Origin: Bradymonadia bacterium
GTDB taxonomy: Bacteria; Myxococcota_A; Bradymonadia; UBA7976; UBA1532
Length of the DNA stretch: 64,000 nucleotides
Reading direction: 5' to 3'
Assembly (NCBI GenBank): GCA_049318805.1
Contig: JBMOFP010000005.1
Coordinates: 960 to 64,959, forward strand
Part shown: piece by piece, positions 1 to 64,000 of the stretch
Position numbering within the stretch: position 1 is the first letter of the stretch
How the letters are laid out: every line of letters starts with the position of its first letter
Translations under genes and position numbers: made by a program
The notes under the pieces: model-generated
What the model was told of the DNA's origin: nothing
Databases searched by the model: none
The model's input: only the letters and a program-made list of their open reading frames with translations

Positions 1-530
1 ACCTGGCGACCGCCGAGTTTTTCCCCGACATCGCGCTCGTCGCGGCCTTCGGTTACGCGAAGGGCACCTCGGCCGCGGACAACCCCGATCCCTTCGCGAA
101 CGACCAGTACAACTTCCTGAGCTGGGGCTTCGTCGTGGGCGCCGAGTGGAAGCTCGACTTCGCCGCCCGGATGGGCAAGCTCCGTGAGGCCGAGGCCAAC
201 CTGTCGAAGCTCCGTGGGCAGCGCGACGCGCTTCGACAGAAGATGCGGCTCGAGATCGTCGAAGAGCTCGGGACGGTGCGGCGTTACACGGCGGAGCTCG
301 AATCCCGTCGACAGGCCATGAAGGCCGGCAAAGGGTGGTTGGTGTCGAACACGATGAACTTCGGCATCGGCCTGGCCACGACCGACGAGCTGCTGGACAG
401 CCTCGTGGCCTACAGCTCGGCCCGCCTCAGCTACTTTCGAACACTTTTCGAGCTGAACATCGCCGTCGCGCGGCTTCAGAATGCGGTCGGTGTCGCGGTC
501 GTCGTTCCCCCACCGAAGACGAATCCGTAG
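1..530 (+). CDS. TolC-like outer membrane efflux factor; only the C-terminal part is in the window (5' end lies outside)
   Basis: The reading frame is open from the window edge (frame 3) to the TAG stop at 528-530. The translation (…NDQYNFLSWGFVVGAEWKLDFAARMGKLREAEANLSKLRGQRDAL…) resembles the C-terminal coiled-coil/beta repeat of the OMF/TolC family. Confidence 0.55.
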   Translation, partial: LATAEFFPDIALVAAFGYAKGTSAADNPDPFANDQYNFLSWGFVVGAEWKLDFAARMGKLREAEANLSKLRGQRDALRQKMRLEIVEELGTVRRYTAELESRRQAMKAGKGWLVSNTMNFGIGLATTDELLDSLVAYSSARLSYFRTLFELNIAVARLQNAVGVAVVVPPPKTNP

Positions 531-592
531 CGACCGAGAATCTGCGGCGGTGGTCGCGCGTCCAAGGATTCGAGGAAAGAAGGAGAGAATCG

Positions 593-1210
593 ATGCGTTC
601 CTGGAGTCTGAGTTTGCGTACCGTCGTCGTGGTCTGCGGCACCCTGGCGCTCACCGGCACCGCCTCTGCGGCCCCCCCCAAGCCGACGACGTGGCTCGGG
701 GAGCAGATCGCGGGCATCCGCGCGCTGGTCTCGCCCCCGGTCGCGGGTGCGGTCGCTGCGGCCACCGCCGACGCGGACGCGAAGCTCAAGGCGATCATCG
801 ATCCGGTGATGGAGTTCGACCGCCTGAGCGAGAAGGCCCTCGGCAAGCACTGGGCGGGGCTCAAGCCCGACCAGCGGAAGACGTTCATCGACACGTTCCG
901 AGAGCTCGTCTTTCGCAGCTACCTGAAGAAGGTGCGGGGCGCGAACAACGAGTACACCGTCGCGTTCGAGGGCGAGACCCAGAAGGGCACGACGGCGGTC
1001 GTCGAGGCCGTCGCCAAGACGAAGAAGGCGGAGATCGAGCTCGTCTTCAACCTCGAGCCGCGTGAGGACAAGCGCTGGGTCGCGTCCGACATCGTCATCG
1101 ACGAGGTGAGCCTCGTGGAGAACTACCGCGAGCAGTTCAACAAGACGCTCACGAGCGATGGCTTCGACGCCCTCATCTCGAAGATGAAGAAGAAGCTCGC
1201 CGAGATCTGA
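593..1210 (+). CDS. MlaC/Ttg2D-family periplasmic phospholipid-binding protein (ABC-transporter auxiliary component)
   Basis: ATG at 593 follows a GAAGGAGAGAA ribosome-binding site. The N-terminus is a signal peptide (MRSWSLSLRTVVVVCGTLALTGTASA). The conserved motifs DPVMEFDRLSEKALGKHWAGLKPDQRKTFIDTFRELVFRSYLKK are typical of the MlaC/toluene-tolerance family. Confidence 0.8.
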   Translation: MRSWSLSLRTVVVVCGTLALTGTASAAPPKPTTWLGEQIAGIRALVSPPVAGAVAAATADADAKLKAIIDPVMEFDRLSEKALGKHWAGLKPDQRKTFIDTFRELVFRSYLKKVRGANNEYTVAFEGETQKGTTAVVEAVAKTKKAEIELVFNLEPREDKRWVASDIVIDEVSLVENYREQFNKTLTSDGFDALISKMKKKLAEI

Positions 1211-1224
1211 CCGGGCGCTCGGTC

Positions 1225-1974
1225 TCAGCGAAGGACGAAGGACAGCAGCGCGCCCAGGCCGGCCGCCGCCAGCACCGCACCGGCGTAGGCGACCCAACGC
1301 GGCGTCTGCGCCCGCGCGGCGCCCTTGCCCTTCGGGTCGACGAGCAAGCAGGGCACGTTGCCGAAGTGGATGCGGTCGCCGAAGCGCGCCCGGGCCGAGG
1401 TCACGCGCTTCCCGTTCAGCCGGGTGCCGTTGCTGGAGTTCAGGTCCATCAACGTATAGCTGCCGTCGTCCTGCTTCTTCAGCCGCGCGTGGTGCCTCGA
1501 GACGGAGGTGTCCGCGAGGGTGATGTCGTTCTCGTCGGTCCGACCGATACACGCGATCCGTTCGAAGAGCATCAGCTCCCGGCCCGCCTGCGCGCCGTCC
1601 GTCAGCACGAGTTTGCCGTGGGCCTGCTCCGCCGTGACGATGGCGGTACTCAGGCCATCCTGTGGCGCACGCATGCGACCGGTCGCACGCTCGATGTAAA
1701 GCCTGTAGCCTCCGAGACGAACGCGGCTGCTCTCGGTGATCGGCGACGAGCCGGTCAGCGGGTGGTCGTCGAGCACGACGCCGTTGGCGCTCCCCAGGTC
1801 GTGCAAGACGACGCCGGTGCTCTCCAAAGACAGCCGCGCGTGGTGGCGAGAGATCGTCGGCGCGTCCAGGACGAGGTCGTTCTCGCTGGTCCGGCCGATG
1901 CTGATGCTGCCCTCGAACAACGCGGTCTCGGCGACGAGACCGCCGCGCTCGTCCTCGACGACGACGACGAACAC
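1225..1974 (-). CDS. Tandem-FHA-domain protein with C-terminal transmembrane anchor
   Basis: There are two FHA signatures: GR-x-SENDLVLD…SRHHARL…NGVVL and GRTDENDITLAD…SRHHARL…SSNGTRLNG. The C-terminal stretch WVAYAGAVLAAAGLGALLSFVL is hydrophobic. The gene lies 6 nt downstream of the FHA–ATPase gene on the same strand. Confidence 0.8.
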   Translation of the reverse strand: MFVVVVEDERGGLVAETALFEGSISIGRTSENDLVLDAPTISRHHARLSLESTGVVLHDLGSANGVVLDDHPLTGSSPITESSRVRLGGYRLYIERATGRMRAPQDGLSTAIVTAEQAHGKLVLTDGAQAGRELMLFERIACIGRTDENDITLADTSVSRHHARLKKQDDGSYTLMDLNSSNGTRLNGKRVTSARARFGDRIHFGNVPCLLVDPKGKGAARAQTPRWVAYAGAVLAAAGLGALLSFVLR

Positions 1975-1980
1975 GCCGCC

Positions 1981-3858
<1,878 letters not shown>

Positions 3859-3890
3859 GAGGCTCCTTGGGGGTCCAGACGATGGCTGCG

Positions 3891-3922
3891 AATATATGGG
3901 CCTCGCGGATCGCAGGTGTCAA
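3891..3922 (-). promoter_or_regulatory. Putative sigma-70-type promoter for the FHA–ATPase operon (-35 TTGACA, -10 TATATT/CATATA)
   Basis: On the minus strand TTGACA is read from 3922-3917 and TATATT from 3896-3891. The spacer is 18-20 nt. The start codon (3858) lies about 35 nt downstream and is preceded by AAGGAG. The site sits in the 131-bp divergent region shared with pfkA. Confidence 0.35.
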
Positions 3923-3989
3923 GATTGCGGGGCGGGCGTATCCGTGCGAAGTCCATCGGGCGAGGGTGTGGTTTCCGGCGGAGCGACTT

Positions 3990-5129
3990 ATGGCGAGAAA
4001 AAGGGTCGGGATCCTGACCAGCGGCGGCGACGCACCGGGCATGAATGCCGCGATCCGGGCCGTGTTTCGTCGCGTGAAGATGGTGTCGCCGGAGTACGAA
4101 ATCGTGCTCTTTCGTGAGGGCCTCAACGGCCTGGCCGGCCGGTTGGAGGTCAACTTCGACCGGAACATCGACCGGACCCGCGTCCGCGACATCATCCATC
4201 GCGGCGGCACGTTCATTGGGACCGGCCGCCTGCCGGAGCTCGCGGACCCGCCGGCGAACGTGCAGGGCAGCGAGCGCGAGGCCTGGCTGCGAAAGCAGCG
4301 CGAGATCACGGACGTGGCCATCGTGAACCTGCGTCAGCTCGGGCTCGACGCCATCGTGGTCATCGGCGGCGACGGCTCGTTCAAGGGCTGCGCCCGCATC
4401 GCCGCGGCCTATGAGGAGCGCTTCGGCGAGTCCCTGCGGGTCGTCGGCATCCCCGCGACCATCGACAACGACATCTGGGGCACCGAGTTCAGCATCGGCT
4501 TCGACACCGCGCTCAACAACACGGTCGACGCGCTCCGGAAGCTCCGCGACACGATCGACAGCCACCGCCGTTGCTGCATCCTCGAGGTGATGGGCAACAC
4601 CAGCGGGTGGATCGCGTTGGCGTCCGGCATCGCCGGCGGCGCCGCGGTGATCATGATGCCCGAGGTGGCCGAGTCCTATCGGCCCGAGGTCGTGCTGGAG
4701 CGCGTGCGGGCCGCGGCGCGCCTGGACTACCGGTACATCATCATCGTCATGGCCGAGGGCGTCCGGAAGGCCAGCGGCCGACCGAGAATCGGGGAGGAGC
4801 TTTGCCGCCTCATCGAGGACGACGCCGTGATCCGCGAGTGTCTCGGTCGCCCGCTCGAGTCGCGCCTGAACACGATCGGGTACATCGCCCGCGGTGGGCA
4901 TCCGACGGCGTTCGACAACCTACTCGCGAGCCGACTTGGATGCGCCGCGGTGGACGAGGCGCTCAAGGCCACGGTGCCCGGCCCGGTGATGGTGGGGCTC
5001 GTCAACAACCAGGTCGCGGTGCACACCCTCGACTCGGTGACTCGGCAGTCACCCCGCCTCATCCTCCCGGACGACGAGCTGCTGAAGGTCTCGGCGAGCC
5101 TCCTCGTGCAGTCCGACCAGCCGTTCTGA
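3990..5129 (+). CDS. pfkA: ATP-dependent 6-phosphofructokinase
   Basis: The protein begins MARKRVGILTSGGDAPGMNAAIRAV, which includes the GGDG-type motif (GGDAPGMNA). The rest is PFK-like throughout (IGGDGS…, TIDNDI, MGN…). The ATG at 3990 sits inside a longer ORF. Confidence 0.92.
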   Translation: MARKRVGILTSGGDAPGMNAAIRAVFRRVKMVSPEYEIVLFREGLNGLAGRLEVNFDRNIDRTRVRDIIHRGGTFIGTGRLPELADPPANVQGSEREAWLRKQREITDVAIVNLRQLGLDAIVVIGGDGSFKGCARIAAAYEERFGESLRVVGIPATIDNDIWGTEFSIGFDTALNNTVDALRKLRDTIDSHRRCCILEVMGNTSGWIALASGIAGGAAVIMMPEVAESYRPEVVLERVRAAARLDYRYIIIVMAEGVRKASGRPRIGEELCRLIEDDAVIRECLGRPLESRLNTIGYIARGGHPTAFDNLLASRLGCAAVDEALKATVPGPVMVGLVNNQVAVHTLDSVTRQSPRLILPDDELLKVSASLLVQSDQPF

Positions 5130-5148
5130 GACCCAGGAGGCGGTCGTC

Positions 5149-7353
5149 GTGAACCTGCCGTTCGGTCTGGGCGCGCGCAAGCCAAGGCACTACTCCGAGA
5201 TGCTTCGGATCGCCTGGCAGAACCGCGAGCATCCGCTCTACGCGTGGAAGGTCCTGAGTCAGGGTGTGTGCGACGGCTGCGCGCTGGGCACGACGGGGCT
5301 CAAGGACTGGACCATCGAGGGCACCCACCTCTGCCTCGTCCGCCTGAACCTGCTGCGCCTCAACACCATGGACGCGCTGGACGAGACGCGGCTGACCGAC
5401 GTGGAGGCGCTTCAGGCGCTCGATGGTCGGGCGCTGCGGGACCTCGGTCGACTGCCGTATCCGATGCGCCGCCGCCGCGGCGAGCCGGGCTTCACCCGCG
5501 TCTCGTGGGACACGGCGATCGAGTCTCTCGGCGCGCGTTTGGGGGCGGCGGATCCACGGCGGTGCGCGCTCTTCCTCACGTCGCGCGGGCTGACGAACGA
5601 GGTCTACTACACGATGCAGAAGGCGTGGCGGTGCCTCGGCAGCCCGCACGTCGACAACGCCGCCCGGCTCTGCCACAGCCCCAGCACATCGGCCATGAAG
5701 GCCACGCTCGGCGTCTCGGCGAGCACCTGCAGCTACATCGATTGGTACGATGCCGAGACGATCGTTTTCCTCGGCAGCAACCCCGCGAACGACCAACCCG
5801 TCGCGATGAAGTACCTCCATGAGGCTCGGGCGCGAGGCGCACGCATCTACGCGGTCAACCCCTTCGAAGAGCCCGGCCTCAAGCGCTACTGGGTCCCATC
5901 GACGCCGGCCTCCGCCGTCTTCGGGACGGAGATCGTCGAGCGGTTCTTCAAGGTCCGGACCGGCGGAGACCTCGCGTTTCTTTGTGCCGTCGCGAAGGCC
6001 CTCATTGCGCGCGGCGCGATCGACCGTGACTTCGTGGACGCGCACTGTTCGGGCTTCGAGGCGCTCCGCGAGGGCCTCGAAGCGCTCGACATGGAGACGT
6101 TGCGGGCGGCGTCCGGCGCGTCCGCCGAGGACCTCGAGGGTTTCGTCGACCTCATGGCGCGTACGCGGCGCGGCGTGCTCGTGTGGAGCATGGGCCTCAC
6201 ACAGCACGGGCATGGGGCCGAGACGGTCGCGGCACTGTGCAATCTCGGGCTCCTCCGGGGGTTCGTGGGGCGCGATGGCTGCGGGCTGATGCCCATTCGT
6301 GGACACAGCGGCGTCCAGGGTGGGGCGGAGATGGGCGCCTACACCACGGCCCTGCCCGGCGGCCTGTCCGTGGACGACCCAGCCGCTCGGGCCCACTTCT
6401 CGGCGTTGTGGGGCTTCGAGGTGCCGAGCGGGCCCGCCCTGCACACGGTCGGGATGGTGCAAGCCGCCGGTCGCGGCGAGCTCGACGTGATGTACGTCGT
6501 CGGCGGCAACTTCCTGGAGACGCTCCCGCAGGCGAGGCAAGTCGAGCAGGCGCTCGCGCAAGTGCCCGTGCGGATTCACCAGGACATCGTGGTGACGCGG
6601 CAGATGCTCATCGAGCCGGCCGAAGAGGTCTGGCTCCTGCCGGCCCGCACACGCTACGAGCAGGAGGGGGGCGGGACCGAGACGACGACCGAAAGACGGG
6701 TCGTCTTCAGTCCACACCTCGAGGGCCACGACGTCGGCGAAGCCCGCTCGGAGTGGCGCATCGTGCTCGACCTCGTGCGCGCCGCGCGCCCGGAGCGTGC
6801 CGCGCTCCTCGACCTGCCCGACGGCGCCGCGATTCGAGCCGACATCGCCCGCGCCGTGCCGCAGTACGCGCCCATCGCCGGCCTCTCTCGGCAGGGCGAC
6901 GTCTTCCAGTACGGCGGACGCCACCTGTGCGTCGACGGTGCTTTCCCTCTGCCCGGGGGGCGCGCCCACTTCTGGCCGGTCGCGCCGCCCGTCGTCGTGT
7001 CGCCGGAGGGCGCGCTGATGCTCTCCACCCGCCGTGGCAAGCAGTTCAACAGCATGGTCCAGGCCGACTACGACCCGTTGACGGGGGCCTACCGCGACGA
7101 TGTGCTCATGGCCGTCGAGGACGCGGTCGCGCGTGGACTTGAAGACGGCGAGCGTGTGCGGGTCCGCAGCGAGCACGGCGCCTGCGAGGCGGTCGTACGC
7201 TGCGCGGCGCTCCATCCGGGCAACGTGCAGATGCACTGGCCCGAGGCGAACGTGCTGTTGCCCGCGGACCGTCTTGATCCGCATGGCGGCGTGCCGGACT
7301 ACAACGCCCAGGTCTTCATCGAGCCGATTCCGCTCACGGCGAAACGAGCGTAA
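5149..7353 (+). CDS. FdhF/YdeP-family molybdopterin oxidoreductase (formate-dehydrogenase-alpha-like)
   Basis: The ORF encodes 734 aa from a GTG start. An N-terminal Cys cluster (CDGCALGTTG…C) precedes a molybdopterin-oxidoreductase body (FLTSRGLTNEVYY…CHSPS…, VFLGSNPANDQP). Confidence 0.85.
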   Translation: MNLPFGLGARKPRHYSEMLRIAWQNREHPLYAWKVLSQGVCDGCALGTTGLKDWTIEGTHLCLVRLNLLRLNTMDALDETRLTDVEALQALDGRALRDLGRLPYPMRRRRGEPGFTRVSWDTAIESLGARLGAADPRRCALFLTSRGLTNEVYYTMQKAWRCLGSPHVDNAARLCHSPSTSAMKATLGVSASTCSYIDWYDAETIVFLGSNPANDQPVAMKYLHEARARGARIYAVNPFEEPGLKRYWVPSTPASAVFGTEIVERFFKVRTGGDLAFLCAVAKALIARGAIDRDFVDAHCSGFEALREGLEALDMETLRAASGASAEDLEGFVDLMARTRRGVLVWSMGLTQHGHGAETVAALCNLGLLRGFVGRDGCGLMPIRGHSGVQGGAEMGAYTTALPGGLSVDDPAARAHFSALWGFEVPSGPALHTVGMVQAAGRGELDVMYVVGGNFLETLPQARQVEQALAQVPVRIHQDIVVTRQMLIEPAEEVWLLPARTRYEQEGGGTETTTERRVVFSPHLEGHDVGEARSEWRIVLDLVRAARPERAALLDLPDGAAIRADIARAVPQYAPIAGLSRQGDVFQYGGRHLCVDGAFPLPGGRAHFWPVAPPVVVSPEGALMLSTRRGKQFNSMVQADYDPLTGAYRDDVLMAVEDAVARGLEDGERVRVRSEHGACEAVVRCAALHPGNVQMHWPEANVLLPADRLDPHGGVPDYNAQVFIEPIPLTAKRA

Positions 7354-7990
7354 GCACCAGCCAGGTCGTGACGCCTGCGCCGAGTGTCATCACCACTCCG
7401 GGCGGGGTGGGGAGCGCGCCGAGCGCCCAGCCGGCAACGGCGAGTGCCGGCCCGGGCGCGAGCCCTCGCCACCCGCGTGCGGCCGCGCTCGACTCCACGT
7501 CCACCGGCGCCAGAACGGCGTCCGGCAGCCTCGCCTCCGACTCCGCCAGATCGTCGCGGTGGAGCCCGTTCGTCTCGCCCCGGAGCACGACCACGCCGCC
7601 GGGATGAACCAGGCGCCGCCCCGTCGGCGTGTCCTCGATGCGCCACGCGGCGCTCCCGCGTCGTTTGAAAGGCGTGACGTCCGAGGCCACGCCCGTGAGG
7701 CACAGGCTCCACGCGACGACGAGACCCGGCCAAAGAAACGTGGGCCACCGCGCGCCCAGCGCGCCCAGCGCGACGTCCACCCGCGCCGCGCGGGCGCGGG
7801 CCCAGGCCACGCAGAAGCCCAGGCAGGCCGACGCGGGCACGGCGGCCTCGAGCCAACGCCGGGGCTCGAGAGCTCGACCCTCGGCCCACGCGGCGCCGGC
7901 CGTCACACCGAGCACGACCCCGAGGAGGACCAGCGTCCAAAGCGCCTGAGCGCGTAGGAGGCAAAGGCGCAGCCGAGCACGCGCGGACAT
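7334..7990 (-). CDS. Hypothetical membrane protein
   Basis: The ORF starts with ATG at 7990 and has hydrophobic transmembrane-like segments (LWTLVLLGVVLGVTAGAAWA; LWPGLVVAWSLCLTGVA). It fills the gap between ydeP and pyk. The 3' end converges on ydeP with a 20-nt overlap. The call is uncertain. Confidence 0.35.
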   Translation of the reverse strand: MSARARLRLCLLRAQALWTLVLLGVVLGVTAGAAWAEGRALEPRRWLEAAVPASACLGFCVAWARARAARVDVALGALGARWPTFLWPGLVVAWSLCLTGVASDVTPFKRRGSAAWRIEDTPTGRRLVHPGGVVVLRGETNGLHRDDLAESEARLPDAVLAPVDVESSAAARGWRGLAPGPALAVAGWALGALPTPPGVVMTLGAGVTTWLVLTLVSP

Positions 7991-8060
7991 GGTCGCTGCC
8001 TCGAAGAAATCACGGGTCCGCACTGCGGAATGGACCTAGAATGCCGCGCGGAGGGTCACA

Positions 8061-9485
8061 TTGCGCAAGACCAAGATCATCGCGACCATCGGTCCCGCCA
8101 CACGTTCGCCCGAGATGCTGCGCAAGCTCATCGACGCCGGCATGAACGTCGTGCGCATCAACATGAGCCACTCGACCCAGGACGAGGCCGCCGGGATCAT
8201 CGCCGACCTGCGGACCCTCTCCGACAAGGTCGGCATTCTCGTCGACACCAAAGGACCCGAGATCCGCACGAACGAGGTCGAGACCCCGTACGTCATCGAG
8301 CAGGGTGAATCGTTGATCGTGCGCGGCGGGGAGGGGGGCATGTCCGTGCCGGGTCTCCTTCGGGTGTCCCACCCGACCATCGCGCGTGTCCTCGACACGG
8401 GGGGCTCGGTGCTCGTCGACGACGGTCAGATCGAGCTGCTCGTCGTCGGCATCGACGGTGAGGACGTGCACTGCAAGGTCGTCCGCGGCGGGACCATCAA
8501 GACCCGCAAAGGGGTGAACATCCCCGACGCTCGACTCGGTCTACCGTTCATGTCCGAGCGCGACGCCTCGGACATCCGCTTCGCGGTGCGGCAGGGCGCC
8601 GACTTCATCGCCGCCTCTTTCGTCAGCGAACCGGAGGACGTCGAGCAGATCCGCGAGATGATCATTCGAGAGGGCGGCCGAACGGCGATCATCTCCAAGA
8701 TCGAGAGCCGACTGGGGGTCAAGAACCTCGCCGACATCATCGCGCTGTCCGACGGCATCATGGTCGCGCGCGGCGACCTCGGCGTGGAGATCCGCGCCGA
8801 GGAGGTGCCGGTCGTCCAGAAACAGATGATCGACGCCTGCCGAGCGGCCGGAAAGACCGTCGTCGTCGCCACCGAAATGCTCGAGTCCATGACCCGCAAC
8901 CCGCGTCCGTCACGCGCCGAGACCTCGGACGTGGCGAACGCGGTCTTCGAGGGCACCGACGCCATCATGCTGTCTCAGGAGACGACCGTCGGGAAGTACC
9001 CGATCGACGCGGTCGCGACCATGGGACGCATCGCGGAGTTCGCCGAACGCGAGACCGCGCGGACCTCGATGAAGCTGCCCGGGGGCGCACACGCCAGTGA
9101 GATCTCGGAGCTCATCTGCAAGGGCGCGTGGCTCGCGGCGAGCGAGCTGAAGGTCAAGGCCATCCTCGTTCCGACCTCGAGCGGCGCGACCGCCCTGCGC
9201 ATGTCGCGCTATCGGCCGGCGGTCAACATCCTCGTGACGACCCCCGAGCTCTCCGTCGCCCGTCGACTGTCCATCTGCTACGGGTGCCACGCGGTCACGA
9301 TGCGCATCTACGGGCGCATGGAGAACGTGATTCGGCGAACTTGTGAGGCCTTCGTCGAGGACGGCACGCTTCGACGCGGCGACATGGTCGCGGTGGTCGC
9401 GGGTGTGCCGACCGGGCGCTCCGGCACCACGAACCTGCTCACGATTCAATCCGTCGAGAACCTCGTGGGGCGCGAGGCCGAGTAG
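8061..9485 (+). CDS. pyk: Pyruvate kinase
   Basis: The gene starts with TTG and encodes LRKTKIIATIGPATRSPEMLRKLIDAGMNVVRINMSHS…TKGPEIR…, a canonical pyruvate kinase sequence, plus the C-terminal domain. Confidence 0.93.
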   Translation: MRKTKIIATIGPATRSPEMLRKLIDAGMNVVRINMSHSTQDEAAGIIADLRTLSDKVGILVDTKGPEIRTNEVETPYVIEQGESLIVRGGEGGMSVPGLLRVSHPTIARVLDTGGSVLVDDGQIELLVVGIDGEDVHCKVVRGGTIKTRKGVNIPDARLGLPFMSERDASDIRFAVRQGADFIAASFVSEPEDVEQIREMIIREGGRTAIISKIESRLGVKNLADIIALSDGIMVARGDLGVEIRAEEVPVVQKQMIDACRAAGKTVVVATEMLESMTRNPRPSRAETSDVANAVFEGTDAIMLSQETTVGKYPIDAVATMGRIAEFAERETARTSMKLPGGAHASEISELICKGAWLAASELKVKAILVPTSSGATALRMSRYRPAVNILVTTPELSVARRLSICYGCHAVTMRIYGRMENVIRRTCEAFVEDGTLRRGDMVAVVAGVPTGRSGTTNLLTIQSVENLVGREAE

Positions 9486-9493
9486 GCGCATTT

Positions 9494-9521
9494 CTTGACG
9501 CGTCTGGGTATGGGCATATCC
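9494..9521 (+). promoter_or_regulatory. Putative sigma-70-like promoter upstream of the PilZ gene (TTGACG-16-TATCCT)
   Basis: The site lies in an AT-richer island within a 70-bp intergenic region. AGGAG precedes the ATG at 9556. Confidence 0.25.
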
Positions 9522-9555
9522 TACCTTTCAGGATTATGACATACAGGAGCGCGAC

Positions 9556-9897
9556 ATGAAGACCGAGCCCACACTCCGCAACGGGCGGAATGAGACCCGC
9601 AAGCCGCTCGACATCTACGTCAACAAGATGATCAACGGCGTGCCTCACCTTGCCCGAACGCGAAACATCAGTCCTCGAGGCGTCTTCCTGCATCGACTGC
9701 TCGAGCCGCGCACGCCGGCCAAGGCGCGCATCGCGCTCGAGCTCGTCCTGCCGGGGTGCGACGAGGTCCTCTGGCTGGACGCTGAGATCGTGCACGGTCG
9801 CAACACCCGACGGGGTGTGGGCCTGCGGTTCGTCGATCTGAGTCCGAGAGACGAGGCCCTGATCCAGGGCTACCTCGACGCGGCCGCCGCGGCCTGA
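9556..9897 (+). CDS. Stand-alone PilZ-domain protein (predicted c-di-GMP receptor)
   Basis: The PilZ motifs RNETRKP (RxxxR) and NISPRG (D/N-x-S-x-x-G) are both present. Confidence 0.8.
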   Translation: MKTEPTLRNGRNETRKPLDIYVNKMINGVPHLARTRNISPRGVFLHRLLEPRTPAKARIALELVLPGCDEVLWLDAEIVHGRNTRRGVGLRFVDLSPRDEALIQGYLDAAAAA

Positions 9898-9949
9898 CAG
9901 CCTCGATTCCCCCCCACGGCATCGCCCTGGGCTGGTATGGTCGCGCCTG

Positions 9950-10279
9950 ATGGCGGTCCGTGTCCTGACACAGGTGGCTCGGCCGGGCGTTCGGCTCGCG
10001 AATCCCGTGCTGATGCCCGACGGCAAGCTCTTGCTGGGCCGCGGCACGGTCCTGGCCTCGCGCCACCTCGCGATGCTCCAAGACCTCGGCATCAAGGTCG
10101 TCGAGGTCGACGACGATGGTCGCCTGGGCCCGTGGGAGCTCGCGCCCGACGCCGATGCCTGGCTCGTGGCCCTCGAGGCCCGCTTCTCCACCGTGGCGCA
10201 CGATCGCCGTATGTTGGCGCTCAAAGAGGCCGTCCGCGACGTCTATCTGGACTACCTCCGGCGAGCGGAGATGCCCTGA
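9950..10279 (+). CDS. Hypothetical small protein (109 aa), translationally coupled to the HDOD gene
   Basis: The TGA stop at 10277-10279 is followed 1 nt later by the HDOD ATG. There is no recognisable domain. Confidence 0.45.
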   Translation: MAVRVLTQVARPGVRLANPVLMPDGKLLLGRGTVLASRHLAMLQDLGIKVVEVDDDGRLGPWELAPDADAWLVALEARFSTVAHDRRMLALKEAVRDVYLDYLRRAEMP

Positions 10280-10280
10280 G

Positions 10281-11198
10281 ATGGTGCTCTTTCGGCGGGC
10301 AGAGGTCGAACCCACGACCGAGGACCAGCTCATCGACGACATCGGCCGGCGCATGCTCAAGCGCCGCGTCGACGCGCTGAAGAGTCTGCCGACGTTTCCG
10401 GACTCCGTACTGCGTCTCAACAAGCTCCTGTCGGAGGATGGCGCCAAGGAGTCCCTGCAGAAGATCGCCTCGGCGATCGAGACCGATCCGGTCCTGTGCG
10501 CCCGGATCCTTCGGCTCGTGAACTCCGCGTTCTACGGCGTGAGCGGCGCGATCATCACCGTCTTCGACGCCTTGTTGATGCTGGGCCTCGACGTCGTGAA
10601 GGGGCTGATCGTTTCGACGACCGTGAGCGACATGTTCTCGGGCCGGGGCAGCGCGCTGGACGGCCTTTGGGAGCACTCGTACGGGTGCGCCATCGCCGCG
10701 GGGGCGCTCGGCCGAACGCTGGGCATGCCGCGCTGCGAGGAGCTCTCGGCCGCGGCGCTCATGCACGACATCGGCAAGATGGTGCTCGCCAGCCAGCTCA
10801 CGGACGAGTATCGCGCCGTGGTGGCCCAGGCCGTGGCCGACCGACGCTCGATTCGTGAGACCGAGGCGAAGCTGTTGGGCGTTACGCACGACGAGATCGG
10901 CCACTGGCTGGTCCTGCGGTGGAAGCTGCCCACCGCCATCGCCGAACCCATCGCGCGTCACCATGAGCCGATGAAGGCGGGCAAGTACGCGGACACCGCG
11001 GCGGTCGTTCACGTGGCCGACCTGATGATTCGAGGCTACGGCTTCGGCTTCGCGGGTGATCGAATCATGCCGCGGCTGGACGACGGCGCGTGGAAGCACC
11101 TCAGCCTCAACGCCGACAAGCTCCGCACGGCCGTGAAGCGCATGCAGGTCGACCTCCATGCCGCGATGAATCAGGTCAACACGATGCCGACGGTCTGA
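10281..11198 (+). CDS. HDOD-domain protein (HD-related output domain)
   Basis: The protein reads DSVLRLNKLLSEDGAKESLQKIASAIETDPVLCARILRLVNSAFYG…LWEHSYGCAIAA…MHDIGKMVL, which are typical HDOD motifs. Confidence 0.85.
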   Translation: MVLFRRAEVEPTTEDQLIDDIGRRMLKRRVDALKSLPTFPDSVLRLNKLLSEDGAKESLQKIASAIETDPVLCARILRLVNSAFYGVSGAIITVFDALLMLGLDVVKGLIVSTTVSDMFSGRGSALDGLWEHSYGCAIAAGALGRTLGMPRCEELSAAALMHDIGKMVLASQLTDEYRAVVAQAVADRRSIRETEAKLLGVTHDEIGHWLVLRWKLPTAIAEPIARHHEPMKAGKYADTAAVVHVADLMIRGYGFGFAGDRIMPRLDDGAWKHLSLNADKLRTAVKRMQVDLHAAMNQVNTMPTV

Positions 11199-11203
11199 CC
11201 ACC

Positions 11204-12865
11204 ATGCCGGACCGCGCCCAAGAGCCGGACTTCGACGCCCGCCTCGCGCAGCTCAAGCGAGAGCGGGACGAGTTCGCCCGAACCGTGATGGACCTCACCG
11301 CCCGCTTCGACGAGAAGGTCGAAGAGCTTTCGCTGGTTCGCCAGGTCGGCGACGAGCTCGGCTCGAGCCTCGACTTCGGGACGGTCTGCGGTCGAACCGT
11401 CGACCTGATCCACGAGGCGCTCGCGCCGGAGAACTGCTCGATTTTCGTCGTGACCTACGACCCGAACGGCCAGCCGCTGGGCTTGTGCCTGGCCGCGGGG
11501 CGGGGCGCGTTCGACGACGTCGCTCGCGTCTACGAGGTCGCGGCGGAGCACCCCCGTTTCGGGATCGGCGAAGGGGTCGCGGGCCACGTCGCCCTTCACC
11601 GCAAGGCCATCCGGCTGGGCAACGCCCCGGCCGACGCCCGTTTTCTTCGACGACCCGACGCGGCCACACAAACGCTGTCTCTCCTGTGTCTCCCTTTGCT
11701 CGTGCGCGATCGTGTGGTCGGGGTGATCAACCTCTCGGACTCCGCGCCGGACGCCTTCGAACCGCGGCACGAGCGGCTCCTCGCCATCATCGCCAACGCG
11801 GTCGCCATGGCGGCTGAAAACGCGCGCCTCTTTTCGGCCGTTCATCGGAGTCGCGAGGTCCTCGCGAACGAGAATCGGAGTCTGCGTCAGGCCCTGGCCG
11901 AGCGCTCGTCGCCCACGGGCCTCGTCGGGGCCAGCCCGGCGTTCCGCGCGGCGATGCAGCTCGTCGAGAAGGTCGCGGACACGACCGCGAGCGTGCTCAT
12001 TACGGGTGAGAGCGGCACGGGCAAAGAGATGATCGCCCGCACCATCCACCAGCTCAGCGAGCGCCGAGACCGTCCATTCGTCGCGATCAACTGCGCGGCT
12101 CTGCCGGAGTCGTTGCTCGAGGCCGAGCTCTTCGGCATCGAGCGCGGGGTCGCGACGGGGGTCGACGCCCGCGCCGGCACCTTCGAGCGGGCCGACGGGG
12201 GCACGCTCTTCCTCGACGAGATCGGCGACATGGCCCCCGCGACCCAGGCGAGGGTGCTCCGTGTCCTCCAGGAGCGGCAGGTCGTCCGCGTCGGGGCCCG
12301 AAAGCCGTTGGACGTGGACGTCCGTCTCGTGGCCGCGACCCATCGCGACCTGCCGGCGGAGATCAAGGCGACGCGGTTCCGAGAAGACCTGTACTACCGG
12401 CTCAAGGTCGTCACGCTGCATCTGCCGCCGCTGCGTGACCGCCGTGAGGACCTGATCCCGCTGGCGATGCACTTCATGGCCCGCTTCTCGGCGCGCCACG
12501 GACGCCCGGAGCGCCCGCTCTCGAGGGCGGCCGCTCGCGCGCTGCTCGCGCATCGGTGGCCCGGCAACGTGCGTGAGCTCGAACACGCCCTCGAGCAGGC
12601 GGTGCTCGTCGCCGAGGGGCAAGAGGTCGAGCCGGTCGACCTCGGGTTGTCGACCGTGAACGCGTCGGGCGTGCGCGTCGACCTGCCCGACCACCTCGAG
12701 GACCTGCAGGAGACCGTCGGCGAGGTCACCGAGGTGGCCGAACGGCGCCTGATCGAGCGGGCCCTGGCGGCTGTCGGGGGCAATCGGACCCAGGCCGCGC
12801 GGGCGCTGGGCGTGTCACGGCGCACGTTGCTCTACAAGCTCAAGCGACTCGGGATCGAGGCGTGA
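11204..12865 (+). CDS. Sigma-54-dependent transcriptional activator with N-terminal GAF domain and C-terminal Fis-type HTH
   Basis: The AAA+ sigma-54 interaction domain is recognisable ([15 protein letters not shown]…, the GAFTGA-like variant ERGVATG, and ESLLEAELFG). An HTH follows (QAARALGVSRRTLLYKLKRLG). The ATG at 11204 lies 5 nt after the HDOD stop. Confidence 0.9.
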   Translation: MPDRAQEPDFDARLAQLKRERDEFARTVMDLTARFDEKVEELSLVRQVGDELGSSLDFGTVCGRTVDLIHEALAPENCSIFVVTYDPNGQPLGLCLAAGRGAFDDVARVYEVAAEHPRFGIGEGVAGHVALHRKAIRLGNAPADARFLRRPDAATQTLSLLCLPLLVRDRVVGVINLSDSAPDAFEPRHERLLAIIANAVAMAAENARLFSAVHRSREVLANENRSLRQALAERSSPTGLVGASPAFRAAMQLVEKVADTTASVLITGESGTGKEMIARTIHQLSERRDRPFVAINCAALPESLLEAELFGIERGVATGVDARAGTFERADGGTLFLDEIGDMAPATQARVLRVLQERQVVRVGARKPLDVDVRLVAATHRDLPAEIKATRFREDLYYRLKVVTLHLPPLRDRREDLIPLAMHFMARFSARHGRPERPLSRAAARALLAHRWPGNVRELEHALEQAVLVAEGQEVEPVDLGLSTVNASGVRVDLPDHLEDLQETVGEVTEVAERRLIERALAAVGGNRTQAARALGVSRRTLLYKLKRLGIEA

Positions 12866-12869
12866 GATG

Positions 12870-13001
12870 TGCGCAATCGCTTGCGCATCGGCGGCATGCG
12901 CATGTGCAACGGCTTGCGCACGTCTCATCGGCTACGGCGAGAATGGGGTGCGCGTCCGGTGTACACCGCGAGGGTCCAGCAGGTATGCAAATGCTTGCGC
13001 A
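12870..13001 (+). promoter_or_regulatory. Three upstream activator-like repeat sites (GCAA-NN-GCTTGCGCA; the first is a perfect palindrome TGCGCAA-N4-TTGCGCA)
   Basis: The sites lie at 12870-12887, 12905-12920 and 12986-13001. Each contains the identical 9-mer GCTTGCGCA. They sit 75-205 bp upstream of a consensus sigma-54 promoter, immediately after the enhancer-binding protein gene. Confidence 0.55.
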
Positions 13002-13073
13002 GTTGGGCTGGCCGCATAACGTCGCCGTGGTGTGCGGGGCGGGGGCGCGCACCGTCCGCGGAGTGTCGACCCT

Positions 13074-13089
13074 TGGCACGGCCGTTGCT
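13074..13089 (+). promoter_or_regulatory. Sigma-54 (-24/-12) promoter TGGCACG-N4-TTGCT
   Basis: TGGCACGGCCGTTGCT is an exact match to the consensus, including spacing. It lies 42 bp upstream of the J-domain gene's ATG at 13131. Confidence 0.7.
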
Positions 13090-13130
13090 GTTGTAGCGCT
13101 CCGAGGCGTCTGACCCACGCCGGAGTACCC

Positions 13131-14150
13131 ATGGTTCTGACGCAGACCCACTGTTATCAGCTCCTCGGCCTGGCCGACTCCGCTTCCCTCTCCGAGGTGA
13201 AGCGGGCGTACCGTCGTCTGGCCCGAACGATGCACCCGGATGCCGGCGGTGACCACGCCCGGTTTGCGGAGATTACGGCGGCCTACAATGTCCTGACGGG
13301 GCGCATCAGCCCGGACAGGGCGGCGAAGAAGTCGCAGGCACCTGCCCGCGCGGCCGACGACTTCGATCGCGACGCCGCGTTCGCCGACTTTCGTCGGCGC
13401 GCGGCGACTTTTCGCTCGAAGGCCGAGGCGCGCGGCGCCGAGCGGGACGAACCCCGTTCGACCCCAGCGCCCAGCGCCGAGCCCGCGGCCAGGGAAGGCC
13501 GCGTCCCCTCCGACGATGGAGCGGGCTCCACGGCGGACCTGCGAGAGGCGACGGTCTCGCCCGAGGTGCCGGTCCAGCCCGGCTTCTGGGCGCGGCTGCG
13601 GACCCGTTTGCGCCGCGCACGCGCCGTGACCGGCTCCAACATCGAGCAAGCGCTCGTCGTCGACGTGGAGACCCTCCTGCGGGGCGCGGAGCCGACGGTC
13701 TCGGTGACACGTCTCGCGGCGTGCCCGTCCTGCGCCGGTGAAGGCGACGGGTCGTGCATCTGCCGCGGTGAGGGCCGACTTCTCGTACGCGAGAAGGTGA
13801 AGGTCGTCGTGCCCCCCGGCGCGCGGCCGGGGGCCCGCTTGCGGCTGAGGTCCAAAGGCAACGAAGGCCTCGCGGGCGAGCCCGCGGGGGACCTGTATCT
13901 GACCCTCGAGCCGGTCGAGGTCCCCGGGTATCTGCGCGAAGGCGCGGACCTCCGGGGCACCCTCGAGGTGCCGGCTTCGTTGGCCCGCCATGGAGGGGCG
14001 TTGGCCATTCCCACACCCTGGGGCTCGGTGCGACTGGATGTCCCGCCGGGTACCCGTGATGGCATGCGGTTCCGCCTGCCGGGGCAGGGTTTGCCTCGGT
14101 GGCGCGCCGCCGGCCGCGGTGAACTCTTCCTCCTCGTCGCGATCCGCTGA
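13131..14150 (+). CDS. DnaJ/CbpA-like J-domain co-chaperone with a degenerate single Zn-finger and DnaJ C-terminal domain
   Basis: The J domain has an HPD motif (YQLLGLADSASLSEVKRAYRRLARTMHPDAGGD). A low-complexity linker follows. Only CPSCAGEGDGSCICRGEG remains of the four canonical CxxCxGxG zinc-finger motifs. A beta-rich C-terminal domain completes the protein. A GGAG ribosome-binding site precedes the ATG. Confidence 0.8.
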   Translation: MVLTQTHCYQLLGLADSASLSEVKRAYRRLARTMHPDAGGDHARFAEITAAYNVLTGRISPDRAAKKSQAPARAADDFDRDAAFADFRRRAATFRSKAEARGAERDEPRSTPAPSAEPAAREGRVPSDDGAGSTADLREATVSPEVPVQPGFWARLRTRLRRARAVTGSNIEQALVVDVETLLRGAEPTVSVTRLAACPSCAGEGDGSCICRGEGRLLVREKVKVVVPPGARPGARLRLRSKGNEGLAGEPAGDLYLTLEPVEVPGYLREGADLRGTLEVPASLARHGGALAIPTPWGSVRLDVPPGTRDGMRFRLPGQGLPRWRAAGRGELFLLVAIR

Positions 14151-14461
14151 TGCGCGCTGGAAGCGTAGCCGGGCGCGCCGGCGTCGCGATCTCTGCGACC
14201 ACCGCGAAGCCGCAAGCGGTCGACCGGATCGTCGACGCCGTCGCCGGCCTCTTCGGCATGGCGCCGACGGTCAACTTCGCGCCCGTGGACGGGGTCTACA
14301 AGGCGGAGACGAACGTCGACGCCCGAAGCACGGGGCTCCAGGCCACGCAGCGCGTGAACGCGACGGGGCAGGGCGGGGCGGTTCGCCTCTACAACCGGCG
14401 CGGTCGAGAGATCTACGTGCAGCCGCCGGAGCTGGGCGGAATCATCGACGAGCACGTCTGA
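14150..14461 (+). CDS. Hypothetical protein (103 aa), translationally coupled to the J-domain gene by an ATGA overlap
   Basis: The ATG at 14150 overlaps the TGA of the preceding gene. There is no recognisable domain. Confidence 0.45.
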   Translation: MRAGSVAGRAGVAISATTAKPQAVDRIVDAVAGLFGMAPTVNFAPVDGVYKAETNVDARSTGLQATQRVNATGQGGAVRLYNRRGREIYVQPPELGGIIDEHV

Positions 14462-14519
14462 GGTCGTCGCCGCGCGGCGTCCTTTCATTGCCTCGCGTCT
14501 TCCCGTAAATCTCCCGCCG

Positions 14520-17209
<2,690 letters not shown>

Positions 17210-17213
<4 letters not shown>

Positions 17214-18088
17214 CGTTTCGCGAGGCCGTGACGGCCTACCTCACCTGGGTCCGCGTAGAGCGCGGGCTGGCCGCGCACACCGTCGCGGCCTACCGGCGAG
17301 ACCTCCAGGACTTTGAACGACGCCTCGAGCCTGGCGCCGTAGACCAGATCGTCCTCGAGGACGTCCTGCGGTGGCTGGCGCTCCGAAACGCCGACGGCAT
17401 CGGGGCGCGGTCCCAGGCGCGGGGGCTCGTGGCGTTGCGCGGGCTGTTCCGACACCTCTCGGACGAGCACGGCCTGCGCACGGATCCCACGGCGCTGGTC
17501 GAGATGCCGCGCATCGGCCGACCCCTACCGAAGACACTCTCGCTCGACGAGGTCGACGCGCTGCTCGCCGCGCCGGATCGCGGTGATCCGGTCGGCCTGC
17601 GGGACGCCGCGATGCTCGAGGTCCTGTACGCGACCGGCCTGCGCGTGTCGGAGCTGGTGGGCCTGCGCATCGACCAGGTGCACCTCGAGGCCGGGTTCGT
17701 GCGTGTACTCGGCAAGGGCCGCAAGGAGCGCATCGTGCCTCTGGGGGACGTCGCCCGCGAGGCCGTCGAACGCTACCTGGCGACGGCTCGCCGTGCGCCC
17801 CGACGCGCCGCGGAGGCGCTGTTCATCTCGAGGCTCGACCGTGGATTGACCCGCCAGGGCTTCTTCAAGATCCTGCGGGCCGTGGCGCTCAAGGCGGGCA
17901 TCGACCGGAGCGTCAGTCCCCACCAGCTTCGTCACGCTTTCGCCACGCATCTCCTCGAGCGCGGCGCGGACCTTCGAAGCCTGCAATTGATGCTCGGACA
18001 CGCAGACATCGGAACCACGGAAATCTACACGCATCTGTCCCGAGCACGTTTGTCGCGCATTCACGCAGAGCACCACCCGAGGGGCTGA
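17210..18088 (+). CDS. xerD: Tyrosine recombinase, XerC/XerD family (chromosome dimer resolution)
   Basis: The GTG start overlaps the mutS stop (GTGA). Catalytic residues R, H-x-x-R and Y are present in context (HQLRHAFATHLLERGADLRSLQLMLGHADIGTTEIYTH). I saw no flanking att-like repeats or cargo genes. Confidence 0.85.
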
Positions 18089-18095
18089 GGCACGC

Positions 18096-18749
18096 ATGGA
18101 CTGGGGTCAAAAGGCACTGGCGCTGTTCACGATCATCTTCTCGGTCACGATCCACGAGTTCGCGCACGCGTGGTCGGCCTGGAAGATGGGGGACGACACC
18201 GCCGCGCGGCAGGGGCGGCTCACCTTGAACCCCATGCCGCTCATGCAGGCCGAGCCCATCGGCATGGTCGTGGCGCCGCTGCTCGGCGCATGGACCGGCT
18301 TCCTCTTCGCCTGGGCGAGCACGCCAGTCGATCTTCGGCGTGTCTCCCGCAAGTTCACCATGCGTCAGGCGAACTTCTGGATCTCGCTCGCGGGCCCGCT
18401 GAGCAACCTCGGGCTCGCGGTGGTCTCCGTCGGCCTCCTCGCCGGCCTGCACATGTCCGGGCAGCTCGCGAACGCGGACCTCGGCGAGCCGTTCGGCCTG
18501 TTCGCGCAGCAGCTCGCGCTCACCAACCTGACGCTCTTCTTCTTCAACCTCATCCCGGTCTCGCCGCTCGACGGCTTCTCGGTGCTCTTCTCGGTGCTCC
18601 CTCGCAGCTTCGAGCGCGTCGAGGCCGTGATGCGCGAGTACGGCGGGATGCTGCTGATTCTGATCATGTTCACGGGCGCGCGGCTCCTGTCTCCGGTCAT
18701 CATCTCGACCTACCGGTTCCTGCTCGATCTGATGGGCCTGACCGGATGA
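18096..18749 (+). CDS. Site-2 protease-family (M50) membrane zinc metalloprotease
   Basis: The protein carries HEFAHA (HExxH) and NLIPVSPLDG (LDG motif) and is polytopic and hydrophobic. Confidence 0.8.
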   Translation: MDWGQKALALFTIIFSVTIHEFAHAWSAWKMGDDTAARQGRLTLNPMPLMQAEPIGMVVAPLLGAWTGFLFAWASTPVDLRRVSRKFTMRQANFWISLAGPLSNLGLAVVSVGLLAGLHMSGQLANADLGEPFGLFAQQLALTNLTLFFFNLIPVSPLDGFSVLFSVLPRSFERVEAVMREYGGMLLILIMFTGARLLSPVIISTYRFLLDLMGLTG

Positions 18750-19603
18750 CCGACGACCCAGAGAGCGCGCGGGCCCCGGTCCACCTCGAGGGTGAGGCGT
18801 TCTCGATCCATCTGCCCACCTTCGACGGGCCCCTCGACCTCCTCTTGCACCTGATCCGCAAAGAGGAGCTCGACATCTTCGACATCCCGATCTCGCGCCT
18901 GACCACGGCCTATCTGGGCTACCTCGAGGCCATGCGCAGGCTCGCGATCGAGCCCGCCAGCGAGTTCCTGGTCATGGCCGCGACGCTGATGCAGCTCAAG
19001 AGCGTCATGCTCTTGCCGCGCCCGCCGCTCGCGGCGGACGAGGCCGGAGAGCTCCTCGATCCGCGCGAGGTGCTCGTTCGCCGGCTGCTCGAGTACCAGC
19101 GTTTCAAGGAGGTCTCAAGAGCTCTGGACGGGCTCCCGCGTTTGGGTCGGGACGTCTTCGTGCGCGCCGCGGGGCTCGACCGCCCCCCCGACCCCGAGGA
19201 CGAGGCGGAGCTCGCCAATGCCGATGTCTATCGGCTCGCCGAGGCCTTCCGGAGTCTCATGCGACGCGGTCGGTTCACCGCGCCGCACGACATCTACGTC
19301 GAGCGGGTCTCTCTCGCGGAGCGCATCGCGCAGATTGCCGAGCGGCTCGACCGGGATGGGACCGCGAGCTACGAGGCGCTGTGCGAGGGCGCTCGACATC
19401 GAGAGGAGCTCATCACCACGTTCCTCGCGCTCCTCGAGATGGCACGCCTCAAGCTCGTGCGCGTCACGCAGGGCGACCGGCTCGGGCCGCTCTGGATCGA
19501 GCCGCGGGTCGGGGCGATCGGTGTCCTCGGCGAGGAAGCGGCGGGCATGATGGAGGTCGAAGACGGCGGTCAGTCGTCGGCGTCTTCCAAGTCTTCCTCA
19601 TAG
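18745..19603 (+). CDS. scpA: Segregation and condensation protein A
   Basis: The ATGA overlap at 18745 couples it to the preceding gene. The translation LDLLLHLIRKEELDIFDIPISRLTTAYLGYLE…FLVMAATLMQLKS is ScpA-like. Confidence 0.88.
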
Positions 19604-20283
19604 GGGTCCTCGTCGACCTTCGTGAGGGCGTCGAGGGCGTCGAGCTCGAGCTGCCGCTCCCCGGCAAGGCGCGCTTCCTCTTCGGCCCGTAGGCTCTCGA
19701 GGTCTCGAAGCGTGGGCATCGCGCGCAGGTTCTCCAGACCGAAGGTCTCCAGGAACTCTGGGGTCGTCGCGTACAGGAGGGGGCGACCGGGCTCGTCCTT
19801 ACGACCGACGATCTTGATCCATCGCCGCTCCAGCAATGACCTCAGCACGCCCCCCGCGTCCACACCGCGCACGTCCTCGATCTCGGCGCGCGTGCACGGT
19901 TGCCGATAGGCCACGATGGCGAGCGTCTCCAGGGAGGCGCCCCCCAGCCGCGCCGCACGCTCCGGCCACAGGCGTCGAACGACGCGGGCCAGGTCGGGCG
20001 GCGTTCGAAGTCGATAACCGCCGCCGACCTCCACGCACTCGATGCCCCCGTCTCGACCGACCCGTTCCACGAGGGTCCTCAGGACCGCGTCAATCTCGTG
20101 GAGTGCGACCGGGAGAGGCCATTCGCCCTCCACGTGCGCAGACGCGAGCAGCCCGTGCAGGTCCGTATTGGTCAGGGGTCGCTCCGCGGCGAGGAGCAGC
20201 GCCTCGACGACGCGCCCGAGCGCGGCGCGCGCGTCCGTCGGTCCTGGACTTTCAGCGCCCCCTTCGACGTCGTCGCCCTCCAC
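19570..20283 (-). CDS. scpB: Segregation and condensation protein B
   Basis: The translation LETLAIVAYRQPCTRAEIEDVRGVDAGGVLRSLLERRWIKIVGRKDEPGRPLLYATTPEFLETFGL is ScpB-like. The gene is on the opposite strand to scpA, and their 3' ends overlap by 34 bp. Confidence 0.88.
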   Translation of the reverse strand: MEGDDVEGGAESPGPTDARAALGRVVEALLLAAERPLTNTDLHGLLASAHVEGEWPLPVALHEIDAVLRTLVERVGRDGGIECVEVGGGYRLRTPPDLARVVRRLWPERAARLGGASLETLAIVAYRQPCTRAEIEDVRGVDAGGVLRSLLERRWIKIVGRKDEPGRPLLYATTPEFLETFGLENLRAMPTLRDLESLRAEEEARLAGERQLELDALDALTKVDEDPYEEDLEDADD

Positions 20284-20284
20284 C

Positions 20285-22441
20285 TCACGGACCTCCGGGA
20301 TCGGACTCGATGAAACGCACGAGCGCGGCCCGGAGCGCGGGCTCCGCTTCCCGATTCGAGGGCAGCAGGTCCCGCTTCTCCGCCGGATCGAGCGCGAGGT
20401 CGTAGAGCTCGGTCTTGTTCTCGGTCAGGTTGCGGATGAGCTTCTTGCGATGCACGTCCACCGCGGCGACGAGGTGGGTCTCATAGTTCGGGTAGGGGAG
20501 CTGCTCCGCGAACACGACCCGGTCGCTGGGCCACTCTCCGCCGTCTTGCATCAGCGGGGCGAGGCTCGCGCCCAGGGCGTCCGGGGCCGTCGTGCCCGTC
20601 AGCGTCGCCAGCGTCGGCAGCACGTCCACCAGGCCCACGGGCACCGCGACGCGGCGGGGCGCGACACCGGGGGCGCGTAAGAAGAAGGTCGCGCGAATCT
20701 CCTCGTCGTAGAGCGTGCGCCCGTGGAAGAGGAAGCCGTGCTCCTTGAAAGCCTCGCCGTGGTCACTGAAGAGCACGACGATCGTGTCGTCCTTGAAAGA
20801 CGCCTCGTCGAGCAAGTCCAGCACCGGGCCGAGGTGGCGATCGACGAACGCGATCTCGCTGTCGTACTTGTCGACGAGCTCGTCTCCGAAGTCCTGGACC
20901 TCCGGATGCTTCATGTAGCGGCTGTGGGGGTCGAAGTAGTGGGCGAAGAGAACGTACGGGCGCCCCGCGGCCTCGAGCGCGCGCAGCCGTTCGACCACCC
21001 GCGGCGTGAGGTCCGGCGCGGCCGACTGGGTATTGCTGTCCTTGATGGACAGGGCGCCGCGGTTGTCCCATTCGTCCACGCCCTGCCGAATGCCCTGAGC
21101 CTTGTCCCAGTACCAGTGCGCGGTCTGGGCCTCGGTCCGGTAGCCGGCGCGCTGGAAGACCTCGAAGAGGGTGTCGTTTGCCTCGGTGAGTGCGCCGTAG
21201 TTCGCGAAGCGCTTCACCCACTTCACCCGTGAAGCCGGTCGACCCGTGAGAAACGCGGGCAGGGAGCGCGGGGTATTGGGCGCGGGCGCGAGGGTGTGGT
21301 CGAACGCGACCGCGGTCCGCGCGAAGGCGTCAATCCGCGGGCTGGTCGGCCGGTGGTACCCGTAGAAGCCGAGGTGGTCGGGCCGCAGGGTGTCGACGGC
21401 CAGCAGGACCACGTTCGGGCGTTTTCCCTGGGCCTCGGCGGCCGTAGACGGCGCGCTCACCGGGGCGCTCGGCGGCGGCACCTCGACCGACGCGTCGCCG
21501 TCGGCGCAGTTGTCGTCGACCCCGTTGCCCGGGACCTCCGTCGCGCCTGGAAACACCTCGGCCCGGGTATCGTCGCAATCGCCGCCCCCGAAGCTCGCCG
21601 GGTGCCCGTCGCCGTCGCCGTCCGCGAGCCGACGCACGAGCCCGAGGGCGATGCGCGACACCTGACCGTCCCGCGCGATGTGACTCGCCGCGTCCGCGTT
21701 GCCCGACAGCTCCACGAGCCCCGCGACCACGACGAGGCCTGCGCCGCCGACAAGCGCGAACCCGAGCCTGTGGGCCTGTCTGCCGAGTCCAGCAGTCAGC
21801 CAGGCGAGCACCGGGACAGCCAGTGCGCCGAACGCGAGCTGTCCCAACCAGCCGAGCCGCCACGCGCCGAGGTCGAGGCGCGAAAGCGCGAGCCCGACCA
21901 CAGCCGCCAGTGTGAGTCCGAGCCCCAGAGACAGGGCGTGGTGTACCCGGAGTCCACCGAGTCGGCCCGTCGGTGCGATGCGGGCGAGGGCAGGCCGCAC
22001 GGACCGGCGGAGCGCGGGTACGCTGTACTCGGCCACGGCCCAGCCGGCCAGCGCCGCGAGCGCGACGAAGGGCCCGGCGAATCCACGCTGCGCGAAGCCG
22101 TGCGCCAGGTAGCCCCCCGCGAAGGCCGCCGCCGCGATCAGCGTCGCCGCGAGACACCGCGCGACGAACTGGGCGGCGGCGTCCAGGTCCCGCGGCCCGA
22201 GCGCCTCGGGGGACGCGGCCGCCTCCTCCCAGGCCGGCAGCGCGAGCGCGTGCACCAGCCCGACACCGAGGCCGACCCCGACGACGAGGGCGAGCGCCCC
22301 CAGGAAGACCCCGAAGGTCTCCGCCGGGGCGGTGCCGCGCAACGCCACGGCCTCGAGCAGACCGAGCAGACCGAACGCGCTCGAAGAGACGGCGAGCACC
22401 CAAGAGCGACCAGGGGCGAGGAACGGTGAGGGCTTCGACAT
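20285..22441 (-). CDS. Polytopic membrane protein with MopE-like Cys-rich metal-binding repeat and C-terminal alkaline-phosphatase-superfamily domain (sulfatase-like, LtaS/EptA-type)
   Basis: The N-terminal region of about 280 aa is hydrophobic and multi-transmembrane. It is followed by GDCDDTRAEVFPGATEVPGNGVDDNCADG, which matches the myxobacterial Cys-rich repeat. The catalytic domain has VVLLAVDTLRPDHLG…APNTPRSLPAFLTGR, where Thr replaces the sulfatase Cys. The start is ambiguous: ATG at 22441 (used here), or alternatives at 22468 and 22525. Confidence 0.75.
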   Translation of the reverse strand: MSKPSPFLAPGRSWVLAVSSSAFGLLGLLEAVALRGTAPAETFGVFLGALALVVGVGLGVGLVHALALPAWEEAAASPEALGPRDLDAAAQFVARCLAATLIAAAAFAGGYLAHGFAQRGFAGPFVALAALAGWAVAEYSVPALRRSVRPALARIAPTGRLGGLRVHHALSLGLGLTLAAVVGLALSRLDLGAWRLGWLGQLAFGALAVPVLAWLTAGLGRQAHRLGFALVGGAGLVVVAGLVELSGNADAASHIARDGQVSRIALGLVRRLADGDGDGHPASFGGGDCDDTRAEVFPGATEVPGNGVDDNCADGDASVEVPPPSAPVSAPSTAAEAQGKRPNVVLLAVDTLRPDHLGFYGYHRPTSPRIDAFARTAVAFDHTLAPAPNTPRSLPAFLTGRPASRVKWVKRFANYGALTEANDTLFEVFQRAGYRTEAQTAHWYWDKAQGIRQGVDEWDNRGALSIKDSNTQSAAPDLTPRVVERLRALEAAGRPYVLFAHYFDPHSRYMKHPEVQDFGDELVDKYDSEIAFVDRHLGPVLDLLDEASFKDDTIVVLFSDHGEAFKEHGFLFHGRTLYDEEIRATFFLRAPGVAPRRVAVPVGLVDVLPTLATLTGTTAPDALGASLAPLMQDGGEWPSDRVVFAEQLPYPNYETHLVAAVDVHRKKLIRNLTENKTELYDLALDPAEKRDLLPSNREAEPALRAALVRFIESDPGGP

Positions 22442-22552
22442 GGGCGCGGCATCGTGTGAGAAGGGCATGCGTGTGTCAACGCGACCCGACCACCGCTTGA
22501 CCGTCGTGCCCACGCGTCGCACCATGCCGCGCCTCTAGGGCGCCGGGAGTCG

Positions 22553-24769
22553 ATGAGCGCAGATCCCCTCCGCATACGCGTCAGGCCCGGACCAGGATCT
22601 CGACCGATCCGGCGTGTCGGCGTTGGACTCGCCTGGGTCTGGGCCCTCTTGGTCGCGCCCTGCGTGCTCGTCGGGTGCGAGGCCGACCGGGGGGCTTCGT
22701 CGGAGCTCTCGCGTGCCCGTCCGAACGCGGAGGTCGAGAGCGCGCGCGCCGACATCGGCGTGGCCGCGGGGGCGAACGATCCACGCACCTGGGTCGTCGA
22801 GGCGGACCTCGTCGCGGACGCCCAGCGGGCGCATGTTCGGCGGCACGGCCCCATCCTCGACCCCCGCGGCCCCGGGTGGGCGCGGGTCGCGCAGGTCGGG
22901 GAACGGGACCGATGGCTCCCGAAGCGCGGCAACGAGCCCGCGGGGCTCGCCTGGCCAGAGGGCATCTCGGCCGTGCTCAACTTCCCCGTCGGAGAAGAGG
23001 GGCCGAGGTTGAAGACGGGCTCGCTCTTCGCAAAAGGCATCGCCGCCGGCCAGCGTGTCTCGATTTTCCTCGACGAGAAGCCCATCGGCACGGTGCCGGT
23101 CCCGATGACGGGACGTCGTATCACCTTCTCCCTCCCCGAGGGCGGCCTTGCGCCCGGCGAACATCGGCTGCGTCTGTGGTTCGCGTTCACTCGATTCGTC
23201 GGGAAGCGGCGCACGCCCGGCGCCCTCGGCCCCGTCACCTTCTCGCCCGAAGCCGTGACCGAGGAGCCCCCCAAGGCGTGGACCGCGGAGCGCGGCGAGG
23301 GGCCCGAAAAGCGCGGCGCGTTGTTGGCGGGCGCGCCGGCCTCATGGACGTTCTATCTCTGGGCCCCGCCCGACGCGCGTTTCGTCGCCGACATGTTCAA
23401 CGTCGGCCCGGCGCCGCTCGAGTTCGTCGTCCGAGTCCAGCAGGACGGTGAAACCGCGGAGCGCCTGGGCGCGACGCGCGTCGAGCCGGGCGGGGAGGGG
23501 CAGCTGGAGCTCCCGCTCGGTCGATTCTCGGGGCAGCCCCTGCGGCTCGTCCTGGAGACGACGGGGGAGACCGCGCCCCTGGAGACCGCCGGGTGGCTCG
23601 GGGCCCGGGTCGAGGCTCTTCAACGGGGCGTGGACCCGCTCCCGCCCGTCCGGAACGTCGTCGTGTGGACCGTCGACGGCCTCCGCTCCGACCGGGTCGG
23701 CCTGGGTCGGGCCGGCGAGTTCCCCGCGACACCCAACCTCGACCTTCTCCGGGCGGAGGGCGCCGCGATGGTCGACGTATGGTCGGGCGGTGCGTCCCCG
23801 GACGATGGGCACCGAAGCTTGATCGAGCCCTGGCCTGGGGCGCCGACGCTGGCGGCGGTCGCGGCGACGCGGAGTCGATTCAGCGCCTACTTCGGCACGT
23901 CCACGGGCGTCGAGCCTTCGCTGACGGGGAGCTTCACGACCGCCCAGGATCTGCGTCGCACCGGCGAACCCGACGAGACGCGGGTCATTCTGCGCGAACT
24001 GGACGCCTGGCTCGACGTCCGCAAGAAGAACCCGTTCTTCGTCTACCTCTCGAGCGCCGAGCCGCGCCGACCCCACGCGACGCCCGCGCCCGGGTACCAG
24101 CGTTTGTACGCCCGAAGGCGCGAGGCCGAGGCACCGGTCGTCGACGACGTCGACGCGGAGCGCGCCGCGGCGACCCTCCAGCGCCACGCCGAATACGACG
24201 CCCAGGTCACCGCCGCCGACTATTGGATCGGACAGCTCGTTTCGGTCCTGACACGACGCGGCGTCCTCCACGAGACCGCGATCGTCGTGGTCGGGACCGT
24301 GGGGCAGGACCTGGACACGACGGGCCTGCGGGCGGACGGCGCGAAGCTCACGCCGGACCTGCTGCGCGTGCCGGTGGTCGTTTGGCATCCGGACCGCATC
24401 GCAGACTCGCCCCGTCCCCTGGCCCGCGGCGGCACACTCGTCGACGTCGCGGGCCTCGTCGCCGAGCTCCTGGGCGCGGGTCGGCCGGAGGCCTGGCGTG
24501 CGGTCCCCCTGGGCCACACGCTCTTCGATGGTTCGGCCATGCCGCTGCGACCCGCTTCCGCACGCCTCGGTGCGCAGGTCGCCGGACGCTGGGGAGACTG
24601 GTGGCTGCACGCCTCTTCGCGTGGGGTCGTCTTATGGAATGTCGCCGACGCGGCCCGGGAACCGGCCGACGTCTCGCCCACGCACCCGATCACACTCAGG
24701 CTCCTGAGAGACGGCCTCGTCGACGCGGCCCGCCCCACGGCGGTCGTCGGCGAAGTCCGCACACGCTGA
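22553..24769 (+). CDS. Lipoprotein with degenerate sulfatase-like (alkaline phosphatase superfamily) domain
   Basis: The signal peptide and lipobox are LAWVWALLVAPCVLVGC. The central region reads NVVVWTVDGLRSDRVG…TPNLDLLRAEGAAMVD and lacks the CxPxR motif. The protein is 738 aa. Confidence 0.7.
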   Translation: MSADPLRIRVRPGPGSRPIRRVGVGLAWVWALLVAPCVLVGCEADRGASSELSRARPNAEVESARADIGVAAGANDPRTWVVEADLVADAQRAHVRRHGPILDPRGPGWARVAQVGERDRWLPKRGNEPAGLAWPEGISAVLNFPVGEEGPRLKTGSLFAKGIAAGQRVSIFLDEKPIGTVPVPMTGRRITFSLPEGGLAPGEHRLRLWFAFTRFVGKRRTPGALGPVTFSPEAVTEEPPKAWTAERGEGPEKRGALLAGAPASWTFYLWAPPDARFVADMFNVGPAPLEFVVRVQQDGETAERLGATRVEPGGEGQLELPLGRFSGQPLRLVLETTGETAPLETAGWLGARVEALQRGVDPLPPVRNVVVWTVDGLRSDRVGLGRAGEFPATPNLDLLRAEGAAMVDVWSGGASPDDGHRSLIEPWPGAPTLAAVAATRSRFSAYFGTSTGVEPSLTGSFTTAQDLRRTGEPDETRVILRELDAWLDVRKKNPFFVYLSSAEPRRPHATPAPGYQRLYARRREAEAPVVDDVDAERAAATLQRHAEYDAQVTAADYWIGQLVSVLTRRGVLHETAIVVVGTVGQDLDTTGLRADGAKLTPDLLRVPVVVWHPDRIADSPRPLARGGTLVDVAGLVAELLGAGRPEAWRAVPLGHTLFDGSAMPLRPASARLGAQVAGRWGDWWLHASSRGVVLWNVADAAREPADVSPTHPITLRLLRDGLVDAARPTAVVGEVRTR

Positions 24770-24784
24770 TCGCCTGCGACGAGG

Positions 24785-24813
24785 CTTGACAAGCCCCTAC
24801 TCGATCTCTAGGG
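24785..24813 (+). promoter_or_regulatory. Putative sigma-70 promoter of the rpsP operon (TTGACA-17-TAGGGT)
   Basis: A perfect -35 hexamer lies 60 bp upstream of the rpsP ATG, with a 17-nt spacer. Confidence 0.4.
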
Positions 24814-24849
24814 TGCGGCGTCCTCGCTCAACCTGAGAGTAGATCGTCC

Positions 24850-25110
24850 ATGGCCGTCACCATTCGATTGCAGCGCTTCGGGGCTCGCAAGAGCCCGTTC
24901 TACCGCATCGTCGCGACCGATTCGCGCAACAAGCGCGACGGTGAGTTCCTCGAACTCCTCGGTACGTACGATCCCCTCAAGAAGCCGGCCGCCGTTCAGC
25001 TCAAGTCGGAGCGGATTGCTTACTGGCAGAACGTGGGCGCTCAGACCAGCGACACCGTCGCCAGTCTGCTTCGGCGCCACGCCCGCACCGCCCCCGCGGT
25101 CGGGAACTGA
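24850..25110 (+). CDS. rpsP: 30S ribosomal protein S16
   Basis: The translation begins MAVTIRLQRFGARKSPFYRIVATDSRNKRDGEFLE. Confidence 0.95.
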   Translation: MAVTIRLQRFGARKSPFYRIVATDSRNKRDGEFLELLGTYDPLKKPAAVQLKSERIAYWQNVGAQTSDTVASLLRRHARTAPAVGN

Positions 25111-25118
25111 GGTCGACC

Positions 25119-25367
25119 GTGCGCGCTGAACGCGTCCCTGCCGACGAGCTGGTCCACTTCATCGTCTCCTCCATCGTCGACGACGTCGACGCGGTCGAGG
25201 TCGAGGTGACCGAGGGCCGACTGGGCCCGACCTTGGCGATTCGTGTCGCCGAGGGGGACCGGGGCATCGTCGTCGGCCGTCAGGGCCGCACGATCAAGTC
25301 GATCGAGCACATCGTGCGATTGGCGTGGGGCGCACAAACGCCCGCGCTCGATGTGGCCTCGGGTTGA
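25119..25367 (+). CDS. KH-domain RNA-binding protein (YlqC/UPF0109 family)
   Basis: The protein has a GxxG KH motif (VVGRQGRTIKSIEHIV) and sits in the conserved position between rpsP and rimM. Confidence 0.8.
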   Translation: MRAERVPADELVHFIVSSIVDDVDAVEVEVTEGRLGPTLAIRVAEGDRGIVVGRQGRTIKSIEHIVRLAWGAQTPALDVASG

Positions 25368-25372
25368 GTTCG

Positions 25373-25885
25373 CGCGTCGAGCTCGGGCGTCTCGGGCGAC
25401 CCCATGGGGTGCGCGGAGAGGTCCGGCTCTGGGTGCACAATTCGGAAACGTCGCTGCTCACTGCAGGTCGGGCCTTGAGCCTCGGACCCGAAGGTGAAAC
25501 GCCGACGACCTTCGAGATCGAGCGGGTGCGGCGAGATCCTCAGGGCTTTGTTGTGAAGCTGAGAGGCATCGACGACCGAGACGCGGCGGGTTCTTTGAAC
25601 GGCATGGTTTGGACGGATATACGGGCCAGTTTTGGGCGGCCCGCGCCGGGCGAGTACTACCACGTCGATTTGCTCGACGCGGACGCGCTCGATGAGGCGG
25701 GCCAACGACTCGGCCGAATCACGGACCTCTTCTCGACGCCGGCCTCGGACGTCCTGGTCGTCGACGTCGACGGCCGTGAACTCCTGGTCCCGTTCGTGGA
25801 GGCCTACATCGCCGGACCCGGGCCAGAAGGCCGCGGGGTTCGGTTGCGTAACCTCGAGGCGCTCCTCTCGCCGGTCGAGGCGTGA
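25373..25885 (+). CDS. rimM: Ribosome maturation factor RimM
   Basis: The N-terminus reads GRLGRPHGVRGEVRLWV and a PRC-barrel follows at the C-terminus. The TTG start at 25373 is tentative; the ORF is open from 25325. Confidence 0.8.
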   Translation, partial: RVELGRLGRPHGVRGEVRLWVHNSETSLLTAGRALSLGPEGETPTTFEIERVRRDPQGFVVKLRGIDDRDAAGSLNGMVWTDIRASFGRPAPGEYYHVDLLDADALDEAGQRLGRITDLFSTPASDVLVVDVDGRELLVPFVEAYIAGPGPEGRGVRLRNLEALLSPVEA

Positions 25886-25892
25886 GCTTGCG

Positions 25893-26666
25893 ATGCGGCT
25901 CGTCGTCGTCACTCTCTTTCCGGGGCTGATCGAGAGCTACCTCAGCCAGGGCATCGTCGGTCGTGCGGCCCAGCGGGGGCTCTTCACGACGGAGCTGGTC
26001 GATCCGCGTCTCTTCACCGAAGACCGCCATCGAACGGTGGATGACGTGCCCTTCGGGGGCGGCGCGGGCATGGTCATGAAGGCGGAGCCCCTGGCGCGCG
26101 CCATCGAGTCGGTCGAGCCCGTTGCACGGCGCATCCTGCTGACGCCGACCGGCGCCCCCTTCCGGCAGGTCGACGCGGAGCGGCTCTCACGGCTCGATTC
26201 GGTCCTCTTCGTCTGTGGGCGATACGAGGGCATCGACGGTCGAGTGGTCGAGCAGCTGATCGACGAAGAGGTGTCGATCGGCGACTTCGTCGTCTCCGGG
26301 GGTGAGCTCGGCGCGTTGGTCGTGATGGACGCCCTCGTGCGGCTGCTCCCGGGCGCGCTCGGGAACGAAGACTCCGCCGTCCACGAGACCTTCACGAGCG
26401 GCCTGTTGGAGCACGCGCACTACACCCGCCCGGCGGTTTGGCGCGGGCACGCGGTGCCCGAGGTCCTTTTGAGTGGTCACCATGCCGAGATCGAGCGATG
26501 GCGTCGCCGCGAGTCCTTGAGACTCACGGCCGCTCGCCGGCCCGATCTGTTGAGTCGAGTTTTATTGTCTGGCGAGGAGCGTCGATACGTCGACGCCCTC
26601 CTGAAGCGTGAGGAGTCGAACGATGAACGCCCTGATGGCGGTCGAGAACCGTCTGCTGCGGAGTGA
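25893..26666 (+). CDS. trmD: tRNA (guanine37-N1)-methyltransferase
   Basis: The translation [25 protein letters not shown]…[15 protein letters not shown]…[11 protein letters not shown] is TrmD-like. Confidence 0.92.
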
Positions 26667-26961
26667 CCTGCCGCCCTTCCGATCCGGTGATACGGTGCGG
26701 GTCCATGTGAAGATCAAAGAAGGCGAGAAGGAGCGCGTGCAGGCCTTCGAAGGCGTCTGCATTCGTCGCCACGGCGACGGTGTGCGGGCGACCTTCACGG
26801 TGCGCAAGGTGAGCTTCGGCATCGGCGTGGAGCGCATCTTCGCCCTGAACAGCCCGACCATCGAGCGCATCGACATCGTGCAGGCCGGTCGCGTCCGGCA
26901 GGCGCGCATCTACTACCTGCGCAACCTGGCCGGCAAGGCCGCCCGCATCAAGCCTCGCTGA
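26623..26961 (+). CDS. rplS: 50S ribosomal protein L19
   Basis: The translation begins [52 protein letters not shown] ribosome-binding site is present. The gene overlaps the 3' end of trmD. Confidence 0.92.
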
Positions 26962-26972
26962 ACGAGCGCGGT

Positions 26973-28115
26973 GTGCCGGGCCCAGTCGTGCTGCGCGAGC
27001 TCGCGCTCCGCTCGGCTCAGGGCGCGTACCGGGTCTCTCTAGACACCCCCCGCGCGTGCGTCGGTTGCCCTCCGGGCCTGGCGCCCCGCGCGGTCGCGGA
27101 CTGCTTCGCCGCGCTGCTCTTCGGCGCCGAGCACTTCCCTGGGGCCGGTCGCTTCGGCATTCGAGCCGCCGCACTGGGCTTCGAGGCCAACGGCGTCGGC
27201 TACCGGCTGACGCTCGACGTGCAAACGGGCCTGCGCGCCCTCTACGGGGTCGCCGACAGCACAGCCCTGGCGGACTCCTCCAACGGCGCCCTCGCTCAGA
27301 TGCTCTCGGGGCTGATCAATCTCCCCAGCCCTCTGTTCTATGCGCCGTTCCTGCTCCGGGACGCGCCCGCGGACGAACGGCCGGACGCCGGAGCGACCAA
27401 GCCGAGAGATCCGGCGCGGGTCCGGGCCGAGATCGACGCCGCCCGCGCTCGGGTCGAAGCGCTCAAGGCGGAGCGCGCCGCGCTCGTCATGCCTCGGTCC
27501 GCACGCCGAGATCCGGTCGTGCTCACGGCCCTTGGACTCTCGGCGGCGGCGTGGCTCGCGGCCTGGGCGGGCCCGCCCGCTGCTCGCCACCTTGGGTGGC
27601 TCTTGGTCCCGCTGGCCGGTCTCGGGTGGGCGCGGGGCTGGAAGCAGGCCCAGGCTCGAGAGCGTCTCGCCGCGCTCGGTCGTGCCCTCGACGAGGCCGA
27701 GGCCGCGCTGCGCGTGCGGAGTCGCCCGTCGACCACGGGCCAGCTCCCTGTCGTCTCACCGACAGCCGCGGGCGTCGATCCGGCGGCGGTCGCCCGATGG
27801 ACCTCGGAGTTGACGCAGCGCGTCGAGGACTTCGTGGGGGAGGCGCCCGACGCGGGCATCGTCTCCAGGCTCGAGGCCGCGCTCGGTGGGCGAGGCACCA
27901 CGGGCACACGAGCCGCGGCGCTCGTACTCGGTGGATTCACCGCGCGGAGCAAGACGCCGCCCCTCTTCTGGGTCGCCGAGGATGCGCTCGCGCCGCTGAC
28001 CTGGCGAGGGCTCGAGGCGGTGCTCGACGGGCGCGTCCTCCTCGTCGTTTTCGGACCCGCGGGGTGGACCGGCGCGTTGCCCTTTGTGGCCGCGCCTCGA
28101 GACGACGAGCGATGA
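26973..28115 (+). CDS. Hypothetical protein (380 aa) with a central transmembrane segment and coiled-coil
   Basis: The gene starts with GTG and sits between rplS and yraN, where rnhB is usually found. It has no RNase HII motifs. Its stop overlaps the yraN start (ATGA). Confidence 0.55.
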   Translation: MPGPVVLRELALRSAQGAYRVSLDTPRACVGCPPGLAPRAVADCFAALLFGAEHFPGAGRFGIRAAALGFEANGVGYRLTLDVQTGLRALYGVADSTALADSSNGALAQMLSGLINLPSPLFYAPFLLRDAPADERPDAGATKPRDPARVRAEIDAARARVEALKAERAALVMPRSARRDPVVLTALGLSAAAWLAAWAGPPAARHLGWLLVPLAGLGWARGWKQAQARERLAALGRALDEAEAALRVRSRPSTTGQLPVVSPTAAGVDPAAVARWTSELTQRVEDFVGEAPDAGIVSRLEAALGGRGTTGTRAAALVLGGFTARSKTPPLFWVAEDALAPLTWRGLEAVLDGRVLLVVFGPAGWTGALPFVAAPRDDER

Positions 28116-28519
28116 GCGAGAAGGGCGAAGGCCAGACGAACGCGCGGCTCGCCGGCCGCGCGGCGACCGGCGCCCTGGGCGAAAAAGCGGTGGCCGAGCG
28201 GCTCGAGGCCGACGGCTACCGCATCATCGACCGCAACTGGCGGTGCCCCGTCGGAGAGCTCGACATCGTGGCGACCCGCGACGACCTGCTGGTCATCGTC
28301 GAGGTCCGCACGGTCACCAGCGACTTCCTCGAGACGCCCTTGCTGAGCGTCAATCCGGCCAAACAGGGGCGCATCGGACGGGCGACCGACCTCTGGTTGC
28401 GGTCCCACGGCGCGGTCCCTGAGCGTGTACGGTTCGACGTCGCGGGGGTCAAACTCTCGCCCGTAGGCGTCGAGATCGATTACGTGGAGAACGCGTTCGT
28501 GCCGTGGTACGCGTGGTGA
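28112..28519 (+). CDS. yraN: YraN-family (UPF0102) putative endonuclease
   Basis: The translation GEKAVAERLEADGYRIIDRNWRCPVGELDIVA…LVIVEVRT is YraN-like. Confidence 0.85.
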   Translation: MSEKGEGQTNARLAGRAATGALGEKAVAERLEADGYRIIDRNWRCPVGELDIVATRDDLLVIVEVRTVTSDFLETPLLSVNPAKQGRIGRATDLWLRSHGAVPERVRFDVAGVKLSPVGVEIDYVENAFVPWYAW

Positions 28520-28546
28520 CGGACTCCGGGGATGCCGCCTCGCCGG

Positions 28547-28984
28547 TCAGTTGTTCGTGTCGCCCTTGCGGACGCAGTAACACTCGGGCGTGAAACCCGT
28601 CTCAGGATCGGGCTTGCAGGCGGTGTCGTTCGTATTGTCGCCGCAGCTCCCCAGAATCGGGCAGCAGAGGGCCGAACCCTCGCACTCGTCATTCGCCGAG
28701 CAGGGCTCGCTGCAGAATGGACTCGAGCCCCGATACACGAGGCAGGTGCGCGTCTCGCAGCCGGCGTAGTTGTTGACGGCGCACGACGCCTTGGACTCGA
28801 GACGCGGCTCGGTCGCGCTCGCATCCTGGTCGGATTCGGGCGTGGCGGGGTTACATGCGTTGCGGAACGTCGGGCTCTTCGGCAGCTTGCAAGGTTGCCC
28901 GAAGCCCGTATCGCACCCGGCGAAGCCCACGAACACGAAGGCCATGAGGCCCACGCGAACGAAGGTCGAAGTCTCGCGCTCCAT
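28547..28984 (-). CDS. Small Cys-rich secreted lipoprotein (145 aa, about 16 Cys)
   Basis: The signal peptide and lipobox are MAFVFVGFAGC. The mature part is rich in Cys, Asn, Thr and Pro (…CKLPKSPTFRNACNPATPE…CETRTCLVYRGSSPFCSEPCSANDECEGSALCCPILGSCGDN…ECYCV). Confidence 0.6.
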   Translation of the reverse strand: MERETSTFVRVGLMAFVFVGFAGCDTGFGQPCKLPKSPTFRNACNPATPESDQDASATEPRLESKASCAVNNYAGCETRTCLVYRGSSPFCSEPCSANDECEGSALCCPILGSCGDNTNDTACKPDPETGFTPECYCVRKGDTNN

Positions 28985-29206
28985 GCACTCTCGCTTTCTT
29001 CGGCCAGCTCGGAGCTCCGCCGCTGCGCACTCGGCACGCGCCTGCCCCGCTCGGAGGCGAGGATACTAGCCCTGAGCCGGATGAAGTCAATGCCCAAACG
29101 GACGGACGAGCGGGGGCGAGCCCCCGATTCATCGTCTGCGGATCTCGAAACGGTTCCCCGCGGCCGAAGAGCGTGTCCGAGGCTGGTCGGCGCCGCGGAA
29201 ATTCCT

Positions 29207-29234
29207 TTGCTTTGCTCGAGGCCGCTCTTATAAC
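29207..29234 (+). promoter_or_regulatory. Putative sigma-70-like promoter upstream of the Glt-like gene block (TTGCTT-16-TATAAC)
   Basis: An AT-rich island lies about 100 bp upstream of the ATG at 29337, which has a GGAGGA ribosome-binding site. Confidence 0.3.
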
Positions 29235-29336
29235 AGGCCGTCATTGTCGCCCCCAATCCCAGCGCGCTCTTGCGGGCCGACGGGAACCGGGGACGCTCTC
29301 GACGGTCTCTATCAGTGGAGCGGACGGAGGAATCGG

Positions 29337-30905
29337 ATGCGCTCGATGCTGCTGACCCTGGTCGTGACCGGCCTGCTGGCCGCTCCGATGACGGCCCGGG
29401 CGGCCGACGACTCAATGGACTTCGCGCCCGTGAGCGTCGAAGGCGACAAGGAAGCTGCGGGTGAGCTCGAAGAGGCGCTCGCGGCGTACAAGAAGAAGGA
29501 CTGGCTTCGCGCCAGCCTGATTCTGCACCGGGTCGTCTCGCGCAACGAGGTGGCCGTCACGCCCATCGAGCAGAAGGCGGAGTACTCGCTCGGCAAGACC
29601 CTCTACCGACTCGGTCTGTTCCAGGCCTCCCTGAACTTCTTCGACCGTGTGGTCCAGGCGGGTTCCGAGCACCGCTACTTCAAGGCGACCTGCAAGTGGC
29701 TCTACTACTTGTCTCGCAAGCTCTCCGGGGATCCGGGGCTCCTCGAGAAGATCGCGAAGTTCAAGCCCGAGGACTGCCCGGTCGACTTCCGCGCCGAGAT
29801 GGCCTACCTGCTCGGGCAGTACCACTACAAGAAGGGCTCGATGCCCCAAGCGCTCGAGGCGCTGGCCAAGGTCACGCCGGAGTCGCGGTACTACCCGAAG
29901 GCCAAGTATCTCCAGGGCATCGCCTACGTTCGCCAGGAAGAGCCGAAGCCCGCGGTCGAGGCCTTCAAGGACCTTCTCCGGGCGACTGCCGAGTCGAACA
30001 ATCCGAGCGAAGACCTCAAGTATTTCAACCAGTTGGCGGTCCTGAGCATGGCTCGGGTGTTCTACAGCACCGGGCAGTTCCGGCAGGCGGTCAAGTACTA
30101 CGACCAGATCCCGCTCGACAGCGTGTTGTGGCTGGACGGCCTCTTCGAGGCGAGCTGGTCCTTCTTCCGGCTCAACAACCACGAGAAGGCGCTGGGCAAC
30201 CTTCACACGTTGAACTCGCCGTTCTTCTCGGACGAGTACTTCCCCGAGGCGCCCATCCTCGCGGCGGTCATCTTCTATTCGAACTGCAACTACGAGAAGA
30301 CCCGGAACACGATCAACGACTTCCGAGCCACGTTCGAGCCGCTCCGCGACGAGATCAAGGGCTACCTGGAGTCGTACTCGGACCCGACGGAGCTCTACGG
30401 ATTCCTGAGCCGGCTCCAGAGCTCCGAGAAGGCGCTGTCCCCGCGCGTCGGTCAGATCTTGAACGCCGCCTTCCAGGACCAGCAGCTCAAGCGCATCGCG
30501 GCCTACGTCAAGGAGCTCGACCGCGAGGTCGACCTCATCCGGCGCTCGAAGTCGAGCTGGTCGCAGAGCGAGCTCGCGAAGCTCATCGTGCAGGAGATCG
30601 AGGTCATCAAGTCCCTCGCCCAGCATGAGGCCGGCGGCCTCGCCAAGGCGCGTCTCCAGCGTGTCACCAACGAACTCAACGAGCTCGTCAGTCAGTCGCT
30701 GAAGGTCGAGTTCGAGGTGAACACGGCCGAGAAGGGCATCGTCGAGAACCGGCTCCAGGGGGCGGGTTTCGAGAACAAGTCCGGGGCCAAGGGACCGGTC
30801 TACGCCACCGACGACGAGCACGTGTACTGGCCCTTCACCGGGGAGTACTGGCGCGACGAGCTGGGTTACTACCTGTACACGATCAAGTCGGAGTGCGGTC
30901 GATGA
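29337..30905 (+). CDS. Secreted TPR-repeat protein (522 aa)
   Basis: The signal peptide is MRSMLLTLVVTGLLAAPMTARA and TPR-like helical repeats follow. The stop overlaps the next gene's ATG (ATGA). Confidence 0.8.
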   Translation: MRSMLLTLVVTGLLAAPMTARAADDSMDFAPVSVEGDKEAAGELEEALAAYKKKDWLRASLILHRVVSRNEVAVTPIEQKAEYSLGKTLYRLGLFQASLNFFDRVVQAGSEHRYFKATCKWLYYLSRKLSGDPGLLEKIAKFKPEDCPVDFRAEMAYLLGQYHYKKGSMPQALEALAKVTPESRYYPKAKYLQGIAYVRQEEPKPAVEAFKDLLRATAESNNPSEDLKYFNQLAVLSMARVFYSTGQFRQAVKYYDQIPLDSVLWLDGLFEASWSFFRLNNHEKALGNLHTLNSPFFSDEYFPEAPILAAVIFYSNCNYEKTRNTINDFRATFEPLRDEIKGYLESYSDPTELYGFLSRLQSSEKALSPRVGQILNAAFQDQQLKRIAAYVKELDREVDLIRRSKSSWSQSELAKLIVQEIEVIKSLAQHEAGGLAKARLQRVTNELNELVSQSLKVEFEVNTAEKGIVENRLQGAGFENKSGAKGPVYATDDEHVYWPFTGEYWRDELGYYLYTIKSECGR

Positions 30906-33900
30906 AGTGGTTGAACCTCGGTCTCCGGGGTGCGGTTCTTTGCGCGGCCTTCGGTGCGGCCTTCGGTGTGGCACACGCCCAGCCGCAGAAGAAGCAGGTC
31001 GAGATCAAGGCCCAGGCGCCGGCGGACATCGGCGCGCCCGAGTCCAAGTCCGGTGTGTCGGCCAAGGACAAAGGGCCGAAGTACAACCGCGAGCAGGACC
31101 TGCGCGGGGGCAAGTCGGCGGACACGGTCTCCGAAGAGAAGTTCCAGGAGCAGCTCCGCCTGCTCCGGAAGCTGATCGACGCGACCGGCGACAAGGATCC
31201 GACCAAGGCCGATCTGTACGACCGGCTCTCGGAGCTCTACTGGCAGCGCTCCTTCGATCTGAGCATCAAGGCCTTCGACCGCGAGGAGGAGTGCCGCAAG
31301 AAGTTCGGTGGCAAGCCGAACCCGGCGCAGACCGCGACGTGTGAGGGTGAGCGCAAGAGGCTCCAGGCCTCGTCCGAGAAGTACCGTGAAGACGCCATCG
31401 GCGTTTACAAGGAGATCGTCCGGAACTTCCCGAACTACCCGCGCCTCGACAGCGTGCTCTTCGCGCTCGCCTACAACTATCAGCAGAAGGGCGAGCTCGA
31501 GGGGGCCAAGCGCATCTACGTCGAGCTCGTGAAGCGCTACCCGCGCTCGATTCACGTCGCCGACACGCTGACGAACATCGGCGAGATCTACTTCGACGCG
31601 GGGGACGTCGACCAGGCGCAGAAGGCCTACCAGAAGGTCGTCACGAACTACAAAGAGGCCGAGACCTACGGCTACGCGCTCTACAAGCTGGGGTGGTGCT
31701 TCTACAACCAGGGCGACTTCAAGCAGGCGCTGGCTCAGTTCCTGATGGTGCTCAAGCACGCCAATGAGGCGACCGGCAAGAACCGGCGTCTGGCGGGCCT
31801 CAAGAAAGAGGCCATGCGCGACATGGTCCGCACCTACGTCAACATCGAAGAGGCCAACCCCAACCAGGCCATCGGCTTCTTCCGCAAGCACGCGCCGGAC
31901 GACTACCTGCAGCTCTCCGAGAACCTCGCCGAGCTCTATTCGCTGACCGGTCAGTTCGACAAGAGCAACCGGCTCTACCGCGACCTGATCGCCCAGCAGC
32001 CGAACAGCTACAAGACCGTCGGCTTCCAGCGGATGATCGCCTTCAACACGCGGGCCATGAGCCGCGACCCGACCGAGATCGTGAAAGAGGTCAAGCGCCT
32101 CGTGGATCTCTGGCGGAAGGTGAAGGACGCGAAGGACGCCGACCCCAAGCGTGTCGCGGCCGACAAGGAGGGCTTCGAGGAGCTGCTCCGTAGCCTCTCG
32201 GTCACGATGCACATCCAGTGGACCAAGACCAAGAACCCGGACGACTACGCCATCGCCTTCGAGATGTACAAGGACTACGTCGAGACGTTCCCCGACGGTC
32301 CGAATACCTACATGCTCCAGTTCTACCAGGCCGAGTTGCTCTATGCCGGCCAGAAGTGGGAGGCCGCGGCCCGCGCCTACGAACGCACCCTCGAGCTCAA
32401 GGCTCAGGGGGAGCACACCGAGGACGCCGCTCAGGGCGCGGTGCTCTCGTACAAGAAGCTCATCGACATCAAGCAGGACCGCGGCAAGGGTGGCATCGAC
32501 GACGTCGAGTCCAACACGACGACGGAAGGGGTGCCGGCGGCCAAGCCGCTTCCGGAGACCCACGTCCGGTTCATCAAGGCCTGCGACCTCTACGTGAAGT
32601 TCGTGAAGAGCAGCGAGTACCTCGTCGACATCGAGTACGACGCGGCGCGCATCTACTACGACTTCAACCAGTTCGACGAGGCCGTGCCTCGGTTCAAGGA
32701 CATCTCCGAGAAGCACCCCGAGCATCGGCTCGCGGTCTTCGCCGCGAACCTGCTGCTCGACACGTACAACCTCAAGGGCCAGATGGACGAGCTCGACAAG
32801 CAGGTCGACTCGTTCCTCAAGATCTACACGCCGCAGCGTGATCCCGAGTTCTACGCCCTATTGATGAAGCTCAAGCAGCAGAGCGCCTTCAAGAAGTGCC
32901 AGGGCATCGAGCGCAACAAGGAGTGGGTCCGCGCCGCAGCCTGCTTCAAGGGCTACGCGGCCGCCTATCCGCAGTCCGAGTACCTCGACAAGGCGTTTTT
33001 CAACGCCGCGCTCAACTATGAGCGCGAGAAAATGCTCGAGCAGTCCATCGAGATGAAGCTGAAGATCGTCAACGAGGTGCCGCAGAGCGAGCTCGTGCCC
33101 AAGGCCCTGTATCAGACCGCCGGCAACCTCCACGCGCTCGCCATCTACAGCCAGGCCGCGAAGATCTACGAGGCGTACGCCGAGAAGTTCCCGAAAGAGG
33201 AGAACGCGCGAGACGCGCTCCGCAACGCCGCCGTGTTCCGACAGGGTCTCGGCGAGTACGACCAGGCCCTCGTCGACTCGGCCGCCTACATGAAGCTGAT
33301 TGGCTCCAAGCCCGACGAGGCCGCCGAGGTCTTCTTCACCATGGGGCTCATCTACGAGAAGCAGGAGAAGTGGGACGAGGTCATTCGCCACTTCAACGAG
33401 TACCAGCGCAAGCACGGCGCGGCCGGGCGGATCGACCTGCGTCTCGAGGCGCCCGTGCGCATCGGCAACGCCTACGAAAAGAAGAAGGACGACGCCAACG
33501 CCCAGAAGGCCTACGCCAGCAGCTACGCCGCCTACGGTAAGCTCTCGGACGGCGAGAAGGCCGCCCTGACGACGGGCCTGAACTCGGTCGCGGAGGCGCG
33601 CTTCAAGATGGGCGAGGCCATTCGTCGCGAGTTCGACGAGGTCAAGCTGAAGATCTTCGCGTACAAGAACGTGAAGAAGTTCATCGACGAGATGACGGCC
33701 GTCATCGTCAAGAAGTCGGAGCTGATCGCCAAGGCGCGCACCGTCTACCTCGAGGTCATCGAACTCAAGTCGCCGAACTGGGCGCTGGCCGCCTTGACCC
33801 GCATCGGCCAGATGTTCCAACAGCTCGCCAACGACATCTACGACTCTCCGGCCCCCGGCTCCTTCAACGAAGAGCAGGTCGAGGTCTTCAAGGGCGCCAT

Positions 33901-34141
33901 GGCCGAGCGTGCTCAGCCCGTGGAAGCGAAGGCCATCGAGGCCTACGTGACCTGCGTGAAGAAGGCGCAGGAGCTCCGCTGGTTCAACGAGTGGTCGGAC
34001 CTGTCGGCCCGTGAGCTCGCCCGCCTGAATCCCAAGGAGTACCGGTACGACGGTGAAGTCCGGTCCAAGCCCGATCATTTCGGTACGACCGTCTTCCGTC
34101 AGCCGTTCATCGCGACCCTGCCGACGCAGGAGGAGCAGTAA
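30902..34141 (+). CDS. Large periplasmic TPR protein (1079 aa), GltD/AgmU-like
   Basis: The signal peptide is MKWLNLGLRGAVLCAAFGAAFGVAHA and the protein has more than 15 TPR-like repeats. Its position and size match the first gene of the Myxococcus G1 gliding cluster. The assignment rests on architecture and gene order, not on measured sequence identity. Confidence 0.8.
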   Translation: MKWLNLGLRGAVLCAAFGAAFGVAHAQPQKKQVEIKAQAPADIGAPESKSGVSAKDKGPKYNREQDLRGGKSADTVSEEKFQEQLRLLRKLIDATGDKDPTKADLYDRLSELYWQRSFDLSIKAFDREEECRKKFGGKPNPAQTATCEGERKRLQASSEKYREDAIGVYKEIVRNFPNYPRLDSVLFALAYNYQQKGELEGAKRIYVELVKRYPRSIHVADTLTNIGEIYFDAGDVDQAQKAYQKVVTNYKEAETYGYALYKLGWCFYNQGDFKQALAQFLMVLKHANEATGKNRRLAGLKKEAMRDMVRTYVNIEEANPNQAIGFFRKHAPDDYLQLSENLAELYSLTGQFDKSNRLYRDLIAQQPNSYKTVGFQRMIAFNTRAMSRDPTEIVKEVKRLVDLWRKVKDAKDADPKRVAADKEGFEELLRSLSVTMHIQWTKTKNPDDYAIAFEMYKDYVETFPDGPNTYMLQFYQAELLYAGQKWEAAARAYERTLELKAQGEHTEDAAQGAVLSYKKLIDIKQDRGKGGIDDVESNTTTEGVPAAKPLPETHVRFIKACDLYVKFVKSSEYLVDIEYDAARIYYDFNQFDEAVPRFKDISEKHPEHRLAVFAANLLLDTYNLKGQMDELDKQVDSFLKIYTPQRDPEFYALLMKLKQQSAFKKCQGIERNKEWVRAAACFKGYAAAYPQSEYLDKAFFNAALNYEREKMLEQSIEMKLKIVNEVPQSELVPKALYQTAGNLHALAIYSQAAKIYEAYAEKFPKEENARDALRNAAVFRQGLGEYDQALVDSAAYMKLIGSKPDEAAEVFFTMGLIYEKQEKWDEVIRHFNEYQRKHGAAGRIDLRLEAPVRIGNAYEKKKDDANAQKAYASSYAAYGKLSDGEKAALTTGLNSVAEARFKMGEAIRREFDEVKLKIFAYKNVKKFIDEMTAVIVKKSELIAKARTVYLEVIELKSPNWALAALTRIGQMFQQLANDIYDSPAPGSFNEEQVEVFKGAMAERAQPVEAKAIEAYVTCVKKAQELRWFNEWSDLSARELARLNPKEYRYDGEVRSKPDHFGTTVFRQPFIATLPTQEEQ

Positions 34142-35415
34142 TGTTGGTCGTGTCGATGGTTCGCCGAGCGGCTTTCCCGCTCGCAGCGATGCTGGTCGCG
34201 TGCGGTGGTTCGGCGCCCAAGCCCGAGTCCGCAGGGACCGAGGACACCGCGCCGGCTGCGGGCGAGGCGCCCCGCGCGGCCGCGCCGAAGGTCAAGCGTG
34301 CGGCCGCCGAGGCCTTCGCCGAGGCGTCGAAAGAGTACGCCAAGGGCAAGACCCGCGACTGGGCTCGGATCGAGTCTGCCCTGAAGGACGCCGTCGACGA
34401 GGATTCGAAGTTCGCCGAGGCCTACTTCAATCTCGGCGTCGCTGCGGAGATGCAGGGCAAGAAGGACGAGGCGCGCGACTGGTACCAGAAGGCGCGCGAG
34501 AAGAACGCGGCCTTCGGTGACGGCCTCGTGAACCTCGCCGCGCTTTTGCAAGAGGACGGTCGCAAGGGCGAGGCCGAGGGCAACTACCAGCAAGCCATTC
34601 AGGCCGAGCCGCTCAACGGTTTCGCGCACCTCAACCTCGCGATGTCCGCCAAGGGGCGCAAGGACTACTCGGACGCGGTCAAGCGCGTTCGGACCGCGCT
34701 CAAAGAGGACAGCCAGAACATCCAAGCCTACGTGATCCTGGCCTGGACCTACTACGACATGGGCAAGTACGAGCTCGCGAAGCTCGTGTGCTCCCAGGCA
34801 CTGAACGTCAACGGCGACGAGCCCGCCGTGCACAACATTCAGGGCCTCGTGTACCTGAAGATGCAGGACGTGACCCGTGCGCTTGCGGCCTTCCAGAAGG
34901 CCGTCGAGCTCGACCCGAACTACGTGCCGTCGCTCTTCAACATCGGCGCCATCACGTTCAGCTACAAGGACTACGAGGCGAGCTACCGGGCCTTCGACCA
35001 GGTGGTGAAGCTCGAGCCGAAGAACGACGAAGCGCTGCTCTCCAAGGCGGTCGCGGCGCGCGGCATGGGCAACTTCGAAGAGGCGGAGCGGGGCTACAAG
35101 GCCGTGCTCGAGCTCAACGAGCGCAGCTCCGCGGCCCACTTCAACCTGGGTGTGCTTTACCAGGAGTTCATGCAGAAGCTCGACCTGGCGCAGAAGTCCT
35201 ACGAGAACGTGCTGCGGGTCGAGCAGGCGGACCAGGCGCTGCGCAAGGACGCGACGGAGCGCATCAAGCAGCTCCAGATTCAGATCCAGAACCAGAAAGA
35301 GGCCGAGGCGATGATGCGCCAGCAGGCCGAAGAGGACAAGAAGCGGGCTGCCGAGGCACCGCCTGCGCCGCCCCCGGCCCCCGAGAGTGCTCCGGCTTCG
35401 GCGCCGACCCCCTGA
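34141..35415 (+). CDS. TPR lipoprotein (424 aa), GltE/AglT-like
   Basis: The start overlaps the preceding stop (TAATG) and is preceded by an AGGAGGAG ribosome-binding site. The lipobox is LVACGG. TPR repeats run through the protein, and the C-terminus is Pro/Ala-rich. Confidence 0.8.
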   Translation: MLVVSMVRRAAFPLAAMLVACGGSAPKPESAGTEDTAPAAGEAPRAAAPKVKRAAAEAFAEASKEYAKGKTRDWARIESALKDAVDEDSKFAEAYFNLGVAAEMQGKKDEARDWYQKAREKNAAFGDGLVNLAALLQEDGRKGEAEGNYQQAIQAEPLNGFAHLNLAMSAKGRKDYSDAVKRVRTALKEDSQNIQAYVILAWTYYDMGKYELAKLVCSQALNVNGDEPAVHNIQGLVYLKMQDVTRALAAFQKAVELDPNYVPSLFNIGAITFSYKDYEASYRAFDQVVKLEPKNDEALLSKAVAARGMGNFEEAERGYKAVLELNERSSAAHFNLGVLYQEFMQKLDLAQKSYENVLRVEQADQALRKDATERIKQLQIQIQNQKEAEAMMRQQAEEDKKRAAEAPPAPPPAPESAPASAPTP

Positions 35416-35551
35416 GTACGTTGCGTCGGACGGCGGAATTTCGGAACCGCGTCGCGGCCCCGGTGTCCAAAAGAATGGTCGGTTCAGGAGTCGCCGCCTA
35501 TGATGCGGACGACTCGGGGTCGCCCGGAACCAGCGCGTAGGGAGACATCAA

Positions 35552-35830
35552 ATGGCACGGATTCTGTGGTCTGCGACGGTCGTGGCAGTGACGTTGCTCG
35601 GGGCGAGCGCAGCGCTCGCTCAGGAAGACGTCGTGACGGACGCGGAGAACCCGGGTGTCGTCTACAAGAAAGAGACCACGTACGACTTCGAGGACGACGT
35701 CGTCGAGGGCTCGTTCATTCGACCCGAGGGCGAGTATCTCGACTCGCGTCGTGCCGCCCGGCACAGCAGCTTGATCAAGATCCGGGAGTCCTTCGTGCCC
35801 GAGATGCTCAAGTCCGCCGAAGACCTCTGA
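35552..35830 (+). CDS. Small secreted protein (92 aa), GltF-like by position
   Basis: The signal peptide is MARILWSATVVAVTLLGASAALA. A GGGAGA ribosome-binding site is present. Confidence 0.6.
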   Translation: MARILWSATVVAVTLLGASAALAQEDVVTDAENPGVVYKKETTYDFEDDVVEGSFIRPEGEYLDSRRAARHSSLIKIRESFVPEMLKSAEDL

Positions 35831-35858
35831 AGCCGCCGTCAGTCCGAGAGAGACGTAC

Positions 35859-37670
35859 ATGAGCGACAAGCCCACAATTCAGTTCGAGATCTACGACGGC
35901 GACCGGCTGCTGCGCACCGAGGTGCTGGCGGAGTCGACGATCAAGATCGGCAAGTTGTCGTCCTCCCATCTGCGGATCGACGACGACGACGTCTCGCGGA
36001 TGCACGCGGTGATCGAGGCCGGGAGCGCGGACGACGTGGTCGTGCTCGACCTCGGCAGCACTTCGGGGACCTTCGTCAACGGCCAGCGGGTGACGAAGCA
36101 GCGCTTGCGCTCCGGCGACGAGCTTCAGCTCGGCCGGCACCGCGTGGTCGTCACGGTCTCGGGTCAGTCGAGCGCGGCTGCGCGTCCGAGCGCGGACGCG
36201 ATGGCGACGACTCAGGTGCGGCCCGACGAAATGGGTGCGCCTCGACGGGCCGTCGTGCTCGAAGAGGACGAGAGTGACTCCGACGGGACACGGGCCCTCG
36301 AGGTCGTGGCCATGCTCGGCGATTCGGTCATCGAGGTGGCGCATCTTCGCGGTGGCCAGTTCACGATCGGCCAGTCCGATGGGGTCTCGCACTTCGTGGC
36401 GGCAGAGTCCGTGCCCGAGGACCCCTTCGTGCTCGCGTCGACGGACGGCGCGGAGATGGTCGTCAACGTCCCCGACGGAGTGACGGGGGACGTGCTCTTC
36501 GACGGGCGCGTCTTCGGCCTCGACGAGCTGCGGAAAGAGGGCAAGCTCAGCAAGAGCACGGTGGCGCGCAGCAGCGCCCTGCGGCTGCCTCCGAAGGCGC
36601 GCGCACGGCTCAACTTCGGCGACGCCTCGTTCCTCGTCAGCTCGGTGGCCGCGGCCCGTCCGCTGCCGCCGATCGGCTTCTCCAGCCTCTTCGACGGCCA
36701 CTTTGGCCGGTACTTCCTGGGTGCGCTCGCGTTGCACCTGCTGCTCATCGGGATCGTGCTCAGCGTGCCCGAGGATGCGAGTCGTTTGAGCTTGGATGGC
36801 TTCGACCTGCAGGAGAAGTGGGTCGAGTTCCAGCTCAAGCCCGAGTCCGAGAAAGAGGAGAAGCTCGAGGACCTCTTCAAGGACATGAAGGATGAAGGCG
36901 AGGCCGCTGCCAAAGCCCGCGAGGACGAGGGCAAGATGGGCAAGAAGGACTCGGACGAGAAGGACAAGCGGTGGAACCTGAAGGGGCCGCCGGACCAGAA
37001 GGAGATTCAGTTCGCGAAGGAGCGCGCCAAGATGGAGGCGCTCAACACCGCGAACGCGGCGTTCAACCAGCTCGAAGGCCAGATGGCCGCGGTTTGGGGT
37101 ACCCAGGACCGCGCGCTCGGCGCCGACGCCGTGTCGGCCCTCGGGAACATGTTCGGCAGCCAGGTCGGTGACGCCGGCGGCTTCGGCGGCTTCGGTACGG
37201 CCGGCGCGGGCCGAGGCGGCGGCGGCTTCAGTGAGACCTCCATCGGCGTCGGCAACGTCGGCACCATGGGCCGAGGGGGTGGCGAGGGTGGATCCGGCTA
37301 CGGGCGGGGCGTGTCCCGCCTCGGCGAGCGTACGGGCAAGGTGCCGCAGGTCGTGCCCGGCAAGCCCATCGTGCAGGGCTCGCTCGACATGGAGACCATC
37401 CGGCGCATCATTCGGCAGCACCAGAACGAGTACAAGTACTGCTACGAGAAGCAGCTGAACATCAAGCGGGACCTCGCCGGCAAGATCACCGTGAAGTTCA
37501 CGATCTCCGGCAACGGGAGCGTGATCGCGGCGACCATCGAAGAGTCGACGATGGGTGACCGGGACGTCGAGGGCTGCCTGACCGACCGCATTCGGCGCTG
37601 GATTTTCCCGGAGCCCAAGGGCGGCGGCATCGTCATCGTCAAGTACCCGTTCGTCTTCAAGGCGAGCTGA
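35859..37670 (+). CDS. FHA domain - TM - Gly-rich linker - TonB-C-like domain protein (603 aa), GltG/PglI-like
   Basis: The N-terminal FHA domain reads IGKLSSSHLRIDDDDVSRMHAVIE…STSGTFVNGQRV. The transmembrane segment is YFLGALALHLLLIGIVLSV. A GGFGGFG…GRGGGEGGSGYGRG low-complexity region follows. The C-terminal 90 aa (…IRRIIRQHQNEYKYCYEKQL…KITVKFTISGNGSV…) have a TonB_C-like fold signature. Confidence 0.85.
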   Translation: MSDKPTIQFEIYDGDRLLRTEVLAESTIKIGKLSSSHLRIDDDDVSRMHAVIEAGSADDVVVLDLGSTSGTFVNGQRVTKQRLRSGDELQLGRHRVVVTVSGQSSAAARPSADAMATTQVRPDEMGAPRRAVVLEEDESDSDGTRALEVVAMLGDSVIEVAHLRGGQFTIGQSDGVSHFVAAESVPEDPFVLASTDGAEMVVNVPDGVTGDVLFDGRVFGLDELRKEGKLSKSTVARSSALRLPPKARARLNFGDASFLVSSVAAARPLPPIGFSSLFDGHFGRYFLGALALHLLLIGIVLSVPEDASRLSLDGFDLQEKWVEFQLKPESEKEEKLEDLFKDMKDEGEAAAKAREDEGKMGKKDSDEKDKRWNLKGPPDQKEIQFAKERAKMEALNTANAAFNQLEGQMAAVWGTQDRALGADAVSALGNMFGSQVGDAGGFGGFGTAGAGRGGGGFSETSIGVGNVGTMGRGGGEGGSGYGRGVSRLGERTGKVPQVVPGKPIVQGSLDMETIRRIIRQHQNEYKYCYEKQLNIKRDLAGKITVKFTISGNGSVIAATIEESTMGDRDVEGCLTDRIRRWIFPEPKGGGIVIVKYPFVFKAS

Positions 37671-37837
37671 GGTCGTCCCGGCGCGCGTGGCGGCGCTGCG
37701 GCCCGCCGACTGCACGTTGAACGGTGTTCCCGTCGGGGCTTGACGTCGCAAGGCGTGGGTGCGAGAACGCGCGGGGTCGCGGGCGGCATGCCCGCGTGCG
37801 TTCGCGGGCCGCACGCCCGCACAAGGCTGAGAACGCG

Positions 37838-38716
37838 ATGCGCAGCACTCTCCTGTCGATGTCGTTGCTGGTGGCGGTGGCCGCGGTGGGCTGCAACCGC
37901 GAGCGCAACCAGTCGATTCAGCTCATGAACAAGGGCATCGCCCAGTTCAATCTCAACGATACGACCGGGGCGGTCGTGGCGCTGAACCAGGCCACCTCGG
38001 TCGATCCGACGAACGACGCGGCGTTCTACTACCGCGGGCTCCTGAAGTACCAACGGACCTCGGACTATCCCGAGGCCGTCAAGGACTTCAAGAAGGCCAT
38101 CGAGGTCAACGGCGAGAACCATCTCTACCACTACCACCTGGGCAAGGTGTTGAGCCGTCAGGGCGAGTGGGCCAGCGCAATCAACGCGCTCGAGAAGGCG
38201 ATCGAGCGTAAGCCGGAGCATGCGGCCAGCCACTACCACCTGGGGGCGGCCCTGGAGCAGCAGGCGAAGTTCGATCGCGCCCAGGAAGAGTACGTGGCCG
38301 CCATCAAGGCGCAGCCGCGCTTCGCCGACCCGTATGTCGCGTTGGGCAACCTCTACGCGCGGTTCGAGAAGCTGCCGGAGGCCGTGCAGGTCTTCAAGAA
38401 CGGCATCGAGAACAACCCCGAGAAGGCGGAGCTGCGCCACGATCTGGGGGTCGTCTACCAGAACCAGCAGCGCTTCGACGACGCCATCGGCCAGTTTCAG
38501 GCCGCCGTCAAGCTGAAGCCGACGTACCTGAGCGCGCTGTTCAACCTCGGGATGGCGTACCAGCAGACCGACAACGCAGAGCAAGCGATCACCCACCTCA
38601 AGCTCTACCTCGGTCGTCGGCAGGCGGGCGAGGACGCCCTGCGTGTTCGAACCGCCGAAGATACGATCGCGAAGCTCGAGGCCGCGGCACTCGCGCCCCC
38701 CCCCTCGACGCCCTGA
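37838..38716 (+). CDS. TPR lipoprotein (292 aa)
   Basis: The lipobox is LLVAVAAVGC. The protein has 6-7 TPR repeats (AFYYRGLLKY…, HYHLGKVLSRQGEW…, HYHLGAALEQQ…, YVALGNLYAR…, RHDLGVVYQNQQRF…, LFNLGMAYQQ…). Confidence 0.8.
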   Translation: MRSTLLSMSLLVAVAAVGCNRERNQSIQLMNKGIAQFNLNDTTGAVVALNQATSVDPTNDAAFYYRGLLKYQRTSDYPEAVKDFKKAIEVNGENHLYHYHLGKVLSRQGEWASAINALEKAIERKPEHAASHYHLGAALEQQAKFDRAQEEYVAAIKAQPRFADPYVALGNLYARFEKLPEAVQVFKNGIENNPEKAELRHDLGVVYQNQQRFDDAIGQFQAAVKLKPTYLSALFNLGMAYQQTDNAEQAITHLKLYLGRRQAGEDALRVRTAEDTIAKLEAAALAPPPSTP

Positions 38717-38827
38717 AAAGAGCGTCGCCCGCGCCTGTCGTCGACGGACACGGGCGGCGGGCGCCGAGCGAAGTTCCGAGCGCGGACCCGGGCCGTCGCA
38801 TCACCTTTCACCACGCCGTTTGTTGCG

Positions 38828-38856
38828 TTGTGAGCCCCAATACTCGGTGCTATAAC
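38828..38856 (+). promoter_or_regulatory. Putative internal sigma-70-like promoter for the giant TPR gene (TTGTGA-17-TATAAC)
   Basis: The site lies 85 bp upstream of the ATG at 38942. A GC-rich hairpin at about 38723-38765 follows the preceding gene. Confidence 0.3.
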
Positions 38857-38941
38857 CCCGGCACTTCGGGCGGGCGCCCGACCGCAGTCCGCGTGTCCGA
38901 CTGCGCTTGTCTCCCCTGGATTCCCCGTAGAGGCGACGTTG

Positions 38942-41900
38942 ATGAACGAGCGTATCCGCGAGCTGTTCGATGCGGTGGTGCAGGATCCGTCCAATCACGT
39001 GGCGGTCGACGAGCTCGATGGCTTGTTGCGCGCCGAAGGCGAGTGGAGCTCGCTGGTGGACCTGCAGATCCATCTGGCGCAGAACAGCGCCGAGCCGGCG
39101 GACGCCGTTCGACGTCTCAAGATCGCGGGGCAGGTCACCGAGGCGAAGTTGTCGGACCCTCGGCGCGCGGTCGAGATCTACGGCGCTTCCGTCGAGGCGG
39201 ACACGGATGCGCGCGGGACTCTCGCGCACATGCGCACGCTGCTCGCTGGTCTCGAGGACTGGGCCGCGTGGGTCCAGGTCGGCGAGGCGGAGGTCGAGCG
39301 CATCGAGTCCCCGGCCGAGCGCGCTGACCTGATCTACGAAATCGGCGAGGTGCTCGAGGAGAAGATCGCCGACCAGGAACGCGCGATGGTCTGCTACCAG
39401 GCCGCGTTCCAGACCGACCAGGCGTGCTTGCGGGCGCTGTACGCCGCACGCCGAATCTATCGACAGACGGGCCACTGGGAGATGGTGGCGCAGCTCCTCG
39501 ACCTCGAGCTGCAGAGTGTGACGGACCCGGATCGGCAGGCAGAGATCTACCAGGAGCTGGGGAACCTGCTGCTGTACGATCTGCAGAACACCGAGATGGC
39601 GCGCCACTGCTTTGCGGCCTACTTGAAGCTGCGTCCGGACGACGCCGACATGCAGGCGGCGCTCGCGGAGCTCGGCGGCGCTCCGGGCGAGCCCCTCGGA
39701 GATCAGACGGAGTCGGCGCCGACCGGCCAGGTCGGTGAAGACACTGAGATGGTCGGTGAGGGGACTGAGGCGCTCGCGGGTGAAGCGACCGAGATGGGCG
39801 CACCGGCGATCGCCGAGCCCGACTTGGAGGCCGCGCCGGAGCCGGTCGCCGAGGCCGCGCCGGAGCCTGTTGTGGAGGCCGCGCCGGAGCCTGTTGTGGA
39901 GGCCGCGCCGGAGCCTGTTGAGGAGGCCGCGCCGGAGCCTGTTGTGGAGTCCGCGGTGGAGCCTGTTGCGGAGGCCGCACCGGAGCCGGTCGTCGAAGCC
40001 GCGCCGGAGCCGGTCGTCGAAGCCGCTCCGGAGCCGGTCGTCGAAGCCGCTCACGATCCGGTCGTGGAGGCCGCGCAGGCGCCTGTCGCGGAGGCCACGC
40101 CCTTCGTCGAAACGACGGCTCCGGTCGACCTCGCGCAGCTGCGCGCGCTCGCGGAGTCCGGGGATCGTGAGGCGCAGCTCGAGGCGCTGGAGGCCCTCGC
40201 GAAGGAGGCCCCCGCTTCCGAGGGCCTGGCGGAACTCTACCTCGGACTGGTCGCGAGTGCGCCCGGTGAGCTGGATGTGTACCTGCGCGTCGGCCGACAC
40301 CTGGGGCCTGCCTCGGCCTCGACCCTGAAGGCCATCGCCAGCGGTCTCGAGACCCTCGCGCGCGAGAACGCTGGAGGCCAGGGGGCCGCGTTGAGCGCCG
40401 AGCGGGTCCTCTTCGGCACATTGCACCTCGACGAGGGCAAGACCGCAGACTTCAAGCTGCGTGAGCTGGCGAAGACCGCGGGCGCCGACCCGCTCGCGCG
40501 CGAGTGGCAGATTCAGCGGCTCGTCGAGACGGGCAAGTGGCGGAACATCCAGCAGATGCTGACCGACGCCGCCGGCGGTGAGACGCCCGAGTCGCGTGGA
40601 GCGGCCTTGCGTCGGATGGCCGTGCTGGCCCTCGAGCGGGCTCGGGACACGGACAAGGCGACCGATTTCTGGCGCCAGGTGCACCTCGCCGACAAGCATG
40701 ACCGCGAAGCCCGTGCCGCGTTGCAGTCGCTCTATGCCGCGTCCGGCAAGTGGAACGCCTACGTCGACGTGCTCAAGCTCGACGTCGAGGAGATCCCCGA
40801 CAGCGACCGCGCCCGCAAGGTGGACGGGCTGAAGGCCCTCATTCGCGTCTACACGCAGCACCTGAACCTCGACGCGATGGTCGTCACGCTCTACGGGCAG
40901 GTGCTCGCGCTGGCGCCGGACGACGCCGAGGCGATCGCGGCCCTGGTCGAAAAGTACGAGGGCATGCGGCGGTGGCCCGACCTCGTCGCCCTGCTGCAGA
41001 AGCAGGTCGACGGCGCGGTCGAGCAGAGCCAGCGAGTCGACCTCAATCTGCGCATCGCGCACCTGTACCTCGACAAGTTCCGCAACCAGGCCGAGGCCAT
41101 CAAGGCCTACGAGGCCGTGCTGGCCGACGAGCCGGCGAACCGCACGGCGATCGAAGCCCTGCAGGACATGTACGAGAAGCGGCGCGAGTGGGAGAAGCTC
41201 GTCGCCGTTCAGCGGCAGCTGGCCGACGCCGAGCCCGACTCGGCCGCGCGCGCCGCCAAGTACAAGGAGATCGCGGACAACGCGACCAAGAAGATTCGTA
41301 AGCCCTCCATCTCCCTCGAGCTGTGGGAGCAGGTGCTCGAGATCGAGCCGGGGGACGTCGACGCGCTCCGCGCTTTGGTCGCGCTGTACGAGTCCGAGAA
41401 GCAGTGGGACCGGCTCGTCGAGGCTGTGGAAGCCCTCGTCGAGCGCGTCTCCGACACGGCCGAAAAGATCGACCTGCTCCAGCGCGCCGGCACGGTGCTC
41501 CAGGACCGGGTCGGTGACCGCGCGGGCAGCGTTCGTTTCTGGCAGGGGCTCCTCGCCCTCGACGCCGAGAATCGGCGCGCCCACGAGGCCCTCAAGAAGG
41601 CGCTGGTGGAGCTCGGGGACTGGGACGGCCTGACCGCGCTCTTCGGTGATCGCGGCAAGTGGGACGAACTCGTCCGTCTGCTCGACGGCCAGGTGGGTGT
41701 GCAGAAGGACGACGCGACGCGCATCGATCTGCTGTTCCGCACCGCCACGATCTTCGATACGCATCTCGGCCAGAAGGATCGGGCCGTTCGCGCGCTCGAG
41801 CGGATTCTCCAGCTCGAGCCACGGAACGTGGTCGGTGCCCGCGCTCTCGAGCCCATCTACGAGGAGGCGAAGGAGTTCCGGAAGCTCGCGAACGTGCTCG

Positions 41901-44900
41901 AGGTCATCCTCGACCACGAAGAGGAGCCGTCGGCCCGTCGTCGGTTGATGATGCGGAGCGCATCGGTCGCCGAGCAGTCGCTGCGGAATCCCGACGGCGC
42001 TTTCGAGTGGGTGCGCCGTGTACTCCGGGAGTTGCCGGCCGACGCGGAAGCGCGGACGGAGCTGGAGCGCCTCGGCGGTTTGACGAACCAGTGGGCGACG
42101 GTGCACGACGACCTCGTCGAGGCGCTGGGGGCCGTCGGGCCCGACGCGGACGCCCAGCTCGCCCTGACTCTGACGCTCGCGCGCCTCCTGGACGAGAAGC
42201 TCGGCCAGAGCCACGACGCCCTCCAGCGCTTCCACGACGCGCTGTCCATCGACCCCGACAATCGCGCCGCGCTCGACGCCGTGGAGCAGCTCTACGCGCG
42301 TATGGCCAACTGGCCCGAGCTCCTCGGCATCCTCGACCGGAAGATCGCGCTCACGGACACCCTCGACGAGCGCAAGGTCCTGCTCCGCAAGCAGGCCGCG
42401 ATCTTCGAGGAGCAGCTGGACGACGCGCTCTCTGCCATCGAGAAGCACCGCGCCGTCGTGGACGAGGACAAGACGGACACCGAGGCCCTCGCGGCGCTCC
42501 ATCGGCTCTTCAAGGCCGGTGAACAGTGGGATGCGCTGCACGCGGTGCTCCTGCAGCAGTTGGCGCTTGCCCTCGAGGCGGGCGATGCGTCGGTCACCGC
42601 GCTCAAGCTCGAGCTCGGGGCCATCGAAAACGCGCACCTCGGTCAGACCGGGGAAGCCGTCGAGCGGTACCGCGAGGTTCTCGCGGTCGAAGCCACCCAC
42701 GTCGGCGCGCGTGAGGCGCTCGAGGCGTTGCTGGACGACCCCGAGCACCGCCGAAACGTCGCGCTCATCCTGGAGCCCCTCTACCAGGACCAGGGGGCCT
42801 GGCAACCGTTGGTCCGCGTGCTCGAGATCGAGCTCGAAGAGACGACCGACGGGCCCGCTCGATTCGAGCTGCTCGAGCGGATCGGGACGCTCCAGGCGGA
42901 GCGCATCGCCGACGTCGACCTCGCCTTCGATGCGTTCGCGCGCGCTTTCCGCGAGACGCCGTCGAGCCGCGTCGCCGTGACCCGACTCACGGAGCTCGCC
43001 GAGGCGGGCCAGAAGTTCAGCGAGTTCACGGCGCTGCTCGAGGACGTCGTGCCCGACGTGAAGGACGCCGGGCTCTCCCTCGACCTGCTCGCGCGCCTCG
43101 CGACGACCTACGAGGAGAAGCTCGATGATGGCGCGCGGGCCATCGACGCGCACAACCGCGTGCTCCTCGTGGAGCCGGAGCACCGGCCGTCGATCGTCGC
43201 GCTCGAGCGCCTGTACCAACGCAACGAGATGTGGCCCGAGCTCCTGTCGATCTACCGGCGGCAGCTCGAGCTCGCGCCCGATGCCGGCACGAAGGAAGAG
43301 CTGCAGTTCCGCGCCGGCGCGCTGCTCGAGGACATGCTCGGGGACGCGCCCGAGGCGATCGCGACCTACGGAGAGGTGCTGTCGCAAGACCCCTCGAACG
43401 TGCGCGCGCTTCAGGCCCTCGACCGCCTCTACCAGCAGCAGGCGATGTGGGTCGAGCTCTCCGAGTGCATCGAGAAGCAGCTCGCGCTGTCGACGGATGT
43501 GGCCGAGCAGACCCGACTTCGGGTTCGCCTCGGCACACTCCACGAGGGCGCCCTCGGCAACGCCCTGCTCGCCATCGAGACCTACCGCGCGGTGCTCGCC
43601 GCCGATCCCGACAACGCGGAGGCCATCGACGCCCTCGAGCGGCTGCTCGCGGAGCCGAGCCACCAGCCCACCATCGCCGACATCCTCGAGCCCCTCTACC
43701 GCGCCCGCGACGAGTGGCAGAAGCTCATCGGGGTCTACGAGATTCAGCGTGAGCACGCCGAGGAGCCGAAGCGGCAAATCGAGCTGCTCCATCGAATCGC
43801 CGATCTGCACCAGAACCGCGGCGGCTCGCCCGAGGAGACGTTCCGGAGCTACGCGCGGGCCTTCGCGGTCGAACCGAGCGACCCCCGAACGCTGGCTGAG
43901 CTCTCGCGGATCGCCGAGGCCTTCGAGATGTGGGGCGACCTCGTCGCCGTCTACGAGGTGCAGGTCGAAGAGATCGCGGACGCGGTCGTCGCGTCGGACG
44001 TGCACAAGCGGATCGCGCGGGTGCAGCGTGCGCAGCTCAACGACCTCGAAGGTGCACGTCGGCACTACGAGGCGGCGTACGCGAGCGACGATACGGATGG
44101 TGAGGCCATCGACGCGCTCGAGGCGCTCTACTTCCACTTCCAGCAGTGGAACGAGCTCGTCGCTGTGCTTGTCCGCAAGGTGGAGCTCACCGAGGACGTC
44201 GACGCGAAGAAGGGCCTGCTTTTCCGCGTCAGCGCGCTCTACGAGGAGATGCTCGAGGATCCGTATCGGGCCGTCGAGACGTACCGTGCCGTGCTCGAGC
44301 TGGACGCCGTCGACGCACGCGCGCTCGACGCCCTCGAGCGCATCTTCCTCACCCTCGGCCAGTGGGAGGACCTCATGGAGGTGCTCCACCGCAAGGCGGA
44401 GCTGACCGAGGAGTTGAGCGCACGCAAGGACATCTACTACGTCATCGGCGCGGCTTATGACCGTGAGCTGGACGACCTGACGCGCGCCGTCGAGACGTAC
44501 CAGAAGGTCCTTTCGTGGGACGCCGAGGACCAGACCGCGCTCACCGCCCTCGACCGCTTGTACGCGCGGATGGAGAAGTGGGACGAGCTGCTCGCCGTGC
44601 TTCGGCGCTCCGTCGAGGTCGAGGGTGAACCCGAGGCCCGGGTCGCGCTGCGCTTCCGCGTCGCGAACCTCTACGAGACCTCCATGGACGACGTGGCGCA
44701 GGCCGTGTCCGGCTACGCCTCGATTCTCGCGGATGTGCCGGGCCACGAGCCCAGCCTCCAAGCCCTGGAAGGACTCGTCCGTTCGGACCGCGAGGCGCGC
44801 CGAGCGACCTCGGTGCTCGAGCCCGTGCACCAGGCGGCCGGGGCCTGGGAGCGTTTGATCGGGGTGTGGCGCAGCCTGCTGGACGTGACCACGGATCCCG

Positions 44901-47900
44901 AGCAGCGCACGGCGCTGCGCATGCAGATCGGTCAGGCCTGGGAGGACATGCTCGGCGACGCCGACCGCGCCTTCGAGGCTTTCGGCGACGCGTTCCGAGA
45001 CGATCCGAACGAGGCTCAAGCGGTCGTCGCGCTGGAGCGCGTCGCGCGCAGCGCGGACCTGTGGCGGCCCATGGTCGAGCTCGTCGAGAACCAGCTCAAT
45101 CGGCTCCACGGTGAGCCCGTCGCGCGTGACTTGTACCTGCGGGTCGCGCGCATCCACGAGGTCGAGCTCGGGTCGAACCTGGACGCCATCGAGCGGTACC
45201 GTCGAGTCCTCGAGCTCGAGCCCGACGACGAGGGTGCGATCCTCGCCCTCGATCGCCTGTACGAGAAGGAAGGCCTGTGGGTCGAACTCGTGGAGGTGCT
45301 CCGGCTCGAGATCGCCCGGGCCGAGGCGACCGATGCTCGGGTCTCGCTCCACCTGCGACTCGGGACTCTCCTCGAGAGCGCGCTCTCGGACGTCGAAGGC
45401 GCCATCGCGGCCTACCGTGAGGTGCTCTCCGAGGCCCCGGGTCATGCTGAGGCCATCGCGGCCCTCGAGCGCCTCTTCGCGGCCGGCCACGCCCAGCCCC
45501 AGGTCGGCGAGCTCCTCGAGCCCTACTACGTCGAGCTCGAGGACTGGACGGCCCTGCATGGGCTCCTCGAGGCGCTGCTCGCCCATCGCGAGCCGGGCGA
45601 GGACCGCATGCGGCACCTCCACCGTCTGGCCGAGCTCGCCCTCGAGCGACTCTCCAACGAGTCCAAGGCGTTGGACTGGTATGGCGTGTCGTTCCGCGAG
45701 ACCCCGGAGGACGAGACCGCACGCAAAGAGCTCGGTCGACTCGCGCAGCGCACGGGTCGCTTCGAGGACCTCGTCCGGATCTTCGCCGAAGGCCTGCAGC
45801 GCACTCAGGATGCCGAGCTGCTGCGCTCCGTCAGCCACGAGATGGCCACGCTCTATCGGACCCGACTGCACGAGGACACGGCCGCGGAGGACGTGTACCA
45901 GTACATCCTGCAGATCGATCCGGTCGACCGCGACGCGCTCCGCGGCCTCGATGAGCTCTTCCTCGCCCAGCACCGCTGGGCGGAGCTCGTGGACGTCCTC
46001 AAGCGTGAGATCAGCTCGACCTACGACGAAGCCGAGCTGCTCGCGTACATGTTCCGCCTGGGCCAGGTCTACGAGACCTACCTCGGCGAGCTGGACCTCG
46101 CGGTCGGTCAGTACCGCGGCATCCTCGACCAGGACCCGCACCACCTGGGGGCCCTCGAGCGACTCGAGCGCATCTACCACGCGCGTGAGGAGTGGGAGCC
46201 GCTCTACGACGTGTATGGGCGGATGTCCGAGGTCGCCGAGCTCGACGTGCGCAAGGCCGAGCTCTACGCGTCCATGGCGCGCATCGCCGAGAACGCGCTC
46301 GGTCGTCCCGAGGACGCCATCGACCTGTGGAACAAGGTGCTCGACCTCAAGGGCGAGGAGCCCGAGGCGCTGCGCGCCCTCGAGACGCTGCACGAGGCCC
46401 TCGAGCGGTGGCGCGAGCTGGTCGACGTGTGCGAGCGGCAGGTGAACCTCGTCGAGAACGATCCCGTGCGCGAGCTGGAGCTCTTCGCGAAGCTCGGCCG
46501 CGTGTGGGGGGACCACCTCGATCGCGAGCGCAACGCGCTCGAGAGCTGGGGCAAAGTCCTCGCCCTCGATCCGCTGCACGAGGGCGCACTGTGGGCCATC
46601 CGCGGCCTGCACGAGCGCACGGCCGACTTCGCCGAGCTGGCCCGGACGAACCACCGGCTGCTCGAGCTGCTGCCGGGCGGTGATCCGCGTCGAGTCGACC
46701 TCTATCGACAGCTCGGTGAGCTCTACCAGAAGTCGCTGGAGAACCCGACCGAGGCGATTCGCGCGTGGAACAGCCTGCTCGCGGTCGAGCCGCAGGACCC
46801 GGACGCCATCGACGCGCTCGAAGAGCTGCACACCGCCGCCGAGGATTGGCGGTCCTGTGTCGCCGTGCTCGAGCGGAAGGCCGAGGGTACGGCCGACCTC
46901 TTCGACCGTACGAGCATCCTCTTCCGCATCGCCGAGATGTGGGAGAAGAACATCGGTGAGGTGGACGGCGCGAAGCGTGCGTACGCCCAGATCATCGAGC
47001 TGCAGCCGTCGAGCCTCGACGCCTCGCAGGAGCTCGAGCGCCTCTACGAGGCCGACATGCAGTGGGAGGAGCTGGTCAACCTGCTCCTCGTGCGGGTCGA
47101 GCACACGACCGAGGCCTTCGAGCGTGAAGCGCTCTTGAAGCGGACCGCCTTCGTCTTCGAGGACAAGCTCCAGAGCGCGGACAACGCGTTCGTCGTCCTG
47201 TCCAAGGCCTTCGAGGAGAGCCGCGACGACGAGGGTCTCGGCGCCGAGCTGGAGCGCCTCGCCGGCATCGAGGGCAAGTGGAACGAGCTCGTCTCGCTGT
47301 ACGAAGGGGTCATTCAGAGCATCGGCCAGACCGCCGACTCCGTCCCTCTGCACCTTCGGGTCGCAGGCTGGTACGACCGACACCTGGGCACACCCGAGCA
47401 CGCCGGAACCCACTACCAGTATGTGCTGACCATCGAGCCCGACAATGCGCGGGCCCTGGGCGCCCTCGAGAACCTGCTCGAGCGCTACAACAAGTGGCCC
47501 GAGGTCGTCGCCGTGCTCCAGCGCCGCGCCGAGCTCTCCAACGAGCCGGACGAGCGCAAGGCCGCCCTGGAGAAGATGGCGCGCATCCTCGAGGAACGCC
47601 TCGAGCGACCCGATGCGGCCATCGACGCCTGGCAGCAGGTCATGGCGATCGACGACACCGAGATGTCGACGCTGCAGGCGCTCGAGCGGCTCTACGCGAC
47701 CCGCGAGCGGTGGCAGGACCTGGTGCACACCCTGACGCGTCAGGCCCAGGTGCTGTACGACAGCGCTCAGATCGTCGAGTGTCACCTCCGCATCGGCGAG
47801 CTCTACGAAGGGCGGCTCAGCGCGCCCGATCGGGCCGTGGAGGCTTACCGCCAGGCGCTCTCCGTCGATGATCGGTGCCTCGACGCGATGATCGCCCTCG

Positions 47901-50900
47901 AGAAGCTCTTCACCGCCCGCGTGCGTTGGACCGAGCTGCTCGACGTGTACGAGATGATGCTGAACGTGCGGACCGAGCCCACGCAGCAGCTCACGATCTA
48001 CGGTCGCATCGCGCACATCCAGGAGACTGAGCTCAACGACGCCTCGGCGACGATCGAGACCTACCGCAAGATGCTGTCGGTCGACGCATCGAACCCCCAG
48101 CCCGTGCGCGCCCTGGAGCGGCTCTACACGAGCCACGAGCGTTGGCACGACCTGGCCGAGGTGTATCGGCTTCACCTGGACGCGGTCCAGGACACGCGGG
48201 CACGCATCGAGAACTCGACCGCCCTGGCGCGGCTCTATCGTGAGCAGCTGCGGGACCCGTACGCCGCGATCGAGACTCTCGGCCCGGTCCTCGAGCTCGA
48301 CGGGCAGCACCTGCAGACCCTCTCGACGCTCGGTGAGCTCTTCGCCGAGGTTCAGGACTGGCCCAACGCCATCGACGCCCTCAGCCGCGAGTCCCGACTC
48401 TTGTCGGACCGGGGCGCCGTGCTCGACCGGATCTTCCGGGTGGGCCGGATCTACGAGGAGCGCATCGGCGACCTCGACCAGGCCGAGACCTGGTACAAGA
48501 GCGCGCTCGAGCACGACCCGAACTTCCTGCCGGCGCTCGTGGCCCTCAAGGGCCTGCACGTGCAGCGCGCCGAGTGGCCCGAGGTCGTGCGCACCCTGAA
48601 GATGATCGAGGCCGCGACCCGGAGTCTGCCCGAGAAGAGCATGTGCCTCTTCGAGATCGGGCAGGTGTACGAGCGCTCACTCGAAGACCGCGGCACGGCC
48701 GTGGACTACTACGAGCAGGCGATGGACCTGGACGACCGCAACGTCTCCGCGGCCGCGCCCCTCGTGGAGGTCTACCTCGGCGACCAGCGGTGGGAGCGCG
48801 CCGAACCCCTGCTCGACCTGATCCTCGAGGCGCGGCAGCGTGAGGGCGTGGACCCGCGCGACCTGCAGGCGCTCGCGTACAAGCTGGGCTACGTCGCCGA
48901 GCAGCTCCACAAGGACGAGAAGGCCGTCGCCCAGTACAAGCAGGCCTACGAGCTCGACAGCACGCACCTGCCGACGCTGCAGGGCATGGGCAACCTGCTC
49001 TTCCGTCGGGAGGACTGGGACCGCGCGTTCAAGATCTACCAGACGATCCTCGTGCACCACCGCGAGAACCTGCGGGACGAGGAGGTCGTCGACGTCTTCT
49101 TCCGCCAGGGCTTGGTGAAGCTGAAGGTCGGCGAGCGGCGCAAGGCGCTCGACTTCTTCCGTAAGGCGCTGGACCTCGCGCCGCACAACGAGGAGGTGCT
49201 GCGCGCCATCGTCGACGTGCATGAGAAGCAGGGCGACTGGGAAGACGTCATCAACTTCCGGCGCAAGCTGCTGGAGCTCACGAAGGACGCGAACGAGCAG
49301 TTCCTGTCCCTCGTCAGCATCGGCGACATCTTCAAGGAGCAGCTGCGCAGCCCGTCCCGCGCGATCGAGGCCTACAAGGAGGCTCTCGGGCTCCAGGCCG
49401 ACAGCCGCATCGTGCTCGGCAAGCTGCTGGACCTGTACCAGGAGGCTCGCCTCTGGGCGGAGGCCGTGGACATCCTCACGCGCCTCGCGGAGCTCGAGCG
49501 CGACCTGGCGCGTCAGGCCAAGTACTACTACACCGTCGGTGTCATTCAGCGGGACGAGCTGAAGGACAACTTCGTCGCCGTCCGTACGCTGGACAAGGCA
49601 CTGGACGCGGACCCGGCGATGCTGAAGGCCTTCCAGGCCATCGACCAGATCCTCACCCAGGAGCGGGACTACGAGCGCCAGGATCGCTACTACCGCAAGA
49701 TGCTCAAGCGGGCGATGGAGCAGAAGCTCGACGACAAGCTGATCATCACGCTCGCGAAGGGCCTGGGTGAGATCAACCGGTCGCGCCTGAAGAAGTACGA
49801 AGAGGCGATCAAGGCCTACAAGATCGCCCTCGGTCGTCAGCCCGACGACCTCCAGACGCACACGATCGTGGCTGAGCTCTACGAGCTCAACGAGCAGCCC
49901 GACCGCGCCGTGGCCGAGCACTATCGAATGATCGAGCTCAAGCCGCAGCACGTGGAGAGCTACCAGCAGCTGCGCCGGCTCTTCATGGAGAGCCAGCGCT
50001 TCGACGAGGCCTGGTGTGTCTGCCAGGTGCTCTCGTACCTGGGCCACGCCAACGCCGACGAGCGCGCCTTCTTCGAGAAGTACCGCTCCAAGACCCTGAC
50101 GCAGGCGCGCAAGGCCCTCGACAACGAGCAGTGGGCCCTCGTCTACCACCCCGAGCAGAGCCTCCTGCTGGCCCAGTTCTTCCAGCGGATGTACCAGTAC
50201 TCCGTGCCGCTCATGGCCGTGCAGCACAAGGATCTGAAGCTGCACAAGAAGAAGGACCTGCTCGAGCCGACGGAGCAGACGCCGTTCAACAGCGTGCTCA
50301 ACTACGTGACCCAGGTCACGCGGCTGACCCGCGTCGAGGTCTACCGGGCGCCCGACGGCGGCTCCGGCATCGTGACGGCGAACCTGAATCCGCCCGGCAT
50401 GATGGTCGGCGCAGACGTGCTCAGCGGTCGGTCCCTGCAAGAGCTGGCGTTCATCCTCGCCAAGCAGCTCTTTGTGATGGGCCAGCACTACTACCTGGCG
50501 ACCATCGACCCGACGTACGAGCGCCGCAAGGACCGCCTCGCACGCATCGTGTACGGCGTCATGCAGCTCGTGAATCCGGCGACGGACGTGCCGGTGAAGG
50601 ACGAGGGGCTCATCGAGGCCTATCGGGCGATCCCGCCCGCGGACCTGGCCGAGCTCCAGAAGTTCATCACCAAGATGAGCGAGAATCCCCAGCAGCACCT
50701 GAACCTGTCGAAGTGGCTGGAGATGGTCGAGCACTCCTCCAATCGCCTGGCTTTCCTGCTCAGCAACGATCTCGGGGCGGCGGTGCGCAGCCTGAAGAAC
50801 GAGACGGGGCAGTTCAGCAAGGCCCCGGTGCAGGACCGGGTCCGCGAGATCGTGCTCTTCGCCCTGAGCGAGAACTACTTCAAGCTCCGCAAGGCGTTGG

Positions 50901-50917
50901 GTCTCGCCATTGGCTGA
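38942..50917 (+). CDS. Giant cytoplasmic TPR-repeat protein (3991 aa), GltI/AgmK-like
   Basis: The gene is a single uninterrupted 12-kb ORF. The protein has no signal peptide. TPR-like repeats (LYxxLxxWxELxxVL-type) run along its whole length. An internal EAAPEPVV x11 tandem repeat is present. It follows the GltD-H-like genes in the same order as the M. xanthus G1 cluster. Confidence 0.85.
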   Translation: MNERIRELFDAVVQDPSNHVAVDELDGLLRAEGEWSSLVDLQIHLAQNSAEPADAVRRLKIAGQVTEAKLSDPRRAVEIYGASVEADTDARGTLAHMRTLLAGLEDWAAWVQVGEAEVERIESPAERADLIYEIGEVLEEKIADQERAMVCYQAAFQTDQACLRALYAARRIYRQTGHWEMVAQLLDLELQSVTDPDRQAEIYQELGNLLLYDLQNTEMARHCFAAYLKLRPDDADMQAALAELGGAPGEPLGDQTESAPTGQVGEDTEMVGEGTEALAGEATEMGAPAIAEPDLEAAPEPVAEAAPEPVVEAAPEPVVEAAPEPVEEAAPEPVVESAVEPVAEAAPEPVVEAAPEPVVEAAPEPVVEAAHDPVVEAAQAPVAEATPFVETTAPVDLAQLRALAESGDREAQLEALEALAKEAPASEGLAELYLGLVASAPGELDVYLRVGRHLGPASASTLKAIASGLETLARENAGGQGAALSAERVLFGTLHLDEGKTADFKLRELAKTAGADPLAREWQIQRLVETGKWRNIQQMLTDAAGGETPESRGAALRRMAVLALERARDTDKATDFWRQVHLADKHDREARAALQSLYAASGKWNAYVDVLKLDVEEIPDSDRARKVDGLKALIRVYTQHLNLDAMVVTLYGQVLALAPDDAEAIAALVEKYEGMRRWPDLVALLQKQVDGAVEQSQRVDLNLRIAHLYLDKFRNQAEAIKAYEAVLADEPANRTAIEALQDMYEKRREWEKLVAVQRQLADAEPDSAARAAKYKEIADNATKKIRKPSISLELWEQVLEIEPGDVDALRALVALYESEKQWDRLVEAVEALVERVSDTAEKIDLLQRAGTVLQDRVGDRAGSVRFWQGLLALDAENRRAHEALKKALVELGDWDGLTALFGDRGKWDELVRLLDGQVGVQKDDATRIDLLFRTATIFDTHLGQKDRAVRALERILQLEPRNVVGARALEPIYEEAKEFRKLANVLEVILDHEEEPSARRRLMMRSASVAEQSLRNPDGAFEWVRRVLRELPADAEARTELERLGGLTNQWATVHDDLVEALGAVGPDADAQLALTLTLARLLDEKLGQSHDALQRFHDALSIDPDNRAALDAVEQLYARMANWPELLGILDRKIALTDTLDERKVLLRKQAAIFEEQLDDALSAIEKHRAVVDEDKTDTEALAALHRLFKAGEQWDALHAVLLQQLALALEAGDASVTALKLELGAIENAHLGQTGEAVERYREVLAVEATHVGAREALEALLDDPEHRRNVALILEPLYQDQGAWQPLVRVLEIELEETTDGPARFELLERIGTLQAERIADVDLAFDAFARAFRETPSSRVAVTRLTELAEAGQKFSEFTALLEDVVPDVKDAGLSLDLLARLATTYEEKLDDGARAIDAHNRVLLVEPEHRPSIVALERLYQRNEMWPELLSIYRRQLELAPDAGTKEELQFRAGALLEDMLGDAPEAIATYGEVLSQDPSNVRALQALDRLYQQQAMWVELSECIEKQLALSTDVAEQTRLRVRLGTLHEGALGNALLAIETYRAVLAADPDNAEAIDALERLLAEPSHQPTIADILEPLYRARDEWQKLIGVYEIQREHAEEPKRQIELLHRIADLHQNRGGSPEETFRSYARAFAVEPSDPRTLAELSRIAEAFEMWGDLVAVYEVQVEEIADAVVASDVHKRIARVQRAQLNDLEGARRHYEAAYASDDTDGEAIDALEALYFHFQQWNELVAVLVRKVELTEDVDAKKGLLFRVSALYEEMLEDPYRAVETYRAVLELDAVDARALDALERIFLTLGQWEDLMEVLHRKAELTEELSARKDIYYVIGAAYDRELDDLTRAVETYQKVLSWDAEDQTALTALDRLYARMEKWDELLAVLRRSVEVEGEPEARVALRFRVANLYETSMDDVAQAVSGYASILADVPGHEPSLQALEGLVRSDREARRATSVLEPVHQAAGAWERLIGVWRSLLDVTTDPEQRTALRMQIGQAWEDMLGDADRAFEAFGDAFRDDPNEAQAVVALERVARSADLWRPMVELVENQLNRLHGEPVARDLYLRVARIHEVELGSNLDAIERYRRVLELEPDDEGAILALDRLYEKEGLWVELVEVLRLEIARAEATDARVSLHLRLGTLLESALSDVEGAIAAYREVLSEAPGHAEAIAALERLFAAGHAQPQVGELLEPYYVELEDWTALHGLLEALLAHREPGEDRMRHLHRLAELALERLSNESKALDWYGVSFRETPEDETARKELGRLAQRTGRFEDLVRIFAEGLQRTQDAELLRSVSHEMATLYRTRLHEDTAAEDVYQYILQIDPVDRDALRGLDELFLAQHRWAELVDVLKREISSTYDEAELLAYMFRLGQVYETYLGELDLAVGQYRGILDQDPHHLGALERLERIYHAREEWEPLYDVYGRMSEVAELDVRKAELYASMARIAENALGRPEDAIDLWNKVLDLKGEEPEALRALETLHEALERWRELVDVCERQVNLVENDPVRELELFAKLGRVWGDHLDRERNALESWGKVLALDPLHEGALWAIRGLHERTADFAELARTNHRLLELLPGGDPRRVDLYRQLGELYQKSLENPTEAIRAWNSLLAVEPQDPDAIDALEELHTAAEDWRSCVAVLERKAEGTADLFDRTSILFRIAEMWEKNIGEVDGAKRAYAQIIELQPSSLDASQELERLYEADMQWEELVNLLLVRVEHTTEAFEREALLKRTAFVFEDKLQSADNAFVVLSKAFEESRDDEGLGAELERLAGIEGKWNELVSLYEGVIQSIGQTADSVPLHLRVAGWYDRHLGTPEHAGTHYQYVLTIEPDNARALGALENLLERYNKWPEVVAVLQRRAELSNEPDERKAALEKMARILEERLERPDAAIDAWQQVMAIDDTEMSTLQALERLYATRERWQDLVHTLTRQAQVLYDSAQIVECHLRIGELYEGRLSAPDRAVEAYRQALSVDDRCLDAMIALEKLFTARVRWTELLDVYEMMLNVRTEPTQQLTIYGRIAHIQETELNDASATIETYRKMLSVDASNPQPVRALERLYTSHERWHDLAEVYRLHLDAVQDTRARIENSTALARLYREQLRDPYAAIETLGPVLELDGQHLQTLSTLGELFAEVQDWPNAIDALSRESRLLSDRGAVLDRIFRVGRIYEERIGDLDQAETWYKSALEHDPNFLPALVALKGLHVQRAEWPEVVRTLKMIEAATRSLPEKSMCLFEIGQVYERSLEDRGTAVDYYEQAMDLDDRNVSAAAPLVEVYLGDQRWERAEPLLDLILEARQREGVDPRDLQALAYKLGYVAEQLHKDEKAVAQYKQAYELDSTHLPTLQGMGNLLFRREDWDRAFKIYQTILVHHRENLRDEEVVDVFFRQGLVKLKVGERRKALDFFRKALDLAPHNEEVLRAIVDVHEKQGDWEDVINFRRKLLELTKDANEQFLSLVSIGDIFKEQLRSPSRAIEAYKEALGLQADSRIVLGKLLDLYQEARLWAEAVDILTRLAELERDLARQAKYYYTVGVIQRDELKDNFVAVRTLDKALDADPAMLKAFQAIDQILTQERDYERQDRYYRKMLKRAMEQKLDDKLIITLAKGLGEINRSRLKKYEEAIKAYKIALGRQPDDLQTHTIVAELYELNEQPDRAVAEHYRMIELKPQHVESYQQLRRLFMESQRFDEAWCVCQVLSYLGHANADERAFFEKYRSKTLTQARKALDNEQWALVYHPEQSLLLAQFFQRMYQYSVPLMAVQHKDLKLHKKKDLLEPTEQTPFNSVLNYVTQVTRLTRVEVYRAPDGGSGIVTANLNPPGMMVGADVLSGRSLQELAFILAKQLFVMGQHYYLATIDPTYERRKDRLARIVYGVMQLVNPATDVPVKDEGLIEAYRAIPPADLAELQKFITKMSENPQQHLNLSKWLEMVEHSSNRLAFLLSNDLGAAVRSLKNETGQFSKAPVQDRVREIVLFALSENYFKLRKALGLAIG
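39827..40090 (+). repeat. 24-nt in-frame tandem repeat (11 units; GAGGCCGCGCCGGAGCCTGTTGTG), encoding EAAPEPVV
   Basis: The repeat was read directly from the sequence. Units 2-6 use CCTGTTGTG codons and units 7-10 use CCGGTCGTC, so there are two homogenised sub-blocks. Confidence 0.9.
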
Positions 50918-51749
50918 GGCGGGTCGACTCCACGTCGTCGCCGTCCCCATCGGGAATCTCGAGGACATCACGCTGCGCGCCCTGCGTGTGCTGCGGGAGG
51001 CCTCGCTCGTGGCGTGCGAGGACACGCGGCGAACGGGGCAACTCCTCGAGCTGCTCGGTCTGCCCGGTCGCCCGCTCCTCGCGGTGCACGACCACAACGA
51101 GCGCGCCCGAAGCGCACGCATCGTCGAGGTCCTCGAGTCTGGTGGGCAGGTGGCGCTCGTCTCGGACGCGGGCACGCCGACGATCAGCGACCCTGGCTAC
51201 AGCCTGGTCCGCGCCGTGGTCGAGGCGGGCTACGCGGTCGTCACGGTGCCTGGACCCTGCGCGGTCGTGGCCGCGCTCGCCGGCGCGGGGCTACCGACGG
51301 ACCGCTTCCGGTTCCTGGGCTTTCCCCCGGCCAAGGTGGAGGCGCGCCGACGTTTCTTCGAGGCCCTCACGGGCGCCCAGGAGACGCTCGTTTTCTACGT
51401 CGCGCCCCACGACCTGGTGGAGGTCTTGCAGTCCGCGCACGACACGATGGGCGGAGGCCGTCCCGCCGTCATCGCGCGCGAGCTCACGAAGCGCTTCGAG
51501 GAGTTCCACCGCGGCACCCTGGCCGACCTGGTCGCCGATCCGGGGGTCGTGCGTGGCGAAGTCGTGCTGTTGATCGGCGGCGCTCCGGAGGAGGCGCTCC
51601 CGGACGCCGACACACTGCACGCCGCGGCGCGCGCCATACAGCAAGAGGGCTTCACCGGCGCCCGTGCGGCCCGCGAGTTGGCGCGCAGAACCGGCGTGGA
51701 TCGCGACGAGGCCTACCGGGTGGTGCTCGCGCTCCGCGGCGAGCGCTGA
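50910..51749 (+). CDS. rsmI: 16S rRNA (cytidine1402-2'-O)-methyltransferase RsmI
   Basis: The translation LHVVAVPIGNLEDITLRALRVLREASLVACEDTRRTGQLL is RsmI-like. The TTG start at 50910 overlaps the end of the giant gene. Confidence 0.85.
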   Translation: MAEAGRLHVVAVPIGNLEDITLRALRVLREASLVACEDTRRTGQLLELLGLPGRPLLAVHDHNERARSARIVEVLESGGQVALVSDAGTPTISDPGYSLVRAVVEAGYAVVTVPGPCAVVAALAGAGLPTDRFRFLGFPPAKVEARRRFFEALTGAQETLVFYVAPHDLVEVLQSAHDTMGGGRPAVIARELTKRFEEFHRGTLADLVADPGVVRGEVVLLIGGAPEEALPDADTLHAAARAIQQEGFTGARAARELARRTGVDRDEAYRVVLALRGER

Positions 51750-51764
51750 GCAGGCCAGGACGCC

Positions 51765-53807
51765 TCAGGGCGCGATGCGAGCGTCGAGGCGCAGGAAGTC
51801 GCCGCTTGGGCCCGCCACACCGACGGAGAGGTCGGTGACCGGGAGTGTGCCGACGCCGGGCAGCGGCAGCCCCGAGACGAGGTCCGGCAGAGTCTCGCCG
51901 AGTACCTCGAGGAGGCTGAGGACGGGCGACTCGAGCGTGGCCTCGACGGCGCCGCGCAGCTCGGGGTTGAGCACGTCGAAGGTCGCCACCGTCGAGGAGA
52001 GCTCGAGCGCGAGGGTGGGCCCCGCGCCCTGGGCGCCGGGCTCGAGGCGGACGTCCCCGACGAAGACCAACGACGCCGCGCCGTCGATCAGGCTGCGGGC
52101 GTTCGCGTCGTCGGTCTTCACGTGGACCCCGAGGTCACCCACGGCCACGGACAGGCCTGCGCCGGTCTGCCCCGGCTGAACGCGCACGAAGGGCGGGAGC
52201 GGCAGCTTCGGTTCGATGAGGAACGGGGTGTTCGCGGGCAGGTCCGGCCACGCGGTCTGCACCAGTCCGCCCAGGAAGCCGAGCACGAGGTCGGCGGCGG
52301 TCGGCTGTGTGGCGAGGAAGGCACGATCGATCACCGGCAAGCCGCGCCCAGACCGCCAGAATTGATAGAGGAAGAGGTTCAGGAAGTCGTCGTCGATGGC
52401 GAGCGCCACGTCCTCGGTTTCGGGGGCGTCGTCCCACGCGGAAGGCCGACCGAGGTACCCGGGCACGATCGCCTCGGCCTCGAGGGGCGGCTGTGTCAGT
52501 CGAACCGCCGCACCCGCGCGCAGGAGTAGGCCGCCGCCCGAGACCGCGACGGCCTCGGGCACGAGCTCGATCTCGAAGCCCACGTCCAGGAGTTCGAGGT
52601 CGAAGGTCTTCTGGAAATCGGCCAGGGCATCGTCGACGACGCTCGGCACGTACTGCACGGCGAAGGCGGTGGCCATCGTCTCGAGCGCGGCCTCGAGGCT
52701 GGTCTCTTCGGCATTTCCGCCGCCGCCGAAGGGCGGGACCCCCGCGAGGTCGACCGAGAAGCCTTCGAGCTCGACCTGCAGGTCGGTGATCCCGGTCCGA
52801 ATCTGGCCATCCAGGACGGTCGGGGACACCAGCGCGCGGGCCTCGATGGCCGCTGCGCGCAGGGACAGGGGATAACGGTTGCCATCGATCTCGAGAGTGA
52901 CGTCGACGACGAGCCGCTCGACCCGGAGGTACGCCGCGAGTCTGTCGCCGTCCGCCGTGAGGTCGATCGTCGTCCCGGGCGCGTGTTCGGCGCCGACGAG
53001 CTCGATGAGAACGCCCAGCACCTCGATGGGCTCGGTCGGCAGCAAGGTCGTCAGGTCGAGTGCGTCGAAGGCGCGGGCGGCGACTTGACCGATACCGGTC
53101 AGTCCGCGGGCGCCGACCCGGAGTCGGAACGCGCTCGAGACGGGCAGCGCCGGGTCACGCGTCTCGCCGACGAGCACAGAGACGCTCTCCCGGCCGACGT
53201 TGCCGGCGGTGTCGTAGGCCGCGACGCCGAGCACGTTGAGGCCCTCGGGGAGCGTGAAGGGCTCGTCGAAAGTCGGTCCGCGGCCCGGAGGCACGTCCCG
53301 CTCGTTGATCGTGACCCGCGCGAGGCCGCTCTCGTCCTCGGCCGTGAAGCGCAACGCGGTGTCGCCCGCGGCCTGCCAACGACCCCGCTGCGGCGCGTCG
53401 ATGACGACGTCGGGGGGGGTCGCGTCGATGGTGACCGTGACCTGCGCCGTCGCGCCCCCGCCGGTGGCGACGATGGTGCGGGGGCCGTCCTCGACGGTGA
53501 TCGTCGCGTCGAAGAGACCATCGACGAGGCGGGCGCTCACGCCGTCGACCATGATGGCGGCGGGTGTCCCCACGTAGGTGCCCTTCACGGTCAGGCTCCG
53601 GGTCGCCAACAGCGCGCCCTCGAGGGGCTGGGTGATCGTCAGGGAGACACCTTCGGGTGAGACGAAGGCGCCATCACCCGTCACGCCCTGGTCGGCGCGG
53701 GAGGGATCGGGCGTCCCGCCGCCCGCCGGCGCCGAGTTCGCGGCGTCGTCGCAGCCCGCGGAGGCGACGAGACACAGGAGGAGGAAGCTCAGAGGTCGCA
53801 TTGCCAT
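51765..53807 (-). CDS. Large lipoprotein (680 aa) with Ig-like N-terminal domains
   Basis: The lipoprotein signal is MAMRPLSFLLLCLVASAGC. The protein is rich in beta-type composition. It converges on rsmI. The start was chosen at ATG 53807; alternatives are 53831 and 53801. Confidence 0.65.
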   Translation of the reverse strand: MAMRPLSFLLLCLVASAGCDDAANSAPAGGGTPDPSRADQGVTGDGAFVSPEGVSLTITQPLEGALLATRSLTVKGTYVGTPAAIMVDGVSARLVDGLFDATITVEDGPRTIVATGGGATAQVTVTIDATPPDVVIDAPQRGRWQAAGDTALRFTAEDESGLARVTINERDVPPGRGPTFDEPFTLPEGLNVLGVAAYDTAGNVGRESVSVLVGETRDPALPVSSAFRLRVGARGLTGIGQVAARAFDALDLTTLLPTEPIEVLGVLIELVGAEHAPGTTIDLTADGDRLAAYLRVERLVVDVTLEIDGNRYPLSLRAAAIEARALVSPTVLDGQIRTGITDLQVELEGFSVDLAGVPPFGGGGNAEETSLEAALETMATAFAVQYVPSVVDDALADFQKTFDLELLDVGFEIELVPEAVAVSGGGLLLRAGAAVRLTQPPLEAEAIVPGYLGRPSAWDDAPETEDVALAIDDDFLNLFLYQFWRSGRGLPVIDRAFLATQPTAADLVLGFLGGLVQTAWPDLPANTPFLIEPKLPLPPFVRVQPGQTGAGLSVAVGDLGVHVKTDDANARSLIDGAASLVFVGDVRLEPGAQGAGPTLALELSSTVATFDVLNPELRGAVEATLESPVLSLLEVLGETLPDLVSGLPLPGVGTLPVTDLSVGVAGPSGDFLRLDARIAP

Positions 53808-53877
53808 CCCCAGCACAGAAAGGGCCGGCATTATGCAGACGCCCGGCCATGGGGAGCAACGGGTGGGGACCGCGCGG

Positions 53878-54435
53878 TCAGTCCGGGGCGGGCAGGCGAC
53901 GCGCGAGCACGGCCTCGAGCACCATCTGGGCGCCGAAGAAGAGCCACTGCCCGAGGCCGGACACAAAGAGCCAGGTCTCATGGGAGACGCCGGCGGCCCA
54001 CAGACAAGCGAGGCCGTGCAGGATGAAGTTCAGACCGAGCCGCAGGGTCATGCCCCCCAGAAATCGTCGGACGTGCGGGTCGTCGTTCAGCGCGGGCTGC
54101 TGCTTCTCGGCGAGGACGCGGAGCAGCGGCTGGCCACGGCCGACGCTCACGAGCAGCACCAGGGCGAGGGCCGCGTCGCCGATGACCGGCATCGCGTACA
54201 TGAAGCGCGGGTCGTCCGAGGCGAGCGAGAGCCCGCCGAGCCCAAGGACCAGGGCCGACATGTAGAGGGTGGTCCGCTCGATGCGCCGGTCGCGTCGCCA
54301 GGTCCATGCGAGCTCGGCGACCGTATACATGAGCGTGACGGCGAGGGCCGTGGGGGTGTCGGCGACGGCCTCGGCACCGTAGAAGAGCAGGAGGGGCAAG
54401 AGCCCCACGACCAGGCCGCGTTGGGTCTCGGACAT
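53878..54435 (-). CDS. Small inner-membrane protein (185 aa), YciB/IspZ-like (tentative)
   Basis: The protein has 4-5 transmembrane segments. The N-terminus MSETQRGLVVGLLPLLLFYG resembles the septation protein A family. The gene lies 2 nt downstream of the 972-aa gene. Confidence 0.5.
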   Translation of the reverse strand: MSETQRGLVVGLLPLLLFYGAEAVADTPTALAVTLMYTVAELAWTWRRDRRIERTTLYMSALVLGLGGLSLASDDPRFMYAMPVIGDAALALVLLVSVGRGQPLLRVLAEKQQPALNDDPHVRRFLGGMTLRLGLNFILHGLACLWAAGVSHETWLFVSGLGQWLFFGAQMVLEAVLARRLPAPD

Positions 54436-54437
54436 CG

Positions 54438-57356
54438 TCAGAACCAGGGGCCGAGGAAGAAGTAGAACTGCGTCTCGCCGTCCGCACCGAGCCCTCGGGC
54501 CGCGCCGAGGCGGGCGTCGACAGGGAGACGCCATCCGAGCACGCCGCGGGCCGCGACCTCGAGACCGAAGGACTTACGAAACGCGTTCGGCCAAAGGCGG
54601 TAGTCGCGCTCGCGCGCCTGCGCCCAGTCCGTGAATGCGGCGAAGGTGACGTTGCGGCCGAAGACGGGGGCCGTGCCGAAGCCGCGGTACAGGTCGAAAA
54701 CAGGGAGTCGATACTCCGCCGTGCCCAACAGGTACCGCGGGCCGGCGACCGTGCCCGTGGGGAAGCCGCGCAAGTAGGTCGAGCCGAAGTAGATCTGGTC
54801 CAACGCGTCGAGCAGCAGGTTGCGCTCGGGGGCCGGGCTCAGCGCGTAGTAGACCCCGCGGACGTCGTCGCCCACGCCGACGGCGCCCGAGAGACGCAGC
54901 GCGAGCACATGGCGACCCCAGAGGTCTACGAAGCGCGCGGTGTCCCAGAAGACCTCGGCCGTGCTCGCCTCGCCCGCGAGCATCGGGTCGCGCAGTCGAA
55001 GCGTGACGTTCGCGCTCCCGCCGGTCTCGGAGCTGAGCGCGAGCAACGCGCTGTCCCGGCTCGACCAGCTCAGCCCGACGACCAGGTTGCCCCCCGCGCT
55101 CGCGCTGGGGAACGCCGGGGCGCGGTCGAGGGGGTCGAAGGTCGGGGTGTTATTGCCCAGGGGCTCGAGACGCTCGTAGACGTAGCGCATCGAGGCGGAG
55201 GCCGAGTGCCCGGCGCGGCTGAAGGGCAACGACGCGCCGACGGCCAGCGTGGAGATCGACTCGCGCCAGTCGTGACGGGCGCCCGTGTAGTAGGCGCCGC
55301 CCGGTCGAATGCGTGTCGTCCGGGCGACGGTCGCGTTCAGCGAGGGTGTGAGCCCGCGGTAGGCGTAGGCGACCTGCGCGCGCCAGTCCTGCTCCTTCGG
55401 CAACGTATTGAAGTCGCCGAAGACGATGTGGCGGCCGACCGCGTCCGCCGCCTCGACGAGCAACCCGACCTGGCTCGCGGTGTCCTCCGGGCTGGACAGC
55501 GCGAAGGCCGGGGACCAGGCCACGGGGGCGAGGGTCTCCAGAGGGGCGTAGGGGCGCGAGGGCAAGGGGACCGCCCCGACGTCGGGACGGATGGCTTCAA
55601 CGGGCCGTGCGGCGCCCTGGGGGCCCGCGAGGAGGCCCGCGGTCGGGACCACCGCGAGGTCCTCACCGCGAGCGACCAGTAGGCTCGCAACGAGGTACCG
55701 CCCGTCGGGCGAGAGCGCGGGGCCGGTGACGCCCGTCACCGTTCGGGTCAAGCGAACGGCCGCGTCGGCGTCCAGGTCGCGACGGTACAGCTCGAGCACG
55801 CCGGAGCGGTCCGAGGCGTAGAGAACGGCGCGCCCGTCCGGCGTAAAGCGCGCATGGATGGAGAGCGCGTCGTCGTCCGTCAGCGCGCGCTGGTTGCCTG
55901 TCTCCAGGTCGACCAGCCAGAGGGTCCTGCGGGTGTCGACGAGCGCGGTCGCAACGGCCCACCGGCCGTCGGGGCTCACCGCCGGAAACGCCACCTGCCC
56001 CAGGCCGCCGGGGTCGGCGAGGACACGCACGGCCCCGTCCGCGGCGTCCACGCGCACGAGCCGGGTCCTGCCCTCGAGGACCTGGACACCCACGAAGAAG
56101 CGTCCATCCGGGCCGCAGGCCGGCTCCCGAATCCGTGCGCCGCGCGTCACGCGCTCGAGGGCGCGGCCGCGCCAACGGTACAGGTCGTATCCGGACCACA
56201 GGCCGTCGAAGCGGTCGACGCGGTCGAGCACCAACGAGCCATCGCTGCACACGTCGAAGTGGTCGGTTCCATCGAGCTCGAGCAGCTTGCGGCGTGTCGC
56301 GAAGTCGTCCTCCGGGGAGCGGACCCACAGCGCGGCGGGCGCGTCTTCGTCGAGCTCGAGGGCGGCGAGGCGGCCGTCGGGGAAAAAACGAGCGTCTTCG
56401 TGGCGCTGTCCGGTCTCGGTGAGGCGTCGCCAGGGGGTCGGGGGACCCTCGGTGCGCAGCGCGTCGAGCTCGCTCGTGGAGCGGCGACGCAGGTCCTCTT
56501 GCCACGCGTTCCAGGCCTCGACGAGGGACAGACCGTAGCCCTCGATGAACGCCGCGTTCAGCGCGAAGGGCATGACGTCGTCGCCGTAGGCTTCGAAGAC
56601 ACGGGCGAGCCCGGCCTCGCCGTGGGTGCGCGTCAGCCAATCGACAAAATGCCCGCCGTACATGTACCAGACGTTCGGCCCGGGGAAGTCGAGCGGGGCG
56701 TGAACGGCGACGTCGAGGGGCGCCAACGTGCCGTCGAGCGCGGCCGCTCGCAGCCACCCGCGGAACCACGCCGAACGGATGCGTCCACGCGCGGAGGTCC
56801 TACTCTCGAGCCACACCGCGGTGCCCTCGATCACCATCGAGGGCATGTTCTGGTTGGGCGCGAAGCTGCGGCCCAGGACCTTGTTGAACAGCTCGGGCAG
56901 GCCCGAGACCGTGTCCAGGTGAAGAATGTGCGCGTACTCGTGGTAGACGAGCACACGGAGCCAGTCGTCGTAGTCGTTGAGATTGCCGTCGAGGTTCGGG
57001 GGCGCCGCGTAGATGTTCATCTCGAGCGACGGGATCGCGGTCGCCGATCCGTTCGCCGAGTCACCGAAGTCGCTGACGACGACCTGGGTGCGCTGCGTAG
57101 GTCGGTGGCGAAGCACCGGTGTGAGCGCCCGATGCGCTTCTTCGCAGATGCGCGCCGTGCGGAACGCGACGGCCTCGAGGCCCAGCGGGTAGTGCACCTG
57201 GAAGTGCGGCGTGTCGATGGTGCGCCACGAGGGCGTCGGGCGCCCGGCGTGGGCGCGGCCGAGTCCGAGCCCCACCAGCACCGAAAGCATCCACACGGCG
57301 GCCGCGGGCCACACGAGACGCGAGGCAGCGAGGCGTGCTGTGGACGAAGACGGCAT
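54438..57356 (-). CDS. Secreted multidomain protein (972 aa): HExxH metallopeptidase-like domain + TolB-type PD40 beta-propeller + C-terminal beta-rich domain ending in Phe
   Basis: The signal peptide is [24 protein letters not shown]. The peptidase-like motif is [12 protein letters not shown] propeller blades repeat along the protein ([56 protein letters not shown]). The C-terminus is …FYFFLGPWF. Confidence 0.75.
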
Positions 57357-57436
57357 GCGACGGAGGTTATAGCAGGCGAGGGCGGTTGCCGCGCGCGTCC
57401 GTGGTGCCTACCATCGACCCCGGAGGACCTCGAGGC

Positions 57437-58843
57437 ATGGCGGACCGGATTCTGGTCGTCGACGACGAGGCCAACCTGCGCAAGGTGCTCGGCGCCATGC
57501 TGCGGCGGGATGGCTACGAGGTCGACACGGCCGAGGACGGCGCCGAGGCTCTGCTGATGCTCGACGACGAGCGGTACGCGGCGGTCCTGACCGATCTGCG
57601 CATGCCGCAGGTCGACGGCATGGCCGTGCTGCGGCGGGTCATGGTGCGCAGCCCCGAGACGCCGGTGATCCTGCTCACGGCCCACGGTACGGTCGACGCG
57701 GCGGTGGAGGCGTTGAAGGCGGGCGCGTTCGACTTCATCACGAAGCCTTTCGACCAGGCCGAGCTCGGCCGCATCCTGGCCAAGGCGGTACGGACCAGCG
57801 CGCTCGCGGAGTTCGAAAGCACGAACCTGGCCCGGGGGGACGGGTCGGGACGCTACGGCTTGATCGGGAACTCACCGCTCATGCACCGCGTCTTCGAGAT
57901 CATCGACCGGGTCGCGGCGACGCCCTCCACGGTCCTCATCACGGGGGAGAGCGGGACGGGCAAGGAGTTGGTGGCCCGCGCGCTCCACGAGCACAGCGGG
58001 CGCGCGGGGCGTCCGTTCATTCGTGTGAACTGCGCCGCGATCCCCGAGGGCCTCATCGAGTCGGAGCTCTTCGGCTACGAGAAGGGCGCCTTCACCGGCG
58101 CGGTCGCCAGCAAACCCGGTCGCTTCGAGCTCGCCCACGGGGGGACGCTCTTCCTCGACGAGATCGGCGAGGTCTCGACCGAGATGCAGGTCAAGCTGCT
58201 CCGGGCCGTGCAGGAGAGCGAGTTCGAGCGGGTGGGCGGCATCACGACGCGTCGGGTCGAGGTGCGGCTCATCGCCGCGACGAACCGCGACCTCGCCAAG
58301 GACGTGGCCGACGGCAAGTTCAGAGACGACCTGTACTATCGGCTCAACGTGGTCCCGATCGCGCTGCCGCCGCTGCGTGACCGGCCGGGAGACGTACCCG
58401 CGCTGGCCGAGCACATGCTCGGGAAGTACATGCAGAAGCTCTCGCGCAAGGGACTGGAGCGCTTCTCGGACGACGCCATGACGGCCCTGCAGGCCTACCC
58501 CTGGCCAGGCAACATCCGCGAGCTCGAGAATGTGATCGAGCGCACGCTGCTCTTCTGCGACGGGCCCGTGATCGAGGTGAAGGACCTGCCCATCGAGTTC
58601 ACCGGGCGCTTGGCGGGGGGGCCAGCGCAGCCCCCGATTCCCCCGTTCTCTGGCCCCGTGGGCGTCACCGCGCTCAAGGACGTGGTGCGTTGGACGACCC
58701 AGGTCGTGGAGCGCGACCTCATCGAGCGCGCCCTCGCCGAGACCGCCGGCAACGTGACACGCGCCGCGCGAAAGCTGGAAATCTCGCGCAAGAGCTTGCA
58801 GATCAAGATGAAGGAACTTGGGCTCCGCGAACCGGAGCGGTAA
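57437..58843 (+). CDS. NtrC-family sigma-54-dependent response regulator (REC + AAA+ + Fis HTH)
   Basis: The receiver domain reads ILVVDDE…LTDLRMP. The AAA+ domain has [24 protein letters not shown] and [15 protein letters not shown]. The C-terminal HTH reads [28 protein letters not shown] ribosome-binding site is present. Confidence 0.92.
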
Positions 58844-58897
58844 GTTCTCCTGCAATGGGCCCGGGCTGGGCCTTCACGGTGGAACGCGGGGGGTTGC

Positions 58898-60310
58898 ATG
58901 CAGCGGCCACGGCGAGGGCTCTCGATGTTCTTCGCGCTCAGCGGGCTGGGGCCGGCGCCTGCGCTGGCGTCGGTCCTCACGGACGTCGTCGACGCCGCGG
59001 ATGGGGACGATCCCTTCGACGTGACCGCGGACGTCGCCTACGACCGCACGCTGCGTCGCGCGAAGATCACCCGCGAGTTCCCGTGCGACCCGGCGCAGAC
59101 CCTGGACACGTGTGACTCGGCGCTCCCGGGCGTCGGGCAGATGGTCCACGCCAAGGAGCTGCGCATTCAGCGCATCACGCACACCCTCACGCCTCGGCTC
59201 CGCTTCGGTCTGTACCGCGATCTCGAGCTCGCCATCGAGGCGCCCGTCGTGATCGAAGACACGCAGGAGGTCCGGTTCGCCGGCAACAGCGGCGATCCGA
59301 ACGGCGTCGCCGTGGATCCGACGATCAGCACCATCGCCCCGGGCTCTCGACAGCGGGTCGTCAACGGGCGCGTCGTGCTCGGTCCGGACGGCGAGCCGGT
59401 CATGGAGGACCCCGAGAACCTGTTCGACGTGCCGCCCGCCGAGTTGCCGACCCGCGGCGGCTTCGGGGACATGCAGCTCGCCTTGCGGTGGTCGCCCTAC
59501 AATCAGGAGCGCGACCAGGCGCGCGCGACCTGGTTGCTCGAGTTCGCGTGGCGGTTGCCGACGGGCGAGGTCATGAAGGCCGACAACGAAGGCGTCGGCC
59601 GTGGGGTGCATGCGCTGACCGCGGCCACCGCCGTCTCGCGGCGTTTCCGATACACGGAGCCCTACGTGCGCGTGGATGGCACGCTCCACGTGCCGTCCTC
59701 GGACTCGCTGTTCAAGGACTATCGTTTCGCCCAGGAGCGAGTGGGCCCGGGCGCAGTCGTCGGCTTCCTGGTCGGCAGCGAGTTCGTGCCCTACGAGCAG
59801 GCGGAGCGGGGCATCAAGCTCTTCTTCGACCTGGGGCTCGGAGCGCACTACCACGCCGAGGGCCGCGACTACTCCGAGCTCTTCGATGCGCTGGCGAGCG
59901 GAGGGCGCGACTGCCCGACGGATCCGCGCGCGGCTGTTGATCCGAATCGCTCCTGCTACAACCCGGACAGCAACTCCGAGCTTGCCGGTCAGGCCTTCGA
60001 CGGCATCACGACGGTCGAACAGTTCGTCACCGCGAAGGCGCACCTCGGCTTCGGTCTCCAGACGAGCCAGCACCTCCGTATCGGGACCGAGCTCTCCCTG
60101 GCCCACGACACCGAGCACTTCATCAGCACCGCGGACGTGGGCAAGGACCTCAACGGCACGGGCATCGTCGAGTCACGCGCCGACGGGAACTGGAGCGCCG
60201 AAGAGCAGAACCCGACCTACGTACGCTCCATCGACGCGCTCGGGCGTCGGCTGAGGGTCGAGGAGACCACGGTCTTCAACGTGCGGATGAGCGCGACGCT
60301 GATGTTCTGA
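58898..60310 (+). CDS. Secreted hypothetical protein (about 460 aa), probably an outer-membrane beta-barrel (C-terminal …ATLMF)
   Basis: The signal peptide is MFFALSGLGPAPALA (the start may be 58925). The sequence shows alternating beta-strand patterns and a terminal Phe. It lies downstream of the NtrC-like gene. Confidence 0.6.
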   Translation: MQRPRRGLSMFFALSGLGPAPALASVLTDVVDAADGDDPFDVTADVAYDRTLRRAKITREFPCDPAQTLDTCDSALPGVGQMVHAKELRIQRITHTLTPRLRFGLYRDLELAIEAPVVIEDTQEVRFAGNSGDPNGVAVDPTISTIAPGSRQRVVNGRVVLGPDGEPVMEDPENLFDVPPAELPTRGGFGDMQLALRWSPYNQERDQARATWLLEFAWRLPTGEVMKADNEGVGRGVHALTAATAVSRRFRYTEPYVRVDGTLHVPSSDSLFKDYRFAQERVGPGAVVGFLVGSEFVPYEQAERGIKLFFDLGLGAHYHAEGRDYSELFDALASGGRDCPTDPRAAVDPNRSCYNPDSNSELAGQAFDGITTVEQFVTAKAHLGFGLQTSQHLRIGTELSLAHDTEHFISTADVGKDLNGTGIVESRADGNWSAEEQNPTYVRSIDALGRRLRVEETTVFNVRMSATLMF

Positions 60311-60319
60311 GGTTTTCGC

Positions 60320-61108
60320 TCAGCGGCGCTTGTGCACGAAGTAGGTCGCCACGGCGATCGCGCACACCGCGGAGGCGGCGACCCAGAGGAAGTCGCCCTC
60401 GACGGAGCCGGAGAGTGCGGGTACGGCGCGGGCATCGCCCTGCAGTGCACCGCGCACGCCGCTGACCATGTAGCTCATGGGGTTCAATCGGAGCAGCGTC
60501 GCGAGCACGCCGCCCGACTCCCCCGGGGGAAACATCGCCCCGGAGAGCACCCACGCGGGGAGCAGAAGGATGCTCATGACCGCGTGATACCCCTGGGTGG
60601 AGTCCGTGAGCCACGCCAGCGCGAAGCCGAACGCCGACAGGCCGAGAGCGCCCACGACCAGGAAAGCCACGAGCGGCACCCAGTGGATGTCGCCGAAGCC
60701 GAAGCCCGCGGTCGGCGCGAGGCCGAGGAAAAGCGCGGCCTGAACGAGCCCCACGCTGGCGACGCCGAGGGACTTGCCGACGACCACCGCCGTGCGTGAG
60801 CCCGGGCTGACCAGAACGGACTGGAGGAAGCCGGCGTGGCGGTCCTCGATGACGGTGATCGTGCCGAAGATGCTGGCGAAGAGCACCATCATGACCACGA
60901 TCCCGGGGAAGAAGTACTGCATGTAGCCGACGCCCGGAGCGGTCGCGTACTGGAAGGTGGACGCGAGACCGCCGCCGATGAGGAGCCAGAAGACCACCGG
61001 CTGCATGAGCGCGCCGACGAGGCGCGTGGGCTGACGCAGAAATCGTAGAAGCTCACGCCGCGCCAGGACGGTCACGGTCGCGAGGTCGTCTCTCAAAGCG
61101 TGGTTCAT
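60320..61108 (-). CDS. ABC-2 family transporter permease
   Basis: The ORF encodes 262 aa with 6 transmembrane segments. Its ATG overlaps the ATPase stop (ATGA). Confidence 0.85.
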   Translation of the reverse strand: MNHALRDDLATVTVLARRELLRFLRQPTRLVGALMQPVVFWLLIGGGLASTFQYATAPGVGYMQYFFPGIVVMMVLFASIFGTITVIEDRHAGFLQSVLVSPGSRTAVVVGKSLGVASVGLVQAALFLGLAPTAGFGFGDIHWVPLVAFLVVGALGLSAFGFALAWLTDSTQGYHAVMSILLLPAWVLSGAMFPPGESGGVLATLLRLNPMSYMVSGVRGALQGDARAVPALSGSVEGDFLWVAASAVCAIAVATYFVHKRR

Positions 61109-62052
61109 GGCGCGTTCTCCGCGCTGAAGAAGGTCCGCCCGGTGAGCTGGCGGAAGACCTCGGCGAGGGTCGGTCTCTGGAGGTTGACGGCCTCGAGGCG
61201 ACCGGTGGGCAAGGCCTCGACGATCCGCGGAATCCACTCGTGGCCCCGCTCGCAGGCGAGAACCACCGTGTCGCGAACGACCCGCGCGTCCAGATCGAAG
61301 CGTTCCTTGAGCCACTGCGCCAGCGTCTCGGGCTCCCGCGCCGTCAGCGTGACGATGTCCCCGGTGACCGAGGCCTGCAGTCTGGCCGGCGTGTCCGTGG
61401 CCACGATACGTCCGGCGTCCAGAAGCGCCAGACGGTCGCACCGGGCCGCCTCTTCGGGTCGATGGGTGGTGAGCAGCAGGGTCAGGCCCTCGCGGGCGCG
61501 CAGCGCCTCCAGACGCTCCCACGTGCGCTCGAAGGACGCTTGGTCCAGACCGACCGTGGGCTCGTCCAGAATCAGCAGTCGCGGCCGGTGCACGAGCGCC
61601 CGCGCGAGCTCGAGCCGGCGACGCATGCCGCCGGAGAGCGTGCGCACCTTGTCTCCGGCACGGTCCGACAGGTCCGCGAATGCCAGCAACTCGTCGATGC
61701 GCGACGCGGCGTCGGTCCGGGGCAGGGAGTGCAGGCGCGCCGTGAGCTCGAGGTGCTCGCGCGGGGAGAGATTCGGATCGACGCTCGGGCTCTGGAAGAC
61801 GACGCCCGTGTGGCGGCGCAGGCTCCGCGCACCGGGCGAGACGACCTGGCCCTCGAAGCGCAGGGTGAGCGTGTGGGGGACCAGGAGGCCCGTCAGCACC
61901 AGGAACGTAGTGCTCTTCCCGCTGCCGTTGGGCCCGAGCAGACCGAAGATCTCGCCGGGAGCGACGTGGAAGTCGACCCCCTCCAGCACCGTACGTTTCT
62001 TGAATCCCGCGCGCAGGCCGGAGATCTGGAGCAGGGGGGCCTCAGCCGACAT
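61105..62052 (-). CDS. ABC transporter ATP-binding protein
   Basis: Walker A is GPNGSGKST, the ABC signature is LSGGMRRR, and Walker B is LLILDEPT. Confidence 0.9.
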   Translation of the reverse strand: MSAEAPLLQISGLRAGFKKRTVLEGVDFHVAPGEIFGLLGPNGSGKSTTFLVLTGLLVPHTLTLRFEGQVVSPGARSLRRHTGVVFQSPSVDPNLSPREHLELTARLHSLPRTDAASRIDELLAFADLSDRAGDKVRTLSGGMRRRLELARALVHRPRLLILDEPTVGLDQASFERTWERLEALRAREGLTLLLTTHRPEEAARCDRLALLDAGRIVATDTPARLQASVTGDIVTLTAREPETLAQWLKERFDLDARVVRDTVVLACERGHEWIPRIVEALPTGRLEAVNLQRPTLAEVFRQLTGRTFFSAENAP

Positions 62053-62935
62053 GCAGGGGGCCGGCGTCGAGGACGAGCACTGCGAACAGCACGGTCAGGT
62101 AAATCAGCGAATACAAAAAGAAATTCCGCGCCCACAGGGCATCGGACGCGGCCTTGAAGCCGGCCAAGGCGAATCCGAGGAAGCCGAGCCCGAGGGCGAG
62201 CGTGACCGCGAAGTACACGGGCCCTGCGACCCCCAACGGCACGAGCGCCAAGCTGACCGGGAGCAGCAGCACGGACCAGGCCACGGCGTGCCACTTGGTC
62301 GTTCGGACACCGCGCACGATGGGCAGGGTGCGGATGCCTGCCCGGTCGTACTCGCTCTGCCGGTAAATCGCGATCGCCAGGAAGTGGGGGATCTGCCAGA
62401 TGAAGAGGATGCCGAAGAGCACGAGCCCGGGCCACTCGGTCCCCCCCGTGACGGCGGACCACCCGAGGAGCGGAGGCATCGCACCCGGGACGGAGCCGAC
62501 GACGAGCGCGATGGGCCCGAGGTGTTTGAGGGGCGTGTAGAGGCAAACGTAGCTGACGAGCGCCGTGGCGGCGAGCAGGCCCGTGACCGGGTTCACCAGG
62601 AACGTGAGCACCGGCAAGGAGAACGCGGCGAGGGCCAGGCCGAAGAAGAGGGCGACCGACGGGGCGAGCCGACCGGCGGGGAGGGGCCGGTCCCGTGTCC
62701 GGGCCATCAGTTTGTCGGAGTCGCGCTCGAGGTAGCAGTTCAGGGCGTTCGCGGCCGCGACGACCACGACGGTCCCGACGAGGGTCGCGATCAACGCGGT
62801 CCACCCGAGGCGCCCGGGCGCAAGCCAGAGGCCGCCCGCGGTGGTGATGATCACGAGGAGGGTGATGCGCGGCTTCGCCAACGCGATCAGGTCGCGCCAC
62901 ACAGGGGTCGACGGGGGGGCAACGGCCTCGCTCAT
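62042..62935 (-). CDS. ctaB: Protoheme IX farnesyltransferase (heme O synthase)
   Basis: The protein is a UbiA-family prenyltransferase (NCYLERDSDKLMARTRDRPLPAGR…YTPLK) with multiple transmembrane segments. Confidence 0.85.
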   Translation of the reverse strand: MSEAVAPPSTPVWRDLIALAKPRITLLVIITTAGGLWLAPGRLGWTALIATLVGTVVVVAAANALNCYLERDSDKLMARTRDRPLPAGRLAPSVALFFGLALAAFSLPVLTFLVNPVTGLLAATALVSYVCLYTPLKHLGPIALVVGSVPGAMPPLLGWSAVTGGTEWPGLVLFGILFIWQIPHFLAIAIYRQSEYDRAGIRTLPIVRGVRTTKWHAVAWSVLLLPVSLALVPLGVAGPVYFAVTLALGLGFLGFALAGFKAASDALWARNFFLYSLIYLTVLFAVLVLDAGPLHVG

Positions 62936-62999
62936 GCCGCGCGGCTTCTACCGGTTTGCGCGCCCCACCGTCAAGCCGCGGCCCCCATCGTGGCCCGGC

Positions 63000-63923
63000 T
63001 CATCGATACGTCGTGTATTGCGCGCGTCCGTGCTCGCGCCACCACTTCATCCATCGCTCCCAGGCCGCGCGGCGCTCCATCGGCGGGGCGTCGACCAGGT
63101 AGCCGTAGTTCTGATGTGTGGCGCGCCGAAGCTCCTGGAAGGCGCCGGCGCGCACCGGTCGTTGCTCGTTGAGCAGACCGTCGAGCAGCCACTCCATGCG
63201 GGGTCGCGCGCGGTTTTTCTCCCACCACCGGAGCCACTTCCACGCTTCGTGGCCCAGATCGGCGCGGGTCACCTCGACCAACGCGCGGTGCGACGCGTCA
63301 TGGAGCGCCAGGGTGGCGTCGTCGAGCAGCGCCGCGAGGTCGGGGATGGCCTCGGCGACCCGAAGTCGGGCGACCGCTTCGATGGAGGTCTTGCGCTGCC
63401 GCCCCGTGCCCTCGAGGAGGCCCGCGCGGAGGCGTTCGATGGCGCCCTCGTAGAGGGCCGAGTCCCGGTACGACTCCAGCGTGAAGAGCGCGATGTCGCG
63501 CACGCTCGCGTCCGAGTCGTGCACGCGGTCGACGACGAGATCGAGCGACCTCGGGCTGCGCAGCGTGGTGAAGGCGTAAACGGCGTAGTACCGGATCTCC
63601 GGTGAGAGGTGCCGACAGAGAGCGGGCAGGCGGAGAATCGCCAACGGTCCGAAGCGCGCGAAGGCGTGGAGCAAACCGCTGTGCCGCTCGAACGGCTGGG
63701 TGCCGGCGGGCTGCGCGAAACGGTCGACGGTCAGGTGCCCGGGGAACGCCGCCACCAAAGCGTCTACGGCCGCCTCGCCCGCGGCCAGGAGCAGCGTCTC
63801 GGCGCCCGCTCGAAGTTCGACGTCCAGGAGGGCGAGGTCCTGGACCGCACGGCCGAGCTGGACCTCCGTCACGGGTAGCGAGCCCGAGGTCCGCGGGCGC
63901 TGGTTCGGTCCGACGAGGGGCAT
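63000..63923 (-). CDS. HEAT/PBS-lyase-like repeat protein (hypothetical)
   Basis: The sequence has alpha-solenoid repeats (…DSDASVRDIALFTLE…, …SPEIRYYAVYAFTTL…). The N-terminus may extend beyond the window. Confidence 0.45.
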   Translation of the reverse strand: MPLVGPNQRPRTSGSLPVTEVQLGRAVQDLALLDVELRAGAETLLLAAGEAAVDALVAAFPGHLTVDRFAQPAGTQPFERHSGLLHAFARFGPLAILRLPALCRHLSPEIRYYAVYAFTTLRSPRSLDLVVDRVHDSDASVRDIALFTLESYRDSALYEGAIERLRAGLLEGTGRQRKTSIEAVARLRVAEAIPDLAALLDDATLALHDASHRALVEVTRADLGHEAWKWLRWWEKNRARPRMEWLLDGLLNEQRPVRAGAFQELRRATHQNYGYLVDAPPMERRAAWERWMKWWREHGRAQYTTYR

Positions 63924-64000
63924 TTCGTTGGGTGCTGCGCGTCGCTCGACGCGGGGCGGCGTCGGCTCGACCGGAACCGACTCCGGGGCCTCGGGGAGGG

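Follow-up and report, generated by a model that had tools for sequence, protein, structure and literature searches.

The window analysed here is one stretch of 64,000 nucleotides of an uncultured myxobacterium. We annotated six co-directional ORFs in it by Pfam and NCBIfam, encoding a PilZ-domain protein, a 109-aa protein, an HDOD-domain protein, an enhancer-binding protein (EBP), a J-domain protein (J-protein) and a 103-aa protein. An earlier sequence-only reading of this DNA had proposed the order PilZ, small protein, HDOD and GAF-EBP, with which the Pfam domains agree. The genes, the enhancer sites (UAS) and the other features of the locus are as follows.

9495..9522, plus strand: sigma-70-like promoter candidate TTGACG-16-TATCCT upstream of the PilZ gene (consensus match only)
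9556..9897, plus strand: PilZ-domain protein, 113 aa (Pfam PilZ, E 2.2e-10)
9950..10279, plus strand: 109-aa protein with no known domain (no Pfam or NCBIfam match), stop codon abutting the HDOD start
10281..11198, plus strand: HDOD-domain protein, 305 aa (Pfam HDOD, E 8.7e-52)
11204..12865, plus strand: EBP, 553 aa, GAF - AAA+ (sigma-54 interaction) - HTH_8 (Pfam)
12870..12887, no strand assigned: UAS1, TGCGCAATCGCTTGCGCA, perfect palindrome TGCGCAA-N4-TTGCGCA (position conserved in 13 loci)
12903..12920, no strand assigned: UAS2, TGTGCAACGGCTTGCGCA, 33 bp from UAS1 (spacing invariant in 13 loci)
12984..13001, no strand assigned: UAS3, TATGCAAATGCTTGCGCA, 81 bp from UAS2 and 90 bp before the -24 element (13 loci)
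13011..13026, no strand assigned: conserved box GCCGCATAACGTCGCC (consensus CGCCGGATAACGTCGC) between UAS3 and the promoter (cross-locus comparison)
13074..13089, plus strand: sigma-54 promoter, -24/-12 element TGGCACGGCCGTTGCT (TGGCACG-N4-TTGCT), sole exact match in the window
13102..13125, plus strand: highly conserved 5'-UTR block CGAGGCGTCTGACCCACGCCGGAG, including the Shine-Dalgarno (SD) sequence GGAG at 13122-13125 (cross-locus comparison)
13131..14150, plus strand: J-domain protein, 339 aa (Pfam DnaJ, PF00226, E 2e-12, and DnaJ_C)
14150..14461, plus strand: 103-aa orphan protein, start overlapping the J-gene stop (TGATG), no family match
14465..14479, plus strand: terminator-like hairpin with T-rich tail at the end of the J operon, before mutS at 14520 (consensus match only)

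The sigma-70-like candidate ahead of the PilZ gene is the only consensus match between 9400 and 14600, where 0.2 would be expected. The c-di-GMP motifs of the PilZ protein, RxxxR (R11, R15) and (D/N)xSxxG (S39, G42), are intact and invariant in 9 orthologues, so that the protein could bind c-di-GMP and is a candidate receptor for it. The 109-aa gene is conserved in 9 loci and belongs to a small, stand-alone family (47 representatives among 1.84 billion proteins, all of 92-143 aa); a single-sequence AF2 prediction of its product reached a pLDDT of 52. The HDOD gene ends 5 bp before the EBP gene at this locus and overlaps it in others, the pair being found abutting or overlapping in L005, L006, L171, L172 and the Binatia locus L173, and it is translationally coupled to the activator gene across phyla.

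In the EBP, Pfam recovers PF00158 (Sigma54_activat, E 1e-66), GAF (5e-16) and HTH_8 (1.4e-13), the Walker A (GESGTGKE) and Walker B (LFLDEIG) motifs are invariant and the sensor motifs are intact. Orthologues are 69-97% identical, with ELFGIERGVATGV and the recognition helix RRTLLYKLKR invariant. The sigma-54-contacting L1 loop, placed at about 12146-12163 by its distance to a 10-residue protein stretch, reads GVATGV and not the canonical GAFTGA. GVATGV (ELFGIERGVATGV) is present in all EBP orthologues and in about 110 of the best 120 hits; it is a trait of the whole subfamily, noted earlier for D. vulgaris DVUA0100 only. The sequence-only reading had overlooked it, along with the HDOD-EBP coupling across phyla and the close likeness to the three-enhancer design of NorR and PexR. 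In PspF the F and T of GAFTGA contact region I of sigma-54, and every substitution tested in the loop abolished open-complex formation (PMC3467059); since GVATGV lacks the Phe that makes this contact, canonical activation by the EBP cannot be assumed. The protein is no NifA or NorR equivalog by NCBIfam, where its scores fall below the cut-offs (365 vs 529 and 345 vs 476, respectively). The best solved relatives of its GAF domain are cNMP-binding phosphodiesterase GAFs, at an E of only about 1e-8 and alongside NifA, and N-L...F...H-E takes the place of the NKFDE signature. The earlier proposal that this domain binds cGMP or c-di-GMP thus finds no support here and stays a conjecture. Known ligands of EBP GAF domains are as diverse as 2-oxoglutarate, formate, NO-iron and H2O2-metal (PMC12754779, PMC2941729), and given this diversity the ligand cannot be inferred.

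Directly behind the EBP gene we found three copies of TG(Y)GCA-N6-TGC(R)CA, at 12870, 12903 and 12984, the first of which begins 5 bp past the EBP stop codon. The three palindromic UAS of the sequence-only reading are thereby confirmed as 18-mers, including the perfect palindrome of the first; the starts it gave for the corresponding 15-mers were 1-3 bp off and are corrected to 12873, 12906 and 12987. The repeat GCTTGCGCA occurs at 12879, 12912 and 12993, with one unrelated minus-strand copy at 8119, and a check against background density in the 64-kb window upheld its enrichment (4 copies vs 0.71 expected, a count reached in 0 of 100 shuffles). Exact matches to TGYGCA-N6-TGCRCA number 2 in 64 kb vs 0.01 expected. 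As had been claimed, the sigma-54 element at 13074-13089 is exact and ends 42 bp before the ATG at 13131, and TGGCACGGCCGTTGCT is the only TGGCAC-N5-TTGCW of the window (0.02 expected). Both the UAS repeats and the sigma-54 element are therefore far above chance. From the usual -12 numbering, transcription is predicted to start at about 13100. A consensus scan of 12866-13130 gave no sigma-70-like promoter. The stretch separating the EBP gene from the J gene has no terminator either, so that part of the J-operon transcript could come from read-through. Terminator-like matches in the region, among them the one closing the J operon, number 2 vs 2.3 expected.

The J-protein combines an HPD J-domain, a non-G/F linker rich in Arg, Ala and Pro, one mini zinc centre and DnaJ-type C-terminal domains, and could be aligned to the solved DnaJ 6jzb. 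Invariant are H35, P36 and D37 of the HPD motif as well as C198, C201, C209 and C211. The zinc region consists only of CPSCxGxG and CxCxGxG, that is one zinc centre vs the canonical two, and gives no match to PF00684; the reduced zinc region described before is thus real, with two Cys pairs in one centre in place of the single CxxC pair. Assignment to class A DnaJ was rejected, as the Gly/Phe region and the four CxxCxGxG are missing and the DnaJ_bact score is 146 vs a cut-off of 377, and so was a CbpA equivalog (78 vs 403). The 103-aa protein, correctly described as coupled and of no known family, belongs to no Pfam family, individual members giving at most sporadic hits to unrelated families (E up to 10), and falls into only 31 clusters among 5.8 billion proteins, all hypothetical. 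It is translationally coupled to the J gene and predicted to be largely disordered: AF2 with a 24-sequence alignment gave a pLDDT of 55, with only a helix (23-34) and a beta-hairpin (78-90) predicted, the hairpin being the best-predicted part (block pLDDT 69-90).

Phylogenetic footprinting covered 13 loci, from Myxococcota and one Binatia genome (L173). The same architecture recurs in these related loci at J-protein identities down to about 40%, and the gene order PK-PilZ-109aa-HDOD-EBP-J-small persists where the EBPs are 54-97% identical. Amid otherwise diverging intergenic DNA, the triplet of sites, its spacing and the -24/-12 element stay conserved. UAS1 and UAS2 lie 33 bp apart in 13/13 loci and UAS2 and UAS3 81-84 bp, and the distance from UAS3 to the -24 element is 48, 58-59 or 90-92 bp, differences that amount to whole helical turns. 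Positions G4, C5, T13, G14 and C15 are invariant in all 39 sites, and TGGCAC-N5-nYGCn is kept in 12 of the 13 loci, with CGGCAC in L173. The two-site pattern with 33-bp spacing was confined to the orthologous loci and found in 0 of about 160 control loci, and together with the footprinting this supports the earlier reading of EBP, UAS, promoter and J operon as belonging together.

Two further elements stand out in the comparison. The clade in which UAS3 and the promoter are 90 bp apart shares the box at 13011..13026, which L170 carries in inverted orientation; in our reading it bears no resemblance to the IHF consensus. The leader block at 13102..13125 has no Rfam match. An RNA thermometer or otherwise SD-sequestering leader was dismissed, its hairpin (-8.6 kcal/mol, z about 0) being no stabler than shuffles and the anti-SD pairing being disrupted in L004, L088 and L089 (L004 clade).

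Several loci depart from the common order. In L173, which has no J gene, the triplet, with the same 33/81-bp geometry, directly follows the orthologous EBP gene; this EBP shares the recognition helix RRTLLYKLKR, and HDOD, EBP and UAS are kept without the PilZ or 109-aa gene. In L009 and L169 an unlinked J operon with no adjacent EBP retains the UAS triplet and the promoter. No UAS, sigma-54 promoter or J gene lies within 6 kb of the EBP module in the Bradymonadia locus L171, and in L011 the J gene directly follows the PilZ gene, without EBP or UAS. Loci that share the half-site TGCGCA share the recognition helix as well. The sites track the EBP, as the triplet of L173 adjoins the orthologous EBP gene despite the absence of the J gene. 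With an architecture conserved across loci and a triplet that travels with the EBP gene without the J gene, we infer that EBP and UAS triplet are a cognate pair, a pairing that is well supported.

In our view a sigma-54 switch upstream of the gene for a DnaJ-like co-chaperone and a small orphan gene probably forms a self-contained regulatory unit. Sequence and comparison show its domains and sites, how significant the sites are, that their geometry is conserved and that they occur together with the activator; the steps of its operation are modelled on the NorR/PexR/NtrC family. Dimers of the GAF-AAA+-HTH activator (11204-12865) would bind the three palindromic enhancers just downstream of their own gene, and the three dimers, 33 and 81 bp apart, would seed the active hexamer. 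Repression of the EBP by its GAF domain would be lifted by some signal, which either acts on that domain directly or arrives through the coupled HDOD and 109-aa proteins, perhaps with PilZ. ATP hydrolysis would then convert the sigma-54 holoenzyme at TGGCACG-N4-TTGCT (13074-13089) from the closed to the open complex. The short-leader mRNA starting near 13100 would encode the J-domain co-chaperone and its coupled, mostly disordered partner. With its HPD motif, DnaJ-type substrate-binding domains and one zinc centre the J-protein may recruit Hsp70/DnaK, and the 103-aa protein may act as stoichiometric modulator or client. The unlinked J operon of L009/L169, with triplet and promoter retained, counts in favour of this unit. 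The GVATGV loop, the absence of rpoN from the window, the potential read-through, the bare EBP module of L171 and the J gene of L011 count against it.

A different activator could serve the same promoter and enhancers, leaving the GAF-EBP a mere syntenic neighbour. The window contains a second EBP, at 57335-58840, which is of the response-regulator type and has the canonical GAFTGA loop. Such a division would also suit the J operon of L009/L169, the L171 module and the synteny of the region, which in this lineage extends to the housekeeping neighbours pyruvate kinase and MutS. Yet the sites begin 5 bp past the stop codon of the GAF-EBP, follow its orthologue in L173 at unchanged geometry and share the half-site TGCGCA only where its recognition helix is shared too, and we regard service by another factor as very unlikely. 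We are equally sceptical that the GVATGV protein is a repressor, an anti-activator or a sigma-70-type activator like VpsR, TyrR or Rhodobacter NtrC, with the sigma-54 promoter fired by another factor or silent. The PspF substitutions speak for this, as does PexR, which demonstrates that EBPs can also repress (PMC12754779), and VpsR is an EBP homologue without these residues that works with sigma-70 (PMC6158489). Against it, GVATGV is invariant across a large subfamily whose members keep intact ATPase motifs, these EBPs adjoin a strongly conserved -24/-12 element in 13 loci with no sigma-70-like promoter in 12866-13130 here, and Kazakov et al. judged DVUA0100, which has GVATGV, a sigma-54 activator whose predicted regulon has sigma-54 promoters (PMC4641369).

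A c-di-GMP-to-sigma-54 pathway, with c-di-GMP as a signal that the GAF domain senses or PilZ relays, is unlikely, though less so than the two preceding explanations. The invariant PilZ motifs favour it, and PilZ adjoins the module in all loci other than L173; in L011, which lacks the EBP, it still adjoins the J gene. HDOD domains are moreover common in signalling proteins. There is, however, no GGDEF or EAL gene in the neighbourhood, the cNMP-type GAF similarity is weak with NKFDE altered, and L173 manages without PilZ or the 109-aa gene. Known c-di-GMP-responsive EBPs such as FleQ and VpsR (PMC6158489 for VpsR) bind the nucleotide directly and are not known to do so via a PilZ partner. Because the syntenic gene order includes housekeeping neighbours, synteny alone argues only weakly for functional coupling of PilZ; the earlier label of a c-di-GMP module accordingly stays conjecture, nothing mechanistic tying PilZ to the EBP. 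Returning to the self-contained switch, we offer as a speculation, somewhat less probable than c-di-GMP signalling, that GVATGV-loop GAF activators and coupled HDODs are a distinct, phylum-spanning class of sigma-54 activators. These would engage sigma-54 without the canonical Phe and be gated by a protein partner (HDOD, plus 109-aa protein and c-di-GMP-loaded PilZ in Myxococcota) and not by direct ligand, with a specialised Hsp70 co-chaperone/client pair as output here.

Our literature search gave no account of this UAS or of any sigma-54-controlled J-protein, in line with the earlier claim that motif and regulon are undescribed; the type of switch, a GAF activator with three enhancers and a consensus sigma-54 promoter, is already well known, and this is a further example. 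CbpA-CbpM of E. coli, in which the gene of a non-class-A J-protein precedes that of a small (about 100 aa) co-translated partner, is similar in gene arrangement only. The 103-aa protein matches no Pfam family, including the MerR-type domain of CbpM, and the J-protein, unlike CbpA, keeps a mini zinc centre. FleQ and VpsR are likewise EBP-family regulators linked to c-di-GMP signalling (PMC6158489 for VpsR). Both, however, are themselves c-di-GMP-binding proteins and VpsR works together with sigma-70, whereas the present locus has a sigma-54 promoter and nothing related to c-di-GMP apart from its separate PilZ gene. The Desulfovibrio vulgaris Hildenborough protein DVUA0100 shares the GVATGV loop and is a predicted activator of sigma-54 promoters regardless (PMC4641369). 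Likened by description only, it differs in a long uncharacterised N-terminal region with no annotated GAF, in a predicted type III secretion regulon and in having no reported HDOD partner.

NorR of E. coli (norVW) has the same GAF - AAA+ - HTH layout and, next to the regulator gene, a sigma-54 promoter with three dyad enhancers ahead of it. Its site is GT-N7-AC, in contrast to TGYGCA-N6-TGCRCA here, and the GVATGV loop and the NorR equivalog score set our protein apart, as does the target, a divergent NO reductase operon in NorR and a J-protein operon co-directional with the regulator here. In NorR all three enhancers are needed for the active oligomer and the GAF domain represses AAA+ (PMC2831303, PMC2941729). 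PexR of Myxococcus xanthus, a GAF-type bEBP from Myxococcota with an autoinhibitory GAF, acts on stress genes whose consensus sigma-54 promoters are preceded by three interrupted palindromes (5 + N6 + 5) (PMC12754779). It differs in its sites (CACCG-N6-CGGTG), its canonical GAFTGA loop, its metal-binding, H2O2-sensing GAF, its targets ahpC and katB and the absence of HDOD or PilZ partners. The EBP described here carries a predicted C-terminal Fis-type HTH, and three conserved dyad sites track its gene across phyla. With three dyad enhancers at fixed phasing and an N-terminal GAF domain, the locus is, by its sequence features, of the NorR/PexR-type three-enhancer design, and the precedent of NorR (PMC2831303) and PexR (PMC12754779) for three enhancers with a GAF-EBP argues for the proposed unit.

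Six co-directional genes lie between the genes for pyruvate kinase (8061-9485) and mutS (14520-17213), in a window with a G+C content of 69% whose closest relatives are metagenome-assembled Myxococcota genomes, part of them labelled Nannocystaceae. The fourth gene encodes an enhancer-binding protein (EBP), the fifth a J-domain protein (J-protein), and the 265-bp gap between the two holds three 18-mers, the predicted upstream activator sites UAS1 to UAS3.

Features of the locus; all genes listed are co-directional
9495-9522: candidate sigma-70-like promoter, before the PilZ gene
9556-9897: PilZ protein
9950-10279: 109-aa protein, no family
10281-11198: HDOD protein
11204-12865: EBP with GAF, sigma-54-interaction AAA+ and HTH_8 domains
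12870-12887: UAS1, TGCGCAATCGCTTGCGCA, perfect palindrome
12903-12920: UAS2, TGTGCAACGGCTTGCGCA
12984-13001: UAS3, TATGCAAATGCTTGCGCA
13074-13089: sigma-54 promoter element, TGGCACGGCCGTTGCT
13131-14150: J-domain protein with DnaJ-type C-terminal domains
14150-14461: 103-aa protein, ATG overlapping the stop of the J gene
14465-14479: terminator-like hairpin, after the 103-aa gene

The 109-aa, HDOD and EBP genes abut in the window, and at other loci they overlap, an arrangement that indicates a single operon. No rpoN gene was found within the 64-kb window. Further downstream (38939-50917, plus strand) a giant ORF, about 3992 aa long and consisting mostly of tetratricopeptide repeats, was noted.

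The sequence-only reading had placed three activator repeats behind the EBP gene and a consensus sigma-54 -24/-12 element before the J gene, and both were borne out by counts over the window. Over the 64 kb, the 9-mer GCTTGCGCA has four copies where 0.71 are expected, three of the four being located in the gap, and the degenerate dyad TGYGCA-N6-TGCRCA occurs twice (0.01 expected). The promoter element is the sole match to TGGCAC-N5-TTGCW in the window (0.02 expected) and ends 42 bp before the ATG of the J gene. With the usual numbering, this position puts the probable transcription start of the J operon at about 13100, with a predicted leader of about 31 nt carrying GGAG at 13122-13125.

Orthologous loci were gathered by exact-protein look-ups and collection scans, a metagenome scan yielding at least two extra orthologues. 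Among these loci the identity of the J-protein ranges from 92% down to about 40%, and the intergenic DNA has diverged outside these distinct blocks: the three dyads, the -24/-12 element, the box CGCCGGATAACGTCGC and the leader. Spacing was compared in 13 loci. The distance from UAS1 to UAS2 is 33 bp in every one of them, and that from UAS2 to UAS3 is 81-84 bp. From UAS3 to the -24 element the distance falls into three classes (90-92 bp in the main clade, 58-59 bp in L009, L170, L172 and L173, and 48 bp in L006), which differ by whole helical turns. The consensus of the 39 sites is TG(Y)GCA-N6-TGC(R)CA with G4, C5, T13, G14 and C15 invariant. The two-site pattern at 33-bp spacing was found in the orthologous loci only and was absent from about 160 unrelated loci.

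Two natural cases link the triplet to the EBP as its putative regulator. In the Binatia locus L173 (5153-7936, GCA_046327955.1) the EBP orthologue is 47% identical and has the same recognition helix, RRTLLYKLKR; the HDOD gene lies upstream and overlaps it, and after the EBP gene follow the same three sites, TGCGCA-N6-TGCGCA, 33 and 81 bp apart, and then CGGCACG-N4-GTGCG, without a J gene. Conversely, in L009 and L169 the J operon has no EBP linked to it, yet triplet and promoter are kept. Downstream of the L173 sites we found one doubtful 64-aa ORF followed by a convergent HAD hydrolase gene, and a small RNA or a micro-protein could serve as target there; comparison of the 64-aa ORF with the 103-aa family gave an hhalign probability of 0.1, and membership was rejected. 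L171 (Bradymonadia, GCA_046290225.1, 4304-7638) keeps the module of pyruvate kinase, PilZ, small protein, HDOD and EBP. Within 6 kb of this module neither a J operon nor a UAS pair nor a sigma-54 promoter is present, so that the target of its EBP must presumably be located elsewhere. At L011 (uncultured Nannocystaceae, 5450-6960) a PilZ gene is followed directly by a J-protein gene; no HDOD, EBP, UAS triplet or 103-aa gene was found at this locus, and upstream there is just a weak TGGCAT-N5-AAGCA.

Two further conserved blocks flank the promoter. The consensus box CGCCGGATAACGTCGC (13011-13026 in the window) is situated between UAS3 and the promoter. The clade whose spacing is longer (90 bp) carries it, and L170 has it in inverted orientation. 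Judged by eye, this GGATAAC box is without WATCAA-N4-TTR, and an IHF site was rejected as its identity. The leader block CGAGGCGTCTGACCCACGCCGGAG (13102-13125) contains the Shine-Dalgarno sequence and hardly varies between loci. Its conservation extends to the loop and exceeds the need of a simple hairpin. We considered an RNA thermometer, with the leader sequestering the Shine-Dalgarno sequence, and dropped this reading as unsupported, because the hairpin that the block could form is no stabler than shuffled sequences, one clade has a disrupted anti-Shine-Dalgarno stem, and a search for an Rfam match to the block found none.

The EBP, at 69-97% identity, is much better conserved than its predicted target, the J-protein, which has 47-94% in the multiple alignment (40-92% by BLASTP). 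The ATPase motifs of the EBP are intact. The sigma-54-contacting L1 loop (12146-12163, residues ~315-320) reads GVATGV instead of GAFTGA, as it does in all orthologues and in about 110 of the best 120 database matches, distributed over Myxococcota, Bradymonadia, Binatia, Thermodesulfobacteriota and Methylomirabilia. PspF contacts region I of sigma-54 through the Phe and Thr of its GAFTGA loop, and open complexes no longer form once substitutions are made in that loop (PMC3467059). GVATGV has been noted once before, in DVUA0100 of D. vulgaris, where predicted regulons led the authors to argue that function is retained (PMC4641369). The conserved promoters beside GVATGV EBPs point the same way, suggesting that the loop stays functional, and add natural evidence that bears on the need for the GAFTGA phenylalanine. 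A second EBP in the window (57335-58840, plus strand), a response regulator with receiver, AAA+ and HTH_8 domains, has the canonical GAFTGA; both loop types thus coexist in one genome.

The EBP does not reach the equivalog thresholds for NifA and NorR. The GAF domain had been taken to imply a small ligand such as cGMP or c-di-GMP; its resemblance to cNMP-binding phosphodiesterase GAFs and to NifA is weak, and no ligand could be named. The possible c-di-GMP input has as its sole basis the neighbouring PilZ gene, whose RxxxR and (D/N)xSxxG motifs are invariant. The Binatia locus lacks the PilZ and 109-aa genes and keeps HDOD, which points to HDOD rather than PilZ as the more constant partner of the EBP. 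HDOD is a widespread signalling domain for which we know of no established function, and a pair with an EBP conserved across phyla offers a concrete context for testing it.

The J-protein has an invariant HPD motif, no Gly/Phe region and a single mini zinc centre (CPSCxGxG...CxCxGxG), and scores below the DnaJ and CbpA equivalog thresholds. Its linker (residues ~60-170, window 13190-13640) varies in length, is rich in Arg/Ala/Pro instead of Gly/Phe and holds a conserved segment F-x-x-F-R-R-R-A-A-x-F-R. The 103-aa protein belongs to an orphan family with 31 clusters among 5.8 billion proteins. An AF2 model of the protein, built with 24 sequences (pLDDT 55), predicts disorder over most of the chain, together with one helix and one beta-hairpin, the latter being the best-predicted part. 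No convincing Pfam or PDB-sequence match was found for it, the best being a marginal FliF stretch (E 0.008), and no support was found for a FlaG-like or CbpM-like identity. The 109-aa protein represents a small family of stand-alone proteins with no Pfam match and just marginal PDB matches, to MoeA/gephyrin and RNA polymerase beta-barrel segments (E >0.02); single-sequence AF2 gave a pLDDT of 52.

In the literature searched, we found no account of HDOD together with EBPs, of modules combining PilZ, HDOD and an EBP, or of a J-protein under sigma-54 control. The enhancer sequence and the target are previously undescribed, while systems of this type, in which a GAF-EBP is combined with three enhancers and a sigma-54 promoter, are by now well understood. 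The more interesting threads, namely the GVATGV loop and the coupling with HDOD, concern the whole subfamily and not this locus specifically. For an uncultured Myxococcota lineage the locus provides a testable regulon prediction that comprises regulator, exact predicted sites, promoter and target.

Of the readings considered, a NorR/PexR-like unit has the best support, with binding, activation, start and signal being inferred. Three EBP dimers would occupy the phased enhancers, the GAF domain would repress the AAA+ domain until the signal arrives, and hexamer formation and ATP hydrolysis would then open the sigma-54 closed complex, upon which the J-protein and its orphan partner would be expressed. 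NorR requires all three of its enhancers, and its GAF domain is directed at the surface that interacts with sigma-54 (PMC2831303, PMC2941729); PexR of M. xanthus combines three 5-N6-5 palindromes with an autoinhibitory GAF domain (PMC12754779). Both systems share with the present locus a GAF-EBP and three enhancers upstream of a sigma-54 promoter.

Follow-up and report, generated by a model that had tools for sequence, protein, structure and literature searches.

The question raised by this locus is whether a run of co-directional genes in an uncultured bacterium of the Bradymonadia encodes gliding machinery of the kind known from Myxococcus xanthus, where G1 holds gltD-E-F-G-H-I-J (MXAN_4870-4862) and G2 holds gltK-B-A-C (MXAN_2538-2541). 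An earlier note had proposed that a stretch of 64,000 nucleotides (here, the window) carries a divergent, G1-like Glt block, possibly from a lineage in which this machinery had no prior study. HMM matches and comparison with a reference G1 locus agree with this proposal, and the closest relatives among the matches listed are uncultured metagenome-assembled genomes (MAGs). The block at 28547-50917 probably specifies the greater part of an envelope-spanning "gliding transducer" of the Agl-Glt type, in the gene order of Sorangium. Its features are as follows.

28547..28984, minus strand: K', a 145-aa Cys-rich lipoprotein (lipobox FAGC), divergent from gltC; candidate GltK/CglC-like outer-membrane lipoprotein
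29337..30905, plus strand: GltC-like secreted TPR protein, 522 aa (NF033756; signal peptide MRSMLLTLVVTGLLAAPMTARA)
30902..34141, plus strand: GltD-like secreted TPR protein, 1079 aa (signal peptide, Pfam TPR, BLASTP match to the reference GltD)
34141..35415, plus strand: GltE-like TPR lipoprotein, 424 aa (lipobox LVAC; NF033758)
35552..35830, plus strand: GltF/CglF-like small secreted protein, 92 aa (signal peptide; NF033764)
35859..37670, plus strand: GltG-like bitopic inner-membrane protein, 603 aa (FHA, TM at about 280-302, TonB-C-like AgmX/PglI tail)
37838..38716, plus strand: H', a TPR lipoprotein of 292 aa (lipobox AVGC, generic TPR matches) at the M. xanthus gltH position
38942..50917, plus strand: giant TPR scaffold, GltI-like and cytoplasmic, 3991 aa (lacks a signal peptide and TM segments)
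39825..40101, plus strand: 24-nt tandem repeat inside gltI, 11.5 copies, encoding an (A)APEPVVE repeat (TRF score 316)

Gene calls and homology to Glt proteins

The seven plus-strand genes at 29337-50917 lie where the earlier note had placed them, and independent metagenome gene calls yield identical products; the start of the fifth gene was set from those calls. The genes had been described as mostly coupled by 4-nt overlaps, which is not the case: gltC/gltD is the sole 4-nt overlap in the block (ATGA), gltD and gltE overlap by 1 nt, and the remaining junctions are gapped (136, 28, 167, and 225 nt for E/F, F/G, G/H', and H'/I). The gene 3' of gltI is rsmI, as reported (TIGR00096, 220.8 bits; cutoff, 167.9). 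Promoter and terminator scans gave nothing informative, and Rfam and tRNA scans gave no match. A 120-aa open reading frame (ORF) at 35500-35862 was considered as the small gene of the block and rejected, being in the wrong frame and without matches; the true gene is at 35552-35830. The same 64-kb window also encodes a KilF-like predation ATPase.

As a stand-in for the M. xanthus sequences, we used the G1 locus of a Myxococcaceae MAG (L044), whose proteins score above NCBIfam equivalog cutoffs (GltE, 519 bits; CglF, 121 bits; GltG, 765 bits; CglE, 171.5 bits). Further comparison loci were the best 80 of a genome scan, a set that M. xanthus falls outside.

The 522-aa secreted TPR protein encoded ahead of the block had been taken for an additional gene. 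It is indeed present there but is not extra: it is a clear member of the GltC family, GltC belonging to the G2 cluster, and matches the gliding_GltC model NF033756 over positions 98-619 of 622 (E = 3.2e-124, 416 bits; cutoff, 450) but lacks the Lys-rich N-terminal extension of Myxococcia-type GltC. For the next protein, no NCBIfam GltD model surfaced in any scan; its reading as a periplasmic, GltD-like protein is upheld by a BLASTP match to L044 GltD (29% identity over 1055 aa, E = 2e-102) together with its signal peptide. The proposed GltE-like lipoprotein carries a lipobox and matches gliding_GltE NF033758 near full length (E = 1.4e-46, 159 bits; cutoff, 225) and L044 GltE by BLASTP (5e-24). 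The secreted protein of under 100 aa is likewise GltF (CglF)-like, as suggested, with E = 1.4e-25 to gliding_CglF NF033764 (89.1 bits; cutoff, 90) and 47% identity to L044 GltF over 58 aa (E = 2e-18).

The 603-aa protein, recognized earlier as FHA-TM-TonB-C and GltG-like, matches the GltG model NF033760 with E = 2.9e-117 (393 bits; cutoff, 650). HMMs and an AlphaFold2 (AF2) model agree on its layout: an FHA domain, a second FHA-like beta domain, a TM segment, a conserved Gly-rich linker, and a TonB-C-like AgmX/PglI tail, an arrangement in five parts that matches the published one of M. xanthus GltG (PMC11761067). In the model, the FHA domain (PF00498, 63 bits; Foldseek FHA matches at 2e-8) occupies residues 1-105, the beta domain 141-265 (pLDDT ~88), and the helix 280-302; a low-confidence stretch at 307-493 precedes an alpha/beta domain at 497-601 (pLDDT ~91). 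The Gly columns at 421-484 are invariant among 47 homologues. The tail is called by the AgmX/PglI C-terminal domain model NF033768 (112 bits; cutoff, 40) and by TIGR01352 tonB_Cterm (28.7 bits; cutoff, 27.1).

The last product had been described as a GltI-like cytoplasmic TPR protein of about 4000 aa, and this description holds. Devoid of signal peptide and TM segments, it carries TPR matches from about residue 794 to 3416 and is 26% identical to the partial L044 GltI over 1559 aa (E = 2e-62), an alignment that is confined to the region ahead of the C-terminal domain and, owing to the internal repetition of GltI, is not uniquely collinear. Bradymonadales and Polyangia orthologues align at 37-40% identity over 1467-2062 aa (E = 0); against another giant TPR protein from this organism, unrelated to GltI, the score is only 50 bits. 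The M. xanthus sizes given for comparison (AgmU, ~1218 aa; AgmK, ~3812 aa) were approximate; Luciano 2011 lists GltD at 1191 aa, and for GltI its Table 1 has 4132 aa and its older Table S1 has 3822 aa.

All window scores against the equivalog models (GltC, GltE, CglF, and GltG) fall below the curated NCBI cutoffs; the proteins are family-level homologues rather than equivalogs. Even so, one could ask whether the resemblance to Glt reflects nothing beyond shared TPR, FHA, and TonB-C domains, as in a generic envelope cluster of TPR proteins or one of Tol-Pal/TonB type. Such a reading could draw on the many generic TPR models (YbgF, BamD, and PilW among them) that D, E, H', and I match, and on the marginal Pfam TonB_C match of G (16.9 bits). 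Yet the near-full-length GltC, GltE, CglF, and GltG matches far outscore the generic models, D aligns with a true GltD over 1055 aa, synteny over seven genes is shared with a bona fide G1 locus, and no tolQ/R/A/B or pal gene adjoins the block. At the level of sequence, the family models and the L044 comparison effectively refute a generic cluster, which we regard as exceedingly improbable. Chance is no better an explanation: with HMM E values down to 1e-124 and gene order kept in dozens of independent loci, the block is far beyond coincidence.

Two conserved lipoproteins of the block

Two members of the block stand apart from the assignments above. H' lies between gltG and gltI, where the earlier note had noticed a TPR lipoprotein at the GltH position. 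The lipoprotein is there, but GltH/CglE is an outer-membrane beta-barrel of ~200 aa (NF033755) to which H' has no similarity. Among the families listed for H' (the best 25 of 38), none is CglE/GltH and only generic TPR models appear. Neither L044 GltH nor the ORF beyond it resembles H', and derivation of H' from GltH or from an MXAN_4864/65-equivalent ORF was rejected on this ground. Its similarity to GltE is generic and TPR-level, occurring in several registers. In the window's clade, Bradymonadales, and Polyangia, H' keeps this place between gltG and gltI; Myxococcia-type loci lack it. Judged by its sequence, H' is a conserved cluster member and not a homologue of GltH.

The Cys-rich lipoprotein K' adjoins the 5' side of gltC, on the minus strand in the window's clade and on the plus strand in Bradymonadales; it is also found at Polyangia and Myxococcia-type loci. 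Nine Cys columns are conserved in the alignment of its family (A2), and all 54 of its 54 database homologues are named "hypothetical." The CglC model NF033754 matches 3 of 26 family members weakly (best, 5.6e-6, below the 60-bit cutoff), and the window protein itself has no match to it. An AF2 model of K' (pLDDT 77) had no structural analogue in the PDB. K' belongs to the conserved block and, being weakly GltK/CglC-like, is a candidate for that role.

Gene order across the Myxococcota

The order K'-C-D-E-F-G-H'-I recurs in more than 40 loci from the window's clade, Bradymonadales, and Polyangia. Among clade MAGs the block proteins are 45-83% identical, with order kept. The Bradymonadales loci, which include the cultured Lujinxingia vulgaris (TMQ2, NZ_VOSL01000054.1; L034) and a Persicimonas sp. 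MAG (L040), have an identical eight-gene layout, the Cys-rich lipoprotein and H' included, at 33-44% identity to the window; they differ in the orientation of the Cys-rich lipoprotein gene, which runs with gltC rather than divergently from it, and some have additional paralogues with a TonB-C tail, placed between G and H'. A neighbor-joining tree places the GltG clade of the window as sister to that of the Bradymonadales. Bradymonadales isolates have been reported to glide (PMC7188933).

The closest catalogued precedent is Sorangium cellulosum So ce56, where sce2914-sce2921 encode C, D, E, F, G, a protein assigned to no Glt family (sce2919), and I (Luciano et al. 2011, PLoS Genet, Table S2). 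The same gene order is seen in the window, which likewise has no gltJ. Sorangium GltC, GltD, GltE, and GltG (568, 1289, 497, and 681 aa, with GltF at 90 aa; Luciano 2011) are longer than their window counterparts (522, 1079, 424, and 603 aa), and Sorangium GltI is split into sce2920 and sce2921, whereas the window has one 3991-aa ORF. Window proteins are ~30-40% identical to their Polyangia orthologues. At Polyangia MAG loci, a TPR lipoprotein sits at the position left unassigned in Sorangium, and from this position we infer that sce2919 would be the H' equivalent. The Sorangium list also names no gltJ after gltI, with aglRQS and GltA/B-like genes elsewhere (Luciano 2011, Table S2); C-D adjacency and the lack of gltJ after gltI are normal outside Cystobacterineae. 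The Glt system is already known and this layout already catalogued; what is new is a divergent copy in an uncultured lineage. The Sorangium-type fused C-I layout emerges as the common one outside Myxococcia.

Set against M. xanthus, the window keeps D, E, F, G, and I homologues in unchanged order and with matching predicted localizations, at 26-47% identity to the Myxococcaceae G1 locus; it also has a homologue of GltC and a lipoprotein that may be GltK-like. It differs in that a single fused block combines members of G1 and G2 and in that the locus lacks GltA/B, GltJ, and the GltH/CglE barrel, with a TPR lipoprotein in place of the last.

A decaying remnant, left in a planktonic lineage after gliding was lost, would also lack partners. 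The locus is without several essential ones, and its source is uncultured and apparently aquatic. Against decay, all eight ORFs of 28547-50917 are intact with a strong GC3 coding signal, identity and gene order are preserved over many clade MAGs, and in the window the 12-kb gltI reads through without a break; four independent assemblies span its first ~8.7 kb, and their gene calls give full products of 3983-3991 aa. Intact ORFs, conserved identity and order, and an uninterrupted gltI point to purifying selection, and we consider a remnant very improbable.

Missing partners and the likely function

In M. xanthus, GltH, GltJ, GltA/B, and GltK are each essential for gliding (PMC3169522). Neither the window nor the 9 kb past its right end encodes GltH/CglE, CglB, or an AglRQS/TolQR-type motor; GltA/B barrels (TIGR04565) are likewise absent from the window proteins and from this flank, which holds no Glt or Agl gene. 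TIGR04565 genes do lie upstream of gltC in four Myxococcia-type loci (L064, L071, L072, and L076). Approximate E. coli TolQ/TolR probes found no match in the window or in any full-cluster locus, matching only near G paralogues in L023 and L024. GltJ is absent from the window, which has no second AgmX/PglI tail domain, in keeping with the earlier observation that no GltJ-like gene follows gltI. Extra tail proteins at three other loci (L011, L038, and L049) were considered as GltJ and set aside, being G paralogues or VWA-type lipoproteins rather than ZnR-GYF proteins.

These gaps bear on whether the block serves motility at all. It could instead be an Agl/Glt-like envelope transport system with another job, handling a surface polymer, as Nfs does for the spore coat, or acting as do the core complexes of nongliders. 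The absence of GltA/B/H/J and of the motor from the locus fits this reading. So do the gltC-D-E-G core sets found in nongliding bacteria and the paralogous sets with other functions (Luciano 2011), and the names of the nearest MAGs, read at face value, point to lake water, a setting in which gliding on surfaces is less obvious. The two precedents nevertheless differ from the window. The M. xanthus Nfs operon (nfsA-H, MXAN_3371-3378) shares a contiguous C-D-E-F-G and depends on the same kind of motor but has the A, B, and H barrels and lacks I, J, and K, whereas the window has I and lacks A, B, and H; GltI is listed for Glt clusters only, never for Nfs (Luciano 2011). Group B core complexes combine gltC-D-E-G with aglRQS in one operon, whereas the window has no TolQ/R-type genes and carries gltF and gltI, both motility-specific components of Group A. 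Gliding Sorangium and Bradymonadales have the layout seen in the window, and the predation ATPase mentioned above would fit a surface-predator lifestyle. On balance, we judge a nonmotility role unlikely. Homology to the M. xanthus Glt machinery is firm, and by analogy with it the block would function in gliding.

The data show homology, a domain layout, and a synteny shared by three Myxococcota classes, and protein contacts can be proposed for such a gliding transducer from AlphaFold models (Cambillau & Mignot 2025). By analogy with M. xanthus, GltG would sit in the inner membrane, its TM segment and juxtamembrane FHA-like domain docking on an AglR5QS proton-driven motor encoded elsewhere. Its N-terminal FHA domain would bind the giant cytoplasmic TPR scaffold GltI, and its Gly-rich periplasmic linker and TonB-C-like tail would wrap the periplasmic TPR pillar GltD. 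GltE is predicted to bind GltD, GltF would bridge GltG and GltD to GltC, and GltC would dock beneath an outer-membrane platform. H' and the Cys-rich lipoprotein probably act at the outer-membrane end.

Neither of these two conserved lipoproteins has been assigned to Glt in work on M. xanthus, and a further, tentative suggestion is one that we hold as possible but doubtful: H' and the Cys-rich lipoprotein could be integral to an older machine common to Bradymonadia-like lineages, Bradymonadales, and Polyangia, in which H' does the job that later became that of GltH in Myxococcia and no GltJ is needed. If so, gltI would predate the split of Bradymonadia from other Myxococcota.

While the locus leaves the current picture of the gliding mechanism unchanged, it adds an uncultured, apparently aquatic lineage to the carriers of a near-complete Glt periplasmic and cytoplasmic module. 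A Bradymonadia genomics paper makes no mention of Glt or Agl. The two conserved, unstudied lipoproteins are candidate Glt components that can be tested in culturable Bradymonadales or Sorangium. A minor observation concerns the N-terminal part of GltI, where a Cornifin-like Pfam match covers residues 283-374; the gltI of one metagenome contig (L082) contains one repeat unit fewer than that of the window.

Gene layout and identity of the glt block

Seven co-directional open reading frames (ORFs) with a strong third-position GC bias span positions 29337-50917 of the window, which has a G+C content of ~69%. Four independent metagenome contigs that encode an identical GltG-like protein yielded gene calls for the same products, of 522, 1079, 424, 92, 603, 292, and 3991 amino acids (aa), in agreement with the placement and shared direction given in the earlier note. 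The signal peptides, the lipoboxes LVAC and AVGC, and the single transmembrane (TM) helix of the 603-aa protein were also as described there, as were the 3991-aa protein free of signal peptide or TM segments and the rsmI gene that follows the block. Its statement that the genes are mostly coupled by 4-nt overlaps did not hold: such an overlap occurs only at gltC/gltD, with 1 nt at gltD/gltE and gaps of 28 to 225 nt at the other junctions.

To identify the products, we used the NCBIfam equivalog models that exist for several Glt proteins and set the scores against the model cutoffs.

Matches of the window's proteins to NCBIfam models (protein; model; E value; score; cutoff)
522 aa; GltC NF033756; 3e-124; 416 bits; 450
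424 aa; GltE NF033758; 1e-46; 159 bits; 225
92 aa; CglF (GltF) NF033764; 1e-25; 89.1 bits; 90
603 aa; GltG NF033760; 3e-117; 393 bits; 650
603 aa, tail; AgmX/PglI C-terminal NF033768; 1e-32; 112 bits; 40

The 522-aa TPR gene, previously read as an addition ahead of the block, is indeed present, but it is a homologue of gltC, a member of the G2 cluster, and not an extra. Since none of the scans brought up a model for GltD or GltI, we took L044 as a proxy for both, a Myxococcaceae MAG locus with the order D-E-F-G-H-(ORF)-I whose GltE, CglF, GltG, and CglE all exceed the equivalog cutoffs. The GltD-like protein matched its L044 counterpart at 2e-102 (29% identity over 1055 aa), and the GltI-like protein matched the partial L044 GltI at 2e-62. 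As GltI is internally repetitive, a further giant TPR protein encoded by this organism served as a control comparison; it gave 50 bits only, versus 754-1238 bits for the Bradymonadales and Polyangia orthologues. The GltC, GltE, CglF, and GltG scores lie under the equivalog cutoffs and mark family-level homologues; the earlier description of a divergent homologue is borne out.

Several further observations concern the block and its surroundings. gltI carries a 24-nt tandem repeat (39825-40101, 11.5 copies) encoding AAPEPVVE units. L082, a metagenome contig from this organism, lacks one of the units (3983 versus 3991 aa), owing either to polymorphism in copy number or to collapse during assembly. 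The giant TPR protein used above as a control, 2840 aa long, is encoded on the opposite strand ~9 kb past the window's right end (L085, 1-2557); its similarity to the GltI-like protein is only weak (50 bits). Across gltC-gltE (30000-36000), G+C falls to 63-65%, versus about 69-70% elsewhere, and AT skew is strongly positive (0.14-0.21), which probably reflects Lys/Glu-rich TPR proteins and not foreign origin. Neighboring genes include the following:
11060-12865, sigma-54-dependent activator, ~16 kb upstream of the block
26973-28115, 380-aa ORF between rplS and yraN, called as a gene on 4/4 metagenome contigs, with no Pfam or NCBIfam match
54438-57356, minus strand, 972-aa Tricorn/PD40-type protein downstream of the block
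57125-58843, sigma-54-dependent activator, ~6 kb downstream

GltG architecture and two additional lipoproteins

The 603-aa protein also matches the FHA and tonB_Cterm profiles. An AlphaFold2 model built from an alignment of 47 sequences predicts an FHA domain (1-105), a second beta domain (141-265), a TM helix (280-302), a low-confidence linker (307-493), and a confident alpha/beta tail (497-601). Foldseek confirmed the FHA fold, and the domain layout is the same as that published for Myxococcus xanthus GltG (PMC11761067). A run of glycines in the linker is invariant, consistent with a segment that folds onto another protein; GltG has been proposed to wrap GltD in this way.

The earlier note put a TPR lipoprotein at the GltH position of a GltD/E/F/G/H/I order. 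GltH is a beta-barrel of roughly 200 aa, whereas the window's 292-aa protein (here H') is a TPR lipoprotein unrelated to GltH/CglE, with no similarity to L044 GltH and no CglE model among the families listed for it. What H' shares with GltE is of the generic TPR kind. The conserved block includes a further gene, absent from the earlier note, just upstream of gltC:
28547-28984, opposite strand, 145-aa Cys-rich lipoprotein

Nine cysteines are conserved in its family, 3/26 members of which weakly match the CglC (GltK) model; the window's own protein does not match it. We consider this lipoprotein a candidate GltK-like protein only. Modestly new are the two conserved lipoproteins themselves, which carry no Glt assignment in M. 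xanthus.

Distribution of the locus in other genomes

We performed one scan of GTDB species representatives and retained the best 80 loci, among which the window's own genome does not figure. Within this set, the closest loci (75-77% GltG identity) belong to MAGs labelled Bradymonadia, Myxococcota, or Myxococcales, whose names, on our reading, suggest a lake origin. By tblastn, the order lipoprotein-C-D-E-F-G-H'-I occurs in three groups: the window's clade, Bradymonadales (including the cultured Lujinxingia vulgaris and a Persicimonas sp. MAG), and Polyangia MAGs. A clade grouping with the Myxococcaceae G1 locus has a different layout, lipoprotein(-)-B-A-C-D-E-F-G-I, in which H' is lacking. 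A neighbor-joining tree built from GltG places the window's clade and that of Bradymonadales as sister groups.

In some relatives, gltG and the TPR lipoprotein gene are separated by extra genes: one for a GltG paralogue without the N-terminal FHA domain in L011 (11931-13475), and two for roughly 300-aa lipoproteins with an AgmX/PglI TonB-C-like tail in L038 (12342-14209). L023 (10001-18566) and L024 (2016-13024) belong to a separate GltG-paralogue clade, with C, D, E, F, and I all absent near the paralogue and, 6-9 kb downstream of it, a TolQ/ExbB-like gene; these may represent a second motor-linked system of Polyangia-type MAGs.

In Sorangium cellulosum, the order is sce2914(C)-2915(D)-2916(E)-2917(F)-2918(G)-sce2919 (unassigned)-2920/2921(I), with no GltJ listed and aglRQS at sce2991-2994, and G1 and G2 are grouped together in Anaeromyxobacter (Luciano et al. 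2011). Given these data, C-D adjacency and a missing gltJ are normal outside Cystobacterineae. The window's block is a new, divergent example of a known system whose arrangement was catalogued already in 2011. A modestly new implication is that gltI predates the Myxococcales ancestor suggested in that 2011 study. In the searchable Bradymonadia literature, neither Glt nor Agl is discussed, in line with the earlier suggestion of a lineage in which this machinery is unstudied.

Components missing from the window and possible function

Among the window's ORFs, nearly all of which were scanned, we found no TolQ/R-type motor, GltA/B barrel (TIGR04565), CglE, GltJ, or second TonB-C-like tail protein, and none of these occurs in the 9 kb past its right end. 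The lack of a GltJ-like gene after the block, as first noted, therefore extends to all scanned ORFs of the window.

Judging from genetic work in M. xanthus (PMC3169522) and from Cambillau & Mignot's AlphaFold-based model, an M. xanthus-style mechanism is most likely. GltG would join an inner membrane AglRQS motor to a cytoplasmic GltI scaffold via its FHA domain, and to a periplasmic GltD pillar via its linker and tail. GltE would bind GltD, GltF would bridge GltC to GltG and GltD, and GltC would dock underneath an outer membrane platform. While homology, layout, and synteny are directly observed, we infer these contacts and a gliding output. Two correlations support them: Bradymonadales, an order with isolates reported to glide (PMC7188933), carries the same locus type by tblastn, and Sorangium, with the same layout, has its motor elsewhere (Luciano et al. 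2011). The main alternative is an Agl/Glt-like system with a non-motility function, as in the sporulation paralogue Nfs or the gltC-D-E-G core complex, which also occurs in non-gliding bacteria; the presence of gltF and gltI makes it the less probable of the two.

Two adjoining genes near the left end of the window encode FHA proteins:
1225-1974, minus strand, 249-aa protein with two FHA domains
1981-3858, minus strand, 625-aa protein with an N-terminal FHA domain joined to a TadA/CpaF-type ATPase (TIGR03819, E = 6e-35)

The latter shares its unusual architecture with KilF. In M. xanthus, KilF is the ATPase of Kil, a Tad-like apparatus for killing prey, which is also reported in Bradymonadales (PMC8460266). 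This KilF-like ATPase suggests a contact-dependent predator.
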